Positions 1-64,000 of a stretch of 64,000 nt of DNA are shown piece by piece. The stretch comes from an uncultured Verrucomicrobiae bacterium (GTDB taxonomy: Bacteria; Verrucomicrobiota; Verrucomicrobiia; Chthoniobacterales; UBA10450): contig CAVYXA010000001.1 in assembly GCA_963772365.1 (NCBI GenBank), positions 704,001 through 768,000 of the forward strand, in the 5' to 3' direction. The translations under genes and the position numbers were made by a program. The notes under the pieces were generated by a model, which saw nothing but the letters and a program-made list of their open reading frames with translations, had not been told where the DNA came from and did not search any database. The first letter of the stretch is position 1; every line of letters starts with the position of its first letter.

Positions 1-3000
1 GGACCGGACTTACAACTTGAAGTGGCGGCGCTTTACCGGCTGCCTTGGGTTCCGTATTGGCGAGGAGTGGTTAAGTTTCTCGGAGCGCATTCCGAGAAGG
101 TCATAGAGCTTGCGCCGGAAGAAATCGCCGACGTTTGTCTTCTTTGGTTGTCGCTTCACGGGTTGCTTACTTCGGGAATGAAAGAGGCGGCGCAGCTCGC
201 GGTTGATAGCGCGCGCCGTCTGTACCGCAGTGGAGAACGCTGGCACGGCAGTCATCGCCGCCACCGCGATGTCTCTCCCGAAGAGAAGATCTGCCAGGCT
301 TTGCTCGCGGCCGCGCCCGAGATGCCGACTGAGGTGGGCGAACTTGCGCTCAAACTCAGTGGACGACGACATCCTGATGAAGAAGACAACTTGCCGAAGG
401 ATGACGAAAGGCCGCGGTCGAGATCACTCACGCATTCTTACGGAGCGCTGAAGCCATGGCCGGAAGGCCCGCAATGTCGCGGTGCGGAAGTTTTCCGCAA
501 AGCGTTTCTGAGTGGCAATCACGCTACTCCGTTTATTCGCACTCTTCCTGAAGTCGCCGCCGAAGTGATGTTCGCGGTCTTGCTCAGTCTGCCGCGTGAG
601 GGTTGGGATCCCCGTGACCGAATGAGTGGCGATTTGGATGAGCATGGTTTTCAAGGCGGCGATTTTCGTTTTCAATCGCCACTCTGGATCAGCGGCCCGT
701 TTTTGCATTTCCTTCGCATCAATCCGGCCGTCGCGCTGCCCGCAATCATTCGGTTGGTGAACTTTGCCACCGACCGCGCCTATGAATTGGGCGAGGACTA
801 TCGCCAGCACGTGGAAGTTCCGGTCACGATCGGCGGGCAAACGCATTTGTGGCGCGGTCATCAGTTTTCCTACCTTTGGCCACAGGGGCACGTCTTCGGT
901 CCCGACGCGATCGGATGCGCGCTGCTCTCGCTCGAAAAGTGGTTCTATTTATTGCAGGATGAAAAGCAGCCGATCGAGGAACATATCGCGACCATCTTGC
1001 GCGACAGTCGCTCTATCGCTCTGGCAGCGGTATTAATTTCTGTCGGCAAACGACAGCCCGATCTTTTCCTCGGCCCGCTTCGCCCGATGTTGGCGGCGAT
1101 CGACTTTTATCTGGATCGAGGAATATTTGCACAATCGAGCGGAAGGCGGCTATCGGACTTCATCCTTTTGCGAGCGATCCGAAGCGATTGTCGAGGTCTG
1201 GCGCGAATGGGTTCACATGCCGCACCGCAAAGAAGCATTCGGCAGTCTCGCCTTGCGCAAATTTCTCAGCGATCCGAAATGGCGCGAAGCCATCGCCGAG
1301 CTAAGGCAAGATCTGGCAGACGAGAATTGAAGCGGCGACGCCGGAGAATCCTGCGCCCGCTTGGCTGCCACGAATCGCGTCGCAGTTCGATTTACAGAAT
1401 TGGCACACCGAGCAGCGCGAGAACGATGTGCTGATTGCCTACGATCCACCGTCGAGTTTGCCTCGACCGACGCCGGAGGAAATGGAGCGCTTCAATCGGC
1501 TGCAGCTCCTAACCTTACTGCCGTTTCAATGCCGTCAGGTCTTGATGGGCGAAGCGGAATGTTCCGAGAAGCAGATGATGGAATGGTGGTCGCAACTGGA
1601 ATACTGTGCGCTCGCTTTCTCCTGATGAAGACGAGCGCGGCTTCCGCGATGTTGAGGATGCGCTTTGCGGAATAGTCGCCGTTGCCGTGGTAAAACATCG
1701 CCAGTGGCTTGCCGCTGATCCAGCGCGCGAGAAAGAGGCGTTGTCGATCTTGGCAGCGGTCGGTCGGCAGCCGCCAAAGCCATTCTGGTATGTGGAGGAC
1801 GACACCACTGATTTCAAATGGGACAGCTTCGCGGCCTGGGCGTTGACAACTTTGTGGTGCGAGCAACCCGATGATCCAATGTGCTTCAGGCGGTCGGTGC
1901 GCTGGTGTTATGGGATCGGAATCTCGTTGTCTCGCGAGTGATGGCCATCGCTGCCAAACATCGTGAAAGAGCTCGGCTGCACATTTTGACCGGCTCTGGC
2001 GCACACCATTCGTTATGCGCCCGCGCGACATCGAGCGCGGATGGAGCGCCATCTTCCCGAGAAAACATTTGATCGCGATGCATGGGTAAGCGCGCATCTG
2101 GAGAAATTTGTTTCAGGAAAAACAGAGCCACTTCCCAAAACTGGACGGAGTTGCTTGAGCTCGAAGCGAGTCGACGCCGAAGATCCGCGCGTCGACCGCG
2201 GCTCAGATATCGGACATATGTGCGCCGCCTTAGATTGGGCGGAGGATCTTTCCGACGCTCGCGATGCGGGAGAGCGTCAGCGATGGTTGAATTACCATCG
2301 GCAAATTCTTCTCTGCACGTTGACACGCATCGAGGAACTCATCCGATCACAGGCGCCGCCAGAACCATCTTATGATGTTCAACAATATTGGCCCTATGAT
2401 GACGAGCGACGAATGTTAGAGCGAGTTGCGCGCTCGTTGCCCGTCTGGCTCCGGGTGAAGACCATAAGGCATTGTGGGAGCCCATCCTTGCTTTGGGTTG
2501 TCCAGGTGGACGATGGGTCGACGCTTTTATCGGCCATTGGTTGATTTATGCCGCTGGAGACGAAGAACCGAGTCCATCATTTCCGGAGCAATGGCTTGCC
2601 ATGCTCACCTACGCGGAAAGTTCGCCGACGTGGAAGCTGCGAAGTCGCAGCCCTTCCGCATCACGCGATCTCTGGCACGAGCTGCTTGGTTTTTCGGTTT
2701 ACTCCAGCGACTTCTGGAACGAAAAGCTCGCCCCTGCCGTTGAAGCTGCGCGCGAATTCCATGAACGATGGGCTCGCGCGCACGTCAGCGACGATGACGA
2801 CGCACGTTCTTTCATCCAATTCCTGATGACGCCGGCCGGGCGGCGTTTGCGCGTCGATGGCTTGCATTTACTGCACGAAAAAGTTCCGATCGATAACCAA
2901 TATTTTTGGAACGAAGACAGCATCCGAGACGCCTTCGCCAGATTTTTGCGGCTCCTACAGCAAGAGCATTGGAACGAGATTGCGCACAATCACAGCGCAA

Positions 3001-3134
3001 GAGATGCGTTCATGGCTTTCGCCCTAAAGCTCGGCGCATTACAGCATCCGCTCGGCAGCGAAGTACTCGACGCTCGCCGGAAGCCGTCTCGGGCAGGAAG
3101 CGAACGCATAACACATTGTTTCGACCGCCGGTAG
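1..3134 (+). CDS. Large helical-repeat protein, C-terminal ~1000 aa, 5' end outside window; possibly the sensor region of a STAND/AVAST (Avs4-like) NTPase; split by several frameshifts
   Basis: Consecutive overlapping + ORFs (22-1434, 1127-1330, 1428-1625, 1606-1941, 1881-2072, 2041-2544, 2472-3134) form one Trp/Leu-rich protein. Segments such as GPFLHFLR...IIRLVNFAT...ALLSLEKWF...SRSIALAAVLISV resemble, from recall, Avs-type C-terminal regions. No NTPase motif lies within the window. Confidence 0.45.
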
Positions 3135-3151
3135 ATAATCGACTGACTACC

Positions 3152-3972
3152 ATGGACGATGATCTCCAACTTTACCGTCTTAAATTCGACAAGGACGCAT
3201 TCGCAAAACTGCCACAGGAAGAGCAAGTCTTTTTCATTCAATTGGGCCAAGTTGCCAACGACCTCCGTCACGTTTTCTTTCTTTGTGTCGCCGCTGAGAA
3301 AGGGACCAGATCGGATTCTTCTGACGAACGTAAGATCGCGCTTCACCAACTGCTCTTCGGCGTCCGCCTGGTTTACAGCATCCTTAATGAAGGCTGGAAA
3401 GTGATTTCGGAACGATGGAGCGAGAATGCTCTCGGCAAGCGTTGGCATCCTCAGCTTAGCCAAGAAGCTAAAGACTCTCTCGCCTTTCTTGGCCGATATT
3501 TTTCCAAACGAATCTGACTCGGACGATTCGCGACCATTTTGGCTCTCATTATCTCTCCGATCATTTACGAGAACCCCTCTTGCATGTGCCAAAGGCGGCT
3601 GCCGAAATCATTACCGGAAACCACAACGGGAATGTTTTTTACACCTTGGCAGAAGAGGTCCGGGCATTGGCGATGTTGCAATTGGCAGCGGAGCCGAGTG
3701 GTCCGAAAATTTGGGACAAGCAAGCGTCAGAAAGCGACATCAGGGCGGCCGCCGTCCGGCTGTACGAAAGTTTCAAGCCGGTGCGCGAAGCATTCGATCT
3801 ATTCGCAAACAATGTGCTCATCACGGTCGTGAAATCACTGCCGCACCGCACCGAGCGTTTCACAGCGCCGGCCGTCACCAACTTCTATGAGATGCGCACG
3901 CCGGTGTTCGTTGAGGAGCGTCCTTCGCACATTAGAACAACCGCCGCCACCGCAGCAAAACCGCAGAATTAG
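3152..3972 (+). CDS. Hypothetical protein with a HEPN-like R-x5-H motif (IRDHFGSHY); one frameshift near 3510
   Basis: ATG at 3152 (MDDDLQLYRL...). After a frame change near 3510 it reads NLTRTIRDHFGSHYLSDHLREPLLHVPK into ORF 3580-3972. Confidence 0.5.
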
Positions 3973-4013
3973 CTTCAGTCGGGAAAAACAATGCGGTCGG
4001 GTCCTCCGCTCGC

Positions 4014-4350
4014 TCATCCCATCGAAGCCAGCTTTGCAAAGCCGGACTTGAACGCCCCCACCAGCGTGTCGATCTCCGCTTCGGTCATCGGCGTGGAGAA
4101 CACGCACGCACCCGAGCTGATGATGATGCAACCTTCGTTGTAAAGGTGATCGAGCAACGCCTTGAGTCGGCGCGACTCGTCGGGCGTCGGGTAGGCTTCG
4201 CGGTAATTTCGTGGAGGCGTCTGCTTCATGTGCACCAGGAACATCGAGCCCGCCCCGGTGACGCTCGCGGGCGCGCCCGTCGCGCGGATCGCGCTTTCGA
4301 TGCCGTTCCTGGCCCGATCGGTCAGCGCGTTCAGGCGCGCCACCGCGGGT
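4014..4350 (-). pseudogene. C-terminal fragment of a class III (GSA-like) aminotransferase
   Basis: AVARLNALTDRARNGIESAIRATGAPASVTGAGSMFLVHM...STPMTEAEIDTLV parallels the C-terminus of HemL-type enzymes, including HemL at 48654-49937. The N-terminal and PLP-lysine regions are absent. Confidence 0.6.
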
Positions 4351-4359
4351 CGGTCGTCG

Positions 4360-4547
4360 CGAATTGGGGTCAGTCCTTTTTTCTTGCATTTGCTCCCCCG
4401 CGGTTTTCCATTCGGAAACACGACGACGGGCAGTCCGGAGCGGCGACTTTCCGCACGCAGCTTCCGAGCCACACGCACAAATGCTCGTTCCGCCCGGGCG
4501 ACAAATGCCGGCGGCTTCTTCGCCCCCTTTGCTTTTCTCGTGCTCAT
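4360..4547 (-). CDS. Small basic protein, likely partner (antitoxin-like) of the zeta-type ATPase; reads through into the aminotransferase fragment
   Basis: ATGA overlap with the ATPase stop. MSTRKAK...AERAFVRVARKLRAESRRSGLPVVVFPNGK resembles the small genes that follow zeta/AAA_33 ATPases. Confidence 0.55.
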
Positions 4548-5121
4548 GAATCGATCAGTTGCCGGGCGAAATCTATATCATCGTTGTTGCTGGTGGCGAG
4601 TCGTTTCGCTTTGATCCCGCGGCTGTCCCAGATCACCCATCGCGCGGACAGCGGAAGGTAGTCTTTCACCAGATGCGCCCGGCTGCGCTTAAACCGCCGG
4701 CGGATATCGGCGACCGGAACGTCGTGACCGCCCATCCGTACGCGGCGGCGGACACGGGTGATCGCCTGCTCCGGACTGGCCAACCAGAGATAATGCAGTT
4801 CCAACTCGTAGCCGCGCGCCAGGGCGGATTCGAAGATGTGGATGTAAGTCTTTCCGCTCAACGTGCTCTCCAGCGCGAACGTCTCACGCCGAGCGATCGA
4901 CGAACGGACTTCGGTCAGAAGGAGGCGACCGGCTTTAAACTCCCCGGCGGCGGGATCGAGTGGTGACAAGCCTCGCGCGATTTCATCCGCATTATAAAAG
5001 CGGAGGCATTTCACCTCGTGCGGCAGAAATTCCTTCGCGAAGGTGGTTTTGCCCGCGCCGCCTGCTCGCGAAAGCGTTCGGAGTTGCAACCGGCGATGAC
5101 GTAGATGGTGGGGGCAGGCAT
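4544..5121 (-). pseudogene. Zeta-toxin/AAA_33-family P-loop ATPase disrupted by a 23-nt insertion in Walker A
   Basis: MPAPTIYVIAGCN[insert]GAGKTTFA...NADEIARGLSP...ESTLSG...RVRMGGHDVP. Removing 5061-5083 gives a 555-nt ORF (184 aa) with an intact GCNGAGKTT. Confidence 0.85.
5061..5083. repeat. Micro-insertion, family A (CCTGCTCGCGA-n-TCGGAG)
   Basis: CCTGCTCGCGAAAGCGTTCGGAG sits inside Walker A; related copies at 6622-6642 and about 55360-55383. Confidence 0.8.
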
Positions 5122-5194
5122 CGATTGTCGATCTTAGCAGAAAGTTCGTTTCGGCGAGACGCCCAAACCCACGCCCGAGCCGGGCGCGCTACCC
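5119..5194 (-). promoter_or_regulatory. REP-like element plus putative extended -10 promoter (TGCTAAGAT) 9 nt upstream of the ATG
   Basis: 5119-5170 is near-identical to 5916-5969. The minus strand reads ...CGAACTTTCTGCTAAGATCGACAATCGATG, with no Shine-Dalgarno. Confidence 0.5.
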
Positions 5195-5347
5195 ATTCGA
5201 ATAAATCTCCGCGCCTTTCTCGACAAATTCGCGGGCCTTGTGTTCCATGCCTGCCCGCAATGCTTCGTCCTCCGACAGTTTCTGTTCTGCGGCGAATTTG
5301 CGGACGCCCTCCGTAATTCGCATCGAGCAGAAGTGGGGACCGCACAT
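5189..5347 (-). pseudogene. thiC: thiC 3'-end relic (copy 3, 52 aa)
   Basis: Translates [52 protein letters not shown], matching the intact ThiC C-terminus [51 protein letters not shown]. Confidence 0.92.
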
Positions 5348-5381
5348 GATTGAAGAAGTGACGAGTGACGAGAATAGATGT

Positions 5382-5663
5382 CTACACAGGTGCGAGATCG
5401 GCGGCGACGTAGCGAGTTTGATTCAGCACGGCGTCGCTCGCTTCGACGGGAACCTGTTTGATGAGTTCGCGGATGCTGAATTCCTGCTGGCCGACAACTT
5501 CAATACCGATCACGTCGCCGTTGGCGTCGAAATCAAGCATAACCAAACCCTTATCCGATTCATGCCGCTCGGTGCGCGCGACTTTCGCATCGCGAAGTCT
5601 GATGTATGCCGCGGTGGCTTCCGTGTCGATCTCCACCACCGGTGGCTCGGTGATCGGAATCAC
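5382..5663 (-). CDS. DUF2283-family protein (putative antitoxin)
   Basis: [13 protein letters not shown]...[16 protein letters not shown] is the DUF2283 pattern; GTG start at 5663. Confidence 0.8.
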
Positions 5664-5670
5664 AAAATCT

Positions 5671-5915
5671 TTATTCTTCTTCCCCGTATCCGGTGATGAT
5701 CTAGCACTCATTAGCTTTTACTTCGGCTACGACAACGAGCATCTACCTTCAAACGCGCGGGAGAACAACCAGATGAAGCCGCCATGGTTTCCCTTGCGCG
5801 GCGGAGTCTTGAGAATCGATGCAGGCTGGTTAACGCTCAGCATTGCTTGCTCGACGGTGAAGCGGCGTTCGCGAGCGCGCTTTTCGATGTGCGCCGTATC
5901 GTGGAACGTGTAAGC

Positions 5916-5918
<3 letters not shown>
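5671..5918 (-). pseudogene. DUF4258-like (RelE/BrnT-type) putative toxin with frameshift and internal stop
   Basis: MAYTFHDTAHIEKRARERRFT... (H-x3-R-x2-R pattern). It continues in another frame as MLVVVAEVKANEC*IITGYGEEE* and lies upstream of DUF2283. Confidence 0.6.
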
Positions 5919-6774
<856 letters not shown>

Positions 6775-6802
6775 TCTCTTTTTGTTTTTGCAAAATGTGA
6801 AA

Positions 6803-6878
6803 CCGCAGCGTGCCTGTCACCCGTTGGAGACAGGCGGCGCTTCCTGCTGCGTTGAACGAAGCGACTGGCACGCTGCGG
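6803..6878. repeat. Palindromic element at the 5' boundary of thiC relic 2
   Basis: CCGCAGCGTGCCTGTC ... GACTGGCACGCTGCGG inverted repeat. Confidence 0.6.
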
Positions 6879-6902
6879 AAACAACCTCATTGGTGGACGT
6901 GA

Positions 6903-7325
6903 TCAACTAAGATCACGGCGATAATTGTGAGCACAATTGAAAAAATAATTTGGCCTGCGGTCCAAGCTCGGTTTAAAGGGCAATTGTCGGGATTTGGTCG
7001 ATCCTTTTCTGTCGCCGTCCCTTCTATACGCCTTAGATAGTACTCTGAAGAAGCTCTGATCGATCGCGTGCTTGCGCTGTAGAGGAAGAATACAACACCA
7101 GATCATTACCGGCAGCAGACCGAGCACACAAAATTCAACGATCCGCACGGCGAGTCTATCGACGATGACTTTCCCAGACAGAAATGCCGCAACAATAAGA
7201 GCTATGCTGCCCCAATAACCAAGCAGTAGCTCCCATTCTACTTGCGCCGATTCTGAAAAGCGGCCTGCGAAAGCTTGGCCAGTTCGACAAATTCTTGGTT
7301 CGAATTCATTGCGCTCGGATTGCAC
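6903..7325 (-). CDS. Possible small membrane protein (uncertain)
   Basis: ORF with two hydrophobic stretches; no recognisable family. Confidence 0.25.
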   Translation of the reverse strand: MQSERNEFEPRICRTGQAFAGRFSESAQVEWELLLGYWGSIALIVAAFLSGKVIVDRLAVRIVEFCVLGLLPVMIWCCILPLQRKHAIDQSFFRVLSKAYRRDGDRKGSTKSRQLPFKPSLDRRPNYFFNCAHNYRRDLS

Positions 7326-7990
7326 TAACGGCCGCTTCCCGAATTAAATTTCAGTACCTCTTCCCAGATGATCGCGCCGTCTGGTGTGCAGAAGTCCGCG
7401 ATAAACTCACCGGTGAACCGCGTGATGACTTTCGCATATTCAGTTTGGAATGCTTCGTTGCGCTCTTTCGCCTGGTGTCCAAGCGGCTCGATGATGTCGA
7501 TGTACAGATTCGGATTGCCAGAAATGAACTCCCAGAATTGCTGACCGCAGAGCTTCAAATAATCTCCTTGATCAGCCACGCGCGTTTTGCCGTAGCAGCA
7601 TCCGTTCACGGCGATAACTTTTTGCCGTCCGATGTTTGTTCCGAGGATTCGCTTTGCCTTTCGGAAGTTGTCCACCATTCGTCGAATCTGGCTGGCGTTT
7701 CCCCAATTCGGACCGGACTTAATCGAGACGATGTATGTCATGTCCTTTTTCGTGAACTCGAGATCGATTCCTTCGGCCGAGGACTTGTGACCGCGATAGA
7801 CGCGCTCGCAGATGAAGCGCGCCAGACCTTCGAGAAAACTTCCGAAGATGCCTTCTTCTTGCGAAGACAGATATGCGTCTAAGAAACTGCGAACGAGTTC
7901 CGGGCCCGAAACGATGTTCTTCGCGCGAAACAAGTATGGATTCTTGCGCGTGATGACATTCCGCAGCTTCAGCTTTGTAAGGCTTTCAAG
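7325..7990 (-). pseudogene. PmeII/EcoO109I-family type II restriction endonuclease, 5' truncated
   Basis: RKNPYLFRAK...AYLSSQEEGIFGSFLEGLA...GIDLEF...SIKSGPNWGNASQ...LCGQQFWEFISG. The frame opens right after a TAG at 7991-7993 with no start codon; the usual N-terminal segment is missing. Confidence 0.75.
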
Positions 7991-7996
7991 CTAGCG

Positions 7997-8182
7997 TTAT
8001 GAATGGATGTGCTGCTGGATCGCGTTCTCGATCGCTTGAAACCAATCGATGTAATCGCCCACCGAATTACCAACCGCTGACACTTCTTCGTCTGTCAGTT
8101 CACGTTCAAGAACCTCTTTAGCGACCTGTTGTAAGTCGTCTATGGATATTTCGTAAACGGTTCTTTCGATCTCGCTCTTCAT
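7997..8182 (-). CDS. Small acidic hypothetical protein
   Basis: 61-aa ATG ORF packed between the HNH and REase genes. Confidence 0.65.
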   Translation of the reverse strand: MKSEIERTVYEISIDDLQQVAKEVLERELTDEEVSAVGNSVGDYIDWFQAIENAIQQHIHS

Positions 8183-8197
8183 AACATTAACTGTAGA

Positions 8198-9175
8198 TCA
8201 TTGATGAAAAACAAATTGGCGATGCCACCTAATTGAATTGATGTGCGGATATACTTGTCGTCTCGTAGGCAGTCGAATTCCAGTGCTGTTTCTCGTAAGT
8301 GCGCGAATCAATTCGTAGTCGCCTACACGCCCGAAATCTGATGGTAGGTGAGAAAGCTTCGACGAAATGCAGATTTTGTAGTTGTCGAGCAACGCAAACC
8401 AACCGACGTCAAAAGCCCAATGATGAAAGCGGCATAACGCAATTCCGTTAAAGAGATCATCTCGACCGAAGGAACCATGAGGAACAATGTGCGCAGCCTC
8501 GACCTCCCAGCACAATGAATCAGGCGAATTTATCTTCAATGCGCACACAGCGCAGCGAAAGTTGTAAACTTGGATGACCGCTTGTCGAAAGCCGCGAACC
8601 CGCAGCGCAGTTTCCCTTATGGTTTTGACGAGTTTTCGGTTCCTATCGAACGGCTGATAATTTTCCGGCCTGCGAGTATCGAGAAGCTTCTTCACAACCT
8701 TCTGGACTTCGAATGATTTGATCGGCAACGATGCTTTCTCCACGACTGGTATGTCCGAAATCCTCAGCGCCTCGTCGAACCCCTTTTCGGTCAGCATCCA
8801 TTCTCTTTTCTGCGTTAGTTGAAACGTTTCCGTGGGCCGCGAAACAAAGCCTTGGTTCGCGAGCGAATCAGCAGCACGAAAAAGCAACCGATGCCAGAGG
8901 AGAGCTTTCTTAAGACGATTCTGTTTGCGATATATGGTTTCAAGCGCGGCAGTTCGCTGGCCTTCGTTCAACTGAAATTGGTCAGCGATTTCATCGACAA
9001 CTTGTTGGCCAGCACCGAACTCTTTGACAACTCCGCCATGTTTCAAAAGCGTTCGAAGAAGGACGCGTCCGACTTCTGTTCGAGTCGGCATCGCCAACTG
9101 CTCGAGCATTCTGCTTTCGTAGCTCATTTTGGCATCCGCTATCGTTTCGCGATCGAAGTTGAAATCATTCGACAA
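8198..9175 (-). CDS. HNH endonuclease with N-terminal Mrr_N-like winged-helix region (putative restriction nuclease)
   Basis: FRQAVIQVYNFRCAVC...EAAHIVP...NGIALCRFHHWAFDVG...WHR is an HNH_2 motif; the N-terminal region ends in WMLTEKG. Confidence 0.85.
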   Translation of the reverse strand: MSNDFNFDRETIADAKMSYESRMLEQLAMPTRTEVGRVLLRTLLKHGGVVKEFGAGQQVVDEIADQFQLNEGQRTAALETIYRKQNRLKKALLWHRLLFRAADSLANQGFVSRPTETFQLTQKREWMLTEKGFDEALRISDIPVVEKASLPIKSFEVQKVVKKLLDTRRPENYQPFDRNRKLVKTIRETALRVRGFRQAVIQVYNFRCAVCALKINSPDSLCWEVEAAHIVPHGSFGRDDLFNGIALCRFHHWAFDVGWFALLDNYKICISSKLSHLPSDFGRVGDYELIRALTRNSTGIRLPTRRQVYPHINSIRWHRQFVFHQ

Positions 9176-9551
9176 TCTTGCCGTTGGTTGTCACGGTAAA
9201 AAACGTCCCACGCTTGGCACTCTGAGCCGCCGCGATAATATCCGGGAAGCATTTAACAAATTTGTACGCCTGAATCCAAAACTCGTAGTTTGTCCAACCA
9301 GGCTTCAAAAAGAAGGTTGTGTGTCCTGCATTCCGCCAAGCTTGGACTTCGTGCGGATTTCTACTTATGTGAATGTCGCCCGATATGATCGTCCAATCTT
9401 GCTCCGTAGCTAACTGGCTCATCCAAGTCTCGTCGGGTGTATTTGCAGCAAATCGATCTTTTAGATGCACGACCTGATGCTCAGGTTCGACGAGCGCGTT
9501 TAAGCTCTTCGCTAACTTCGGCGCGAGATTGTTATCAAGAAAGAATCTCAC
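9165..9551 (-). CDS. PIN-like (VapC45/DUF5615-type) toxin
   Basis: MRFFLDNNL...TPDETWM...IISGD acidic PIN pattern; overlaps the upstream DUF433 gene. Confidence 0.85.
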   Translation of the reverse strand: MRFFLDNNLAPKLAKSLNALVEPEHQVVHLKDRFAANTPDETWMSQLATEQDWTIISGDIHISRNPHEVQAWRNAGHTTFFLKPGWTNYEFWIQAYKFVKCFPDIIAAAQSAKRGTFFTVTTNGKIVE

Positions 9552-10276
9552 GCCGCTTTCGCGAGCGACTCTTCGTATTCAACAGCGTCACGCACTTCCT
9601 CTCGCTGGACCTCATACCATCGCGCGACCATTTCGACTGAGTTTGCTTTCACGCTACGCGCAAGTGTCGTGGCAGGAACACCGGATTTAGCAACTGTTGG
9701 CTGACCGAAGTTCCGACGGGGATCGACAACAATTTGTCGATCTTTGCCGAGGGGCCACCAAATGATTTCATCTCCAGAGAACTCGAGCTCCTTTAGAAAA
9801 TTCTGCACGATACGCCTAAACTCTCCTTGCTCAGTGACGAGATTTATGAGCGCTTCATCAGAATCCTCCCGCGCTTGCTTCAGCAGAATGTTTTTGCCGT
9901 CCGTTGCAATTCGCTTCGAGCAAAAGGGGTGTGTCGTCTGTAATTCCTTCTGAGCCTTGGTGTGCGCGCGGCGCATCGTCGTCCAGCTGACCCCTGCTTT
10001 GATGAATGCGTCAACGAATCTTAGCTCCAGCAAATCACGAAAACTGAGCGCTAGTTTGTCATCGATTGGTTCGATATCCATCTGCCAAACTGCTTCGGAA
10101 TGGCGAACTGATTCGCCACGGCGAAAATAGTACCCCTTAATCCAGCGGCGAATTTTACCCGCGGGTATGCGAGTAAGCCGTGCCGCCTCAGAGATGCTGT
10201 AGAGTCCGGTGTTCAGGAGTTTGGATCGTCGGTCGTGCACCGCTGACAATGAAGCCGGTGCCGTGCCTGAATGCAA
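9548..10276 (-). CDS. HTH + DUF433 antitoxin (VapB45-like)
   Basis: GLYSISEAARL...RRWIKGY; SFRDLLELRFV; IVVDPRRNFGQPTV...EEVRDAVEYE. Confidence 0.85.
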   Translation of the reverse strand: MHSGTAPASLSAVHDRRSKLLNTGLYSISEAARLTRIPAGKIRRWIKGYYFRRGESVRHSEAVWQMDIEPIDDKLALSFRDLLELRFVDAFIKAGVSWTTMRRAHTKAQKELQTTHPFCSKRIATDGKNILLKQAREDSDEALINLVTEQGEFRRIVQNFLKELEFSGDEIIWWPLGKDRQIVVDPRRNFGQPTVAKSGVPATTLARSVKANSVEMVARWYEVQREEVRDAVEYEESLAKAA

Positions 10277-10388
10277 TCCTGCTTTTGGCTCTGGGGCTCA
10301 CCTGGTCTGCTCCCCGCGCATAAGCGTCGAGCGGGACTCTACGTTTTTCGCACGCAGGGTGACCAGCGTCTAGTCGACAATGTCGATC

Positions 10389-12558
<2,170 letters not shown>

Positions 12559-12560
12559 GC

Positions 12561-12650
12561 TGGCTTCCCTGCGTCGGCATTACCCGCATCAGGTTCAAGG
12601 GGTCGTCCATCTCAATCGCCGGACCTCTCAGCCATTCAGCTCCCCCGCAA
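12561..12650 (-). ncRNA. TPP riboswitch
   Basis: Minus strand GGGGGAGCTGAATGGCTGAGAG...CCCCTTGAACCTGATGCGGGTAATGCCGACGCAGGGAAG matches the THI-box consensus; upstream of thiC. Confidence 0.95.
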
Positions 12651-12801
12651 TCGTAGCTACGCTACAGTGACGAGTGAGGGGTGACAAGTGACGAGTGAGA
12701 CCGGGACTCGGCTCGGGAAACCGGAAGACAGAACTAAGAGAGTGCAAGAACAACGCGCATCGATGGGACGCGCGTTGTTCCGCAAATCGACGAGTGAAGC
12801 G

Positions 12802-13272
12802 CTATTCCTTTTTCTGACCTTCCGTCCCCATTTCGGTACTAGCTTGTTTCACGTTGGTGTGGAAAATCGCAATCCAATCACCACTACTTCCTTTTTTATG
12901 CCAGATAGAGCCAGCGTTGAATGTGCCGGAGGCGTCTTTGCCATCGTAGGTTCCTTCCACTTTAACAATGTAACTGGCAACAACGATGTTCGGCCCGTCG
13001 GAGGTAATCTTGTAATCGCTGATCGCGAACGATTTCATGTCCCACTTCTGCATATCGGACAATTCTTTCGCCATATCCGAGATGCCGTCGTCGTAAACGC
13101 CGACGAAATTGGCAGACACGACTTTTTTGAAGTCATCCGTCTTTTTATCTTTGAACGCCTGCCACGCGGCATTTTCCTTGGCTTCGAGCGCAGATTTGTC
13201 CGGCATTGCAGCAGATGAAATGGCCGTTGCCGCCAGGAAAACAATCATCGTATAAGCGATTTGTTTTTTCAT
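12802..13272 (-). CDS. Secreted NTF2-like (DUF4440) protein
   Basis: Signal peptide MKKQIAYTMIVFLAATAISSAA; ends in the W..IFH NTF2 pattern; AAGGAA RBS. Confidence 0.8.
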   Translation of the reverse strand: MKKQIAYTMIVFLAATAISSAAMPDKSALEAKENAAWQAFKDKKTDDFKKVVSANFVGVYDDGISDMAKELSDMQKWDMKSFAISDYKITSDGPNIVVASYIVKVEGTYDGKDASGTFNAGSIWHKKGSSGDWIAIFHTNVKQASTEMGTEGQKKE

Positions 13273-13454
13273 AGTGTTCCTTTTGTTGAGGTTAGCTGAC
13301 ACAACACCCTGATACCTACGGGCGAACGTGGTCAAGGGGAATCCAAAGGGCCGAGGTCGTGATTCAAACAGAGTCCGGCGAGCCGCCGCGCCCTTTTTTT
13401 CAGCAAAATGGGAACTTGCGACCGCTCGCACATGTGATAAAAATCGCCCCGTTC

Positions 13455-14357
13455 ATGCAAATCCGATCTCGCTCTGCGCTCTTCGTTTCCCTTGTTCTGA
13501 TGTTCGTTCTAAGTGAAGAAGCGGCCAAGGCGGCGACCTGCTGTGTCTGGCGAGTGGTTAACTCGAAAGCGCCCTGTTATCTCGTCGGGACGGTGCATTC
13601 CTTAAAAAGCGGCGATTTCCCTCTGGCTCGCGGGTACAAAGAGGCCCTCCGCGATTCGAAGCGTTTTGTCTTCGAGATGAACCCTGATCGCGTAAATGAC
13701 TTTATCAAAAAATTCGACGCTGCTCAGGCGTATCCGAAGGGCGACGATATTCGGCGTCATGTTCACCCGAAAACATGGCAGATCATTACCGTAAACTTTT
13801 CGAGAGCGGGGATGTTTGGGAAATCGGCCCACATTGGAGAGACATATCTACCTCACGGAATCCAGCAACTCCGGCCCTGGGCGATCGCTTTTCACTTCTA
13901 CGGCATACGCGGTTACAACGATTTCAGACTTGAAGGCGTAAATAATTATTTCGCCAACCAGGGAAGACGAATGCACAAGCAACTGGCCGGGCTCGAAACC
14001 GACGACGAACATGTCGAAATACTCCGAGGGTTGAATGATATCGAGTCAGAACTCATCTTGCTTGACGCAATTACCCACCGTGAAAAGGCTCGCGGCGAGC
14101 TCTACCGTTCGCATGCCGCCTGGAAACGAGGCGATGCCGCAACTGTCTGGGCCATCCATCAGCGCTTTCGCAATCTCGATCCCGGCGCTGACGTTCGATT
14201 GCTCGACATCCGCAACGTGAAATGGGTGCCTAAAATTCGAGCCGAATTTAATAGCGGCACGCCGACGTCGATCGTGGTGGGCGTCGCTCACATGCTTGGC
14301 CCGAATGGACTGATTGCGCTTTTGCAGCGCAATCACTTCAAGTTTGAACAGCTCTAA
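13455..14357 (+). CDS. TraB/GumN family protein
   Basis: YLVGTVH, GLET, RNVKW, VVGVAHMLGPNGLIALL. Confidence 0.88.
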   Translation: MQIRSRSALFVSLVLMFVLSEEAAKAATCCVWRVVNSKAPCYLVGTVHSLKSGDFPLARGYKEALRDSKRFVFEMNPDRVNDFIKKFDAAQAYPKGDDIRRHVHPKTWQIITVNFSRAGMFGKSAHIGETYLPHGIQQLRPWAIAFHFYGIRGYNDFRLEGVNNYFANQGRRMHKQLAGLETDDEHVEILRGLNDIESELILLDAITHREKARGELYRSHAAWKRGDAATVWAIHQRFRNLDPGADVRLLDIRNVKWVPKIRAEFNSGTPTSIVVGVAHMLGPNGLIALLQRNHFKFEQL

Positions 14358-14401
14358 TATGCCCGGCGGGCTCAGCGATCCCGCCCTACCACTTTCTCAA
14401 A

Positions 14402-15739
14402 TCACAGACCACTCGGGAACGTCTCCTCGACTTCGCCCGCTTCCCATTCAGCGCTGCGCTCCAACGGTTCGACCGCGCGTGTGTGATCATAATGAAGGAT
14501 GCCGTCGAATTGATTCGGCAAAGACGCATAAAAATAATGGCTGACCCTTTCCGTTTCCGGACGATAAATCACACCAATAGCGCGTTCGAGCCGGTCGATC
14601 CGCAATCGCGACGCGAGATCCGTATCATCGCGCAGTCGCAAAAAGAAATTTGGAACATCGACATCGTGAAACAGCGCTTCGTAACTTTCCGTCAATGCTG
14701 GCCGGACATTCTTTCGTTCCGCCGGTGCATCCCAGTCGGACGCCGCCATCACTGTGCCATGATATGTGGTAAATCCGAGCGAGACCGCAGCTTTGCCAAA
14801 ACGTTGCCGCACCAGCTGTCCAAGATTCAACTCGCCGCGTTCACTCATTTGTGTCGCCCGGGCATCGCCCAGATGTGAGTTATGGGCCCAGACGATAATC
14901 CGGGCGGGTCGGGAAGTTTTTTGTGATTTGTCGAGATGTTTTGTTAAGCTCTCCAGCGAATCCATCATGTGGGTATCGCGCAGATTCCAGGAATTAAACT
15001 CGCGGCGAAACATGTTCCGGTAATATTCCTCGGCATCCCGAACGACCAGCGCGTTCTGCTCGGCGCAAAAATAGGCGTCGGCGGCGATTTGTCCGTCGCG
15101 CTGCAGGTATTCCATCGCTTTCATCCGCAGCGCGATCAGTTCCTTTACTACTTCTTCCTCGCAACCAGGGGTCAGTCCCGAGCCGGTCGCCCAACCGTAG
15201 GTCTGGATCTCCGGTCCAAAATGATCGAAACAACCATAATGATGACGGGCCCGACGAGCTGCCTCGGAGTCGACTTTACTTAAATAATCGAGAACCGCTT
15301 CGATCGATGAACGCAAACTGTAGAGATCCAGCCCGTAAAATCCGCACTTCTCCGCATCAGAAAGGCGCTCTCCGTTGTGCTCACGTAACCAGCCGACAAA
15401 ATCGAGCACATCGGCGTTCCGCCACATCCATTGCGGGAAACGTTTGAAACCGCTCAACGCTTCCACACTGTCCAGATCCTGACTGACACCGCGAACGAAA
15501 CGATTTACCCGATAGGCATCCGGCCAATCGGCTTCTACTGCAACGCCGTTAAAGCCGTGCTCTTGAATCAGCAGTTTGGAAACCTGCGCCCGAATCCGAT
15601 AGAACTCGTGCGTCCCGTGACTTGCTTCTCCAATCAGAACAAACCGGGCATCACCGATAAGCTCGAGGACAGGATCGAAATCGCCGGGCGATCCGACCAG
15701 TGGTTCTGCCTTCGTCCTAATAAGATCGACATCGTTCAT
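14402..15739 (-). CDS. Erythromycin esterase family protein
   Basis: LIGEASHGTHEFY, VEADWPDA, WMWRN, VWAHNSHLGDARAT, ERAIGVIY. Confidence 0.92.
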   Translation of the reverse strand: MNDVDLIRTKAEPLVGSPGDFDPVLELIGDARFVLIGEASHGTHEFYRIRAQVSKLLIQEHGFNGVAVEADWPDAYRVNRFVRGVSQDLDSVEALSGFKRFPQWMWRNADVLDFVGWLREHNGERLSDAEKCGFYGLDLYSLRSSIEAVLDYLSKVDSEAARRARHHYGCFDHFGPEIQTYGWATGSGLTPGCEEEVVKELIALRMKAMEYLQRDGQIAADAYFCAEQNALVVRDAEEYYRNMFRREFNSWNLRDTHMMDSLESLTKHLDKSQKTSRPARIIVWAHNSHLGDARATQMSERGELNLGQLVRQRFGKAAVSLGFTTYHGTVMAASDWDAPAERKNVRPALTESYEALFHDVDVPNFFLRLRDDTDLASRLRIDRLERAIGVIYRPETERVSHYFYASLPNQFDGILHYDHTRAVEPLERSAEWEAGEVEETFPSGL

Positions 15740-15749
15740 TCGCAGATCA

Positions 15750-15944
15750 TCACGCGTGCCGAGCCGAAGGCCTGGTTTGGTGAGCGTGCTCACGAATGGC
15801 ATGCGCGACTGCTTCAATCAAGATACCGATAGTAATCGCAAAGCCTATCAACAGAAACACCGGGTGAACAGCGATCGCCAGCCCGATCGACAGCGCGATC
15901 ATCAACACCACCGTTGGGGAATCAAAGAAATGCATCTTTTTCAT
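15750..15944 (-). CDS. Small membrane protein
   Basis: Strong AGGAGGAG RBS; two hydrophobic helices. Confidence 0.6.
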   Translation of the reverse strand: MKKMHFFDSPTVVLMIALSIGLAIAVHPVFLLIGFAITIGILIEAVAHAIREHAHQTRPSARHA

Positions 15945-16070
15945 ATCACTCCTCCTGTTGAGTGATGCTAATCGGTTGATTCCCCAACTGATAACCGCCA
16001 CTTGGCTTTCGCTGAGCAAAAATTGCGCGCCAGCGACTCCAAAATTGGATCGCGGGAATTTCTGCGCGGC

Positions 16071-17099
16071 TCATTCGCTTTCCAACAGCGCAGCCAAACC
16101 TGCAGCGACCAGCGCGGCCGCCCCGGCAAAAAGCCAAACGCGATGCTCGCTCGACCATAACTGCGGGCTAAAACTCCGCGCCCGCGCATCGAATGCACCA
16201 TGGGCACCGTGATCACCGGCCACGGGTTCCCACAGATTGTCCGGACGATTGGGATCTTCCGGACCGTCATATTGCTGCGATTGATAGCCGTTCCGGGCCA
16301 GAATATGATCGAGAAGACCAGGCGCGATTTTGTTAGCCACGATGGCTTTGACTGATGGCAGACCGACGTAAAACTCGCGCCGAGGATGATGGGCGGCGAA
16401 ATAAATCGCCTCAGCCGCGACTTCGGGTTGGAAGATTGGCGGAACGGGTTGCGCCTTGTGAGGCAAACGACTTTTGACCCAGCCAAACTGCGGCGTGTTC
16501 AAGGCCGGCATTTGCACCATCGTCAGGCGCACTGCGCTTTTGTCATGAAGCAATTCGCAACGCAACGAATCGCAAAAGCCCTGAATCGCATGCTTCGCGG
16601 CGCAATAGGCAGCCTGCAACGGGATTCCTCGATAAGCCAGCGCGCTGCCCACTTGAACGATCACTCCGCGATTGCGTGGCAACATGCGTTTCAGCGCAGC
16701 CAGAGTGCCATTCACACATCCCAGATAGGTGACGTCCGTGACACGCTTGAATTCCTGCGGCGTCATCTGTTTGACTGGAGAAAATACCGACGTCATCGCG
16801 TTGTTAATCCAGATGTCGATCCTGCCCAGGTCCGCCTCGATTTTTGCCGCGGCGGCTTCTACATCGTCGCCATTCGCTACGTCTACCGGAACGACGAGCG
16901 CCTGACCCCCAAGTTCTTCCACGTCTTTTCGCGCGCCTTCCAAACCATCTTGGCCTCGCGCCAGCAATGCGACGGAAGCGCCATGTTTGGCAAATTTTCG
17001 AGCGGTAGCCCGCCCCACGCCGGCCGATGCGCCGGTAATGACGACTGTTTTTGCTGCCCTATCGCGAACGCGTTGCCCAATCACATAATAAAATCGCAC
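16071..17099 (-). CDS. SDR family oxidoreductase
   Basis: [17 protein letters not shown]-terminal hydrophobic tail. Confidence 0.93.
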
Positions 17100-17120
17100 G
17101 CGTCGGCGTTTCCGCGCGTT

Positions 17121-18071
17121 TCATTCTGAATCCGTTGTCGCTGGCTGTTTCACATCGGCATCCGATTTTTCTCCGACCCGCTTGGCGTGAGTTTCCGGCA
17201 CAATCCTCACACCATAACGGCGGGCATAAACTTGAGTAAATTCCGCTCCCAGGAAACTGATGAGAGCGGAGTAATAAACCCAAATCAGAAGAATAACGAG
17301 AGAACCCGCTGCGCCAAACGCGCTCGCAGTTGCCGTCTGCCCGATATAAACACCAAGCAAATATTTACCGCTGGTAAAAAGCGCCGCGCTCACAGCCGCC
17401 CCGATCCATACGTCTTTCCAGCGAATCTGAACGTCGGGAAGATACTTATAGATCATGGCAAAGAGCGCGCCGATAACGAGGAAAGAGACGATGATGTTCA
17501 ATGCCTGCCAGAATGCGGGCATGCCGCTCACGCCTTCCATGTAGCCTTGCGCAGCGGAAATACCGGCGCTGATCACGAGCGAGACTATTAAAATAAATCC
17601 CACACCAATTGCGATCCCAAAGGAACGCAATCGATCGAGCACGAGTTGCAGAATTACACCGCGCTTCGGGTTTGCCTGAACGTCCCAGATTTTGTTCAAC
17701 GCAGCCTGCAACTCGGAAAAAACACAGGATGCGCCAAGCAGGAGAGTCACTACGCCGGTGAGAATTGCCCAAACGCTTTTGCCGAACCCACTCGACGCCT
17801 CCATCACATCACGGATCGCCTTTGCCCCGCGCGCGCCAACCAGCTTTTGAATTTCCGATGTGATTCGATCGATCGCTGTTTCTCGCGCGTAAAAGAAACT
17901 GGCGATGCCAGCAACAATCAGCAGCACCGGCGCGATGGAAAAGAGTGTGTAAAACGCCAGGGAGGCAGCCAGGCGAAACGTGTCATCGTACCACCATTCC
18001 TGGAAAGTGATCTTCGTCACTTGCCAGACTTCTCCCAGCTTTGCGCGAAACGAATTGTCGATCTTGTTCAT
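17121..18071 (-). CDS. YihY/BrkB family membrane protein
   Basis: AASLAFYTLFSIAP, YKYLPD, GAAGSLVILLIWVYYS, GAEF. Confidence 0.93.
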   Translation of the reverse strand: MNKIDNSFRAKLGEVWQVTKITFQEWWYDDTFRLAASLAFYTLFSIAPVLLIVAGIASFFYARETAIDRITSEIQKLVGARGAKAIRDVMEASSGFGKSVWAILTGVVTLLLGASCVFSELQAALNKIWDVQANPKRGVILQLVLDRLRSFGIAIGVGFILIVSLVISAGISAAQGYMEGVSGMPAFWQALNIIVSFLVIGALFAMIYKYLPDVQIRWKDVWIGAAVSAALFTSGKYLLGVYIGQTATASAFGAAGSLVILLIWVYYSALISFLGAEFTQVYARRYGVRIVPETHAKRVGEKSDADVKQPATTDSE

Positions 18072-18088
18072 CGGCGGAAAACATCGGC

Positions 18089-21000
18089 TTAACGCTTTCG
18101 CCTGACCGCACGGCAGATGAGCGAACCTGCCAGCAAAGCAGCACCCGCGACCAGAAACCCGAGAACAGAAGCAGTCGAATACTCGCGCGGCGAAGGAGTG
18201 ATATAATCTCGTTCCGGATAATTACCGACCGCACCGCGCGGCCCTTCTTGAATCGCCATTTTCACCACTTCCGCGAAATGCAGCGGCACGCGATCGCTCA
18301 TCTGTCGCACCTGCTCGCGACAACTGAATCCATCCGCGATGATCAGGGTGTCGAGCGAAGCATCGCGCACGGCGGGGAGCAGGACCCGCTCGCCACAGGC
18401 CAGTGAAACATCGAGGTGATCTTTTTCAAAACCAAACGCGCCTGCCATTCCGCAGCAGCCGGTGTCTGGGCACTTGAGCTCAAGTCCCATCTTCTTCAGC
18501 AACTCCTTTTCGCAATCGAAATTCAAGACAGCTTTTTCATGACAGTGACCATGCACGACCGCTGTCCGTTGCAGTTTTGGCATGTCGTAGCTCGACGCGT
18601 GCTCCTGTAGGAATTCCGCCAGCGTGAATGTCTGTTTGCAAAGACGCCGCGCATCCTGGTTCTGCGGAAATAACTCGATCAATTCGTCGCGGAAAACGGC
18701 AGTGCAGCTCGGCTCCAGCCCGACCATCGGTGTGCCGGCCTCGATCTCGTCTTTCAATGATCGCAAAATCTGTTGGAGCCAGCGCTTCGCTGTGTCGAGC
18801 ATTCCGTAATCGTAAAGCGGTCGACCACAGCAAAGATCGACATCGGGAATGGCCACTTCGAATCCCGCTTCCTCGAGCACTTCCACTGCGGCTTTGGCCG
18901 TTTCGGGATGGAAGAAATTGTTAAACGTATCTGGCCAGAGAATCACGCGGCCATTTTTTCCCGGACGTTGTGATCGGCGGCGAAACCATGCTGTAAATGT
19001 TTCGGAGGCGAATCCCGGCATCTCTCTTTGTTGGGCGACACCGATGAGAGCCTTGACGAAGTTGCTAATGATCGGCGCCCGATTGAAAAAATTAACCACG
19101 GCCGGCGCGATCGTAGCCAATTGCGCCCAGACATGGATGAGACCGAACACGTAGGTGTGAATCGGTCGAACTCGCCCGTGATAATAATGGGACAGAAATT
19201 CGGCTTTGTATGTCGCCATGTCCACGTTCACGGGGCAATCGCTCTTGCAACCCTTGCACGCCAGACACAGATCGAGCGCTTCGTGCACATGCTTATCGCG
19301 CCAGAGATTTATCTCCGCGCCATTTAGCATTTCCCAAAGCAAACGGGCTCGCCCGCGGGTCGAATGCATCTCCTCGCGCGTAACCATGTAACTTGGGCAC
19401 ATGGTGCCGCCTTCATGTCGACGACATTTGCCGACGCCAACACATCGCTCCATCGCGTAGGAAAAACTGCCCTTGTCTTTTGGATATTGAAAATATGTCG
19501 TGGGTTGCGGTGGATCGTATTTTTCTCCGTAGCGCAGGTTCTGATCTCGATGGTACGGAAGAACGATTTTCCCCGGATTCATTTTCCAATCCGGGTCCCA
19601 GATCTGTTTGAACTCGACAAACGCGTGGACCAATTCTTCGCCGAACATTTTCGGCAACAGTTCACCACGTGATTGCCCATCGCCGTGTTCGCCGGAAAGT
19701 GAGCCGCCGTAACGCGCGACCAGATCGGCCGCATCGTTGGTGAAAGCGAGATATTTTTGAATTCCGGCGTGGTTTTTCAGGCCGAAATCAATCCGGGTAT
19801 GGACCAGTCCCTGGCCAAAATGACCGTAAAGCGTGCAAAGATAATCATATTTATCTAGCAGCGCTCGAAAATCGCGAAGGTACTTGCCAATGTCGTTGGG
19901 CGAAACGGCCGAATCTTCCCACCCTTCCCATGTGTCCGGTTCGTCCGGCACTCGCGCGCTCGCACCCAAACCGGAATCGCGGATTTCCCAGATCACCTTT
20001 TCATGCAGCGGGTCATCCACCAACTTCATCGACGGCGCATTTGCCTGTTTCTTGAGCTCGGCCATGAGCTCCCGGGCGGGCGCGTCCGCTTCTTCCACGG
20101 TCTTTCCGCCGAACTCCACAACCAGCCAGCCGTTTCCTTCGGGCAGAATCGTCAGGTCACGCGGATGGATGTGCTTCTTTTTCATGTCGTTGATCAGCAC
20201 ACTGTCGATCCCCTCGAGGCCGACGGGCTTATATTTGCGGATTTCCGGAATGTGATCGCCGGCCCGATACACATCCGGATAACCGAGCACGAGAATCGAA
20301 CGGACTGATGGATCGGGTATTACCTCCAATGTCGCTTCGAGAATCAACACGCAGGTGCTTTCAGTACCGACCAGTGCCCGAGCGACATTGAAATTTTTCT
20401 CAGGCAAAAGTTCATCCAGATTGTAACCGGAGACTCGGCGTGGGATTTTTGGAAACCGTTGCCGGACCTGGTCGCCGTATTTGTCTCTCAGATCGAGAAG
20501 TTGTTTGTAAATCTCTCCGCGCCGGCCGCCTTCGCGAATGATCTGCTCAAGATCGACATCGTCCGTTTCCCCAACACGCAAAATCGTGCCGTCGTAAAGT
20601 AACACTTCCATCTCGCGCACATTGTCGGACGTACGCGCGCCGCCGCCGTAGAACTCCGCCATCACGGAATGCACTCCGCACGAGTTGTTGCCAAGCATTC
20701 CGCCAATGGCGCAATGATTATGCGTGGCTGGATCTGGCCCAAAAACCAGGTTGTATTTCTTGAGCGCGTGTTGCAGTTCGTCCAAAACAATTCCCGGCTC
20801 GACTCGCGCCAGCTTTTTCTCCGGATCGATTTCGATCACGTGATTCATGTATTTGGTGAAATCGATAATAACGGCGACGTTGCAGCATTGGCCCGCCAGA
20901 CTGGTTCCCCCACCCCGACAAGTGATCGGGGCGCCAAATTTTCGACAGGCGGCGACGGCCGCGATCACATCGCCGCGATCGCGCGGAATCACCACGCCAA

Positions 21001-21136
21001 TTGGAATTTGCCGGTAATTCGAGCTGTCTGTGGAATAGAGGGCGCGATCGCCGTCGCTGAAGCGCACTTCACCTTGAACCGTCTGAAGCAGCTCGTCTTC
21101 GAGCTCGCTAACATCGACATCCAACCGCTTGTGCAT
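18089..21136 (-). CDS. FAD-linked oxidase with 4Fe-4S and CCG domains (GlcD/GlcF-type fusion)
   Basis: RGGGTSLAGQ, GEHGDG, CVGVGKC, CLACKGCKSDCP, CCGRP, CCGMAGAFG. Confidence 0.93.
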   Translation of the reverse strand: MHKRLDVDVSELEDELLQTVQGEVRFSDGDRALYSTDSSNYRQIPIGVVIPRDRGDVIAAVAACRKFGAPITCRGGGTSLAGQCCNVAVIIDFTKYMNHVIEIDPEKKLARVEPGIVLDELQHALKKYNLVFGPDPATHNHCAIGGMLGNNSCGVHSVMAEFYGGGARTSDNVREMEVLLYDGTILRVGETDDVDLEQIIREGGRRGEIYKQLLDLRDKYGDQVRQRFPKIPRRVSGYNLDELLPEKNFNVARALVGTESTCVLILEATLEVIPDPSVRSILVLGYPDVYRAGDHIPEIRKYKPVGLEGIDSVLINDMKKKHIHPRDLTILPEGNGWLVVEFGGKTVEEADAPARELMAELKKQANAPSMKLVDDPLHEKVIWEIRDSGLGASARVPDEPDTWEGWEDSAVSPNDIGKYLRDFRALLDKYDYLCTLYGHFGQGLVHTRIDFGLKNHAGIQKYLAFTNDAADLVARYGGSLSGEHGDGQSRGELLPKMFGEELVHAFVEFKQIWDPDWKMNPGKIVLPYHRDQNLRYGEKYDPPQPTTYFQYPKDKGSFSYAMERCVGVGKCRRHEGGTMCPSYMVTREEMHSTRGRARLLWEMLNGAEINLWRDKHVHEALDLCLACKGCKSDCPVNVDMATYKAEFLSHYYHGRVRPIHTYVFGLIHVWAQLATIAPAVVNFFNRAPIISNFVKALIGVAQQREMPGFASETFTAWFRRRSQRPGKNGRVILWPDTFNNFFHPETAKAAVEVLEEAGFEVAIPDVDLCCGRPLYDYGMLDTAKRWLQQILRSLKDEIEAGTPMVGLEPSCTAVFRDELIELFPQNQDARRLCKQTFTLAEFLQEHASSYDMPKLQRTAVVHGHCHEKAVLNFDCEKELLKKMGLELKCPDTGCCGMAGAFGFEKDHLDVSLACGERVLLPAVRDASLDTLIIADGFSCREQVRQMSDRVPLHFAEVVKMAIQEGPRGAVGNYPERDYITPSPREYSTASVLGFLVAGAALLAGSLICRAVRRKR

Positions 21137-21160
21137 TCCTGTGATATTTCCTCATCTGGT

Positions 21161-21688
21161 TCAGGTCTTCTTTTGTGTCGCGGCGTAAGCGCGATGCAGA
21201 AAATCCGAAACCGCTACGCTGCTAAGAATTGCTGAGAGAAAACGCGCTCTTTTTGGTGCGAATACGAAACCAAACGCCAATGCAGCTGCGCACCACGGCC
21301 CCATGCAATACGGACACGAAATCAAGTTGCCGATTCCGCGCTGGATACCATGCCCCCGTGGTTCTTCTTCTACTTCGCCGGCGCCGGCACTTCGTTTGTA
21401 ACTTACGAACGGAGCGCGCACGATTCCCGTAATCCGATCTTTTGCAACAAGGCGGCTCAGTTTGTGTGTCGCGACCCCGAGCAATGCCAGATCAAACAGA
21501 TCGAATCGTCGCGGCAACAGACCGCGTTTCCATGCGCTGCCGGTCAAGGTGGCGACGCTCGCCAGATAAAACGCCATCATCGATGCGTATTCAGCGAGCA
21601 ATTGCTCTTCGCATTCCTCTTTTTCCTCAGTCTTCTCGCCGTATCTCTCGATGGAAAAATCGGTCTCGGTCGACGGTGATCGATTCAC
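21161..21688 (-). CDS. DUF1360 family membrane protein
   Basis: ATHKLSRLVAKD...RAPF, LISCPYCMGPW; start codon uncertain. Confidence 0.8.
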   Translation of the reverse strand: MNRSPSTETDFSIERYGEKTEEKEECEEQLLAEYASMMAFYLASVATLTGSAWKRGLLPRRFDLFDLALLGVATHKLSRLVAKDRITGIVRAPFVSYKRSAGAGEVEEEPRGHGIQRGIGNLISCPYCMGPWCAAALAFGFVFAPKRARFLSAILSSVAVSDFLHRAYAATQKKT

Positions 21689-21746
21689 ATAATTATATCG
21701 CAAGGCTTCGCGGGTTCGCGCGTGGAAGACCGGCAAGATGCCAAGT

Positions 21747-22850
21747 TTAAATCGCGAACTTCTCCGCATCCGCCCGTTTCAAGGTGAGTCCCAGCCCCGG
21801 CTGGTCGAGATTGGGACGAAGCGCGCCGCTTTCAGGACCAGGAAAGCCGTCAAACAACATTCGCTCGATTCGAACGTGATCGTGAAAATACTCGGCATGG
21901 ACTAGTGGGCCTGCGGCACAGCTCACGTGGACATGCAGTGCGGGTGCGCAATGCGCCGAGAGCGGAACATGATGCGCTTCACAAAGCGTGGCTGCCTGCA
22001 AAAATCCAGTGAATCCGCCACACCGCGTCGCATCTGCTTGCAGAACATCGACCGCATCTGCATCCAGCATTCGTTTGAAGTAATCGATGTCGTAACCGTA
22101 CTCACCTGCGGCAATATCCATTCCCCCCGGCGCGCGATCGCGCAGCAATCGCAGGCCTTTGAGATCATCGGATGAAACAGGTTCTTCAAACCATTTCACT
22201 TTGAACTCTCGAAACCGTTCCGCCTGAGCGAGCGCCTGTTTTCGCGAATACGCGCCATTCGCATCGACGAAGAGATTGACATCCTCGCCAATTGCTTCGC
22301 GCGCCACGCGCACCCGCTCGAGATCGATCTTCGCGTCGCGACCGATCTTCATTTTGACTCGCGGAATGCCCTGCTCCGCCCAACCGTGCAATTGATCCCG
22401 AAGTTTCTCGTTCGAATAATTCGTGAAACCGCCACTGCCGTAAATCGGCATCGTTTCGCGCACCTGACCCAACAGACTAACGAGCGGCAGATCGAGCAGT
22501 CGCGCCTTTAAATCCCATAGCGCTGTATCCACCGCCGAGATCGCCATCGAACAAATCCCCGGCCGGCCGAGATTTCGTATGGAGTGTACCATTGATATCC
22601 AAATGCCGGAGATCGACAGCGCATCGCAACCGATCACGTTTTTCTTTAGTTTATCGTCGATCAGCTTTGTCGTTGCTGTATCAGCGTAGGTGAAACCGAG
22701 TCCGGTTTTTCCGCCAGCGCGGACATCGACGATTACAATTGTCGTGCTGTCCCATTCGTAAGTGCCGTCCTGTTCCGGGCAATCCGTGGGGATCTTGAAG
22801 ACCGAGACCTTGAGATCGTCGATCGGAATCGTATCACGGCGCATTTTCAT
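21747..22850 (-). CDS. Mandelate racemase/muconate lactonizing (enolase superfamily) enzyme
   Basis: KMKIG, VDANGAY, WFEEP, AAGEY, SAHC. Confidence 0.92.
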   Translation of the reverse strand: MKMRRDTIPIDDLKVSVFKIPTDCPEQDGTYEWDSTTIVIVDVRAGGKTGLGFTYADTATTKLIDDKLKKNVIGCDALSISGIWISMVHSIRNLGRPGICSMAISAVDTALWDLKARLLDLPLVSLLGQVRETMPIYGSGGFTNYSNEKLRDQLHGWAEQGIPRVKMKIGRDAKIDLERVRVAREAIGEDVNLFVDANGAYSRKQALAQAERFREFKVKWFEEPVSSDDLKGLRLLRDRAPGGMDIAAGEYGYDIDYFKRMLDADAVDVLQADATRCGGFTGFLQAATLCEAHHVPLSAHCAPALHVHVSCAAGPLVHAEYFHDHVRIERMLFDGFPGPESGALRPNLDQPGLGLTLKRADAEKFAI

Positions 22851-22859
22851 CGCGAAACC

Positions 22860-22927
22860 TTTGGAGTGCGCGGACATGTCCGCGCTTTCAAAGCGGTCCG
22901 GCGGCTGCCGGATCGCCGCACTCCAAA
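22860..22927. repeat. REP-like palindrome TTTGGAGTGCG...CGCACTCCAAA with an internal TCCGGC-GGCT-GCCGGA hairpin
   Basis: Terminal inverted repeats visible in the sequence. Confidence 0.75.
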
Positions 22928-24718
22928 TCATTTTTTATGTGGAAGGAGGCCTTCCACGGCATCTTTAAAAGTTTGTTTGATCACATGTCCAAGATGCGGA
23001 TCTCCTTTTGCCATTGAGCTCATGAAATGTTCCGCCTGAGTAAACGTGATGTGCGGCGGCAACGTCGGTACTTCCGGATCCGTTTCGGCTTCGTAAACCA
23101 CGGGACGGTCCGATCCGAGCGCCTCGTCCCAGGCCGATCCGATTCGGTCCGGCGTATCGACCAGCATTCCGCGCAGGCCAAGCATCTCAGCATAACGAGC
23201 AAAAGAAAACTTCGGAACGGTCTGCGATGCCTGATATTTCGGATCGCCGGCGAGAACGCGCTGTTCCCATGTGACCTGGTTCAAATCGCGATTGGCCAGC
23301 ACCATCACGATCAAACGCGGATCGCTCCATTCTTTCCAGTAATTCGCGATCGTGATCAGGCAGTTGATTCCATTCATTAGCATTGCGCCGTCGCCTACCA
23401 GCGCGATTACCGGGCGATCCGGCCAGGCAAATTTCGCGGCTACCGCGTAAGGCACACCGGGCCCCATGGTCGCGAGATTACCCGAAAGCGACGCCATCAT
23501 TCCTCTGCGCACTTTCAAATCGCGCGCGAACCAATTCGCGGCGGATCCAGAATCGGAGGAGAGAATGCAATTGTCCGGCAACCGCTTCGACAATTCCCAA
23601 AAGACCCGCTGCGGGTTGATCGGCTTGGCCTCGTTCATGGCGCGGGCTTCGAGCACCTTCCACCATTCGGTCATCCCGTCTTCGATCGTCTTACGCCATT
23701 TCCGATCCTGTTTGCGAGTGAGCAACGGAATCAGCGCCCGCAAAGTCTCGGCGCTGTCTCCGACCAGATTCACTTCCGTGGGGTAACGAATACTGAGCAT
23801 CTTGGCATCGATATCGATCTGGACCCCGCGAGCCTGACCTTCCGGCGGCAAAAACTCCGAATAAGGAAAACTCGATCCAACGATCAGCAGGGTGTCGCAG
23901 TCGATCATCAAATCCCAGCTCGGCTTGGACCCGAGCAATCCAATCGGACCGGTACAGAACGGGAGATCATCCGGCAAGACCGCTTTACCTAACAAAGCCT
24001 TGGCCACGCCGGCTCCGAGAATTTCCGCAACCTCGATCACTTCATCAGTCGCGCCCAGTGCGCCAGCTCCCACAAGCATCGCTACTTTCTGGCCGGCATT
24101 GAGAACATCCGCCGCCCGGCGAAGATCGACATCTTTGGGGACCACCCGTGGCGATGAATAACCGACTCCGGAATGGACTGTGCCGTGTTTGCGCGGCGGC
24201 GTTTCAACCGCCGGCATTTCTTGAACATCATTGGGGATAATGACGCAGGTGACAGTACGTTCCGCTTTCGCGATCCGGATCGCTCGATCGATCAAATGCC
24301 GAATCTGCGCCGGGCTCGATGCCATGTGCACGTATTCGTGCGCTACGTCTTTGAACAAACTGATGAGATCGACCTCCTGCTGGTAATTTCCTCCGAGCGC
24401 CGCGCGAGCTTGTTGCCCAACAATTGCCACCACGCCCGCGTGATCCATCTTCGCATCATAAAGTCCGTTGAGCAGATGGATCGCGCCCGGTCCGGATGTC
24501 GCTAAACAAATCCCAACTTCCCCGGTGAACTTGGAATGCGCACAGGCCATGAACGCCGCCAATTCCTCATGCCGCACCTGCACGTATTCGATCGCGCCGC
24601 CGGCCCGATCGAGTGCTCCCAGGATTCCGTTAATTCCGTCGCCGGGATAGCCGTATATGCGTTTTAATCCCCATTGATTGATTCGTTTGAGCAAGAAATC
24701 ACTTACAGTTTCTGTCAT
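22928..24718 (-). CDS. TPP-dependent enzyme, pyruvate oxidase (PoxB-like) family
   Basis: GYPGDGING, VRHEE, TSGPGAIHLLNGLYDA, GDGAMLMNG...N TPP motif. Confidence 0.92.
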   Translation of the reverse strand: MTETVSDFLLKRINQWGLKRIYGYPGDGINGILGALDRAGGAIEYVQVRHEELAAFMACAHSKFTGEVGICLATSGPGAIHLLNGLYDAKMDHAGVVAIVGQQARAALGGNYQQEVDLISLFKDVAHEYVHMASSPAQIRHLIDRAIRIAKAERTVTCVIIPNDVQEMPAVETPPRKHGTVHSGVGYSSPRVVPKDVDLRRAADVLNAGQKVAMLVGAGALGATDEVIEVAEILGAGVAKALLGKAVLPDDLPFCTGPIGLLGSKPSWDLMIDCDTLLIVGSSFPYSEFLPPEGQARGVQIDIDAKMLSIRYPTEVNLVGDSAETLRALIPLLTRKQDRKWRKTIEDGMTEWWKVLEARAMNEAKPINPQRVFWELSKRLPDNCILSSDSGSAANWFARDLKVRRGMMASLSGNLATMGPGVPYAVAAKFAWPDRPVIALVGDGAMLMNGINCLITIANYWKEWSDPRLIVMVLANRDLNQVTWEQRVLAGDPKYQASQTVPKFSFARYAEMLGLRGMLVDTPDRIGSAWDEALGSDRPVVYEAETDPEVPTLPPHITFTQAEHFMSSMAKGDPHLGHVIKQTFKDAVEGLLPHKK

Positions 24719-24846
24719 AACTATCGATCCTCCTACAGTATTGCGATTTGGTAGCCCGCCATTTGTCCATTATCACAAATCGGCGCGCCCGGCGGTCGCG
24801 CCCTACCATTGATTGAAAATATTTGCGGGCTTCGATTGATCATTTG

Positions 24847-25221
24847 TTAGTCGCATGGAAAGGCAATCGTGCTCAAAAGGGCGTTCTCGGCCTGGCGCGA
24901 ATCGAGCCGGGTGTGCTGCACTACAATCGGCTGGTCCGATTCGATAAGACTGGAAAATGGCGCGTCGCGCGGAATTTTTTCCGGTTCTTCAAAATTGTTG
25001 AAGCGCAGATGTTTTGTTCGCCGTGCCGCAATCTCGAACCGATAGGGGCCGCTTGGATCTCGATCCTCGTAGAAAATTGTGATCCCAACATGGGCATCCT
25101 GGTTTGAGGGATTGAGAATGCAACAGGCCTCATGGCTGGTCATTTCCGGAGCCGGTCCATGGCTTTGTCCGGGAATGTAGCCTTCAGGAATTGCCCACGA
25201 TTTTTTCCCAATCACTCCCAT
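24847..25221 (-). CDS. Anabaena sensory rhodopsin transducer (ASRT) family protein
   Basis: WAIPEGYIP, SHEACCILN, RRTKHLRFN, PIVVQHTRLDSRQAENAL. Confidence 0.9.
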   Translation of the reverse strand: MGVIGKKSWAIPEGYIPGQSHGPAPEMTSHEACCILNPSNQDAHVGITIFYEDRDPSGPYRFEIAARRTKHLRFNNFEEPEKIPRDAPFSSLIESDQPIVVQHTRLDSRQAENALLSTIAFPCD

Positions 25222-25274
25222 ATTAGTTACTTCGCAGGCCACCGACCAATCGGATTTGATGCAATGGCAGTGGC

Positions 25275-26252
25275 TTATCGCCCAGAAAGCTTTCTCGATA
25301 AGAGGTAAACCGCCGCCCCGAGCAATCCCCAGGATGCCTGGATCGCGAAACCGAGCGAGGCACTGAACGCGGCAATTGCTTTCGGCACATGAGCGAGATT
25401 ACCAAGCAATTGTTGGAATAGCGCTTCACGCACGCCCGCGCCGCCGAATGAAATTGGAAGCGACGTGATTGTGTTCACCAGAGGCATGATCGAAAGCATC
25501 TCAGCCAACCCGGCAACATGACCTCCGGCATGAAGCGATTGCGCGGCAGAATAGTAACTGACGTAATAGGCGAAATGTGAAGCGATCGTGATGCCGAACA
25601 AACCCGCCATCGTCCCGGGCCGCTTGCGATAGGTGTTCAACGCTTCTCCCGACTCGATGATTGTTTTGCGAAACGGCGTCCGGCTCGGCAGTTTGTTCAA
25701 CAAGCCGAAACCGGCAGCGGCAAAAAGCAGGATCACGAAGAGAGCGCCGCCGGCCAACAACACAAGGGCGAGATAGGCGATATGCAAACTCCCTCCCGAA
25801 CGGCTAAACCAGCCAAAACGCAACGCCAGGCTCATCGAGCCGAGAAACAAAATCGAGAAAAGACCGAGCAAACGATCCATCACTACCGAAAGCGTGGCCC
25901 GCGTTTTCTGGCGCGGAACGCATCGGAACACAAAATAGAGCCGCACTGCGTCTCCCGCGATCAATCCGGGCAGAAACATGTTGAAAAATAATCCGATCAT
26001 CACGATTCCGAATGTACACAACCAGCTCAGCGTGATCCGCTGGATTCGCAGAAGGATTTGCCAGCGCACTGTAGCCAGGATTTCGACTGCGGCGTAACAA
26101 ATCCAGCCCGCTGCCAGCCAGCGAGTGTCCGCCTTTCCCAGAGCGTCGACAATGTGCGCCCGTTTGTGCGGATCGTGAAAAACATACCAGATGCCGCCGC
26201 CGGTAACGAGCAATTGCAGGAGAATGAGTCCCACTCGTTTTATTGCATTCAA
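25275..26252 (-). CDS. Lysylphosphatidylglycerol synthase TM-domain (flippase-like) protein
   Basis: RWQILL, FFNMFLPG..GD..R, DRLLG, LPISFGGAGVRE. Confidence 0.88.
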   Translation of the reverse strand: MNAIKRVGLILLQLLVTGGGIWYVFHDPHKRAHIVDALGKADTRWLAAGWICYAAVEILATVRWQILLRIQRITLSWLCTFGIVMIGLFFNMFLPGLIAGDAVRLYFVFRCVPRQKTRATLSVVMDRLLGLFSILFLGSMSLALRFGWFSRSGGSLHIAYLALVLLAGGALFVILLFAAAGFGLLNKLPSRTPFRKTIIESGEALNTYRKRPGTMAGLFGITIASHFAYYVSYYSAAQSLHAGGHVAGLAEMLSIMPLVNTITSLPISFGGAGVREALFQQLLGNLAHVPKAIAAFSASLGFAIQASWGLLGAAVYLLSRKLSGR

Positions 26253-26271
26253 AACCGTATCAGTAAGACCT

Positions 26272-26369
26272 GCTGTCACGTTGAGCGAAGCGAAACATCT
26301 CAATCTATTTTTGCAGCGAGTCGGACAAAGAAATGATCAGAGATTCTTCGCTTCGCTCAGAATGACAGC
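26272..26369. repeat. Long REP-like palindrome (TGTCA...GAGCGAAGCGAA...TTCGCTTCGCTCAGAATGACA)
   Basis: Near-identical copy at 34021-34123 and a half copy at about 39231-39298. Confidence 0.85.
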
Positions 26370-26430
26370 TGGAGAAAAGGCCTCATCAAAAGTGAATATG
26401 AGCGCGCCGTGTGAAAAATTCCGTTGTCGC

Positions 26431-26787
26431 TCACTTTTCCCGCACCCAGCGCTCGGCGTCGTTTTCCTGTGAAGCATCGAAATAGCGCACATCGGCATCA
26501 ACGAACCAGGAGCCGATCTTGCTCATCCAATGCTGCCATTCGTTCTCGCCCACCATGGCGATTCGCTCCACTTGCTGATGATGTTTGAGATCGAAGCGAA
26601 AATCGTCCCAGGCTGCATGCGGTTCCCATCCATGGAAATCGCGCATGACAAAGATCATTCTCATCTTCCCATGCTGCGCGATGATCGACTCCCAGCTCGG
26701 GATTAGCTCGTCATAATCCTTCTGGTTCAATCGCCCGCTGACCTCGACCCGGACGACGTTGCCTTCTTCCGGTATGATCTTGTGCAT
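26431..26787 (-). CDS. SpoIIAA-like (STAS/SEC14) protein
   Basis: DFHGWEPHAAWDD, ERIAMVG..WQHWM, VRYFD...AERW. Confidence 0.88.
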   Translation of the reverse strand: MHKIIPEEGNVVRVEVSGRLNQKDYDELIPSWESIIAQHGKMRMIFVMRDFHGWEPHAAWDDFRFDLKHHQQVERIAMVGENEWQHWMSKIGSWFVDADVRYFDASQENDAERWVREK

Positions 26788-26876
26788 CTCTTCAACTTGT
26801 ATCGCGGCTGACCGGGCTCGAGGACGCAATTGGAAATTGCCGGGCGACTCGCGCTCATGTCTAAAACGATAAACTT

Positions 26877-27785
26877 ATGAGATCACGCATGCTCGATCAC
26901 CGCGTCCCAGCACAAAGTTCAACTCTTCGCTCAGTAATCTTGTCGCGCAGCACGAGCCGCGCTCCTTTGCTTTGGTTGAATCTTATCTGCCTGGATGCGC
27001 CGCTGGTCGCGTTCGCGTGGCAATGGATGTTTGGATCGACATTTCATTTGCCCGCGGCAATCGGGCATCGCGTAGCGCTCTTTTTGACGACATGGCTCAT
27101 TTATCTGGCAGACCGTTTTGCCGACGCAATTTCACTTCGACCCACTGAACCGAAATCACTGCGGCAACAATTTTGTCTCCGCCATTGGAAAACCTGGATC
27201 GGCTTGGTGCTGTTAGTTGGGGTCTTGGATGGAACGGTGATTTTTCGAGGAGTGAATCGAGAGACGATTTTGGCCGGCGCCGTAGTTGGCGCACTGGCCA
27301 TCGTTTACCTGCTCGTGAACCACGCGCATAGCGGGCTGTGGGAATTTCTGCCGTTGAAGGAGTTCAGCATTGCAGTTTTGTTCGTAGCCGGAACGCTACT
27401 CGGGCTCGTCCCGCATCCGTTTGCCGCAAGATCGACAATTATTCTCGCCGCAATACTTTTCGGCGCTCTCTGCCTCCTGAATTGTTTCAGCATCGCAATT
27501 TGGGAACGTGATCTCGATCGGATTCAGGGCAAGCACTCCATCGCCACGCGCAGGATCCCAGCCGATATTTTTGGGCAGGTCGTCTTTGCAGCGTTACTAA
27601 TCGGTTGTGTGTTCCTGGTAACGCGAGATCAGCAGGCCTGGCCGCTCGCGGCGTCAATCGCAGCGAGCGCACTTTTCTTGAAGGCGCTCCCAGGTGCACA
27701 AGTTTCGCGAGATGAGCGCACTGCCCTGGCTGATCTCGTTTTGTTTACTCCGCTGGTTTTGCTTCTTGCCGAAAGGCTGCTGTGA
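26877..27785 (+). CDS. Multi-pass membrane protein (possibly UbiA-like)
   Basis: Hydrophobic helices; WLIYLADRFAD and ERDLDRIQG acidic motifs. Confidence 0.6.
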   Translation: MRSRMLDHRVPAQSSTLRSVILSRSTSRAPLLWLNLICLDAPLVAFAWQWMFGSTFHLPAAIGHRVALFLTTWLIYLADRFADAISLRPTEPKSLRQQFCLRHWKTWIGLVLLVGVLDGTVIFRGVNRETILAGAVVGALAIVYLLVNHAHSGLWEFLPLKEFSIAVLFVAGTLLGLVPHPFAARSTIILAAILFGALCLLNCFSIAIWERDLDRIQGKHSIATRRIPADIFGQVVFAALLIGCVFLVTRDQQAWPLAASIAASALFLKALPGAQVSRDERTALADLVLFTPLVLLLAERLL

Positions 27786-28525
27786 GCTTCGACGGAATCG
27801 CACGGCATTATCGCTGGCTCGAAACCATTGCTTTCGGCCATGCTTTACACCGTGCTCGCACACATTGGATTGACAAAATTAAGCGCCCGAAACGCACGCT
27901 GATCGTCGGCGAAGGGAACGGTCGTTTTCTGTGCGACCTGTTGCATATTCACCCGAGGATCGACATCGATTGCGTCGATTCCAGCGATGGGATGATCCAA
28001 CTCGCCCGAGCGCGCCTCCAGCGAACTTGTCCAGAATCATTCCAGCATGTTCGATTTTTTTGTGAGGACATTTTGAAGTGGTCGCCGTGCGACTCCTACG
28101 ATCTGTTGGTCACGCATTTCTTCCTCGATTGCTTCACATGTCCTCAACTCCGGCGCGTAATCGAGAAGCTCGCACGCGCGGCTGAACCCGGCGCAGCCTG
28201 GCTGATTGCAGATTTCACGATGCCCCGTTCGAGACTCGCACAAATTCACGCCCGTTGTTGGCTCAAAGTTATGTATTCATTTTTCCGGGCGACTACTGGA
28301 ATTACGGCAGGCGATCTTGTCGATCCTTTTCCATTTTTGAGTGCCAATGGTTTTGTACGGTCGGCCAGCAGGCCCTCGCGAACTGGAATGTTGAAGTCCG
28401 ACTTGTTCGTCTCGGCAATCAGCCCGGATAATGGGGCAGATCGAATTGATCGCTCACATACCGTCGCATCAGCCAGTCGGCTACCCATGGAAACGACGCT
28501 GAGCGCAACACTAAGTCGCGAATGA
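27782..28525 (+). CDS. Class I SAM-dependent methyltransferase
   Basis: LIVGEGNGRF, CVDSS, THFFLDCF, WLIADF. Confidence 0.88.
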   Translation: MSFDGIARHYRWLETIAFGHALHRARTHWIDKIKRPKRTLIVGEGNGRFLCDLLHIHPRIDIDCVDSSDGMIQLARARLQRTCPESFQHVRFFCEDILKWSPCDSYDLLVTHFFLDCFTCPQLRRVIEKLARAAEPGAAWLIADFTMPRSRLAQIHARCWLKVMYSFFRATTGITAGDLVDPFPFLSANGFVRSASRPSRTGMLKSDLFVSAISPDNGADRIDRSHTVASASRLPMETTLSATLSRE

Positions 28526-29612
28526 AAAGACCAAATTTTGTGCTCGGGGTAAAGGAACTGGCAAAATTTTCGGCGCCCCGTTGTTTTCGTTCAATGAACG
28601 GCCGAAATCGTTCTTCATACGCGCGAAAAGCTTGGGCGTAATTTCCATCGGCCCGGGCGAGCTCGCCCGCCAGAATGTAGGCGCCCGCCATGGCGAAAGC
28701 AGCACCTTCAGCCGCCAGCAACGACGGACAATACGCCGCATCGCCGACCAATACGGTGCGTCCATTCCACCACTGCGGCATATGGATCTGGCTGACTGCA
28801 TCGAAATAAAAGTGTTCGCACGTCTCGAGCCGGCGCAGGATTTCAGGAATCTCTATCCAAGCCTCCTTCGCGAATGTTTCCTTCACAAGGTGTCTGGCCT
28901 GCTTGGACGACAATTGCTCTCCTGATTGTCGGTCCTGCTCAAACACGAAGAGAAAAGCGGTCATATTATCGCGCAGCGCATAGCGGCTGATTTGTCGCCC
29001 CGGCGCGCCATAACTGAAATAAACGAGCTCTTCCCGACGCGGATAGTTGGCCGTCAAGAACGAGGCCGCGTAATAGCCAAGATATTTTTCAAAACGCGTT
29101 CCTGGTCCGAAAACAATCTTCCGCACGATCGAGTGCAAACCGTCGCAACCGGCCACAAGATCAAACCGCCGCGGCGGGGATCGCTCGAACATAACTTCGA
29201 CGCCCGATGAATCTTCCCGCATCGCGGTTACACTATCGTCGAAAATGATCTCCGTATCTCCGGCGACCGAATCGAAGATTGCTTTTGCCAGATCGCCTCT
29301 AGGCAAACTAATAAATCGATCGCCCAGAACTCGAAGAAGAGCAGCGCCACCAAACTCGCTCCGAACGCGATTTCTCTCATCCACGAATTTTATCCGATTG
29401 AAGCTGTAGCCAACTTCGCGCAGTCGCGGCAGAAGATTCATTCGTTCGGCGACGTCAAAGCCGACGGCCCAGAAATCGATCATGTAACCGCCTTTGCGAA
29501 AGTGCGGCGCTCGTTCGACAAGCGTAGGCCTAAAACCGCGACGCGAGAGCCAATAGGCCAAGGTCGGTCCGGCAATACCAGCACCTGAAATCAAAACCGA
29601 ACCGCGTTTCAT
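28419..29612 (-). CDS. FAD-dependent monooxygenase
   Basis: ISGAGIAG, GCDGLHS, LVGDAAYCPS. Confidence 0.9.
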   Translation of the reverse strand: MKRGSVLISGAGIAGPTLAYWLSRRGFRPTLVERAPHFRKGGYMIDFWAVGFDVAERMNLLPRLREVGYSFNRIKFVDERNRVRSEFGGAALLRVLGDRFISLPRGDLAKAIFDSVAGDTEIIFDDSVTAMREDSSGVEVMFERSPPRRFDLVAGCDGLHSIVRKIVFGPGTRFEKYLGYYAASFLTANYPRREELVYFSYGAPGRQISRYALRDNMTAFLFVFEQDRQSGEQLSSKQARHLVKETFAKEAWIEIPEILRRLETCEHFYFDAVSQIHMPQWWNGRTVLVGDAAYCPSLLAAEGAAFAMAGAYILAGELARADGNYAQAFRAYEERFRPFIERKQRGAENFASSFTPSTKFGLFIRDLVLRSASFPWVADWLMRRYVSDQFDLPHYPG

Positions 29613-29680
29613 CGTTCATTCACCAGAAAGCGGGTACATTCAAAACGCAACTCGCCTCTTATCTGGTTAACGGAAAGCTA

Positions 29681-29813
29681 AAAGCGACGCGAGGACGCCC
29701 GCGCGCGGCGGGCAGGCTGTGCGCACTCCGAAAGCACTTCGTGCGAAACCTATGCTCCGGGTTGATTTCATTTCGCGCAAGCTTTGGAGTGCGAGGCGTC
29801 CTCGCATCGCTTT
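29681..29813. repeat. REP-like palindrome with a nested hairpin insert
   Basis: AAAGCGACGCGAGGACGCC...GGCGTCCTCGCATCGCTTT; the left arm carries about 22 extra nt (GCCCGCGCGCGGCGGGC hairpin). Confidence 0.7.
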
Positions 29814-29922
29814 CACTGATGTCGCCGCTCCACGGCGTTAAATGTCCTGCTTCGTTTCGAGATCAAACCCTGAACAAACAACATCCTCGCCAGATTCGAT
29901 CTTTTGCCTGTAAGAGGTGCTC

Positions 29923-31350
29923 ATGGCCCAGCAATATGATGCAACCGTAGTTGGATCGGGACCGAATGGCCTGGCGGCCGCGATCACTCTCGCTCGGGCT
30001 GGCCTTTCGGTCGTTGTGCTCGAAGCCAATCCGACCATTGGCGGTGGCGCGCGCTCAGCCGAGCTGACTTTGCCGGGATTTATTCACGATGTCTGTTCGG
30101 CGGTTCATCCGCTCGCCGCCGGGTCGCCATTTTTTCAATCGCTGCCGCTGGATCGATTCGGGCTGGAATGGATTCACCCGGAAATCCCGCTCGCGCATCC
30201 TCTCGATGATGGCACCGCCGCATGTTTGTATCGCGATGTCGATCTTACGGTTGATTGGCTCGGCGAAGCTTCATGGGAAAGATTGTTCGCACCGCTTGCC
30301 CGAAATTGGAACAGACTCGCCGATGAATTTCTTCAGCCGATCCTGCATCTGCCGCGGCATCCGTTTGCGCTCGCCCGGTTCGGCCTCAGTGCGCTCTGGC
30401 CAGTAACCTGGCTGGCGAAAATCTGTTTCCAGCACGAACCCGCTCGCGCTTTGTTCGCCGGAATCGCCGCACATTCTTTTCTGCCGCTGAACGCGCCGAT
30501 CTCATCGGCATTCGGTCTCGTGCTCGGCGCGGCCGGGCACGCGGCTGGCTGGCCCATGCCGCGTGGCGGTTCGCAAATAATCTCGAATGCATTAGCAGAT
30601 CATCTTCGCGAGCTCGGCGGCAGGATCGATATCAATCGTCGTATTCAGAATCTGAATGAGCTGCCGAAAGCTCGCGCGACACTCTTCGACACATCGGTTT
30701 GGGAATTTGCGCGAATCGCTGGTGATCGATTGCCGAGAAATTATCGGAATCGAATCGAACATTTCCGGCATGGGCCCGGCATTTTTAAAATCGATTACGC
30801 ATTGAGTGAGCCGATCCCGTGGAAAGCAGAAGCCTGCAAATGTGCCGGCACAGTTCATCTTGGCGGTGACATGGATGAAATCGAATTTTCCGAACAAGAA
30901 GTGGCCAATGGAAGAGTTCCGGAACATCCGTTCGTTCTTGTCGCTCAACAGAGTTTATTCGACGAAACTCGCGCGCCGGGTCGGAAACATACTTTATGGG
31001 CCTATTGCCATGTTCCATTCGGTTGCAGGATCGACATGTCGGACTCGGTAGAATCGCAAATCGAACGGTTCGCACCCGGTTTTCGCGACTGCATTCTGGC
31101 CCGCCACAAGAGCGACGTTATCGCTTTGGAAAAATCGAATCCGAATCTCATCGGCGGCGACATCAATGGCGGTGCTGCCAATCTTTGGCAAATATTGGCG
31201 AGGCCAATCTTGAGCCCGACACCATATCGAACACCGGTACGCGGCGTTTATCTTTGCTCAGCATCCACTCCGCCCGGCGGCGGCGTGCATGGCATGTGCG
31301 GTTATCACGCTGCGCGAGCGGCTTTGCGTGACATTTTCGGAAAGCATTAG
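29923..31350 (+). CDS. Phytoene dehydrogenase-like NAD(P)/FAD oxidoreductase
   Basis: VVGSGPNGL, HDVCSAVHP, WAYCHVP, STPPGGGVHGMCGYHAA. Confidence 0.92.
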   Translation: MAQQYDATVVGSGPNGLAAAITLARAGLSVVVLEANPTIGGGARSAELTLPGFIHDVCSAVHPLAAGSPFFQSLPLDRFGLEWIHPEIPLAHPLDDGTAACLYRDVDLTVDWLGEASWERLFAPLARNWNRLADEFLQPILHLPRHPFALARFGLSALWPVTWLAKICFQHEPARALFAGIAAHSFLPLNAPISSAFGLVLGAAGHAAGWPMPRGGSQIISNALADHLRELGGRIDINRRIQNLNELPKARATLFDTSVWEFARIAGDRLPRNYRNRIEHFRHGPGIFKIDYALSEPIPWKAEACKCAGTVHLGGDMDEIEFSEQEVANGRVPEHPFVLVAQQSLFDETRAPGRKHTLWAYCHVPFGCRIDMSDSVESQIERFAPGFRDCILARHKSDVIALEKSNPNLIGGDINGGAANLWQILARPILSPTPYRTPVRGVYLCSASTPPGGGVHGMCGYHAARAALRDIFGKH

Positions 31351-32542
31351 CAAATCCGCGGGAGCTGTTCTCCAGAGAGCATGTCCACTACGCGGATCCC
31401 GCCGACACGCGTTTTCATCATCATGAAGCCGGGATGCTCACCCACAACTTCGCCGATGACGGCGGCTTCTTTGCCGAGCGGATGCGATCTCAACGTTTTG
31501 AGAACACCATCAACATCTTTCGCGGCTACAATAGCGAGGAGTTTGCCTTCATTAGCGACATAAAGCGGGTCCAAACCGAGAATCTCGCACGCGCCTTTTA
31601 CTTCTTCGCTAATCGGAATCGCCGCTTCGTCGAGCAGCATGCCGACATTCGCCGTCTGCGCGATTTCGGTCAGCGCGCTAGTCACGCCGCCGCGGGTCGG
31701 ATCGCGCAAGACATGGATGTCGATCTTCGCCTCGAGCACTGACTGGACAAGCTGATGGAGCGGCGCGGTGTCGCTGGCAATCCCGGTTTAAAATTCCAAT
31801 CCTTCGCGGACCGATATCACTGCGATCCCATGAACGGCGATTGCGCCGCTGATAATAATCTTGTCACCGATCTGCGCTCGGGCCGGATGAATATTCACGC
31901 CGTCGGGGACGACTCCAATTCCGGAAGTGTTAATGAAAATTTTGTCGGCCTTGCCGCGATCCACGACTTTCGTGTCGCCGGTAACCAGTTTGACTCCGGC
32001 AGCATCGGCGGCTGCATGCATCGATTGCACTACGCGCCAGAATCTTCCATCGACATCCCTTCTTCCAGAATGAAACCGGCCGAGAGATACAGTGGCCGCG
32101 CGCCGCACATGGCCAAATCGTTAACTGTGCCGTGGACAGCGAGCTTTCCGATGTCCCCGCCCGGAAAGAAAATCGGGCTGACCACGAATGAATCCGTGCT
32201 GAACGCGACGCGTTCGCCATTCACAGAAAAGATGGCGCCGTCATGCAACGGCTCGAGCAATTCATTACGAAACTGAGGCAGAACCATTTTCTCGATGAGC
32301 TGATGGCTCAATTTTCCGCCACTGCCATGAGCGAGGACGATCTCCTTGTAATTCGTGATGGGCAGCGGACAAGAGGCACTAAGAGCCGATTGCTCGCCTG
32401 CGCCGAGTGATTCTCGTTTCTTTACCGCATTGGTTGCCGCATCAGATGAGGTTGTAAATCGACCCTCACCGGCAGCTGCGCAGTCCGCCTCTCCCTGGCC
32501 AGGGAGAGGATTGAGGTGAGGGTTGATCGTTTTAGATGACAT
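31347..32542 (-). CDS. hypE: Hydrogenase maturation protein HypE (two frameshifts)
   Basis: [44 protein letters not shown] and C-terminal QLPRIC, spread over three frames. Confidence 0.92.
32462..32523. repeat. REP-like element (CCCTCACC...GGTGAGGG) in frame in the hypE 5' end
   Basis: Inverted ends with an internal CTCTCCCTGGCCAGGGAGAG hairpin. Confidence 0.7.
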
Positions 32543-33155
32543 CTTCCGCTCCTAACGCGATGTGAATCAAGTCCCACAGAACATGCACGAGCGTGGCATG
32601 CACTTCCTGGATTCGATGAATGCTGTAAGACGGAACGACGAAACAGTAGTCGGCGAGCTCAGGAAAACGGCCCCCCATCTTTCCCGCCCCAGGCAATCGT
32701 GAGCATGTCGCGCTTCCGCGCCTCTTCCAGAGCATAGATGAGATTTGGCGATTTGCCGCTGGTGCTGACGGCAAGTGCCATATCGCCGGGCTGTCCCAGC
32801 AACCGCAACTGATTCACGAATACGCGGGAGAAATCGATATCGTTGCTCACGGCGGTCATTGTGGCCGTGTCATTGACTAACGAGATCACTGGAAATGCGG
32901 CGCGTTTCTCGATGATCGGGTGCGTAAACTCAACGGTGAAATGGACCGCGTCCGCCAGGCTACCGCCGCTTCCCATGGTGAGAAGCTTTTTGCCGTCCGT
33001 GAACCGTTTCGCCATGTCCCGACTCAGCCGTTCGATGTCTTCGGCATATTTCTCAAAAAACTTCTGCTTCATCTCGACGCTCTGCCGCATTTCCGCAGGA
33101 TCTTGTCGCGAAAGTTTTCTGCCGACTTGTCGATCTTATTTGTAGCCGTAATCAT
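32532..33155 (-). CDS. SIS-domain protein (GmhA-like), frameshifted
   Basis: [37 protein letters not shown]. Confidence 0.85.
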
Positions 33156-33241
33156 TCAGGTCTTTGAGGCAGCCACGCGTGGCGCTTTCCTATTGAACCT
33201 CAACATGATATCGCATTCTGCCAGGACGGCGGATGCGAGTA

Positions 33242-33946
33242 TTACATCCGTTCTTTGATTCTCTTTTTAAGCAGCCACCAGTTGGCCGGATAACTCGTCA
33301 GAAATCCGACGCACATGGCGATCTGCATCATGAACCAAAACACCGGATTCGTTTTCGGTATTTCGCCGAACAATCCAAAAATCACTACGGCCATCCAACC
33401 GTACATGCCCAACTGCCATGCTGTTAACGAAAGGGTATCAGCTTTGATCGCAGCGACGAGGCCCGGACCGGGCGAAAGCTGTTTCATTGGCGCGATCGTG
33501 AAATATTGAAATGCGATCCCGAGCAAGAACGCGAGTCCATAATCCAGTGCCCATGTCCCAAACACTTTTTGCCCAAGCAAACTCAACGGCACAAGAACAA
33601 CGAACCATTCGGCCACAAGATCGCCCAGCGTACAGCCGGCGCCGCAATGTGTGGTGTCGGAAACAACACTGAGCGGGAACGCCTTTGTTTTGGCCGGCGG
33701 ATCCTTTCCTTGTTCCCTGGCTTTTTGCACAGCGTGATGTGTCGAAAGGCGTCCGATTTTAAAATACATCCAAAGCGCCAACGGCCCGGCCCAAAGAGCC
33801 GTGATCGGCCAGACCAGATTCATGATCCACATGTGCTGTCGATGATCCATGACGATGTCGATGGTAATCACGAGCGCGCACACCCCTGTAACGACGAGTG
33901 CCAGGATCGACAATGGATAAAGCCAGTCGGGAATTGGAGAGTGCAT
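33242..33946 (-). CDS. DUF4396 membrane protein
   Basis: HCGAGCTLGD, FQYFTIAPM, KADTLSLTAWQLGMYGWM, TSYPANWWL. Confidence 0.88.
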   Translation of the reverse strand: MHSPIPDWLYPLSILALVVTGVCALVITIDIVMDHRQHMWIMNLVWPITALWAGPLALWMYFKIGRLSTHHAVQKAREQGKDPPAKTKAFPLSVVSDTTHCGAGCTLGDLVAEWFVVLVPLSLLGQKVFGTWALDYGLAFLLGIAFQYFTIAPMKQLSPGPGLVAAIKADTLSLTAWQLGMYGWMAVVIFGLFGEIPKTNPVFWFMMQIAMCVGFLTSYPANWWLLKKRIKERM

Positions 33947-34020
33947 CGAGACTCATCATTCCATCGCCGCTGACGCGCTATTCAGTCTTTTCGACTTCTG
34001 TTACCTATTTCGTAATTTGA

Positions 34021-34123
34021 GCTGTCATGTTGAGCGAAGCGAAACATCTCAATTGATTCTTCATTCTTATAGGGCGGCAGATACAAGAATGACTGGAGAT
34101 TCTTCGCTTCGCTCAGAATGACA
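34021..34123. repeat. Long REP-like palindrome (copy of 26272-26369)
   Basis: Shared arms TGTCATGTTGAGCGAAGCGAAACATCTC / GAGATTCTTCGCTTCGCTCAGAATGACA. Confidence 0.85.
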
Positions 34124-34142
34124 TTTCGTGGGATGCTTCCTG

Positions 34143-34660
34143 CTAGCTTGCCGGTTTAATGTTCTGATTCACGCGAAAGAAGTTCGTCGGGTCGTATTTC
34201 TTTTTGATCTCCGCCAGGCGGTCGTAATTGCTGCCATAGGTTTTCTTCACGCGTTCGTCTCCTTCGTCGCCCATAAGAAAGTTCACGTAGGCTCCGCCAC
34301 CCGAATACGGATGCACTGCATCGTAATAGCTTTTCGTCCACGAAACGATCTTTTGCTTGTTCGCCGGATCAGGATCCACGCCGACAATTACCTGCGCCCA
34401 ATTACCAGACCATCGTGGCAAACTCCCAGGCCGCCCGCGTTATGCCCGCCGCAGCGGATCGCGAGAAGCACGTCATTTTCTCTCGCGAACTTCACCGGCT
34501 GAATCACGTCCTCCACATCCGCACAGCGCACGATCATCTGAGGCTTTTTGTCAATCATCCCGTTGTAAACCTTGCGCGCCTCATCGTATTGCGGATCACC
34601 ACACTGGATTAATTGACCGCGCAAACTGGGTTTGAATTTGTCGATGCTCGCCTGATTCAT
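34143..34660 (-). pseudogene. FAD-binding BBE-family oxidoreductase with a large internal deletion
   Basis: The N-terminal part (YDEARKVYNGMIDKKP...RCGGHN...DGLVI) joins directly to the C-terminal BBE part (AYVNF...KKYDPTNFFRVNQNI). Confidence 0.85.
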
Positions 34661-34908
34661 TTATATACCTCCTTGTTCGCAGATGTTGAAAATGAGGTCG
34701 CTGAATTCGATCGCGAGCGACCTCACTGACACTCTGCAAAACGGACGCGGGGTTGTCTAGACGTTGGTCGGCGCCAGCTCCGGCGTCGGCGGCGCTTCCA
34801 AATGTCGCCCGTAAGCGTAATAGGCGGCGCAGTTTGGTGAGCGCGACCGCCGGGCGCTCCGGGTGTTGAAACAAATGCACACGCCGACCGGACGGATGGG
34901 ACCTGTCG

Positions 34909-35334
34909 ATGAATACTTTGCGAGGCGATCGCAGTGGAATGCGAAGGTTGGGCGCGCTCCTGTTATTCGGCGCGTTGATGTCGCCGGCGTTCCTTTTACA
35001 GGCGAGCTGGCGCGATTACCTGTTTGCATTGGCGGCATTGCTCTTCGCGCGGCCGATCGCGCTGATGATCGCCTTAGGGGGCGTGAAAATTGGCTGGCGC
35101 GAAAAAATCGTAGCGGCGTGGTTTGGGCCCAAAGGCTTTGCTTCAGTTGTCTATGCCATCATCGTTCTGAGGAGCAGGCTGCCTAACGCCGAGCGAATTT
35201 TCCATCTCATCGCGCTGGTCATCGTCATGTCAATCGTAGCGCATTCCTCGAGTGACGTGCCGATTGCACGCTGGTTCCCGGCGAAAGACCACAAATCGGC
35301 CACAAAACGCCGTCAGGCATCGCAAGAAGTTTAG
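34909..35334 (+). pseudogene. C-terminal fragment of a CPA1 (NhaP-type) cation:proton antiporter
   Basis: ARPIAL...AAWFGPKGFAS...SIVAHSSS; the N-terminal TM domains are missing. Confidence 0.75.
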
Positions 35335-35624
35335 CAAGAAACCATCACCAGCAAGTTCGCGCGAAGCCGGAAGATTGGACGCGGAGAAGCAGAGCGATGG
35401 GTCAAAGTTGCAACCCACGTTGACGCAATTCCGTATTCCAGTTCTTTGCGCACGAAAGCTGCATCGTAATCCGACCGCACGACCATCAAGTGTTCCGTTC
35501 GCGAATCCAATCAGAAGAGGATCTGTCTAACTTACTTGCCAGCGACGGCCTTTGTCGGTTACAATAAACGAACTAAGTGGCCTCCAGGTCGCTGACGAAC
35601 GGACTTCTCAGGGAAAACACTCGT

Positions 35625-36203
35625 ATGATATTGGAACACAAACGTAACTCGTATCTAACGCTTTGGCTCGGACTGTTTGGCGCTGTCGTTGTCCTCACTG
35701 GATCGCTTTTGTTTGCTCACGCTCAAACTAAGAAAAAGGAAAATGCAAAAGTGAAACTCAAAGAAGTTCCGACGGAAGCCCAGCTCCGACAGCAATTGAA
35801 GGAAAACCAGTACCGCGTCATGCGCGAATGCGGGACCGAACCGCCATTTCACAATGCCTATTGGAACAACCATCGGCCCGGTATCTATGTCGATCCAATC
35901 ACGGGCGAACCGCTCTTTAGTTCGCTGGACAAATTTGATAGTGGCACCGGCTGGCCCAGTTTCACTAAACCGATTGACAACGAGCATGTGACCGAAAAAC
36001 GAGATGGCTCCTTTGGAATGGAACGGGTAGAGGTGCGCTCGAAAAAGAGCGATTCGCATCTTGGTCATATTTTCACCGACGGTCCTGCGCCGGGCGGTTT
36101 GCGCTATTGCGTCAATTCCGCTTCGCTGCGCTTTATTCCTGTCGAGAAATTGAAGCAAGAAGGATATGGCGAATATCTTTCACTTTTTGAAAAAAAAGAG
36201 TGA
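35625..36203 (+). CDS. msrB: Methionine-R-sulfoxide reductase MsrB with N-terminal signal/TM segment
   Basis: [32 protein letters not shown]. Confidence 0.95.
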
Positions 36204-36248
36204 CGCCCAGCGCGCGCTTTTGCTTGAATCAGTGGGAACGGCTCCCTG

Positions 36249-36860
36249 ATGAACAGCGCCAGAATCACCGACGATGACACTTCCCGGGTAAGCATAAGCA
36301 TCGGGATCGGGCTTGCGGTGTTGCTGACTGTGGGTGTTCTCTATTTCATCTTTATCGCCCATGCCAGCGTGCAAGAGACGGTTGGCTTTGATCCGAACCG
36401 GCCGATCCCGAGCGACAACGTGCTGCGCAAGCGACTGAAGCCGGAGCAATATCATGTGGTGCGCGAAAACGGCACGGAGACTCCGTTTCAAAACGAATAC
36501 TGGGACAATCAACGCACCGGGATTTACGCCGACATCATCACCGGCGAACCGCTGTTTAGCTCGCTGGACAAATTCGAGACCGGCACAGGCCAGCTCGCTT
36601 TCACGAAACCGATCTCCAAAGATTTGATCGCGGAAAAGCTCGATCTTTCTCACGATATGCGCCGCACCGAGACTCGCGCCCGCCGCAGCGACGCGCATCT
36701 CGGTCATTTGTTTAACGACGCGCGGTCGCCCACTGGCCAACGTTATTCGGTTAATTCCGCAGCATTCCGGTTCATTCCGGTAGAACGAATGGCGCAAGCA
36801 GGGTACGGCAAATATCTTTCGTACGTGGGCCAGAAAAATGTAGTGGACGAGAAGAAGTAA
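36249..36860 (+). CDS. MsrB paralogue lacking the catalytic Cys, with N-terminal TM segment
   Basis: GTETPF, KFETGTGQLAF, HLGHLF, RYSVNS (TCG at 36747-36749). Confidence 0.88.
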   Translation: MNSARITDDDTSRVSISIGIGLAVLLTVGVLYFIFIAHASVQETVGFDPNRPIPSDNVLRKRLKPEQYHVVRENGTETPFQNEYWDNQRTGIYADIITGEPLFSSLDKFETGTGQLAFTKPISKDLIAEKLDLSHDMRRTETRARRSDAHLGHLFNDARSPTGQRYSVNSAAFRFIPVERMAQAGYGKYLSYVGQKNVVDEKK

Positions 36861-36956
36861 GCTCGTTCACGACGCGTGTTTTCCGGCGTAGCCGCCTCGC
36901 GGTTTGACCTCGCAGCGATTTGTCGTGCGGTTTTTGCTGGCGTAGGTAAACCAAAC

Positions 36957-37892
36957 ATGGCGAGACCCGCTGTCGATCCTCAACGAACCTCTGCACTTCT
37001 CGCCGGTATCGCGGCATTCGTTACCTGGGGATTGATTCCCGGATACTGGAAGTTGCTGAAAGCAATTCCCGCCACTGAGATCCTGGCGCACAGGTTCCTT
37101 TGGACGACTTTGTTTCTCGCGGGGATGCTCAGCGCTCAACGGCGGTGGCCGGAAGTGAGAACGAATGCAAAGTCCCCGCGCGCCATCGCTTATTGTCTGG
37201 CGAGCGGCTTGGCTGTCGCTACGAACTGGTTCTTGTTCATATGGGCGGTAAACAACGGGCGCGTCATCGAGACCAGCCTTGGCTATTTCATGACTCCCCT
37301 CGTGAACGTTCTATTTGGAGCCGTTTTTTTTCAGGAACGGCTCACTCGATTGCAATTGGCTTCCGTGTTGTTGGCGACTGCTGGGGTGTTGAATCTGACT
37401 TTTGGTTATGGCTCGTTTCCGTGGGTCGCTCTTTCCCTCTGCACTTCCTTCGGTCTTTATGGATTCCTCCGGAAAAAATCTGGCACCGCCGCGATCCCGG
37501 GATTGTTCTTTGAAACGACCGCCATCGTTCCTATTGCGCTGATCTATCTGATACTGTTGACGGCCAATGGCAGTCTTCTCTTTGGACATGCCGAATGGCG
37601 ATTGTCGATCCTGCTGATGACCACCGGCGTAGTTACGGCTGTTCCGCTGCTTTGGTTCGGTTACGCGGCTCGGCACTTGCGACTCACCACCGTCGGATTC
37701 CTGCAATATCTCTCGCCTACCGGCACATTTTTTCTTGGCATATTTTTGTATCGCGAGCCGTTCACTCGCGCCCATCTGGTCACTTTTAGTCTGATCTGGA
37801 TCGCGCTCGCTCTTTTTACCAGCGAAGCCGTGATGCGCTGGCATTCGATGCGTCGCCGTGAGCTCTCTGTGGCGGTGGCGCGGCCTGTCTGA
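36957..37892 (+). CDS. rarD: RarD / EamA family transporter
   Basis: EILAHR, SLGYFMTPLVNV, LYGFLRK, GFLQYLSPT. Confidence 0.9.
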   Translation: MARPAVDPQRTSALLAGIAAFVTWGLIPGYWKLLKAIPATEILAHRFLWTTLFLAGMLSAQRRWPEVRTNAKSPRAIAYCLASGLAVATNWFLFIWAVNNGRVIETSLGYFMTPLVNVLFGAVFFQERLTRLQLASVLLATAGVLNLTFGYGSFPWVALSLCTSFGLYGFLRKKSGTAAIPGLFFETTAIVPIALIYLILLTANGSLLFGHAEWRLSILLMTTGVVTAVPLLWFGYAARHLRLTTVGFLQYLSPTGTFFLGIFLYREPFTRAHLVTFSLIWIALALFTSEAVMRWHSMRRRELSVAVARPV

Positions 37893-37937
37893 GCCATTTG
37901 CATAACGATCTCGATCTTCTATTCTTTGCACGATTTG

Positions 37938-38459
37938 ATGACGAAAGACGATTTCGAATACGCGATTGAAAACACGCGAGTGATCCTGGCGCCGGACCAG
38001 CAGATTGCGACTTTCGGCAGCACCAGCTTCCATTTTTATCTCATCTCCGAACTAATGGATCGCGTCGACCAGGTCCGCGTGCGCAACGGTAAGATCCACG
38101 CAGAGCGTCCACAAATTCTGACGCCGGAACATTATTCACGACTCCTCCTGGAAGGATTCGGCGACAAGGCCCAACGGTATGTCGATCAACTCCGCGAGCG
38201 TCTCCACAACATCGCAGTCCTCCGTTATGGTTTTCAGTTTCGAAAAACCGATGTGAGCGAAGAAACTCTACGAGACTCTGTCGATGCTGTGATCCATCGC
38301 ACGAAGCGACATGTGGAGAACGACAGCGAAGCGATGAGCGCGATCATTCACGGCGTAGATGAAGCGTGGGAAATTTGCCTTTTAAAGTTCACGATCGACC
38401 TGATTGAGCGCTCCAGTGGCGGGAATGTCCGGGATTTACGAAAGCGCGAGCTTTTGTAG
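37938..38459 (+). CDS. Conserved-looking hypothetical protein
   Basis: Clean ORF (YAIENTRVI...TFGSTSFHFYLISELMD...WEICLLKF); start at 37926 or 37938. Confidence 0.75.
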   Translation: MTKDDFEYAIENTRVILAPDQQIATFGSTSFHFYLISELMDRVDQVRVRNGKIHAERPQILTPEHYSRLLLEGFGDKAQRYVDQLRERLHNIAVLRYGFQFRKTDVSEETLRDSVDAVIHRTKRHVENDSEAMSAIIHGVDEAWEICLLKFTIDLIERSSGGNVRDLRKRELL

Positions 38460-38522
38460 GGCATTTCTGTGACGCGCCATTCCGTCTGACACGCACGCCT
38501 ACAATCTGCAAGCCAGCGTGGG

Positions 38523-39236
38523 TCAACTTCGCCGGTAGCGCCGCATCAATTTGAAAAAGCGCAGGGTGTCGCGGACCGGATGAATGCTGCTGACTTCGTC
38601 GCAGTAAACTGTCGTTATTGGGACGGAATCGATTCGATAACCGTTGCGGCTGGCTTTGATGAGCATCTCGGTTTCGTAATCGAATCGGTCCGCTCCGGCG
38701 AGCATCTCGGGAATCAATTCTCGATGTAACATCCGGAAGCCGCATTGCGTGTCGGGAATGTCCTGTCCGCACAATCGGCTGATTCGTTTACTCATATAAC
38801 GATTCACGATCCGGCGAACGAGTGGCATGCGTGAAACGTCATCCATTCGGTTACCGATGATCATCTTTGCGTCGCTCGCCCGAGCGGTTTCGATGAACCC
38901 ATCGATTTCTTCGGGCCGATGCTGCGCGTCGGCATCAAGGAGTAGCAGCCAGTTGAATTGTCGATTCTGTCCAACGCCGGACGACCCCTCAGTTGCCAGC
39001 CAATGCCGGAGGCCGGTTCGAATCGCCTCGCCCTTGCCGCGGTTTTCCGGATGAACGATCACTTGCGCGCCGGCGGTTTGCGCCTCCGCAGCAGTACCAT
39101 CGCTCGATCCGTCATCGACTACGAGCACGCGATCAAGCTTTGCCCGCGTTCTCCGAACCACGTCGCCGATGTGTTTCCCTTCATTAAACGCAGGAATGAC
39201 TGCAGCGATTGTCGATCTTTCTGTTTCTCTTGTCAT
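38523..39236 (-). CDS. Glycosyltransferase family 2 (DPM synthase-like)
   Basis: VIPAFNE, VVDDGSSD, NRGKG, DADAQH, DTQCGFR. Confidence 0.92.
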   Translation of the reverse strand: MTRETERSTIAAVIPAFNEGKHIGDVVRRTRAKLDRVLVVDDGSSDGTAAEAQTAGAQVIVHPENRGKGEAIRTGLRHWLATEGSSGVGQNRQFNWLLLLDADAQHRPEEIDGFIETARASDAKMIIGNRMDDVSRMPLVRRIVNRYMSKRISRLCGQDIPDTQCGFRMLHRELIPEMLAGADRFDYETEMLIKASRNGYRIDSVPITTVYCDEVSSIHPVRDTLRFFKLMRRYRRS

Positions 39237-39328
39237 GTTGAGCGAAGCGAAACATCCCAAACTATTGCTCAAATCGTGCCAGAACGTCTGAGATTCTTTT
39301 CCGGCGTCTGTCCAATTCATAATGCCAG

Positions 39329-40227
39329 TCACCGCCGAACCGGCTGAAAATCGGCCGCGTGATAAGAGCTGCGAACCAGCGGACCGGAGGCGACGTGAAG
39401 AAATCCCTTTTTGCGTGCGATTTCGCCGTAGTAATCGAATCGCTCGCGGCGGAATGTATTCGACCACCGGCAGATGTTTCGGCGTTGGCCGAAGATACTG
39501 GCCCAGCGTCAACACTTCGCAGCCGACTTCGCGCAAGTCACCCATCGTTTGGAAAAGTTCCGATTCCGTCTCTCCTAACCCAAGCATGATGCCGCTCTTG
39601 GTGGCGATCCCGGCGGTGCGAGACGAAAGCTCTTTGGCTCGTTTCAGCACTTGCAGTGAAGTGCGATATTTCGCCCGCGAACGCACCAGCGGCGTAAGAC
39701 GTTCAACGGTTTCCATGTTGTGGTTGTAAATGTCGGGAACAGCGTCGAGCACGATTTGGATGCACCAATCCTGCGCGTGAAAATCCGGCACTAGAACTTC
39801 GACAATCACCGAAGGGTCCATGTCGCGAATCGCCGCGATGATGCGCGCGAAATGATTCGCCGCCGCCATCCTCGAAATCATCGCGCGCGACGGCAGTAAT
39901 CACGACATGTTTCAATTTCATCCGCTTAACCGCCTCGGCCACTCGCTGCGGTTCATCTTCTTCCAGGGCAAATGGTTTTGCGGTCTTCACGGCGCAAAAT
40001 CCGCACGCTCGAGTGCAACGATCCCCGGCGATCATCATCGTGGCCGTTCCCTGGCTCCAGCATTCCCACCGATTTGGACATTGCGCGCTTTCGCAAACCG
40101 TATGCAAACGCAGATCGGAAATGAGCGCTTTGGTGGAAAAGAAAACCGGATTGGACGGCAAGCGGACCTTTATCCAGGCCGGTTTCTGCGCCTGATGCAG
40201 CGCCGGATCGATCTTCGCGCAGGACAT
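39329..40227 (-). CDS. lipA: Lipoyl synthase (two frameshifts)
   Basis: [40 protein letters not shown]. Confidence 0.93.
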
Positions 40228-40292
40228 CGGAAAATTCGTTAAAATTTTAAATGAAGGCAAATTTCTTAAAAGTAACACCTAAAACTTAAAGC

Positions 40293-40904
40293 TCAACTAC
40301 AGCTTCGTCCGTCCGGATAATGCCGTGAAAGGGTCAATTCATCGGCCGATTCGAGGGCGCCGCCGGCGGGAATGCCGCGGGCGATCCTCGTGAGCGTCAC
40401 CGGCTTTCCCTTCAAGAAGATCGACAAGATAATTCGTGGTGGCTTCGCCTTCGACATCGGCTGCGAGCGCAAAAATGATCTCGGAGATCTTTTCGCGATC
40501 GACGCGATCGATAAATTCTTTGATTCGCAAATCCTCCGGACCGACATGATCAAGGGGCGAAATTTTTCCGCCCAGACGAATGATAGCGCCCACGAAACGC
40601 GCTCGTTTTTTCCAGCGGCAGAATATCGGTCGGCTGTTCGACCACACAAAGAAGATCTGCGCGCCGCGATGGATCGGCGCAGATATCGCAGATCTCCTGT
40701 CTAAAAAAGCCGCAAAGCGCGCAGGGATGAATAGCGCGCCGCGTCCAGGTAATGGCGCGTGCGATCTGTTCCGGTTGATCGTCCCGCGCCTGAACGATCC
40801 AGAGCGCGATTCGTTCGGCTGAACGCGGACCGATGCCCGGCATTTGCCGAAGCTGCGCGATCAAATCCCTCAGCGCAGCGCGGATATTCGGTTTTTCTCA
40901 ACAC
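40293..40904 (-). CDS. recR: Recombination mediator RecR (several frameshifts)
   Basis: PGIGPRSAERIA, CALC...CDIC, CVVEQP, EGEAT, TRIARGIPAGGALE. Confidence 0.92.
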
Positions 40905-40914
40905 GGCCCAGTGC

Positions 40915-42173
40915 TTAGCCAACGGCGCTTCCGCCAAATGCAACGCCAGCGGCTCCAGCCGGCGCAGATAGAGTTGCAAGTGGCGCATCGTTTTCCGCGT
41001 CCGGACCGCGCGCTTTTTGGAATTCGGAGTATGCTTCCGCCCAGCGTTTTTCGCGATAAAACACGACGCCGTTCCAGAAACGAATCGCGCCGGGCAAGGT
41101 GTTCCGGTTTAGCTTCCGCTGCCAGCCAAAGCGGCTCGTAAATTTCATGCCGCTCCTGCGAGTTGACTCCACTGAGAAAATCGATCGGACGCGCCACCAC
41201 GATTTTGCTTGCCAGCTCAAACGTGCGCGGGCCAATCAAGATTCGTGATCCATAAAAACGATTGGCCACACAGAACCGTGCGAGCCAGCTCGACCGGTTC
41301 GCCTGCAGTCAGCAGGGGACGACTTCCGTCCCGTTCTAACGGCGCGGCAATGATCTGACCCGAACTGACCCCTAAATGAACATCGCAATTGCTGGAGAGT
41401 TCGCCGTTGTTTTGCCGGCTCGAATCGCGAAATTGGTTGACTAGCTCCAGCGCGACCCGGACGGCCTTTTCCGCATGTTCCGTTTCCGTGATCGGGAAAT
41501 CCGAAAATCGCAACAACTCCTTCGCCGTCGGCCGCCTGAATATAAGCGCCGGCTTCACATTAAGAGATCAGTCGCGCGACCAATAAATTTGTCCGATGGC
41601 CTCCGCGAATGCTGTGGGTTCAGATTCCTCGGCCAGATCGTATTTGTTGGCGATGTCGCAGACTACGACTGTGACTTCGTAAGTTTTCGCCTGCCCATCA
41701 AGAGGAGTTTCGCCTTCAATAATCCGCTGTATTTGCTCATTCGACAGGCGGCCGGTAAAAAAGGCGTGGGCCTGACTTGCCCGGCCGTGAGTCGCAAGAG
41801 CGACCGCTCTTTCCGCGGCGACGAACGCGAGTATTACCGCGAGAATCAAAGGGAGCGGTTGAAAGAAAATGTGATAGAGCGCGCACACCGCGGTCAGAAC
41901 GATGATCTCAATCAATAGTGCGCCGGCCACCCACATCATTCGCGATCGACGTGCGCTCATCGAAGTTAACGCAGCCACTCCGAGCGAGAAAACAAGAGCG
42001 ATCAGCAGATATTGCCAGACTTCGCCGGATGGAGAAGAAATCGGGCGAAAGTGCGAAACGAGTCCCGCAATTGGCTGCTCGATTATTGCAAGCAATCCGA
42101 TGCCGTGCAGCGTCACCACCAGCCCGGCGACAACAACGCCAATGATCAACGTTACTGCAAGAGGCCGTTTCAT
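40915..42173 (-). CDS. Membrane-anchored class III adenylate/guanylate cyclase-like protein, degenerate active site, frameshifted
   Basis: N-terminal TMs; VTVVVCDI, ADGEGVVAIFGFP, HAEKAV..ALE, GEPVELAR, ANRFYGSRILI; TPR-like tail. Confidence 0.75.
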
Positions 42174-42181
42174 CTAACGAA

Positions 42182-43774
42182 TCACGCGTTCCGGGCGGAC
42201 GCAGCAGGATGGTACGACTTTATCACGAGTTCGCTCAAGAATTTATCCGGCTGATCGACAGCCGCAGCATCGAGCACAAATCGGTTCTGACCAGTATTTT
42301 TTTTCACCAAACCAAGCCCAAATTGATATTCCCTGAACAGATGTCCACAGAGTTGCTCCATCGTCATCCGCTCCGCTTGCGTGCGTTGAACCAATCTGTG
42401 CACCGCCGCATCCTCAAGCACAATCTCGATCCCATGGGCCTGCTTGAACTTTTCGGCAAACTGAAGCGCGTTTGCTTCGAGCGCTTTCGCCTCCTCCTTG
42501 TGACCTTCCGCCATCAATTGCTGCAGCACGCGCTTCGGTTCCCGAACTAGCTCGGCTGTGACCCGCAACTGGCTCAATCCCGATCCAGCCAGGTAGTATT
42601 TGTAATCGCGGAACAATTTTTCAAAAACGGTAAGCAAGCCCCGCGCTCCGGTTTTTTCCTGAGCCGCGGCTTCCGCCAGCAATCGCAGCGCTTCGTCCTC
42701 AAAACTAATGTCGATTCCATAGGCCCGAAAGGCGCGTTCGTATTGCCGGAGCAAACTGCCTTCGGAAAATTTCATGATCTCAAACAGATCATCGGCGTCG
42801 AGCTCCTCGCAGACTACACGCACCGGCAGCCGTCCGATGAATTCCGGCTCGAAACCGTATTCCACAAAATCGTGCGTCGTGACGTACTGAAATAGATCGT
42901 TGTCCATCACTTCCACAGGCGAGGCGCTGAATCCGATCTGCCCCTGGCGAACTCTGCGGCCAACCTGCTCCTTCAGTTTTTCGAACGCACCGCTAACCAC
43001 AAACAGAATGTGCCGCGTGTTGATAGTGTCGCGTTTGGCTTTGCCGCGCCGTTGAAACTCGAACGCGGCTTGGAGTTGAGCCTGGAGATCGTTCATGCTT
43101 CTGACCGGCACTTCCGTTTCTTCCATTAACTTCAACAAAGTTGTCTGAACGCCGCGCCCGCTGACATCGCGACCGATCAAATTTCCAGCTGACGCAATCT
43201 TGTCGATCTCGTCGATGTAGATAATCCCGAACTGAGCGAGGTTTACGTCGCCATCCGCTTTGTGCACCAGCTCGCGCACCAAATCCTCGACATCGCCGCC
43301 GACATAACCAGTCTCGCTAAACTTCGTCGCATCCGCTTTGACAAACGGCACTTTGATCAGATCGGCGATGTGCTTAATGAGATAGGTTTTCCCTACACCC
43401 GTCGGCCCGACCAGAATCACGTTCTGTTTGGCGTACTCGATTTCCTGCGGGCGTGCGCCGCCCTCTTTCTCGATCCGGCGCAAATAGTTCGCATGATTGT
43501 AATGATCGCAGACCGCAATTGAGAGCACCTTCTTGGCTTCATCCTGCTTGATTACGAAGCGATCGAGATGCGCCTTGATGTCGCGCGGCAGGAAATTGAA
43601 CTCGAACTCCGCGTGCTCGGTTTTCTCCGGCTTTTCGTCCTCGCCCGCCGCGGCCGGCTCGGGTTGCATAAAAGTCTGCACGGAGACGCGATCGCCGAAG
43701 TTCTGTTTCATGAACTCCGAGATCTTCGTCTTCAATTCCTCGGGCGAAGGAAACTGCGGTGGATTCTGTTCCAT
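42182..43774 (-). CDS. ClpX-like AAA+ ATPase lacking the N-terminal zinc-binding domain
   Basis: [42 protein letters not shown] loop, [14 protein letters not shown]. Confidence 0.88.
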
Positions 43775-43906
43775 GTTAGGGCGACGCAAAGGGTCGCGCG
43801 AAAATCTACCATTGCAATGATAGCTGTAAATATGACTCTCCTTGGCCCGATTTCGTTCATCCGGAACAGGAGCGATGTCGAGTGCGCTGAAGATGTCGAT
43901 GCTAAC

Positions 43907-44797
43907 TTATCGGCGAGCGGCAAGCGCGTCCGGTTGTTTTCCGGCAAAGATCCCGTCCAGATCGCTCAATACTTTTTCCGGACCGAGATACTTTTGACCG
44001 TCGAAGCTGCTGGAAATTAATTTGCCGCTGGCTTCCACGAGGACCAATGATGGGATCCCGCTGCCCGCAGCCTTCAGCAATTCGCTTTTTTCGTCGCGCT
44101 TCCCGTAATCGAGTGCCGGCCATGGCATGTTACTCTCGCGCATGTAGTTTTCCATCTCAGTCGCTGATTTGTCGAAGCTATAAAAGACAATTTCAAACTC
44201 CGGGTGCTGCGGCGCCACGCGATTGTAGTATTCGACTAATTGCGGCGTGAAGCGGCGACAGGGCGGACACCAATGCGCCGAGAAGTAGTAGACGATATAT
44301 TTTTTCTTTCCAATCGCGTCGTCATCTGCTCGCACAAAGCTATTGTTGCTCAGGCGAACGAGTGAGCCTTTCAAATAATCGTAAGTGACATTATCGGCTT
44401 GGAATTTCAGAAGAGCTGCGGCTTTTTCCCGGGCGAGTTGATGTTGATATAGCGTGTCGAACTTGCGCGCTTCCTCGGCCAGTTCGACGCGCCGTTTGGC
44501 TTCGGCCTCGATTTTTGCTTTGGCTTGGGTCGCTTCTTCTGGAGAGACCGAGAAGCTTCCGCTCTTGATCGAACTTACCAACACTGGCGTGGCACCAGCC
44601 TTGAGCAAATCCGTTTCGGTGGCTGAATTCAGCGTATCGGCAAAACGGCGTCTGGCCAGTTCCTGGGTGACATCCTCGCTGGAATATCCCGTGCGGAGCA
44701 TCAGAGTGATGTCTTTCACGGTCAGCGGTAACAGTTTTGCCGGCCCGCTTAGGATCGACAAGAGAAGGAAAGCGAGGGCAGCCAATGAACGACGCAT
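43907..44797 (-). CDS. Secreted thioredoxin-like (nucleoredoxin/tryparedoxin-type) protein
   Basis: Signal peptide; YFSAHWCPPCRRFTP, MPW, GIPSLV. Confidence 0.88.
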   Translation of the reverse strand: MRRSLAALAFLLLSILSGPAKLLPLTVKDITLMLRTGYSSEDVTQELARRRFADTLNSATETDLLKAGATPVLVSSIKSGSFSVSPEEATQAKAKIEAEAKRRVELAEEARKFDTLYQHQLAREKAAALLKFQADNVTYDYLKGSLVRLSNNSFVRADDDAIGKKKYIVYYFSAHWCPPCRRFTPQLVEYYNRVAPQHPEFEIVFYSFDKSATEMENYMRESNMPWPALDYGKRDEKSELLKAAGSGIPSLVLVEASGKLISSSFDGQKYLGPEKVLSDLDGIFAGKQPDALAARR

Positions 44798-45089
44798 GCT
44801 TGCTAACGAGCAGGAGATGCGCCAGAACTCCGTTTACGCTAGCGGTTAACTCAATCCGAAAGCCACGAACGCAGCCCGACCCAGCACTGAATTTTGTTCC
44901 CGCTCTGTGCCGGAGCGTCTTTTTCCGTCCGTTCCACGCGCGCTGTTTCGCCACATTTAGTGCAGGTAATCAACGAAAGCGGTTCGGCATTCTTGCGTCA
45001 AAGGCCATTCCGCAGCCGGGACAACGTTGGCTTGTCGCGCTTTCTCGAAGACATCGCGCCGAGTGTAACATTCCGCAATCGCCGCTACA

Positions 45090-46052
45090 ATGCAGGGCAC
45101 GACTGTGAACCGATTAGCTAGCGAAGGACAGAGCACAATCGAATTGGTGGTGTCGAAACAGGATGCCCGTCTTCGCCTGGATCGATTTCTCGCCAAAGAG
45201 CTGACCTCCTATTCCCGATCCCGGGTTCAGCAATTGATTCGGGCGAATTTTGTCACCGTAAATAAGAAGTCCGCGCGGCCGAGCGATCTCGTTCGCACCG
45301 GCGACCATGTCGATGTTGTCGAACCGCCGCCGGAGAAGATCGACAATAAACCGGAGCCGATTCCACTCGACGTTCTGTGCGAGGACGACGATCTCATCGT
45401 CATCAACAAGCCAGCCGGGCTGGTGGTTCATCCCGGCGCCGGCCATCGCGAACACACACTCGTCAATGCATTGCTGCATCATGTGCCCTCCCTTTCCGGA
45501 ATTGGCGGGAAAGAACGGCCAGGGATCGTCCATCGGCTCGACAAAGATACGAGCGGTTGCCTGGTCATTGCGAAGAACGACGAGATACACCGCGATCTCT
45601 CGACACAATTTGCAGCGCGCACAGTGGAGAAGATTTATCTCGCGCTTGTGGCCGGCAGGCTGAAGCCAACCGCCGGCACAATTCAGGAAAAGATCGGTCG
45701 TCACCCCGTCCATCGACAGCGAATGTCCGTCGTCTCAGCCCGCGGCCGGCCAGCAAAAACCGAATACCGCGTTATTCGGGTGAGCGACCAAGCGACTCTT
45801 GTTGAGTGCCGATTACATAGCGGCCGCACCCATCAGATTCGCGTTCACATGCATCATCTCGGCCATCCGGTTCTTGGGGACAAAATTTACGCTCCGAAAT
45901 TGGCCAAGTATTTCCCGCGCCAAATGCTGCACTCCTGGAAACTCGGCTTCCGTCATCCCCGCACCGGCGAATGCAAAATCTTCGAAGCTCCGTTGCCAGC
46001 CGATTTCGAAGACGCACTGAAACAGTTTTGGCCGGCTGCACAGACGCGTTAA
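45090..46052 (+). CDS. rluD: RluA-family pseudouridine synthase (RluD-like, with S4 domain)
   Basis: RLDRFL, NKPAGLVVHP, HRLDKDTSG, GRTHQIRVH. Confidence 0.9.
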   Translation: MQGTTVNRLASEGQSTIELVVSKQDARLRLDRFLAKELTSYSRSRVQQLIRANFVTVNKKSARPSDLVRTGDHVDVVEPPPEKIDNKPEPIPLDVLCEDDDLIVINKPAGLVVHPGAGHREHTLVNALLHHVPSLSGIGGKERPGIVHRLDKDTSGCLVIAKNDEIHRDLSTQFAARTVEKIYLALVAGRLKPTAGTIQEKIGRHPVHRQRMSVVSARGRPAKTEYRVIRVSDQATLVECRLHSGRTHQIRVHMHHLGHPVLGDKIYAPKLAKYFPRQMLHSWKLGFRHPRTGECKIFEAPLPADFEDALKQFWPAAQTR

Positions 46053-46082
46053 GGGAACATCGGTTTGCAATTCACTACAGGT

Positions 46083-48657
46083 CTAAAGTGGCGCAACCCG
46101 GTCCACGTTGCCTGAAACCTCCAGTTGCTGCTGCTCTCGCATGCTTCTCCGGTTGCGGCGCACCACCCGCTGAAGACCGGCCCGGCTGGCGGCAAGATCG
46201 ACAAGCTCGGCGACGCGCGATTTCAAAGCGCGGGCACGAGTCGCCAGAAAAACAAGAAACAAGGAATACGGAATGATGAACCAAAGATCGACATGAGAAA
46301 TGTTGAGTTGCCGATAAATTAGCAGGCTCAACGCAATCATATTGAAAATGACAGTCGTTGGGACGAGACGGCTGCGCAGGCGCACGCGCGTGAGTCGTTT
46401 CACTCCGCTGTGATCTTCGGTTACTGTTTGCAAAACGACGCTCCACCAGAAATTTCCGTAGATCTGGATATCCCAATCGTTCCAACCCGTATCCGGGGAA
46501 TAGCGCCAATCCTCTTCGTTAAGCAATCGAAAGATTTCACCGAGCAGATGATGGCGATCTCTCCCTTCCTCGCTCCAAAATGCTCGGCGCATGCTCCATG
46601 CAAACTTTGCTCGGGCAGGCAGATGTTCGTGTGCTCGAATCACGTTGCGCGGTGTCCGTTTGAAATGGAGCCACGTGAAATAGCGTGACCAGCCGCGAAT
46701 GAGCGGTTGCACGAAAGCCAGGACCATGACCAGCAGTCGCGCATGAACCGTATCGAATTTCGGTTCGATGTGCGCCCGCACCATATAAGAGAGAGCCACG
46801 CAAAACGTGCCGCCTAACATCACATACGGCACGATCCGCAAACCGGGCAGAAAAATTCCCAGACCGAAAAGAAAAGCCGTCAATGCAAACCATTCGATGC
46901 TGCTCAAATAGGCAGCCACGTCCGATTGTGGCGTGCGATACATCGACTGAAAGAAACCTTCGCCAAAGATTCCGTGGTAAATGATCGGCCGGTTTAGAAA
47001 CCAGCTGAACCGCGGCTCGCCGTAAATCTGTCCCCGCCATTTTGCCGTCCCAGTTGGACCAAAGAAAATCAGATGTTTGAAACGCAGCAATGATTCCGCT
47101 TCGCCATAGCCATGCTGCTGGTTGAAAAATGCCCGCAACGTAAAACGTCGATGATGCCACACGATCGCAGCGGGACTGAATGCAATTACGCCGCCGGCTT
47201 GTTGAACGCGCCAGCAAAAATCCACGTCGTCACCGGCTTTGCGATACTCAGGATCAAATCCGCCAACGAGATCAAACGCCCATCGGTAAAAGGCCATGTT
47301 ACAGCCCGGGATATGTTCCGCGATGGTGTCCGTAAGCAGGACGTGACTTGGGCCGCCGGGCGCAGCCGCCACGCACGCCTGAATCCAGTTTTGCGCCAGC
47401 GGGGGGATATTAGGCCCGCCCACGCCGGCATAATCACCGCTGACAAGAGTGCCGATTAAATAAGCGAGCCAATCGACATCGGCCATGCAATCCGAATCGG
47501 TATAAACCAGGACCTCGCCTTTCGCCCCGGCGGCTCCGGTGTTGCGCGCGTGGCTCAACCCGTGATTTTCCTGATGAATGTAGCGGACGTTTGGAAACTG
47601 CGAGGCAACATAGGCTGTATCATCCGTCGATCCGTCATCGACCAGGATCACCTCATATTCGGGATAATTGAGTTTGCCTAACGATTCAAGACAGGCTGCC
47701 AGAGTTCGGGCACCGTTGTAGGAACAAACAATCACCGATGCAAACGGCGCGCGGGACAGCGGCGGATGCGGAGCGGCGCCGTTGGTGGCAAACTTCTCCT
47801 TGAGCGCCTGAAACGATTTCTTCGGTTTGCGTTCGCGCGTCACGATCCCGAAAGCCCAGTCGTCGATCTCGCGACCCCCCGTGAACCATTCGTCCGTCCA
47901 GGAGAAGAAAATAGTTCCGGCCAAACCGCATTTGACCACGCTATCGACATGCCAGGCCAGGATCTCGGCTTGTTCCTCCTGCGAATGACGAATGGTGTCC
48001 ATCCCGAACTCGCCCAAAATTATCGGCCGTTTCGTCGGTCAAATTTTGCAACCGCAACAAATAACGTTCGAAGTCGCGCTGATTGTGCAGATAGACGTTG
48101 AAGCAAAAGAAATCGACATTTTGCGGAAGTAGATATTCCGTCGGCGGATAGGTTGCGTAGGAAAAAAGCACGCCTGGATCGGCCTCCCGCCCAACCCGGA
48201 TTAACTTCTCCACAAATTCAGTTACTCGCCGCACACCCAACCAGCGCGCCATCGTGCTAGGAATTTCGTTGCCAACGAGGTAGCCGAAGAGGGCCGGATG
48301 GCCCGCGTTTGCTTTCACGGACGCGCGGATTGATTCGACGATCTCGTCCCTCATTTTTCTTTTGCGCAAAAACTCCAGATGCCGCGGCCATGGCAAGGTG
48401 ACCATAACGCGCATTCCAGCGGCCTGACAACGGTCGAGAAACCAGCGCGGGGGCACATGATAAACGCGAATCGTGTTGAGCCGGACATCTTGCATCAGGG
48501 CAAGGTCGACATCGACTTGCTCGGGCGATCCGAAGGTACCTCCGTCTGCTTCCGGCTTGAACGGCCCGTAAGTTGTGCCTTTGACGAAAAATTTCCTGTC
48601 GCCCTCAAAGAAGAATTTGGCGGTCGGATGAAGCCGCAACTTTCCGTTCGTTGTCAC
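46083..48657 (-). CDS. Fusion of a GH2-like TIM barrel, a GT2 glycosyltransferase and C-terminal TMs; frameshift near 48020-48035
   Basis: KGTTYGPF, VGNEIP, FNVYL, GEFG (clan GH-A-like NE and EFG motifs), then VDDGSTD, TDSDC, GDDVDFCWR. Confidence 0.85.
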
Positions 48658-49937
48658 AAATAAGCCTTATTCAAGGCTTCGCGAACGATCTCGCCCGTTC
48701 GTTCGATAGCCTCAACCGTATGCGCTGTTGAAATAAATCCGGTCTCGAATTGAGACGGCGCAAAGTAAACGCCGGCTTGCAAAGAGGCGTGAAAATACCG
48801 GGCGAACAATTTCAAATCGCTGCCTTTCGCGCTAGCCAGATCGACAATCGGTTCCGGCGCAAAAAACAAACAGAACATGGAACCTATGCGATGAAAGGTG
48901 ATATTCATCTTCGTATCGGAAATGGCCTGACGAGCGAGTTTCTCCAATTGCGCACCACGCTCCTCCAACAATTTCCAGCCATCAATCCTTTCCAGCTCGC
49001 GCAATTGGGCCAGGCCAGCGGCCATGGCCAGCGGATTCCCGGATAATGTTCCAGCCTGATAAACCGGTCCGTCGGGCGAAAGTTGATCCATGATTTCAGC
49101 GCGTCCACCAAATGCGCCGACGGGCAATCCGCCGCCGATGATCTTTCCCAGAACCGTTAGGTCGGGTTTGATTCTGTAAAGCTCCTGCGCTCCGCCGCGG
49201 GCAACGCGAAAACCGGTAATCACTTCATCGAATATCAAGAGCGCACCATTTCTTGTGCATTCGTCGCGAAGCATCGACAAAAAGTTCTTATCGGGGAAAT
49301 AGAGACCGGCGTTGGCCGGGATCGGCTCGAGAATTACGGCGGCAATCTGATTTTGATTTTCGCGAAATGCTTTTTGAACAAGATCAATGTTGCTAAACGG
49401 CAATGAGATCGTGAGATCGGCCACAGCTTTGGGAACACCGGCACTATCCGGTTGCCCGTGAGTAAGTGCCCCGCTGCCACTTTTTACGAGGAGCGAATCG
49501 GCATGGCCATGATAGCAACCGTCGAATTTGATGATCTTATCTCGACCGGTGAAGCCGCGAGCCAGTCGCAACGCACTCATGGCCGCTTCCGTGCCGCTGT
49601 TGACCATTCTGATTTTTTCTAGCGAGGGCATCCACTTACAGATCAGTTCTGCGAGCTCGATCTCGAACGGATTAGGAATTCCAAAACTCAGGCCCCGATT
49701 GGCAGCATCGCGCACAGCGTTCACAACGACGTCCGGCGCGTGGCCGAGAATCGCCGGTCCCCAGCTGCTTACGTAATCGATGTATTTGTTTCCATCGACG
49801 TCCCAGATTTTCGAACCGGCGGCTCGCGAGATGAAAAATGGCTCGCTCTGCACGTTGCGAAAAGCACGGACGGGAGAGTTCACTCCGCCGGGAATGCGAG
49901 ATTTTGCGCGAAAAAAAAGCTCAGAAGAACGAGTCAT
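48654..49937 (-). CDS. hemL: Glutamate-1-semialdehyde 2,1-aminomutase
   Basis: PGGVNSPVRAF, NSGTEA, FDEVITGFR, GKIIGGGLP, YQAGTLSGNP. Confidence 0.97.
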   Translation of the reverse strand: MTRSSELFFRAKSRIPGGVNSPVRAFRNVQSEPFFISRAAGSKIWDVDGNKYIDYVSSWGPAILGHAPDVVVNAVRDAANRGLSFGIPNPFEIELAELICKWMPSLEKIRMVNSGTEAAMSALRLARGFTGRDKIIKFDGCYHGHADSLLVKSGSGALTHGQPDSAGVPKAVADLTISLPFSNIDLVQKAFRENQNQIAAVILEPIPANAGLYFPDKNFLSMLRDECTRNGALLIFDEVITGFRVARGGAQELYRIKPDLTVLGKIIGGGLPVGAFGGRAEIMDQLSPDGPVYQAGTLSGNPLAMAAGLAQLRELERIDGWKLLEERGAQLEKLARQAISDTKMNITFHRIGSMFCLFFAPEPIVDLASAKGSDLKLFARYFHASLQAGVYFAPSQFETGFISTAHTVEAIERTGEIVREALNKAYL

Positions 49938-50028
49938 GTGTCGGCGCATGTGCCCAAGCGCCTATTTATGCGCGGCCGGCGCTTGATACAAGCACCGCTA
50001 GAGCGATATTATGCGCTTGCTCAAGAAT

Positions 50029-50103
50029 GGCGGGGTAGCCAAGTGGTAAGGTCGCGGTCTGCAAAACCGCTATTCGCGGGTTCGATTCCCGCCCCCGCCT
50101 CCA
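50029..50103 (+). tRNA. tRNA-Cys (GCA)
   Basis: GGCGGGG acceptor stem pairs with CCCCGCC; anticodon loop CTGCAAA; GGTTCGATTCC T-arm; TCCA end. Confidence 0.96.
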
Positions 50104-50217
50104 ATTCCATGCGCAGGTTTTGTTACGAGCGAAGTTTTCTTTCCTCGGGCCGGTTCGATTGATTCGCTCGCAGCCCAGCGAGCTCAGTCGCCGCGGGCGA
50201 CCTTCGCAAAAGTCTCT

Positions 50218-50472
50218 TCACGGTTTCGCCGGTGTGTGAGTTGGCAGTCTTCTCCAGCGCTGCGCCAATGACCCATCCGGTGCCTCCGAAACAACAATGC
50301 TACCATCCCCAGAGTCGGATAGTTCCGCCGAACTTGGCTGTCTTGGAGAACGCGCATGTCTTACTGGCGCGGACGGAGCTGAGTGAAAAAGCGAGACGAG
50401 ATCGTAGGGCCCATAACCGAAGTAGAAAGCAACAGCTATTAGCAGCAGAATCAGCAAAACGAGGGACTTCAT
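50218..50472 (-). CDS. Small hypothetical protein with an N-terminal hydrophobic segment
   Basis: MKSLVLLILLLIAVAFYFGY... Confidence 0.5.
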   Translation of the reverse strand: MKSLVLLILLLIAVAFYFGYGPYDLVSLFHSAPSAPVRHARSPRQPSSAELSDSGDGSIVVSEAPDGSLAQRWRRLPTHTPAKP

Positions 50473-50525
50473 CGCGCGAAAGATTTGGAAGCAATCAGCA
50501 GGCCAGAAAAAGAGGCCCTGAACCG

Positions 50526-50810
50526 ATGCAAAACGGATGCTGTGTCGCTACAGCTTCAGCGTTGAGAGGCGCGATTCCTGCGGTAGTGTGCGTCGGGATG
50601 TTTTGGATCATTGGGTGTCTGAAATGGGCGATCGTCGGGTTCATCGTCGCGTTTGCGTTGATGAAACTGTACGAGGCCAGCCACATTTATGACGATATTC
50701 CCAAGCCGAAGTTTAAGGTCCGTCAGGCCAGACGGGCCGCGTTTGTATTGTCGATCTTCGCCGCGATGCTCTCCGCGCTGGTCTGGGTGATTGTCCAAAA
50801 GTGGGACTAG
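50526..50810 (+). CDS. Small membrane protein
   Basis: Three hydrophobic segments; start uncertain. Confidence 0.5.
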   Translation: MQNGCCVATASALRGAIPAVVCVGMFWIIGCLKWAIVGFIVAFALMKLYEASHIYDDIPKPKFKVRQARRAAFVLSIFAAMLSALVWVIVQKWD

Positions 50811-53281
50811 GCCGGAGTTGAGGCGACCTTCTTTTTCGCGCGCGGCTTTTTCGGCTCAAACTCGAATCCGACCTTTCCATTCTCCAATTTCAGATAGGCG
50901 GAGAATGGACGGCCCTTCTTGGAGATGAATTTGTGCAGCAGGTCGGTCTTGCCGGTAGCGATTAACTTCTGCGCCTGCTCTTTTGGAATCTCGCGATGCA
51001 AAATCGATTTGCCGATGCGAAAGCTGCACGTCTTGGGAGTCGCGACTGCATTTTCGCAGGCATACGCGCGGTCCAAGACATACACCTGTCCCTTCTGGCA
51101 AATCGGACACACCCCCAAGCTTTCCTGTTTTTCCTTGTCGATCTTCTGGTCGGCGCCGATTCCGTTTTCGCCGAAATCAAACTGCGGTTTCTTTTCTTCA
51201 CCCAGCCGGACGATGGCTTCGAACGCTCGCCCCAATTTGCTGCGAAAACCGCGGAGCGGGCCGACTCGGCCTTTCGCGAGCAGCTCTTCGACTTCCTCGG
51301 GCGTGAACTGGCGTGAAGCCATCGTCTTCCACATGAGCCAGTCGCAGTTTTTGCAGCGAAATGTTTTATAATCTTCCTTGATCGGACCGCCGCCACAGTT
51401 TGGACATTTTGCCTCGATCGTCGCGTATTCGCCGTGGATTTCTTCGCCACGGAAATTGCGGACCTTCTCGACGATCTCGCGAGTCAGGCCGCGGATGTCT
51501 TCCATGAAATGGTTTCGATCCAATTTGCCGTGAGCCATTTCCTGGAGCCGGAACTCCCATTCACCAGTGAGCTCCGGTGTGGAAAGAACGTCCGTACCGA
51601 GATTGCGCAGGAGAGTGATCAGTGAAAGTCCTTTAGCGCTTACGATCAGCTCCCTCCCTTGTCGTTCGAGATAACCATCGGCGAGCAGCCCCTCGATGAT
51701 TTGAGCGCGAGTAGCCGGTGTACCCAAGCCGCGCTCCCGCATCGCTTCCCGCAATTCCTCGTCTTCGACGAGTTTTCCGGCGCCCTCCATGGCCGAAAGC
51801 AGCGTGGCTTCTGTGAAACGCGCCGGAGGTTTCGTTTCGTTCTCTTTGATCTCGATCTTCAAGACGCTGGCCGATTCCCCTGATGACACTGGGACAACCG
51901 ATTGCTCGTCCTGGCCCGCGGCTTCACGGCCGTAAACCGCCAGCCAGCCAGGATCGACAACCACTTTACCCTCCGTCTTGAACGGCTCACCTTCGACGCG
52001 GGTGATCCGCGTCGTTACTTCAAACTGCGCCGGCGGATAGAAGACGGCGATAGTGCGTCGCGCGACCATGTCGAAAATCTTTTTCTCGAACTCGTCAAGG
52101 TGCGCCGGGGAAGCGCCAGTCGGGATGATCGCATGATGGTCGCTCACTTTGGCGTTGTTAAAGACACGTTTGATCGGCTTGACCCAGTTGTTCTGCATTG
52201 CCTTGCCAGCATGAGCAGCCAGTGCGGGATCCTCAAAGCTCGACATTACTGTGCGGACTTGAGCGAGATTATCTTCGGGAAGATACCGCGAATCCGTCCG
52301 AGGATACGTGAGCACCTTGTGTTTTTCGTAAAGGGACTGCGCCAGTTGCAACGTGCGCCGCGCGCTGAGGCTGAATCGACTATTGGCTTCTCGTTGCAGC
52401 GTAGTGAGATCGTAAAGCAGCGGCGACGCCTGCGTAGTCGGCTTCTTTTCTTCTGTAACAATGCCGGTTTTGCCCGCGCATTTTCGTTCAATCTCAGCGG
52501 CGCGCTCCCGCATCCAAATTCGTTCCGCCCGCGCGTCCTCGTCCTCGCCTTTCTTAAAATTTTGGTCGAACCAACGTCCTGGATAGTTCCCCGCTTCAAC
52601 TTTGAACTCTCCGTGGACCTCAAAATAAGGCCGTGGTTTGAACGACCTGATCTTCTCTTCTCGCCCTGTCAGGATCGCCAGCGTGGGCGTTTGCACTCGA
52701 CCCGCGGCAGTTTTTTGAAAGCCACCTGTGCGCGAATTAAATGAAGTTAACGCTCGCGTGGCATTGATACCGACCAGCCAATCGCTTTCCGCACGCGACA
52801 ATGCTGCATCCGCTAACGGCTGCATTTCCCCTTCGGATCGCAAATGATTAAATCCTTCGCGGATCGCCTCCGGCGTCATCGATTGCAGCCAGAGCCGGCG
52901 GGTCGGTTTTTTCGCGCCGCTCCAGCGAATAGTATTGCGGAAAATCAGTTCGCCTTCGCGGCCGGCGTCGCAGGCATTGATGATTTCCGTAATATCGGAT
53001 CGTTTGATCAGTTTCTTCAGGACCTGTAATCGGCCTTTGTTTTTCTCGATCGGCGAAAGATCGAAATGGTTCGGCAGCACCGGCAGGTTTTCCAGGTTCC
53101 ACTTTCCCCGTTTCACCTCCGCCCCTTCCGGTGGCACGATCTCAACCAAGTGCCCAACCGCCGACGAAATCACATACTGGTCGTTCTCGTAGAAGTCCTT
53201 ATCATGATGAAACTTGCCGAGGACGCGGGCGAGGTCTCGGGCCACACTCGGTTTCTCCGCGATGATGAGGGACTTGGACAT
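50807..53281 (-). CDS. topB: Type IA DNA topoisomerase (topoisomerase III-like) with C-terminal zinc ribbons
   Basis: IAEKPSVA, NACDAGREGELIF, GRVQTPTL, TYPRTDS, GLGTPATRA. Confidence 0.88.
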   Translation of the reverse strand: MSKSLIIAEKPSVARDLARVLGKFHHDKDFYENDQYVISSAVGHLVEIVPPEGAEVKRGKWNLENLPVLPNHFDLSPIEKNKGRLQVLKKLIKRSDITEIINACDAGREGELIFRNTIRWSGAKKPTRRLWLQSMTPEAIREGFNHLRSEGEMQPLADAALSRAESDWLVGINATRALTSFNSRTGGFQKTAAGRVQTPTLAILTGREEKIRSFKPRPYFEVHGEFKVEAGNYPGRWFDQNFKKGEDEDARAERIWMRERAAEIERKCAGKTGIVTEEKKPTTQASPLLYDLTTLQREANSRFSLSARRTLQLAQSLYEKHKVLTYPRTDSRYLPEDNLAQVRTVMSSFEDPALAAHAGKAMQNNWVKPIKRVFNNAKVSDHHAIIPTGASPAHLDEFEKKIFDMVARRTIAVFYPPAQFEVTTRITRVEGEPFKTEGKVVVDPGWLAVYGREAAGQDEQSVVPVSSGESASVLKIEIKENETKPPARFTEATLLSAMEGAGKLVEDEELREAMRERGLGTPATRAQIIEGLLADGYLERQGRELIVSAKGLSLITLLRNLGTDVLSTPELTGEWEFRLQEMAHGKLDRNHFMEDIRGLTREIVEKVRNFRGEEIHGEYATIEAKCPNCGGGPIKEDYKTFRCKNCDWLMWKTMASRQFTPEEVEELLAKGRVGPLRGFRSKLGRAFEAIVRLGEEKKPQFDFGENGIGADQKIDKEKQESLGVCPICQKGQVYVLDRAYACENAVATPKTCSFRIGKSILHREIPKEQAQKLIATGKTDLLHKFISKKGRPFSAYLKLENGKVGFEFEPKKPRAKKKVASTPA

Positions 53282-53359
53282 GAGGGCTGAAATCGAAGCG
53301 CAGATTTGCGCAATTGCAAATTTCAGAAGCAAATAGCGGGCGAGCTTGTTAGGAGCCGC

Positions 53360-54460
53360 CTATCCTAATTTGACGAAATATTTCCCTGGTAACTGCTTGA
53401 CCAGCCGCTTTAACTCCAGCCCCAGCAACGTCGATGATACAGACGCGCTGGGCAGCGCAGTCTTGGCCGCGATTGCGTCGATCGCTGTCTCCGAAGCATC
53501 AATCGCGTCGTAAACGAGACGTTCTTCAGCCGAAAGCTGCGGCAACGGTCGGGCAGCGGCTTGCGGTGCCGGTTTCGCCTCTGGCAGGAGAATTTGCAAA
53601 TCGTCGAGAATATCGCTCGCGTCCATCACCAGTTTTGCTCCTTGTTGAATGAGCCGGTTTGAGCCCATCGCGCTTGGCGCATTGATGTGCCCCGGAACGG
53701 CATAGACGAGTCGGCCCTGTTCCAGCGCCTGCGCCGCCGTAATAAGCGCGCCACTGTTTAATCCTGCTTCCACTACAAGAATTCCATGGCTCCAACCGGA
53801 AATGATCCGGTTACGCATCGGGAATGTTTGCCGATCCGGTTCGATTTCCATCGAGAATTCCGAAACTACTGCTCCGTTGGCGCTTCGGATTTTTTCCGCG
53901 AGCGCGCGATTCTCCGGTGGATAAAGCTTCGATAAGCCCGATCCGATCACCGCGATCGTGCGGCCTTTGGCCGCGAGCGCACCCTGATGAGCGGCGGTGT
54001 CGATTCCACGCGCCAGCCCGCTCACGATTGTCAATCCAGCGTAAGCAAGCTGGTAAGCGAGCTTCTTGGCCGATTCCGTGCCGTAATGGGTCGTGTGTCG
54101 CGATCCAATTATTCCGATGGCATGATTGTCGCGCGCCTCCAGTTCTCCCCACACATACAGAACGATCGGCGGCGCGTGAATTTCCCGAAGCGGTTTTGGA
54201 TACGATGGCGACGCCTGAGTGATAACCGTCGCGCCAAACTCTCTGATACGCTTCAGTTCTGCCGGAAGATCAACAGTCGATTCCCAATTCGATATTTGAT
54301 CGGCGACTTCATTGCCGATTCCTTCGACCTTGCGGAGCTCGCTTCGTTTTGCCGCCAGCGCTAACTGCGGCTCCTTGAAAACCTCGAGCAACTTGCGCAA
54401 CCGGACCGGCCCAATTGTCGGAAGCATATTGAGCGCGACACACGCTTCTGTCGAGGTCAT
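53360..54460 (-). CDS. dprA: DNA-processing protein DprA
   Basis: IGSR, VSGLARGID..AH, FPMRNRIISG, VVEA...SGALITA, GSNRLIQQGA. Confidence 0.96.
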   Translation of the reverse strand: MTSTEACVALNMLPTIGPVRLRKLLEVFKEPQLALAAKRSELRKVEGIGNEVADQISNWESTVDLPAELKRIREFGATVITQASPSYPKPLREIHAPPIVLYVWGELEARDNHAIGIIGSRHTTHYGTESAKKLAYQLAYAGLTIVSGLARGIDTAAHQGALAAKGRTIAVIGSGLSKLYPPENRALAEKIRSANGAVVSEFSMEIEPDRQTFPMRNRIISGWSHGILVVEAGLNSGALITAAQALEQGRLVYAVPGHINAPSAMGSNRLIQQGAKLVMDASDILDDLQILLPEAKPAPQAAARPLPQLSAEERLVYDAIDASETAIDAIAAKTALPSASVSSTLLGLELKRLVKQLPGKYFVKLG

Positions 54461-54527
54461 CGCACTGCTTTAAGTTCTAGAGGCGCTTGTGCCAAGCGCC
54501 TTCTCTCGCTTCGCCCGCGCCGACAGA

Positions 54528-54980
54528 TCAGAACGGAATCTCGTCCTCGTCCGGCTGGGCTGAGGCCGCTGGTTTCGGCGGCGCTGCCGGCCGACCCGAT
54601 TGTCGATCTTCGTCGCTTGCATCAGTAGTGGCTCCGGAACCACCCGGACGGCTGCCCAACAATTGTAGCGCCTCTCCGATCACCTTGAGCTTGGAACGCT
54701 TTTGCCCAGTTTGCTTATCGTCCCAGGAATCGAGTTGAAGCCGGCCTTCAATGAAAACCGGCCGACCCTTTTTCAAATATTCGCCCGCGATCTCGGCCAG
54801 ACGAGACCAGAGCACGACATCGACATATGTGACCTCCTCGCGCTTCTCTCCGCCTTCCGTCGTATAGACGCGGTTTACGGCAAGACCGAGATCACACACT
54901 GCGCTGCCTTTTGGCGTATAGCGTACCTCTGGATCCCGGGTAAGGTTTCCAAGCAAAATGACTCTGTTGAAGCTGGCCAT
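54528..54980 (-). CDS. ssb: Single-stranded DNA-binding protein
   Basis: NRVILLGNLTRDPE...IEGRL...DEIPF. Confidence 0.97.
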   Translation of the reverse strand: MASFNRVILLGNLTRDPEVRYTPKGSAVCDLGLAVNRVYTTEGGEKREEVTYVDVVLWSRLAEIAGEYLKKGRPVFIEGRLQLDSWDDKQTGQKRSKLKVIGEALQLLGSRPGGSGATTDASDEDRQSGRPAAPPKPAASAQPDEDEIPF

Positions 54981-54998
54981 GCCCTGGTTATACCGGGC

Positions 54999-55346
54999 CT
55001 ACTTCGTCTTGGCCATCTTTTTCGCCGAACGTTTTTCGGACTCTTTTTTCTCCTTCTTTTCCGGTAACCGCACGTAGTTCTGACGATACACCTCGGGATC
55101 GAGCTTGAATTTTGCGCGAAATTTCGAAATGAGATCGGATTCGGCACGAAACAGAAAGTTCACGTAGTAACCGGAATCCAGCGCGCCCGCCTGGTAGGAG
55201 AACTGACGCTTGTCCATTTTCTGCACCTGCTCGATCTCGGCACCCTCTTTTTTGAACTCGGATTCGAGCCTCTCGATGATATCTCTAACGGTATCCTCCG
55301 TGCCCTGGGCATTAAGCACCAGCAATGCTTCGTAACGATTCTTCAT
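54999..55346 (-). CDS. rpsF: 30S ribosomal protein S6
   Basis: RYE...RQFSY...GYYVNF...VYRQ; lies upstream of ssb. Confidence 0.92.
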   Translation of the reverse strand: MKNRYEALLVLNAQGTEDTVRDIIERLESEFKKEGAEIEQVQKMDKRQFSYQAGALDSGYYVNFLFRAESDLISKFRAKFKLDPEVYRQNYVRLPEKKEKKESEKRSAKKMAKTK

Positions 55347-55352
55347 GTGTCT

Positions 55353-55928
55353 TCAGGTTTGTTCCCTCCGAACGCTTTCGGAGTTGAAAATGTTCATCGC
55401 GGAAACAACGCCTTTGTCAATCGCGCATTTCACCACCTCCACAGCTCGATCGATTGTCGATCCTAGTATCGGCTTCTCTTCCTCGAAAAATCTGCCCAGA
55501 ACATAATCGACCGACCCTTCCGAGGGCGCCTGACCAATCCCGATGCGCAGCCGAGGAATCTCCTCCGTACCGAACTGCATAATGATGGAATCGAGGCCGT
55601 TATGTCCGCCCGATCCACCACTCAATCGCAAGCGAAGCCGGCCTAACGGCAGAGCGAAATCGTCGAGGACGATCAGAATTTCGCTGGGAGCGACCTTGTA
55701 GAATTGAGCGATCGCAAGAAGCGGATATCCGCTGTGATTCATAAAACTCATTGGTTTAACCAAAAGCACATCGCCCCATTTTATCGAAAGCGCTTCCCAC
55801 TTCGCCGATTTTTCCCATGTCGATCCAACCAGAGCGGCCAACCGATCGATCACCATGAATCCGATATTGTGACGGCTGGCTGCGTATTCAGCCCCGGGAT
55901 TTCCCAGACCGGCGACGAGACGAATCAT
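55353..55928 (-). CDS. pth: Peptidyl-tRNA hydrolase
   Basis: GLGNPG..Y..SRHNIGF, KPMSFMN.SG, GGHNG, RLRIGIG. Confidence 0.96.
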   Translation of the reverse strand: MIRLVAGLGNPGAEYAASRHNIGFMVIDRLAALVGSTWEKSAKWEALSIKWGDVLLVKPMSFMNHSGYPLLAIAQFYKVAPSEILIVLDDFALPLGRLRLRLSGGSGGHNGLDSIIMQFGTEEIPRLRIGIGQAPSEGSVDYVLGRFFEEEKPILGSTIDRAVEVVKCAIDKGVVSAMNIFNSESVRREQT

Positions 55929-56043
55929 GGTGGATCGGCTTCTTCGAAGACGATGTTATGATAATCGCCGAAGGCGCACGCTATGGCGGCAAAGCCGCAT
56001 TGTTGCCAAGGCGTTGAGGAGTCGCCGCGGCGACCGTTCCACC
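55929..56043. repeat. REP-like element GGTGGA...TCCACC containing GTCGCCGCGGCGAC
   Basis: Inverted ends; the internal palindrome is shared with 5971-5986. Confidence 0.6.
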
Positions 56044-56747
56044 TACTTTTTCTCTTTCTCCTTCGGAGCAGCTTTCTCTTTTCCAGTCGGGCCAGCCTCC
56101 GCTTCGCCTTCGGGCTTTTTCTCCGTAATGACTTCCGGGCCAGCTGCGGCTTCAGCGGCCACAGGTACCGCTTCCTCTTCCACTGCAGGCGCCAGTACAG
56201 ATAACGCCGTGAGATCAGGCGGGACTCTTGCCGTAACCCCGGAGGGCAATTGAATGTCACGGACGTGAATGGAATCGCCGATATTCATCGCCGAAACATC
56301 GACAATGACCCGGTCGGGCAAATCGCTGGGCAAACATTCCACGGGTAACGAGCGGAGACTTTGCTCGAGCAATCCGCCGAAATTCTTGACGCCATTTGCA
56401 ACACCGATGGTTTCCAACGGCACTTCGGCGTGGATTTTTTCATCCATCGATATGGCGTGAAAATCGACGTGCAGAATGTCGCCGCCTACAGGCGAATGCT
56501 GCACTTCCTGAACCAGGGCCATCCGATTGGATTTCTCACCATCGATCTCGAGTTCCACCAAAAAATTCTCGCCCGAAGCGTGGCTCAACATTGCATTGAT
56601 GTCACGGGCCGAAACCTGAAGTGGCTGAGGCTTATCTTTCGCGCCGTAAATGACCGCCGGCACGATGCCGCGCCCTTTCAATTTGCGAGCCGCAGACCGG
56701 CCCGTGTCGCTCCGCCGCTCAGCCTTGAGTTTAACTTGTTTTGCCAT
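56043..56747 (-). CDS. rplY: 50S ribosomal protein L25 (CTC form)
   Basis: VPAVIYG, QHSPV...LHVDF, GGLLEQ, GDSIHVRDI. Confidence 0.96.
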   Translation of the reverse strand: MAKQVKLKAERRSDTGRSAARKLKGRGIVPAVIYGAKDKPQPLQVSARDINAMLSHASGENFLVELEIDGEKSNRMALVQEVQHSPVGGDILHVDFHAISMDEKIHAEVPLETIGVANGVKNFGGLLEQSLRSLPVECLPSDLPDRVIVDVSAMNIGDSIHVRDIQLPSGVTARVPPDLTALSVLAPAVEEEAVPVAAEAAAGPEVITEKKPEGEAEAGPTGKEKAAPKEKEKK

Positions 56748-57690
56748 CTTGCTTTGCTCCGTTGTCGATCTTGAACAGCGACGATACGGATTCGTCATTG
56801 TGAATCCGCTTGATCCCCTCGCCCAGAAGCTCGGAGACGCAAAGCACCGTGACTTTAAAGTTTTCCACGGTGCGCACCGGCGTGCTGTTGGTCGTTATTA
56901 ATTCCGCGATTTCGGATTTTTGCAACCGGGTAATTGCGACATCCACCAGCACGGCGTGGGCGACTCCGGCGTAAACATCCAGTGCGCCGTTCTTCTTCAA
57001 CAGAGCTGCCGCAGAACTCAGCGTGCCTGCGGTCTCAGTGAGATCATCTACCAAAAGCACATCGTGATCGCTCACGTCACCAATGAGATAAAGCGCTTCC
57101 GTCTCAGTCGGACTTTTTCGTTCCTTGGCCACAATGGCCAGATTTGCCCCAAGCGCGTCGGCATAGGCTGAAGCCATTTTCAGCCCACCGATGTCGGGCG
57201 AAACCACGACCATTTTCCCGGTCAATCGTTTTCGAAGATATTTGATCAAAACGGGGAGCGAATAGAGGTGATCGACCGGGATATCGAAAAAGCCCTGCAC
57301 CTGTTGCGCATGCAAATCCATCGTTAGCACTCGATCCACGCCCGAAGCGCGGAGAAGGTTCGCGACCAATTTTGCCGTAATAGGTACCCGTGGTTGATCT
57401 TTCCGATCCTGGCGCGCATAACCAAAAAAAGGAATTACAGCGGTGATTCTATCGGCGCTTGCCCGTCGGGCTGCATCCACCATAATCAGTAGTTCCATCA
57501 GGTTCTGATTAGTAGGCGGACACGTGGGCTGGATGATAAAGACGTCGTGCCCGCGAATGTTTTCCTCGATCCGGACGTATGTCTCTCCGTCTGGAAAAGA
57601 TTTAACCGTCGCCTGCCCCAGCGGCACGCCGATATATTTGCAGATGCGCTCGGCTAAGTCGCGGTTGGCCGAACCGCTGAAAATCTTCAT
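56731..57690 (-). CDS. prs: Ribose-phosphate pyrophosphokinase
   Basis: FPDGE, YARQDRK, DLHAQQ, VSPDIGG, VDDLTETAGT. Confidence 0.97.
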   Translation of the reverse strand: MKIFSGSANRDLAERICKYIGVPLGQATVKSFPDGETYVRIEENIRGHDVFIIQPTCPPTNQNLMELLIMVDAARRASADRITAVIPFFGYARQDRKDQPRVPITAKLVANLLRASGVDRVLTMDLHAQQVQGFFDIPVDHLYSLPVLIKYLRKRLTGKMVVVSPDIGGLKMASAYADALGANLAIVAKERKSPTETEALYLIGDVSDHDVLLVDDLTETAGTLSSAAALLKKNGALDVYAGVAHAVLVDVAITRLQKSEIAELITTNSTPVRTVENFKVTVLCVSELLGEGIKRIHNDESVSSLFKIDNGAKQDGKTS

Positions 57691-57869
57691 CTCGGGCTGG
57701 CGAGCAAACATGGCGGAGAGGGAGCTTTGCGTCCGGCGCCGAATTTGGCAACAGCAATCAGTGTGGTGTGACTTACTGAGCCCAATCCTCCTCGGAACGG
57801 GGCTCGGTCGTTTCCATAATAACTATAATTATAAGGTATAATTTCTGCTTCTATTTTGCTTCTAGTTCA

Positions 57870-58406
57870 ATGTTTCTAAGTCGGTCCCCACTTACTGCTC
57901 ACTCGCCGGTCCTTGGAAGGATCCGCCTTGGCGGACGATGCCTTAGAGAGCGGGCGGTAACGATCGTGGAAGTTGCTGTTGGCACGGCCCTCCTCGGGCT
58001 CGTCTCTGCCAGCGCGCTCGCAACGCTGATGATTCTCAACAAAAATTCCGTCAGCACACGGCTTATGACCAATGTACGCGAGGTGGTGCAGCGCAACATC
58101 GAGACGGCAATAGGTGTGCCGTTCAGCTCTGGAAATGCGCCGCCAATTTTGGCTATCACCTCGGCAAACGGAACAACCTGGGACGATGGGACAGGAAATC
58201 CTGTTCCGATCTACAAAAGCCGCGATTGGGACGACACGACTAACGCTGGCACGCTAAAGCTCACCGGAACGCTCACTCGAATCGTCACTGCTGAGCCAAA
58301 TACTCCCGGCGCAGATATTCGGCGAGTGACGTTTCGTGTCGATTATTTGCTCTATGGACGAGCGCTGAGTTATCAACTGACAACCATTCGGGCAATGGAC
58401 AAGTGA
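57870..58406 (+). CDS. Type IV pilin/pseudopilin-like protein (PilV-like)
   Basis: ERA|VTIVEVAVGTALLG: class III signal-like, with E5 but non-canonical residues at -1/+1. Confidence 0.7.
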   Translation: MFLSRSPLTAHSPVLGRIRLGGRCLRERAVTIVEVAVGTALLGLVSASALATLMILNKNSVSTRLMTNVREVVQRNIETAIGVPFSSGNAPPILAITSANGTTWDDGTGNPVPIYKSRDWDDTTNAGTLKLTGTLTRIVTAEPNTPGADIRRVTFRVDYLLYGRALSYQLTTIRAMDK

Positions 58407-59329
58407 AAAGGCACCCCAACCGAGCAAGAGTCCAGGCCGGATTTACGATGGCTGAATTAATGGTCGGCCTCGCCGCCTTCACAATCGCCGGCAGTATTGC
58501 CTATTCGATCCTCCTGAACTCGAGCTTCCTTTTTGCCAAAAACATTTCGGTAAATTCTTCCAATACAATCCTGCGGACGGCTCTCGATCGACTGACCGAA
58601 GAAATGAACCAAGGTTATGGTATCCCGAAGCTGATCAATTCTGACGGAACATCCGTAGCGTCCAGTGGACCCGCTCCCGGAATAACTTTTGATGATTACG
58701 TGGGGGGACCATACGTGGTGACGAACACCTTGGGCGGCACTGGAATACCGTCGAATGCAACGAGTTTTTTACTGAAGACGTGGGTTGATCCCTTTCCATT
58801 TCCACCCGCCCCTGTTTCCGATGACGCTGTTTGCATCGAAACTAGCATCGGCACGGTTAGGTTACGCGTTGCAAGTTGCAATTCGAGCCCCAACCCAGCA
58901 CCTAGCCCCCCGCCTGCTCCTTACACACGAATATCCACCGTCACTCTACCGTCCCCGATCGGAGGCGGCGGGATTGCATGGAGCGCTGGTACGGTTTTAA
59001 CCGGCTTTGTAGTTCACAAGAAAGCGCTTATCCTGGCAACCATTAACGGCGGCACCGAACTGCGTTTGTACGACGATGCCGAAGGTCTTGCCACAGCGTC
59101 AGATTACAGCAACGCCGCGAACTACGTCATCCTTACACGCAGCCTAAGCGGAACGAGCGGCGAAAACCAACCCTTTTCGCTCACGACTCAAAGTGGGCAT
59201 CAGTTTCTCAGTATCGCGCTGCGGGGGGAACATCAGCAGTACAACAGAGTCCTTTCGAACAAGCAGAAGGGTGAATTCAACACGTTCCTGCGAGTCGACA
59301 CCATGTCTTATCCAAGAAACGCCTACTAA
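58403..59329 (+). CDS. Prepilin-type protein (PilW-like)
   Basis: QAG|FTMAELMVGL canonical class III signal. Confidence 0.82.
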   Translation: MKRHPNRARVQAGFTMAELMVGLAAFTIAGSIAYSILLNSSFLFAKNISVNSSNTILRTALDRLTEEMNQGYGIPKLINSDGTSVASSGPAPGITFDDYVGGPYVVTNTLGGTGIPSNATSFLLKTWVDPFPFPPAPVSDDAVCIETSIGTVRLRVASCNSSPNPAPSPPPAPYTRISTVTLPSPIGGGGIAWSAGTVLTGFVVHKKALILATINGGTELRLYDDAEGLATASDYSNAANYVILTRSLSGTSGENQPFSLTTQSGHQFLSIALRGEHQQYNRVLSNKQKGEFNTFLRVDTMSYPRNAY

Positions 59330-59330
59330 C

Positions 59331-61211
59331 ATGAAAAAACTAAACACCCACCGCCAGAAGGCCTCAGCCCTTGTTGTTGCTCTGCTTGTTCTGTTCATCG
59401 TTGCCACATGCATCGGCACTGCCATCCAGGTTACGACTACAACAGTGAAACAAACAGAATCGAGTCGCGATTATTCCGCGCTACGAAGCGCGGCCGAAGG
59501 AGCGCTCGACTTCGCGTACGGGGTCTGGCTGAAGAATGTCAATCCCACCAGTTATAATTACGCCCCTGTTTCCAACAAGGCTCTCAACGACGCACTTGCG
59601 ACCGTGCCGTCGTTTAGCGGTTTTCAATACGACTCCAGCTCCGGATATACTGGTCCGCAAATCACCGGCATCGACCTCGGACAATATGGAAAGCCCTACG
59701 GTAACGCCAACGATACTCACACTCCGCCTTCCAGTACTATTTATCTCGATAAATATCCCGGATGGTTTGGCGTCCGTACAAGTTACCTGGCCAGCGTTCG
59801 CTTATTGGATTCAACAGCCCACAGCGGTCGAACGCCATCGTATAATGTCAAACGTGCAATGAGCTTCACCGTAATACCACTCTTTCAAGCGACTGCTTTT
59901 TTCGAAGACCGCTTAGAACTTTATAAAACAGCTCCAATGACCATCGATGGTCTGGTCCACACAAACGGGGAGGCGTACGTGAGCCAGGGAACTCCCGGTG
60001 GCTCGTTCAACAGTTCGCTCACATTCACGGGGAACCTCTCCTATGCTGGCGGCTACGTGGACGGTCAATGGGTAGATAGCAATGAGGTCACGCGAGATGC
60101 TCCGCCCGAAGCCTGGACATGGTCTGGTTACACAGCCAACAGCTCCTTTCCGCCGACTTATCCGACCGGATTTGATCAGCAAGTGAATCAAGTGAATCGA
60201 ATCGAGCCGCTTGGGCTGGACGCCACTACTGTTCTCGATCCAAACGACAACAACCCGAACAACGATTCCGCACGTGAGCTAATCGAACCACCAAACAGAT
60301 ACGTTCACTGGCCTGATCAGCGAATCCGATCCGACCAATCAGGAACGGATCCTCAGGCGATTGCTGATCGAAGAATTTACAGTAAGGCCGGGATTCTGGT
60401 CCAAATCAGTGGTTCCACCTATACGGTTACAGCAGCCAACGGTACAAGCTTTGGATCAACATCAGCTCAAAGAACGGCAACTATCAATGCGATTAAAAAC
60501 GGCCTTTCTCAGCAAACAATTTATGATCGAAGAGAAGGTAAAAGCGTTACGCTTACTTCACTCGACGTCGGAAGAGTAAACACAACCTTGAACGAGGTCA
60601 CTCACAACAGCACGTATGGTTACCTTTCCGGTTTCAATCAGATTCTTTACGTCTACGATGAAGGTTCCAGTGGCGCGGTGCCGCGAGCAGTCCGCCTGAC
60701 AAACGGATCGACGCTTCCTTCTTCTGGGCTAACGGTGGGCAGCGAAAACCCGGTTTATATTCAGGGAAATTATAACACGTCTGGGTCACGGGTTCCCTCG
60801 GCGGTGTTCGCCGACGCAGTGACTATTCTTTCCAACAATTGGAACGACCTAAACTCCGCTGGGCCGCTTTCTTCCCGAAGGGCGAGCGATACGACTGTCA
60901 ACACTGCCATTGTCTGCGGAGAAGTTCCGTCTGGCTGGCAAAATCCAGCAACAAATGAGACATACGGATACTCCGGTGGATTAAATAATTTTCCGCGATT
61001 TCTCGAAGACTGGACTCGCAAGGATTTCAATTACACAGGGTCGATGATAGAGCTTTTTGCCAGCCAAATTGCCACTGGCGAATGGGACACGGGGGCAATC
61101 TATGTCCCGCCAAATCGAAATTGGAGTTTCGACTCGAATTTTATAACAAACCCGCCACCGGGCAGTCTTACTGCCATCTCAATCGGGCGTGGTGCCCTGG
61201 TTCGCTTCTAG
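59331..61211 (+). CDS. PilX-like minor pilin with a large C-terminal domain
   Basis: QKASALVVALLVLFIV...AAEGALD N-terminus lacking E5; GLVHTNG; SENPVYIQGNYN; GGLNNFPRFLEDW. Confidence 0.78.
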   Translation: MKKLNTHRQKASALVVALLVLFIVATCIGTAIQVTTTTVKQTESSRDYSALRSAAEGALDFAYGVWLKNVNPTSYNYAPVSNKALNDALATVPSFSGFQYDSSSGYTGPQITGIDLGQYGKPYGNANDTHTPPSSTIYLDKYPGWFGVRTSYLASVRLLDSTAHSGRTPSYNVKRAMSFTVIPLFQATAFFEDRLELYKTAPMTIDGLVHTNGEAYVSQGTPGGSFNSSLTFTGNLSYAGGYVDGQWVDSNEVTRDAPPEAWTWSGYTANSSFPPTYPTGFDQQVNQVNRIEPLGLDATTVLDPNDNNPNNDSARELIEPPNRYVHWPDQRIRSDQSGTDPQAIADRRIYSKAGILVQISGSTYTVTAANGTSFGSTSAQRTATINAIKNGLSQQTIYDRREGKSVTLTSLDVGRVNTTLNEVTHNSTYGYLSGFNQILYVYDEGSSGAVPRAVRLTNGSTLPSSGLTVGSENPVYIQGNYNTSGSRVPSAVFADAVTILSNNWNDLNSAGPLSSRRASDTTVNTAIVCGEVPSGWQNPATNETYGYSGGLNNFPRFLEDWTRKDFNYTGSMIELFASQIATGEWDTGAIYVPPNRNWSFDSNFITNPPPGSLTAISIGRGALVRF

Positions 61212-61229
61212 ATTCCGGAAATCACAAAG

Positions 61230-61823
61230 ATGAAGAAATTCCTATCGGCTGGATTTTTACTTAGCACTCTTTCGACGAACGCTTACGCGCTCGACCTCAC
61301 TCCCAGGGAAATCCCGGCGGCCCACGACGGCCCTCCCGTAAAACGCTATTTCTTTCAGGATAGAGATAAGCGTGTGGTTTTCCGAGTCGACACAAACATG
61401 AGCGTCAGCGGAGAAAACAACATGGCGATGTTCCAATTTCGCGATTTGCCAGGCGCCGAGATGAAACTCATTCCATCGCCGAGACACCCGGACTTGCCGT
61501 TCGATGAAAAAGGTCTCGATGATTATCGTGCGGTCGCCCGTGGATTGGTCCCGGCAAACGCAACTCAGGTAGAATTCATCGAAGAGCGAGCCGAGGCAAT
61601 TCCTATCAACGGTTGGACGAGTTACGAGTTCGTCTTCATCTATAATCGGGCGGGCTCCCCTTGCCGCCACAGCATCACGTTCCTGAACTACACTGACAAG
61701 CAGCAGATTCTCGTGCAAGTGAGTGCTCATGGCGAAGATTTCGATAAGGCTTACGCCCGGGGTTATCACGTCCTCAATTCGCTGTCCGAGATGCAGTCAG
61801 CTGGCGCGGATGGTCCGACTTAA
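61230..61823 (+). CDS. Secreted hypothetical protein
   Basis: Signal peptide MKKFLSAGFLLSTLSTNAYA; co-oriented with the pilin-like cluster. Confidence 0.75.
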   Translation: MKKFLSAGFLLSTLSTNAYALDLTPREIPAAHDGPPVKRYFFQDRDKRVVFRVDTNMSVSGENNMAMFQFRDLPGAEMKLIPSPRHPDLPFDEKGLDDYRAVARGLVPANATQVEFIEERAEAIPINGWTSYEFVFIYNRAGSPCRHSITFLNYTDKQQILVQVSAHGEDFDKAYARGYHVLNSLSEMQSAGADGPT

Positions 61824-62007
61824 TCGGCGTTCCCGGCATCGCCAGCAGGCCATTCTGAAGCCTCAATCGTTCGGCCTGTGAGTTGTTGACAGCAAAATAG
61901 ATCAAAGTCATCAACCAAACTTTCCGATCGCATGATCTACAGTCAGGCGATTGGTTTGTTGCCAACGGCCGAACTTCCGGCAAAATTACTCCAGCCGCAT
62001 CGAACCC

Positions 62008-62955
62008 ATGAGCACGACCGACGTTATTCCAATTGAGCGTCCCACGACTAACTCGAAAATTTTCGCTCACTCGCGCTGGGATGTTCTACCCGCGGCGGCT
62101 GGGCTGTTCCATCTAGCGTATTTTATCGGTCTCTTCCTTCTCTATCCGCACGCGCCGCTCTGGCTAATGCTGATTCTGGGGTTCTTTTATTCCTTGATGG
62201 TCAATGCCAACATCAATGGAGTCGGGCACAACTTTATCCACAACCCGTTTTTCCGGTCGAAGTTTTTGAACCGATTTTTCGGCGTCACGCAATCGATCGC
62301 CTGCTGTTTCTCGCAAACAATGTACGACGCGGTTCACATGCAGCACCACAAAGGGAATTCAGATCTAAAGGATGAGAAAGGCGATACCATCGATTGGTTG
62401 TCGATCTACCGCCACGGCCACGAGGGCGAAGCAGAAAATCCGTGGCGCTACGTGTTTCTGAGTTTCTTTCGCGACGATGTCGGTGCCATTCGCAAGGAGT
62501 TGCGCAAACGTAACAACGGTGATGTCACCTGGGGAAATCTCGAGCTGGCGGCGTTCGCAGTCACGCTCTTTGTCATGTTCCTCTTCAACTGGCGTTACGT
62601 GATTTTCTTTTTCCTGCCGTTTTGGTATCTCGGTCACTGCTTCAGTTACTTGAATGGTTATTACCGGCATTACGGCGCTAATCCCGATAAACCTATTGCG
62701 TGGGGCGTGAGCAGTTACGGCAAAATTTATAACTGGCTGTTTTTCTATAATGGCTATCACGCCGAACATCATTTCCGGCCCAAAGTTCACTGGACTAAAA
62801 TGGAAAAGTTCCATCACAGCATTGTCGATCTTCAGAGGCGGGAAGGCGTTCGCACCATTCGCCGCGCGCATATGCTCGGCTTTTTGGATCCCAATCTACC
62901 CAAGCGCGGGCCTCGAGCATCCGCGATGGAAAACGCTGCGCCGTCAGCGCCTTAA
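62008..62955 (+). CDS. Fatty acid desaturase family protein
   Basis: His boxes HNFIH, HMQHH, HAEHH. Confidence 0.9.
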   Translation: MSTTDVIPIERPTTNSKIFAHSRWDVLPAAAGLFHLAYFIGLFLLYPHAPLWLMLILGFFYSLMVNANINGVGHNFIHNPFFRSKFLNRFFGVTQSIACCFSQTMYDAVHMQHHKGNSDLKDEKGDTIDWLSIYRHGHEGEAENPWRYVFLSFFRDDVGAIRKELRKRNNGDVTWGNLELAAFAVTLFVMFLFNWRYVIFFFLPFWYLGHCFSYLNGYYRHYGANPDKPIAWGVSSYGKIYNWLFFYNGYHAEHHFRPKVHWTKMEKFHHSIVDLQRREGVRTIRRAHMLGFLDPNLPKRGPRASAMENAAPSAP

Positions 62956-62973
62956 TTGCCGATTCTGACGGTT

Positions 62974-63261
62974 CTAATTCTTGGCAAAACTGGTGCGCAG
63001 TTTGACTTTTTTCGCCTCGCAATCTTCCTGCAAACGGCGAATCTCAGCCGCGAGTTGCTTTTCCAGCGATTCCACCTCATCAAATTTGCCGGCGCTTTGC
63101 GCTTTAGCGACTTGATCCTTTAGGAAAACTTCGCGCTCAGCAATTTTCGCTTTGAAAGTCGAATCAGTCTCGGCCAGCTGTTTTTTCTGCTCGTCTGTGA
63201 GCGCGACGCTACGCGCCGATTTTTCCAGCCGCTCCATTGCCAATTCGTAAGCCGATTTCAT
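62974..63261 (-). CDS. Small coiled-coil hypothetical protein
   Basis: MKSAYELAMERL...KIAEREVFL; clean ATG ORF. Confidence 0.75.
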   Translation of the reverse strand: MKSAYELAMERLEKSARSVALTDEQKKQLAETDSTFKAKIAEREVFLKDQVAKAQSAGKFDEVESLEKQLAAEIRRLQEDCEAKKVKLRTSFAKN

Positions 63262-63318
63262 ATCGATTTTTGCTCCCGCTCTTGCTCTTGCTCCTGATCC
63301 AATCATGGTAAATGCGCG

Positions 63319-64000
63319 ATGGAAATCAAACTCATTAGCACCGATTTTGACGGCACTCTGGTTGATCGCACCGGCGGCCCGGTGCTGGATCGACAATGCA
63401 TGGAGTTCATTCGCGATCTGCAAAGGAACGGCGTGATGTGGACAATCAACACCGGGCGGTCCGTCGATTTGCTCGAATCCGGTCTGATCGATTTCGCCGT
63501 GCCGTCGCGCCCCGATTTCATTTTAACCAGCGAACGCGACGTTTTTCGGCCTTCCCAAAATGGTGGTGCCTGGGAAGCATTCGGCGATTGGAATGAACGT
63601 TGTGCCCGCGATCATCGCGAGTTGTTTTCCACTGCTCAATCGATCCTCGCCGAGGTCATCGATTTCGTGAACCAGAAAACTCAAGCCCGCGTGATTTACG
63701 AGCCGGAAGGACCTGCCGGACTCGTTGCCCAGAGCGAAGAGGAAATGGACCGCGTAACGCAGTTCATCGAAGAAGCTCGCCAGCACCATCCCAAGTTTCA
63801 TTACCAGCGAAACACCGTTTACCTGCGTTTTTGCCATGCCGATTATCACAAAGGCGCGGCCCTGGCCGAGCTGGCGCGCTTGATCGAGATCCCGCGAGAA
63901 AACATTTTCGCGGCGGGCGATCATCACAACGACATCTCGATGTTGGACGGAAGATTTGCCGGTATGCCCGCGTGTCCCAGTAATGCAATCTCCGAAGTCA
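63319..64000 (+). CDS. HAD-superfamily (Cof/IIB-type) hydrolase, runs off the window end
   Basis: Own translation: MEIKLISTDFDGTL...INTGRS...HKGAAL...AAGDHHNDISML...CPSNA; not listed in the supplied ORF track. Confidence 0.9.
   Translation, partial: MEIKLISTDFDGTLVDRTGGPVLDRQCMEFIRDLQRNGVMWTINTGRSVDLLESGLIDFAVPSRPDFILTSERDVFRPSQNGGAWEAFGDWNERCARDHRELFSTAQSILAEVIDFVNQKTQARVIYEPEGPAGLVAQSEEEMDRVTQFIEEARQHHPKFHYQRNTVYLRFCHADYHKGAALAELARLIEIPRENIFAAGDHHNDISMLDGRFAGMPACPSNAISEV

What the first reader, a model, noticed from the sequence alone, without database searches (positions are those of the whole stretch)
1742..62832. Strongly over-represented 10-mer AAGATCGACA: candidate DNA-uptake-sequence-like motif
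Seen by manual scan: at least 24 exact copies. On + (AAGATCGACA): 15722, 18833, 20549, 24122, 27428, 40417, 45336, 46194, 46284. On - (TGTCGATCTT): 1742, 5126, 5923, 9735, 10381, 18056, 30237, 31718, 33128, 39210, 50749, 51136, 54601, 56763, 62823. Many one-mismatch copies (AGGATCGACA, GAGATCGACA) also occur. Base composition alone predicts roughly 0.1 copy in 64 kb. It is read as KID, VDL, LSI, RST and DRQ in different genes and is also intergenic, so one peptide preference cannot explain it. It occurs in recR, ssb, topB and prs, and at the head of all three thiC-linked cargo blocks. Established: Neisseria DUS and Pasteurellaceae USS are 9-12-mers with this kind of dispersed, frame-independent distribution. 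Inference: an uptake, recombination or nucleoid-protein signal; dprA and pilin-like genes are in the same window.
Basis: partly seen in the sequence, partly recalled or inferred. Interest (0 to 1): 0.8.

Follow-up and report, generated by a model that had tools for sequence, protein, structure and literature searches.

The report
Hyper-abundant DNA word in soil Verrucomicrobia
A ten-letter DNA word is written about a thousand times through the genes of this uncultured soil bacterium and its relatives, much like the 'self' tags that Neisseria and Haemophilus use to take up their own DNA. Whether it serves DNA uptake here has not been tested.

Summary
Genome-wide, AAGATCGACA is the commonest 10-mer: 1,048 copies in 3.35 Mb, 211x base composition and 49x a third-order Markov model. 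It survives an amino-acid- and codon-preserving shuffle (891 genic copies against about 67). It is strand-symmetric without replichore polarity, Poisson-spaced and without conserved flanks. It distorts codon and tripeptide usage, is missing from accessory or foreign DNA, and is kept between relatives 3-5x better than other 10-mers. About 40 of 151 genomes of the same Chthoniobacterales family carry at least 300 copies (up to 4,653). Sister genera carry GCCTAACGA or CTAACGAGA instead, and 199 other Verrucomicrobiota have at most 53 copies. This is the signature of DNA-uptake sequences, and pilus, PilT, secretin, ComEC and DprA genes are present. Uptake itself is untested, and several results count against it: there are no terminator pairs, the family's only ComEA-like gene is a remnant here, two words coexist in some genomes, and two pilus candidates do not track the word. 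A HIP1-like word of unknown function or a repair-type drive remain live rivals. The scan met the sister word in other genomes before. I found no publication.

The parts
1742..1751 (-). exact copy, between my gene calls
5126..5135 (-). exact copy next to a diverged thiC 3'-end fragment; shares its flank with the copy at 5923
5923..5932 (-). exact copy next to the thiC C-terminal fragment ORF 6041-6727; duplicate flank of the copy at 5126
9735..9744 (-). exact copy in ORF 9548-10276 (-), sense strand, frame 1
10381..10390 (-). exact copy overlapping the 3' end of full-length thiC (10389-12515, -)
15722..15731 (+). exact copy, antisense, read as VDL in the erythromycin-esterase-family ORF 14402-15817 (-)
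18056..18065 (-). exact copy, read as KID in the BrkB-family ORF 17121-18071 (-)
18833..18842 (+). exact copy, VDL reading in the FAD-oxidase/CCG ORF 18089-21136 (-)
20549..20558 (+). exact copy, VDL reading in the same ORF 18089-21136 (-)
24122..24131 (+). exact copy, VDL reading in the TPP-enzyme ORF 22928-24718 (-)
27428..27437 (+). exact copy, sense strand, frame 2 (RST) in ORF 26877-27785 (+)
30237..30246 (-). exact copy, VDL reading in the flavin amine-oxidase-like ORF 29917-31350 (+)
31718..31727 (-). exact copy, KID reading in the AIRS_C fragment ORF 31347-31739 (-)
33128..33137 (-). exact copy between ORFs 32659-33090 and 33242-33946
39210..39219 (-). exact copy, sense strand, frame 2 in the glycosyltransferase ORF 38523-39881 (-)
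40417..40426 (+). exact copy inside frameshifted recR (about 40293-40864, -), VDL reading (..NYLVDLLEG..)
45336..45345 (+). exact copy, KID reading in the pseudouridine-synthase ORF 45090-46052 (+)
46194..46203 (+). exact copy, VDL reading in the glycosyltransferase ORF 46083-48017 (-)
46284..46293 (+). exact copy, VDL reading in the same ORF 46083-48017 (-)
50749..50758 (-). exact copy about 50 nt downstream of the topoisomerase ORF
51136..51145 (-). exact copy, KID reading in the type IA topoisomerase ORF 50807-53332 (-); the only one of 6 alignable sites kept exactly in the congener G001
54601..54610 (-). exact copy, sense strand, frame 1 (DRQ) in ssb 54528-54980 (-)
56763..56772 (-). exact copy, KID reading near the C-terminus of prs 56731-57711 (-); word-poor relatives have AACATCGAGAAC or AAGATTGATAAC here
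62823..62832 (-). exact copy, VDL reading in the fatty-acid-desaturase ORF 61951-62955 (+)

Best explanation
AAGATCGACA is a lineage-specific 'self' word of the DNA-uptake-sequence kind. Its strict core is ATCGA. Its flanks are looser (A[A/G][G/C] on the 5' side, CA[A/T] on the 3' side).

Proposed mechanism:
1. A surface or pilus-associated receptor binds double-stranded DNA that carries the word.
2. Type IV pilus retraction (PilT) brings the DNA through a secretin.
3. ComEC passes one strand into the cytoplasm.
4. DprA and RecA recombine it into the chromosome.
5. Because word-bearing alleles are taken up more often, mutations that create the word spread by recombination (a molecular drive). 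The word then builds up wherever proteins tolerate it.
6. Drift of the receptor's specificity gives the sister words GCCTAACGA and CTAACGAGA in other genera.

Shown here:
- hyper-abundance at the DNA level;
- strand symmetry;
- distortion of codon and tripeptide usage;
- absence from accessory DNA;
- retention between relatives;
- the distribution of the words across the family;
- presence of most uptake genes.

Inferred, not shown:
- that any DNA is taken up at all;
- that uptake prefers the word;
- the receptor;
- the drive.
For: 1. Abundance. There are 1,048 copies in 3.35 Mb. It is the top 10-mer and its core GATCGACA is the top 8-mer, with 2,371 copies. Observed over expected is 211x by base composition, 49x under an order-3 Markov model and 10x under order 5. 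The word read backwards occurs 3 times.

2. The signal is DNA, not protein. A codon- and amino-acid-preserving shuffle leaves about 67 of 891 genic copies.
- VDL is encoded by GTCGATCTT in 479 of 750 cases (64%) against 3.2% expected from codon usage.
- KID is encoded by AAGATCGAC in 322 of 445 cases (72%) against 10.2% expected.
- The tripeptides themselves are in excess (VDL 2.3x, KID 3.5x), while their reverses are not (LDV 0.83x, DIK 0.72x).

3. No conserved flanks beyond +10 (A/T 84%) and +11, so it is not a REP or MITE element.

4. Strand symmetry. There are 543 plus-strand and 505 minus-strand copies. On contig C1 the stretch with positive GC skew has 74+/65- and the stretch with negative skew has 120+/111-.

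5. Specificity profile. Single-base variants at positions 4-8 number 2-35 each, including at synonymous sites. Flank variants are tolerated (A2G 483, G3C 299).

6. Gaps in foreign or accessory DNA. Two high-GC segments (C1:1-63 kb, GC 0.69-0.71, and C3:774-833 kb, GC 0.68) and eight stretches of 19-24 kb with normal GC are nearly or wholly free of the word. The normal-GC stretches hold polysaccharide clusters, two identical IS3 copies, a TPR paralogue array and a stress island.

7. Retention between word-rich relatives. In alignments of 70-75% identity, 53 of 158 sites (34%) are identical, against 6.9% of 215,919 other 10-mers. At 75-80% identity, 58 of 182 sites (32%) are identical, against 9.7%.

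8. Distribution.
- About 40 of 151 family genomes have at least 300 copies and counts are consistent within genera, up to 4,653 in 2.9 Mb.
- 12 genomes of other families of the order have 0-19 copies.
- 199 other Verrucomicrobiota have at most 53.
- GCCTAACGA has at least 500 copies in about 46 of 151 family genomes, against about 25-110 for a control word.
- A g8 genome has CTAACGAGA 38 times in 200 kb, which is 29x expectation.

9. Machinery in this genome: ComEC, 3-4 secretins, four PilB-like and three PilT-like ATPases, about ten prepilin-like proteins, and DprA and Ssb in the window.
Against: 1. No terminator association.
- Density between genes is 0.23 per kb, lower than 0.33 per kb inside genes.
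- There is no excess in convergent or 3' spacers.
- Close pairs are fewer than chance (5 gaps under 50 nt against 17 expected) and show no preferred orientation.
- In Neisseriaceae and Pasteurellaceae about half of the uptake sequences lie in predicted terminators (abstract of bioRxiv 10.1101/2025.10.24.684340).

2. No ComEA.
- HHH_3 was not found in this genome (90% complete) or in its congener G001.
- In the family the only HHH_3 protein is a fusion of a staphylococcal-nuclease domain with the helix-hairpin-helix domain.
- Only a 45-aa remnant of that gene is left here, at the edge of an inserted island.
- Whole word-rich genera show no match (g1, g9, g17, g43, g44, g46, g47), while word-free G036 has one.
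- Synonymous core positions are still strict in this genome, so the word is being maintained without that protein.

3. ComEC (142 of 151 genomes) and PilT (150 of 151) do not separate word-rich from word-poor genomes. In G007, which has 2,607 copies, ComEC is split by a TGA.

4. Two words coexist in some genomes: G039 has 4,653 AAGATCGACA and 1,803 GCCTAACGA, and G017 has 1,104 and 585.

5. Density varies about tenfold within genera (g47 155-1,474; g10 74-622; GCCTAACGA in g6 160-2,425). On a prs gene tree the word-rich loci do not form one clade; well-supported branches force at least 4 changes.

6. The two pilus-cluster proteins I tested do not follow the word.

7. My searches found no report of natural transformation or uptake sequences in Verrucomicrobiota.
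Confidence: 0.4

Rival explanations
1. A HIP1-like word. This would be a hyper-abundant short sequence kept by selection for a function on the chromosome itself, for example the binding site of an abundant nucleoid or chromosome-organising protein, with no role in DNA uptake.
For: - The word lies mostly inside genes, at the same or higher density than between them, and there are no terminator pairs.
- The excess is 50-200 fold, and retention between genomes is above background. The abstract of PMC5861425 reports both for HIP1: 15-300 fold excess, and conservation within and between ORFs.
- Variant words occur in related lineages.
- The core contains GATCG, as HIP1 (GCGATCGC) does.
- The word is maintained in genomes that lack the ComEA-like gene.
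Against: - The word is not palindromic, whereas HIP words are palindromes by definition.
- No binding protein is known for HIP1 or for this word.
- Spacing is Poisson-like (CV 1.07). I did not test for periodicity at the 10-90 kb scale.
- The sister word GCCTAACGA has no GATC.
Confidence: 0.28
2. A sequence-directed repair or gene-conversion bias. This would work like very-short-patch repair tied to a methyltransferase, or like another sequence-specific nicking enzyme. Near-matches would be steadily converted into the word, and the driver gene would be gained and lost among species.
For: - The distribution is patchy, with tenfold differences within genera, as expected for a mobile driver gene.
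- The core overlaps GATC and TCGA.
- A weak D12-class methyltransferase match exists at C1:69505-70101.
- Elhai's study links HIP words to methyltransferases (abstract of PMC4390886, seen in the listing).
- The ratio of one-off to perfect copies differs strongly between genomes (0.24 to 2.4), as if the strength of the drive varies.
Against: - No Vsr-family endonuclease was found (the genome is 90% complete).
- A non-palindromic 10-mer is unlike the short targets known for such repair (from recall).
- One-off neighbours are not depleted but enriched: they number 2-483 each, against a median of 5 for 10-mers of the same composition.
- Accessory islands of normal GC content remain free of the word although they sit in the same cell.
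- The D12 match itself lies in a stretch that is free of the word.
Confidence: 0.15
3. A polar chromosome motif, such as a Chi site for a RecBCD or AddAB enzyme, or a KOPS-type guide for FtsK.
For: - The copy number per Mb is similar to that of E. coli Chi (from recall).
- The word is an 8-10 nt non-palindrome.
Against: - There is no strand switch between the stretches of opposite GC skew on contig C1 (74+/65- against 120+/111-).
- Overall the strands are even, at 543+/505-.
- RecC was not found. AddAB was not searched.
- A 200-fold excess is far above what is known for Chi or KOPS (from recall).
Confidence: 0.03
4. A by-product of amino-acid, codon or oligonucleotide composition (favoured peptides KID and VDL, or GATC/TCGA bias), or an assembly artefact.
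For: - Two frames, xVDL and KID, hold 691 of the 1,048 copies.
- AAG, ATC and GAC are common codons.
Against: - The shuffle that keeps proteins and codon usage removes more than 90% of the copies.
- Markov models up to order 5 leave a 10-fold excess.
- The VDL reading uses the rare Leu codon CTT (15% of Leu codons).
- The word is found in MAGs from many independent studies and assemblers (record titles; counts).
Confidence: 0.01

Closest known systems
DNA uptake sequences (DUS) of Neisseriaceae and their dialects (Frye et al. 2013, PMC3630211, abstract seen)
   Same: - A non-palindromic word of 10-12 nt.
- Hundreds to thousands of copies in both orientations.
- Family-restricted, with different 'dialects' in related genera.
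- Shapes coding sequences.
- Rare in foreign DNA.
- The host has type IV pili, ComEC and DprA.
   Different: - No inverted pairs in terminators.
- Density inside genes is at least as high as between genes.
- Two unrelated-looking words coexist in some genomes.
- No ComEA here.
- No receptor has been identified. ComP as the DUS receptor is from recall and was not tested here.
- The phylum is Verrucomicrobiota, where I found no reported transformation.
Uptake signal sequences (USS) of Pasteurellaceae (9-nt core AAGTGCGGT, about 1,300 copies in H. influenzae, often paired in terminator stems: passage of PMC5217627)
   Same: - A short core with graded flank preferences.
- A similar copy number per Mb in the densest relatives.
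- Preferred reading frames.
- The receptor is likewise still unproven in that family (abstract of PMC12616744).
   Different: - No AT-rich extended flanks beyond two positions.
- No terminator pairing.
- Uptake bias has been shown experimentally for USS (PMC3458573, abstract seen) and not for this word.
HIP1 (GCGATCGC) of cyanobacteria (Xu, Lawrence and Durand 2018, PMC5861425, abstract and outline seen; Elhai 2015, PMC4390886, abstract in listing)
   Same: - Hyper-abundance mainly inside genes.
- Conservation above background.
- Lineage variants.
- Unknown function.
- A shared GATCG core.
   Different: - HIP1 is a palindrome and this word is not.
- HIP1 has been linked to orphan methyltransferases and to periodic spacing. 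I did not test periodicity at the 10-90 kb scale, and I found no methyltransferase link here.
Chi and KOPS polar motifs
   Same: Short, over-represented, non-palindromic chromosomal words.
   Different: Those are co-oriented with replication. This word is not.

Membership tests
DNA uptake sequences (DUS/USS) | Genome-wide hyper-abundance of one short non-palindromic word, not explained by composition or coding | tested here: met
   1,048 copies; 49x an order-3 Markov model; 891 genic copies against about 67 after a codon-preserving shuffle.
DNA uptake sequences (DUS/USS) | Both orientations equally frequent, with no replication polarity | tested here: met
   543+/505- overall; 74+/65- and 120+/111- in the two GC-skew stretches of contig C1.
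DNA uptake sequences (DUS/USS) | Restricted to one family, with variant words (dialects) in related genera | tested here: met
   Whether AAGATCGACA and GCCTAACGA descend from one word is not shown. They share only A-N-CGA-N-A.
DNA uptake sequences (DUS/USS) | Frequent location as inverted pairs in transcription terminators (about half of copies, abstract of bioRxiv 10.1101/2025.10.24.684340) | tested here: not met
   5 gaps under 50 nt against 17 expected, with no orientation preference; intergenic density 0.23 per kb against 0.33 per kb in genes, with no excess in 3' spacers.
DNA uptake sequences (DUS/USS) | Full uptake machinery: type IV pilus with PilT and secretin, ComEA, ComEC, DprA | tested here: inconclusive
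   Pilus ATPases, secretins, prepilins, ComEC and DprA were found. ComEA (HHH_3) was not found. Only a 45-aa remnant of the family's nuclease-HhH fusion gene is present. The genome is 90% complete.
DNA uptake sequences (DUS/USS) | Preferential uptake or transformation by DNA that carries the word, through a dedicated receptor | not testable with these tools
   This needs cells or purified proteins. Two candidate pilus-cluster proteins do not track the word.
HIP1-like highly iterated palindromes | Palindromic word | tested here: not met
   The reverse complement of AAGATCGACA is TGTCGATCTT, which is a different word.
HIP1-like highly iterated palindromes | Sites conserved between genomes above background | tested here: met
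   34% against 6.9% at 70-75% identity, and 32% against 9.7% at 75-80% identity. The pairs come from 11 related loci and are not independent.
Chi / KOPS polar motifs | Orientation skew that switches at origin and terminus | tested here: not met
REP / MITE repeats | Longer conserved unit, usually palindromic and intergenic | tested here: not met
   no information outside positions -1 to +11; about 85% of copies lie inside gene calls.
VSP-type repair-driven word (Dcm/Vsr-like) | Vsr-family endonuclease with a cognate methyltransferase, and depletion of the one-step neighbours | tested here: not met
   no Vsr match; the one-step neighbours are enriched, not depleted.

The most novel reading that the evidence does not exclude
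The word is maintained by a sequence-specific process that is not classical DNA uptake. Candidates are a directed gene-conversion or repair system, or an abundant chromosome-binding protein. The driver gene would be gained, lost and re-targeted among genera of one of the most abundant soil bacterial families. That would account for four observations: words thrive without a ComEA-type gene, they avoid terminators, they coexist in one genome, and they vary tenfold within genera.
Probability: 0.3. Interest if true: 0.9.

Novelty: new variant of a known kind. Interest (0 to 1): 0.72.

Why it matters
Sequence-tagged 'self' DNA is known from only two proteobacterial families, and HIP1 of cyanobacteria is still unexplained after decades.

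This is a third, independent case, in a different phylum. It shows at least three words, clear turnover between genera, and hundreds of available genomes. That makes the origin and the driver of such words directly testable by comparative genomics.

If the word marks DNA for uptake, it would imply that relatives of Candidatus Udaeobacter, among the commonest soil bacteria and uncultured, exchange genes by transformation with a preference for their own kind. It would also suggest a practical trick for making them genetically tractable: add the word to the donor DNA.

In any case the words are sharp lineage markers. They can be used for binning, for spotting foreign or chimeric DNA in MAGs, and for dating acquisitions.

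Tried and rejected
1. Association with uptake genes. ComEC (142 of 151 family genomes) and PilT (150 of 151) are near-universal, so they say nothing about the word.

2. Receptor candidates.
- Full-length orthologues of pilin L236 (188 aa) occur in word-rich, GCCTAACGA-rich and word-free genera, and are missing from the word-rich g7, g11, g15 and g35.
- The 599-aa protein L244 of a minor-pilin cluster belongs to a patchy family with several paralogues and no relation to the word (93 of 151 genomes; none in g10 or g15).
- Other pilins were not tested.

3. ComEA. I looked for a link between the HHH_3 protein and word density.
- All genomes above 0.6 copies per kb belong to genera that have it.
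- The two densest genomes tested have few one-off copies per perfect copy (0.24 and 0.51). Four genomes without it have 1.0-2.4.
- The threshold was chosen after seeing the data, and the genera are related. The protein is a nuclease fusion, and many word-rich genera lack it. I keep this as a lead only.

4. Phage test. 80 IMG/VR contigs holding the 14-mer AAGATCGACAATCG were fetched, and none has 3 or more copies of the 10-mer.

5. Orthologous sites in the congener G001, which is about 76% identical in DNA. Of 8 window sites, 2 were not alignable, 1 was exact, 2 were one base off, 1 was two off and 2 had diverged. The sample is too small to use by itself.

6. A prs gene tree of 71 loci. Labels are only weakly clustered: the word-rich label needs 8 changes against 9.5 in shuffles, reached in 30 of 500 shuffles. 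A single gene and 20-kb samples are too noisy to give an order of events.

7. Enrichment in particular genes. 704 of 2,726 gene calls hold at least one copy, the maximum is 4, and the best Poisson p of 5e-4 is not significant over 2,726 genes. No functional test was possible.

8. Searches bearing on the rival explanations: Vsr and RecC were not found, and there was one weak D12 methyltransferase hit.

9. Literature. No paper in the library links an uptake sequence or a hyper-abundant word to Verrucomicrobiota. The four word strings occur only in unrelated primer or construct contexts in the 20 papers listed of 256.

Full report
**Observation**

The window is G000:C1:704001-768000, from a 3.35-Mb genome in 6 contigs (90.3% complete, 1.95% contaminated).

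100 dinucleotide-preserving shuffles gave a mean of 0.18 and at most 2. With one mismatch allowed there are 51 sites against 5.9 expected. The 27 near-copies are led by AGGATCGACA (10), GAGATCGACA (4) and AACATCGACA (4). Two copies (5126 and 5923) lie in a duplicated stretch beside diverged thiC 3'-end fragments, so 23 are independent.

The named genes are mostly right. Pfam confirms ssb, prs, dprA and a type IA topoisomerase. recR is present but frameshifted in this assembly. The 'pilin-like' genes are only weakly supported.

**Genome-wide statistics**

- The word is the commonest 10-mer of the genome (1,048 copies), and its core GATCGACA is the commonest 8-mer (2,371).
- Observed over expected is 211x for base composition, 49x for an order-3 Markov chain, 10x for order 5 and 1.7x for order 7.
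- Nothing is conserved around it except a weak A/T at +10, C/T at +11 and 'not A' at -1. It is therefore a bare word, not part of a longer repeat.
- With crude gene calls of my own (80.7% coding, made from long ORFs and a codon score), 440 copies are read as xVDL on the antisense strand and 251 as KID. A further 197 fall in the other four frames, 150 lie between genes and 10 on gene edges.
- This assembly has frameshifted genes, so 'between genes' is an overestimate.

**DNA, not protein**

Shuffling synonymous codons within each gene keeps every protein and each gene's codon usage. It lowers the counts from 353 sense and 538 antisense to means of 37.6 and 29.1 (30 shuffles, maxima 47 and 37).

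| Tripeptide | Occurrences | Codon triplet | Share using it | Expected from codon usage | Tripeptide excess |
|---|---|---|---|---|---|
| VDL | 750 | GTC-GAT-CTT | 479 (64%) | 3.2% | 2.3x |
| KID | 445 | AAG-ATC-GAC | 322 (72%) | 10.2% | 3.5x |

The reversed tripeptides LDV and DIK are at 0.83x and 0.72x. So the word has bent codon choice and, to a degree, the proteome.

At one site, the C-terminus of Prs, word-rich relatives read AAGATCGACAA. Word-poor relatives read AACATCGAGAAC, AAGATTGATAAC or AAGATCGATAAC.

The tolerance profile is sharp. Single-base variants at positions 4-8 (ATCGA) occur 2-35 times each, even at synonymous codon positions. A2G occurs 483 times, G3C 299, A1G 108, C9G 115 and A10G 106. 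The median 10-mer of the same composition occurs 5 times.

**Orientation and spacing**

The strands are even (543+/505-). The balance does not switch between the two stretches of contig C1 with opposite GC skew: 74+/65- at 100-500 kb and 120+/111- at 500-1,200 kb. This excludes Chi-, KOPS- or primase-type polar signals.

Spacing is close to Poisson: mean gap 3,070 nt, CV 1.07. Close pairs are fewer than expected (5 gaps under 50 nt against 16.8; 48 under 200 nt against 65.7) and have no preferred relative orientation (+- 14, -- 13, ++ 12, -+ 9).

Density is 0.23 per kb between genes and 0.33 per kb inside them. Convergent, tandem and divergent spacers hold copies in proportion to their length, and copies are spread evenly along genes. 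704 of 2,726 gene calls hold at least one copy, none holds more than 4, and no gene stands out.

**Where the word is missing**

- C1:1-63 kb (GC 0.69-0.71, against 0.55 for the genome) holds 2 copies.
- C3:773,762-832,895 (GC 0.68) holds none.
- Eight further gaps of 19-24 kb have normal GC.

Pfam shows that the normal-GC gaps are accessory clusters. They hold polysaccharide and O-antigen genes, two identical IS3-type copies, an array of TPR paralogues, a stress-protein island and a giant GH94 gene. The high-GC pieces hold ordinary metabolic and signalling genes of what looks like another organism. The word therefore marks 'native' DNA.

**Relatives**

The nearest named records are soil MAGs labelled Verrucomicrobiota, Chthoniobacterales and Candidatus Udaeobacter.

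AAGATCGACA in 151 genomes of the same family:
- About 40 have at least 300 copies (my count from the table).
- Counts are consistent within genera: g39 2,673-4,653, g7 2,607, g15 1,052-1,563, g35 522-1,588, g1 1,048 and 699.
- Other genera have 10-60 copies.
- Some genera vary widely: g47 155-1,474, g10 74-622.

Outside the family, twelve genomes of other families of the order have 0-19 copies, and 199 other Verrucomicrobiota have at most 53.

While counting k-mers in the 80 loci, I found a second bare word, GCCTAACGA, at about one per kb in four loci. In the family it has at least 500 copies in about 46 of 151 genomes, up to 4,336. A control word has about 25-110. This genome is at control level (86 against 65), and its congener G001 has 277.

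- Some genomes have both words (G039 4,653 and 1,803; G017 1,104 and 585).
- A g8 genome has a third word, CTAACGAGA(A): 38 copies in 200 kb, which is 29x expectation.
- A g36 genome shows no such word in 200 kb.
- The words share only the skeleton A-N-CGA-N-A, which could be chance.
- On a prs tree the GCCTAACGA-rich loci fall in one well-supported clade. The AAGATCGACA-rich loci do not form one clade; well-supported branches force at least 4 changes.

The rows for genera g3 and g14 rest on unpublished genomes (G003, G014). G008 and G147 are two of several genomes in their genera. No conclusion depends on them alone.

**Maintenance**

Among 11 word-rich loci, word sites are far better kept than other 10-mers.

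| Alignment identity | Word sites identical | Other 10-mers identical |
|---|---|---|
| 70-75% | 53 of 158 (34%) | 6.9% |
| 75-80% | 58 of 182 (32%) | 9.7% |
| 85-90% | 22 of 48 (46%) | 28.5% |

The pairs are related and not independent. Against the congener G001 (about 76% DNA identity), 1 of 6 alignable window sites is exact and 3 are one or two bases off.

**Machinery**

This genome has:
- ComEC;
- 3-4 secretins;
- four PilB-like and three PilT-like ATPases;
- about ten prepilin-like proteins;
- DprA and Ssb, in the window.

These are family-wide and therefore uninformative: ComEC is in 142 of 151 genomes and PilT in 150 of 151. In G007 (2,607 copies) ComEC is split by a TGA.

ComEA is the weak point.
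- HHH_3 is not found in this genome or in G001.
- In the family it reaches its cut-off in 84 of 151 genomes.
- It is not found in the word-rich genera g1, g9, g17, g43, g44, g46 and g47, and it is present in word-free G036.
- Where present, it is fused to a staphylococcal-nuclease domain.
- In this genome only a 45-aa remnant is left, at C1:675134-675268, exactly at the edge of the 19-kb stress island.

As a lead only: every genome above 0.6 copies per kb belongs to a genus that has this gene. The ratio of one-off to perfect copies is 0.24 (G039) and 0.51 (G007) with the gene, against 1.0-2.4 in G047, G000, G046 and G001 without it. But the synonymous core positions are still strict here, so the word is being maintained without that protein.

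**Reading**

The set of properties matches, point by point, what defines DUS and USS:
- a bare non-palindromic word;
- a 50-200 fold excess;
- strand symmetry;
- distortion of the proteome;
- absence from foreign DNA;
- retention between relatives;
- family restriction with variant words.

I take a biased-uptake-plus-recombination drive as the single most likely mechanism, with confidence 0.4. Four results speak against simple membership in that family:
- There are no terminator pairs, whereas about half of DUS and USS copies lie in terminators (abstract of bioRxiv 10.1101/2025.10.24.684340).
- There is no ComEA.
- Different words coexist in one genome.
- Density swings tenfold within genera.

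These results fit a HIP1-like word better. HIP1 is selected, mostly genic and of unknown function (PMC5861425, abstract and outline seen). Against that, HIP words are palindromes and this one is not. A repair-type drive is weakened by the absence of Vsr and by the enriched neighbours. Chi or KOPS and composition artefacts are excluded.

**Novelty**

I found no paper that links an uptake sequence or a hyper-abundant word to Verrucomicrobiota.
- One search returned 3 papers, none on this by title and abstract.
- One search returned 9, none relevant.
- One search returned 0.
- One search listed 15 of 542 papers, and none of those is on this by title and abstract.
- in the 20 papers listed, the word strings appear only in unrelated papers.

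The scan itself has met this before in other genomes of the group. Four notes concern GCCTAACGA or its complement, and one concerns a 10-12-base word at one copy per 1.3 kb. All five read it as uptake-like. I had found GCCTAACGA independently before reading those notes, and their reading is not independent evidence.

- counts of both words across the whole family, and a third word;
- the negative terminator, polarity and per-gene tests;
- the codon and tripeptide figures;
- the retention test;
- the finding that the family's only ComEA-type gene is a nuclease fusion, is absent from many word-rich genera and is a remnant in this genome.

Noticed in passing
window 26282, 34031 and 39239 (seed positions); 42 copies genome-wide: A MITE-like element of roughly 110-120 nt with terminal inverted arms of about 28 nt (TGTCATGTTGAGCGAAGCGAAACATCTC ... 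GAGATTCTTCGCTTCGCTCAGAATGACA) and a variable middle. Its seeds are the commonest 14-16-mers of the genome after the word itself.
   Followed up: partly
window about 39703-40864; 31347-32542; 34143-34660: Several genes are read in two or three frames: recR, a lipoyl-synthase-like gene, an AIR-synthase-like gene and a FAD/BBE oxidase. This looks like indel errors of a long-read assembly or like pseudogenes, and it inflates my 'intergenic' class.
   Followed up: partly
window 1-13000: Full-length thiC (10389-12515) is followed by two or three diverged copies of its 3' end (5202-5357, 6054-6727). Between them lie cargo genes: an EcoO109I-type restriction enzyme, a PIN_10 protein, DUF2283 and DUF433. 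This looks like serial integration of elements that each bring a replacement thiC end.
   Followed up: partly
G000:C1:1-63000 and G000:C3:773762-832895: Two terminal contig segments have 68-71% GC, against 55% for the genome, and almost none of the word. They carry ordinary metabolic and signalling genes. They are either chimeric joins with another organism's DNA in this MAG or large recent acquisitions.
   Followed up: partly
L249:763-1677 (G007) and L250 (G039); remnant at G000:C1:675134-675268: The family's only HHH_3 (ComEA-type) protein is a secreted-looking fusion of a staphylococcal-nuclease domain and a C-terminal helix-hairpin-helix domain. In this genome it has been reduced to a 45-aa fragment at the border of a 19-kb island.
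   Followed up: partly
window 57870-61823 and G000:C1:1130384-1134248: Two paralogous clusters, each with small prepilin-like proteins next to a large protein of about 600-670 aa with no Pfam family. The C-terminal 120 aa of the two large proteins are 59% identical. This large-protein family is patchy and has several paralogues across the bacterial family.
   Followed up: partly
L015, L017, L021, L057: Four contigs have Prs 85-87% identical to this Verrucomicrobiota gene, but sit in MAGs labelled Alphaproteobacteria, Nitrospirota, Pyrinomonadaceae and Solirubrobacteraceae. They are probably mis-binned contigs. The hyper-abundant words could serve as a check on binning.
   Followed up: no
G007:C9:459447-460251: ComEC of the word-dense genome G007 is in two pieces with an in-frame TGA. 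G055 and G155 also show split matches. This could be an assembly error or real decay.
   Followed up: no
G000:C3:397624-401724 (L109 8657-12757): Two identical IS3-family copies (HTH_Tnp_1 plus rve ORFs) lie 2.9 kb apart inside a 21-kb stretch that is free of the word.
   Followed up: no
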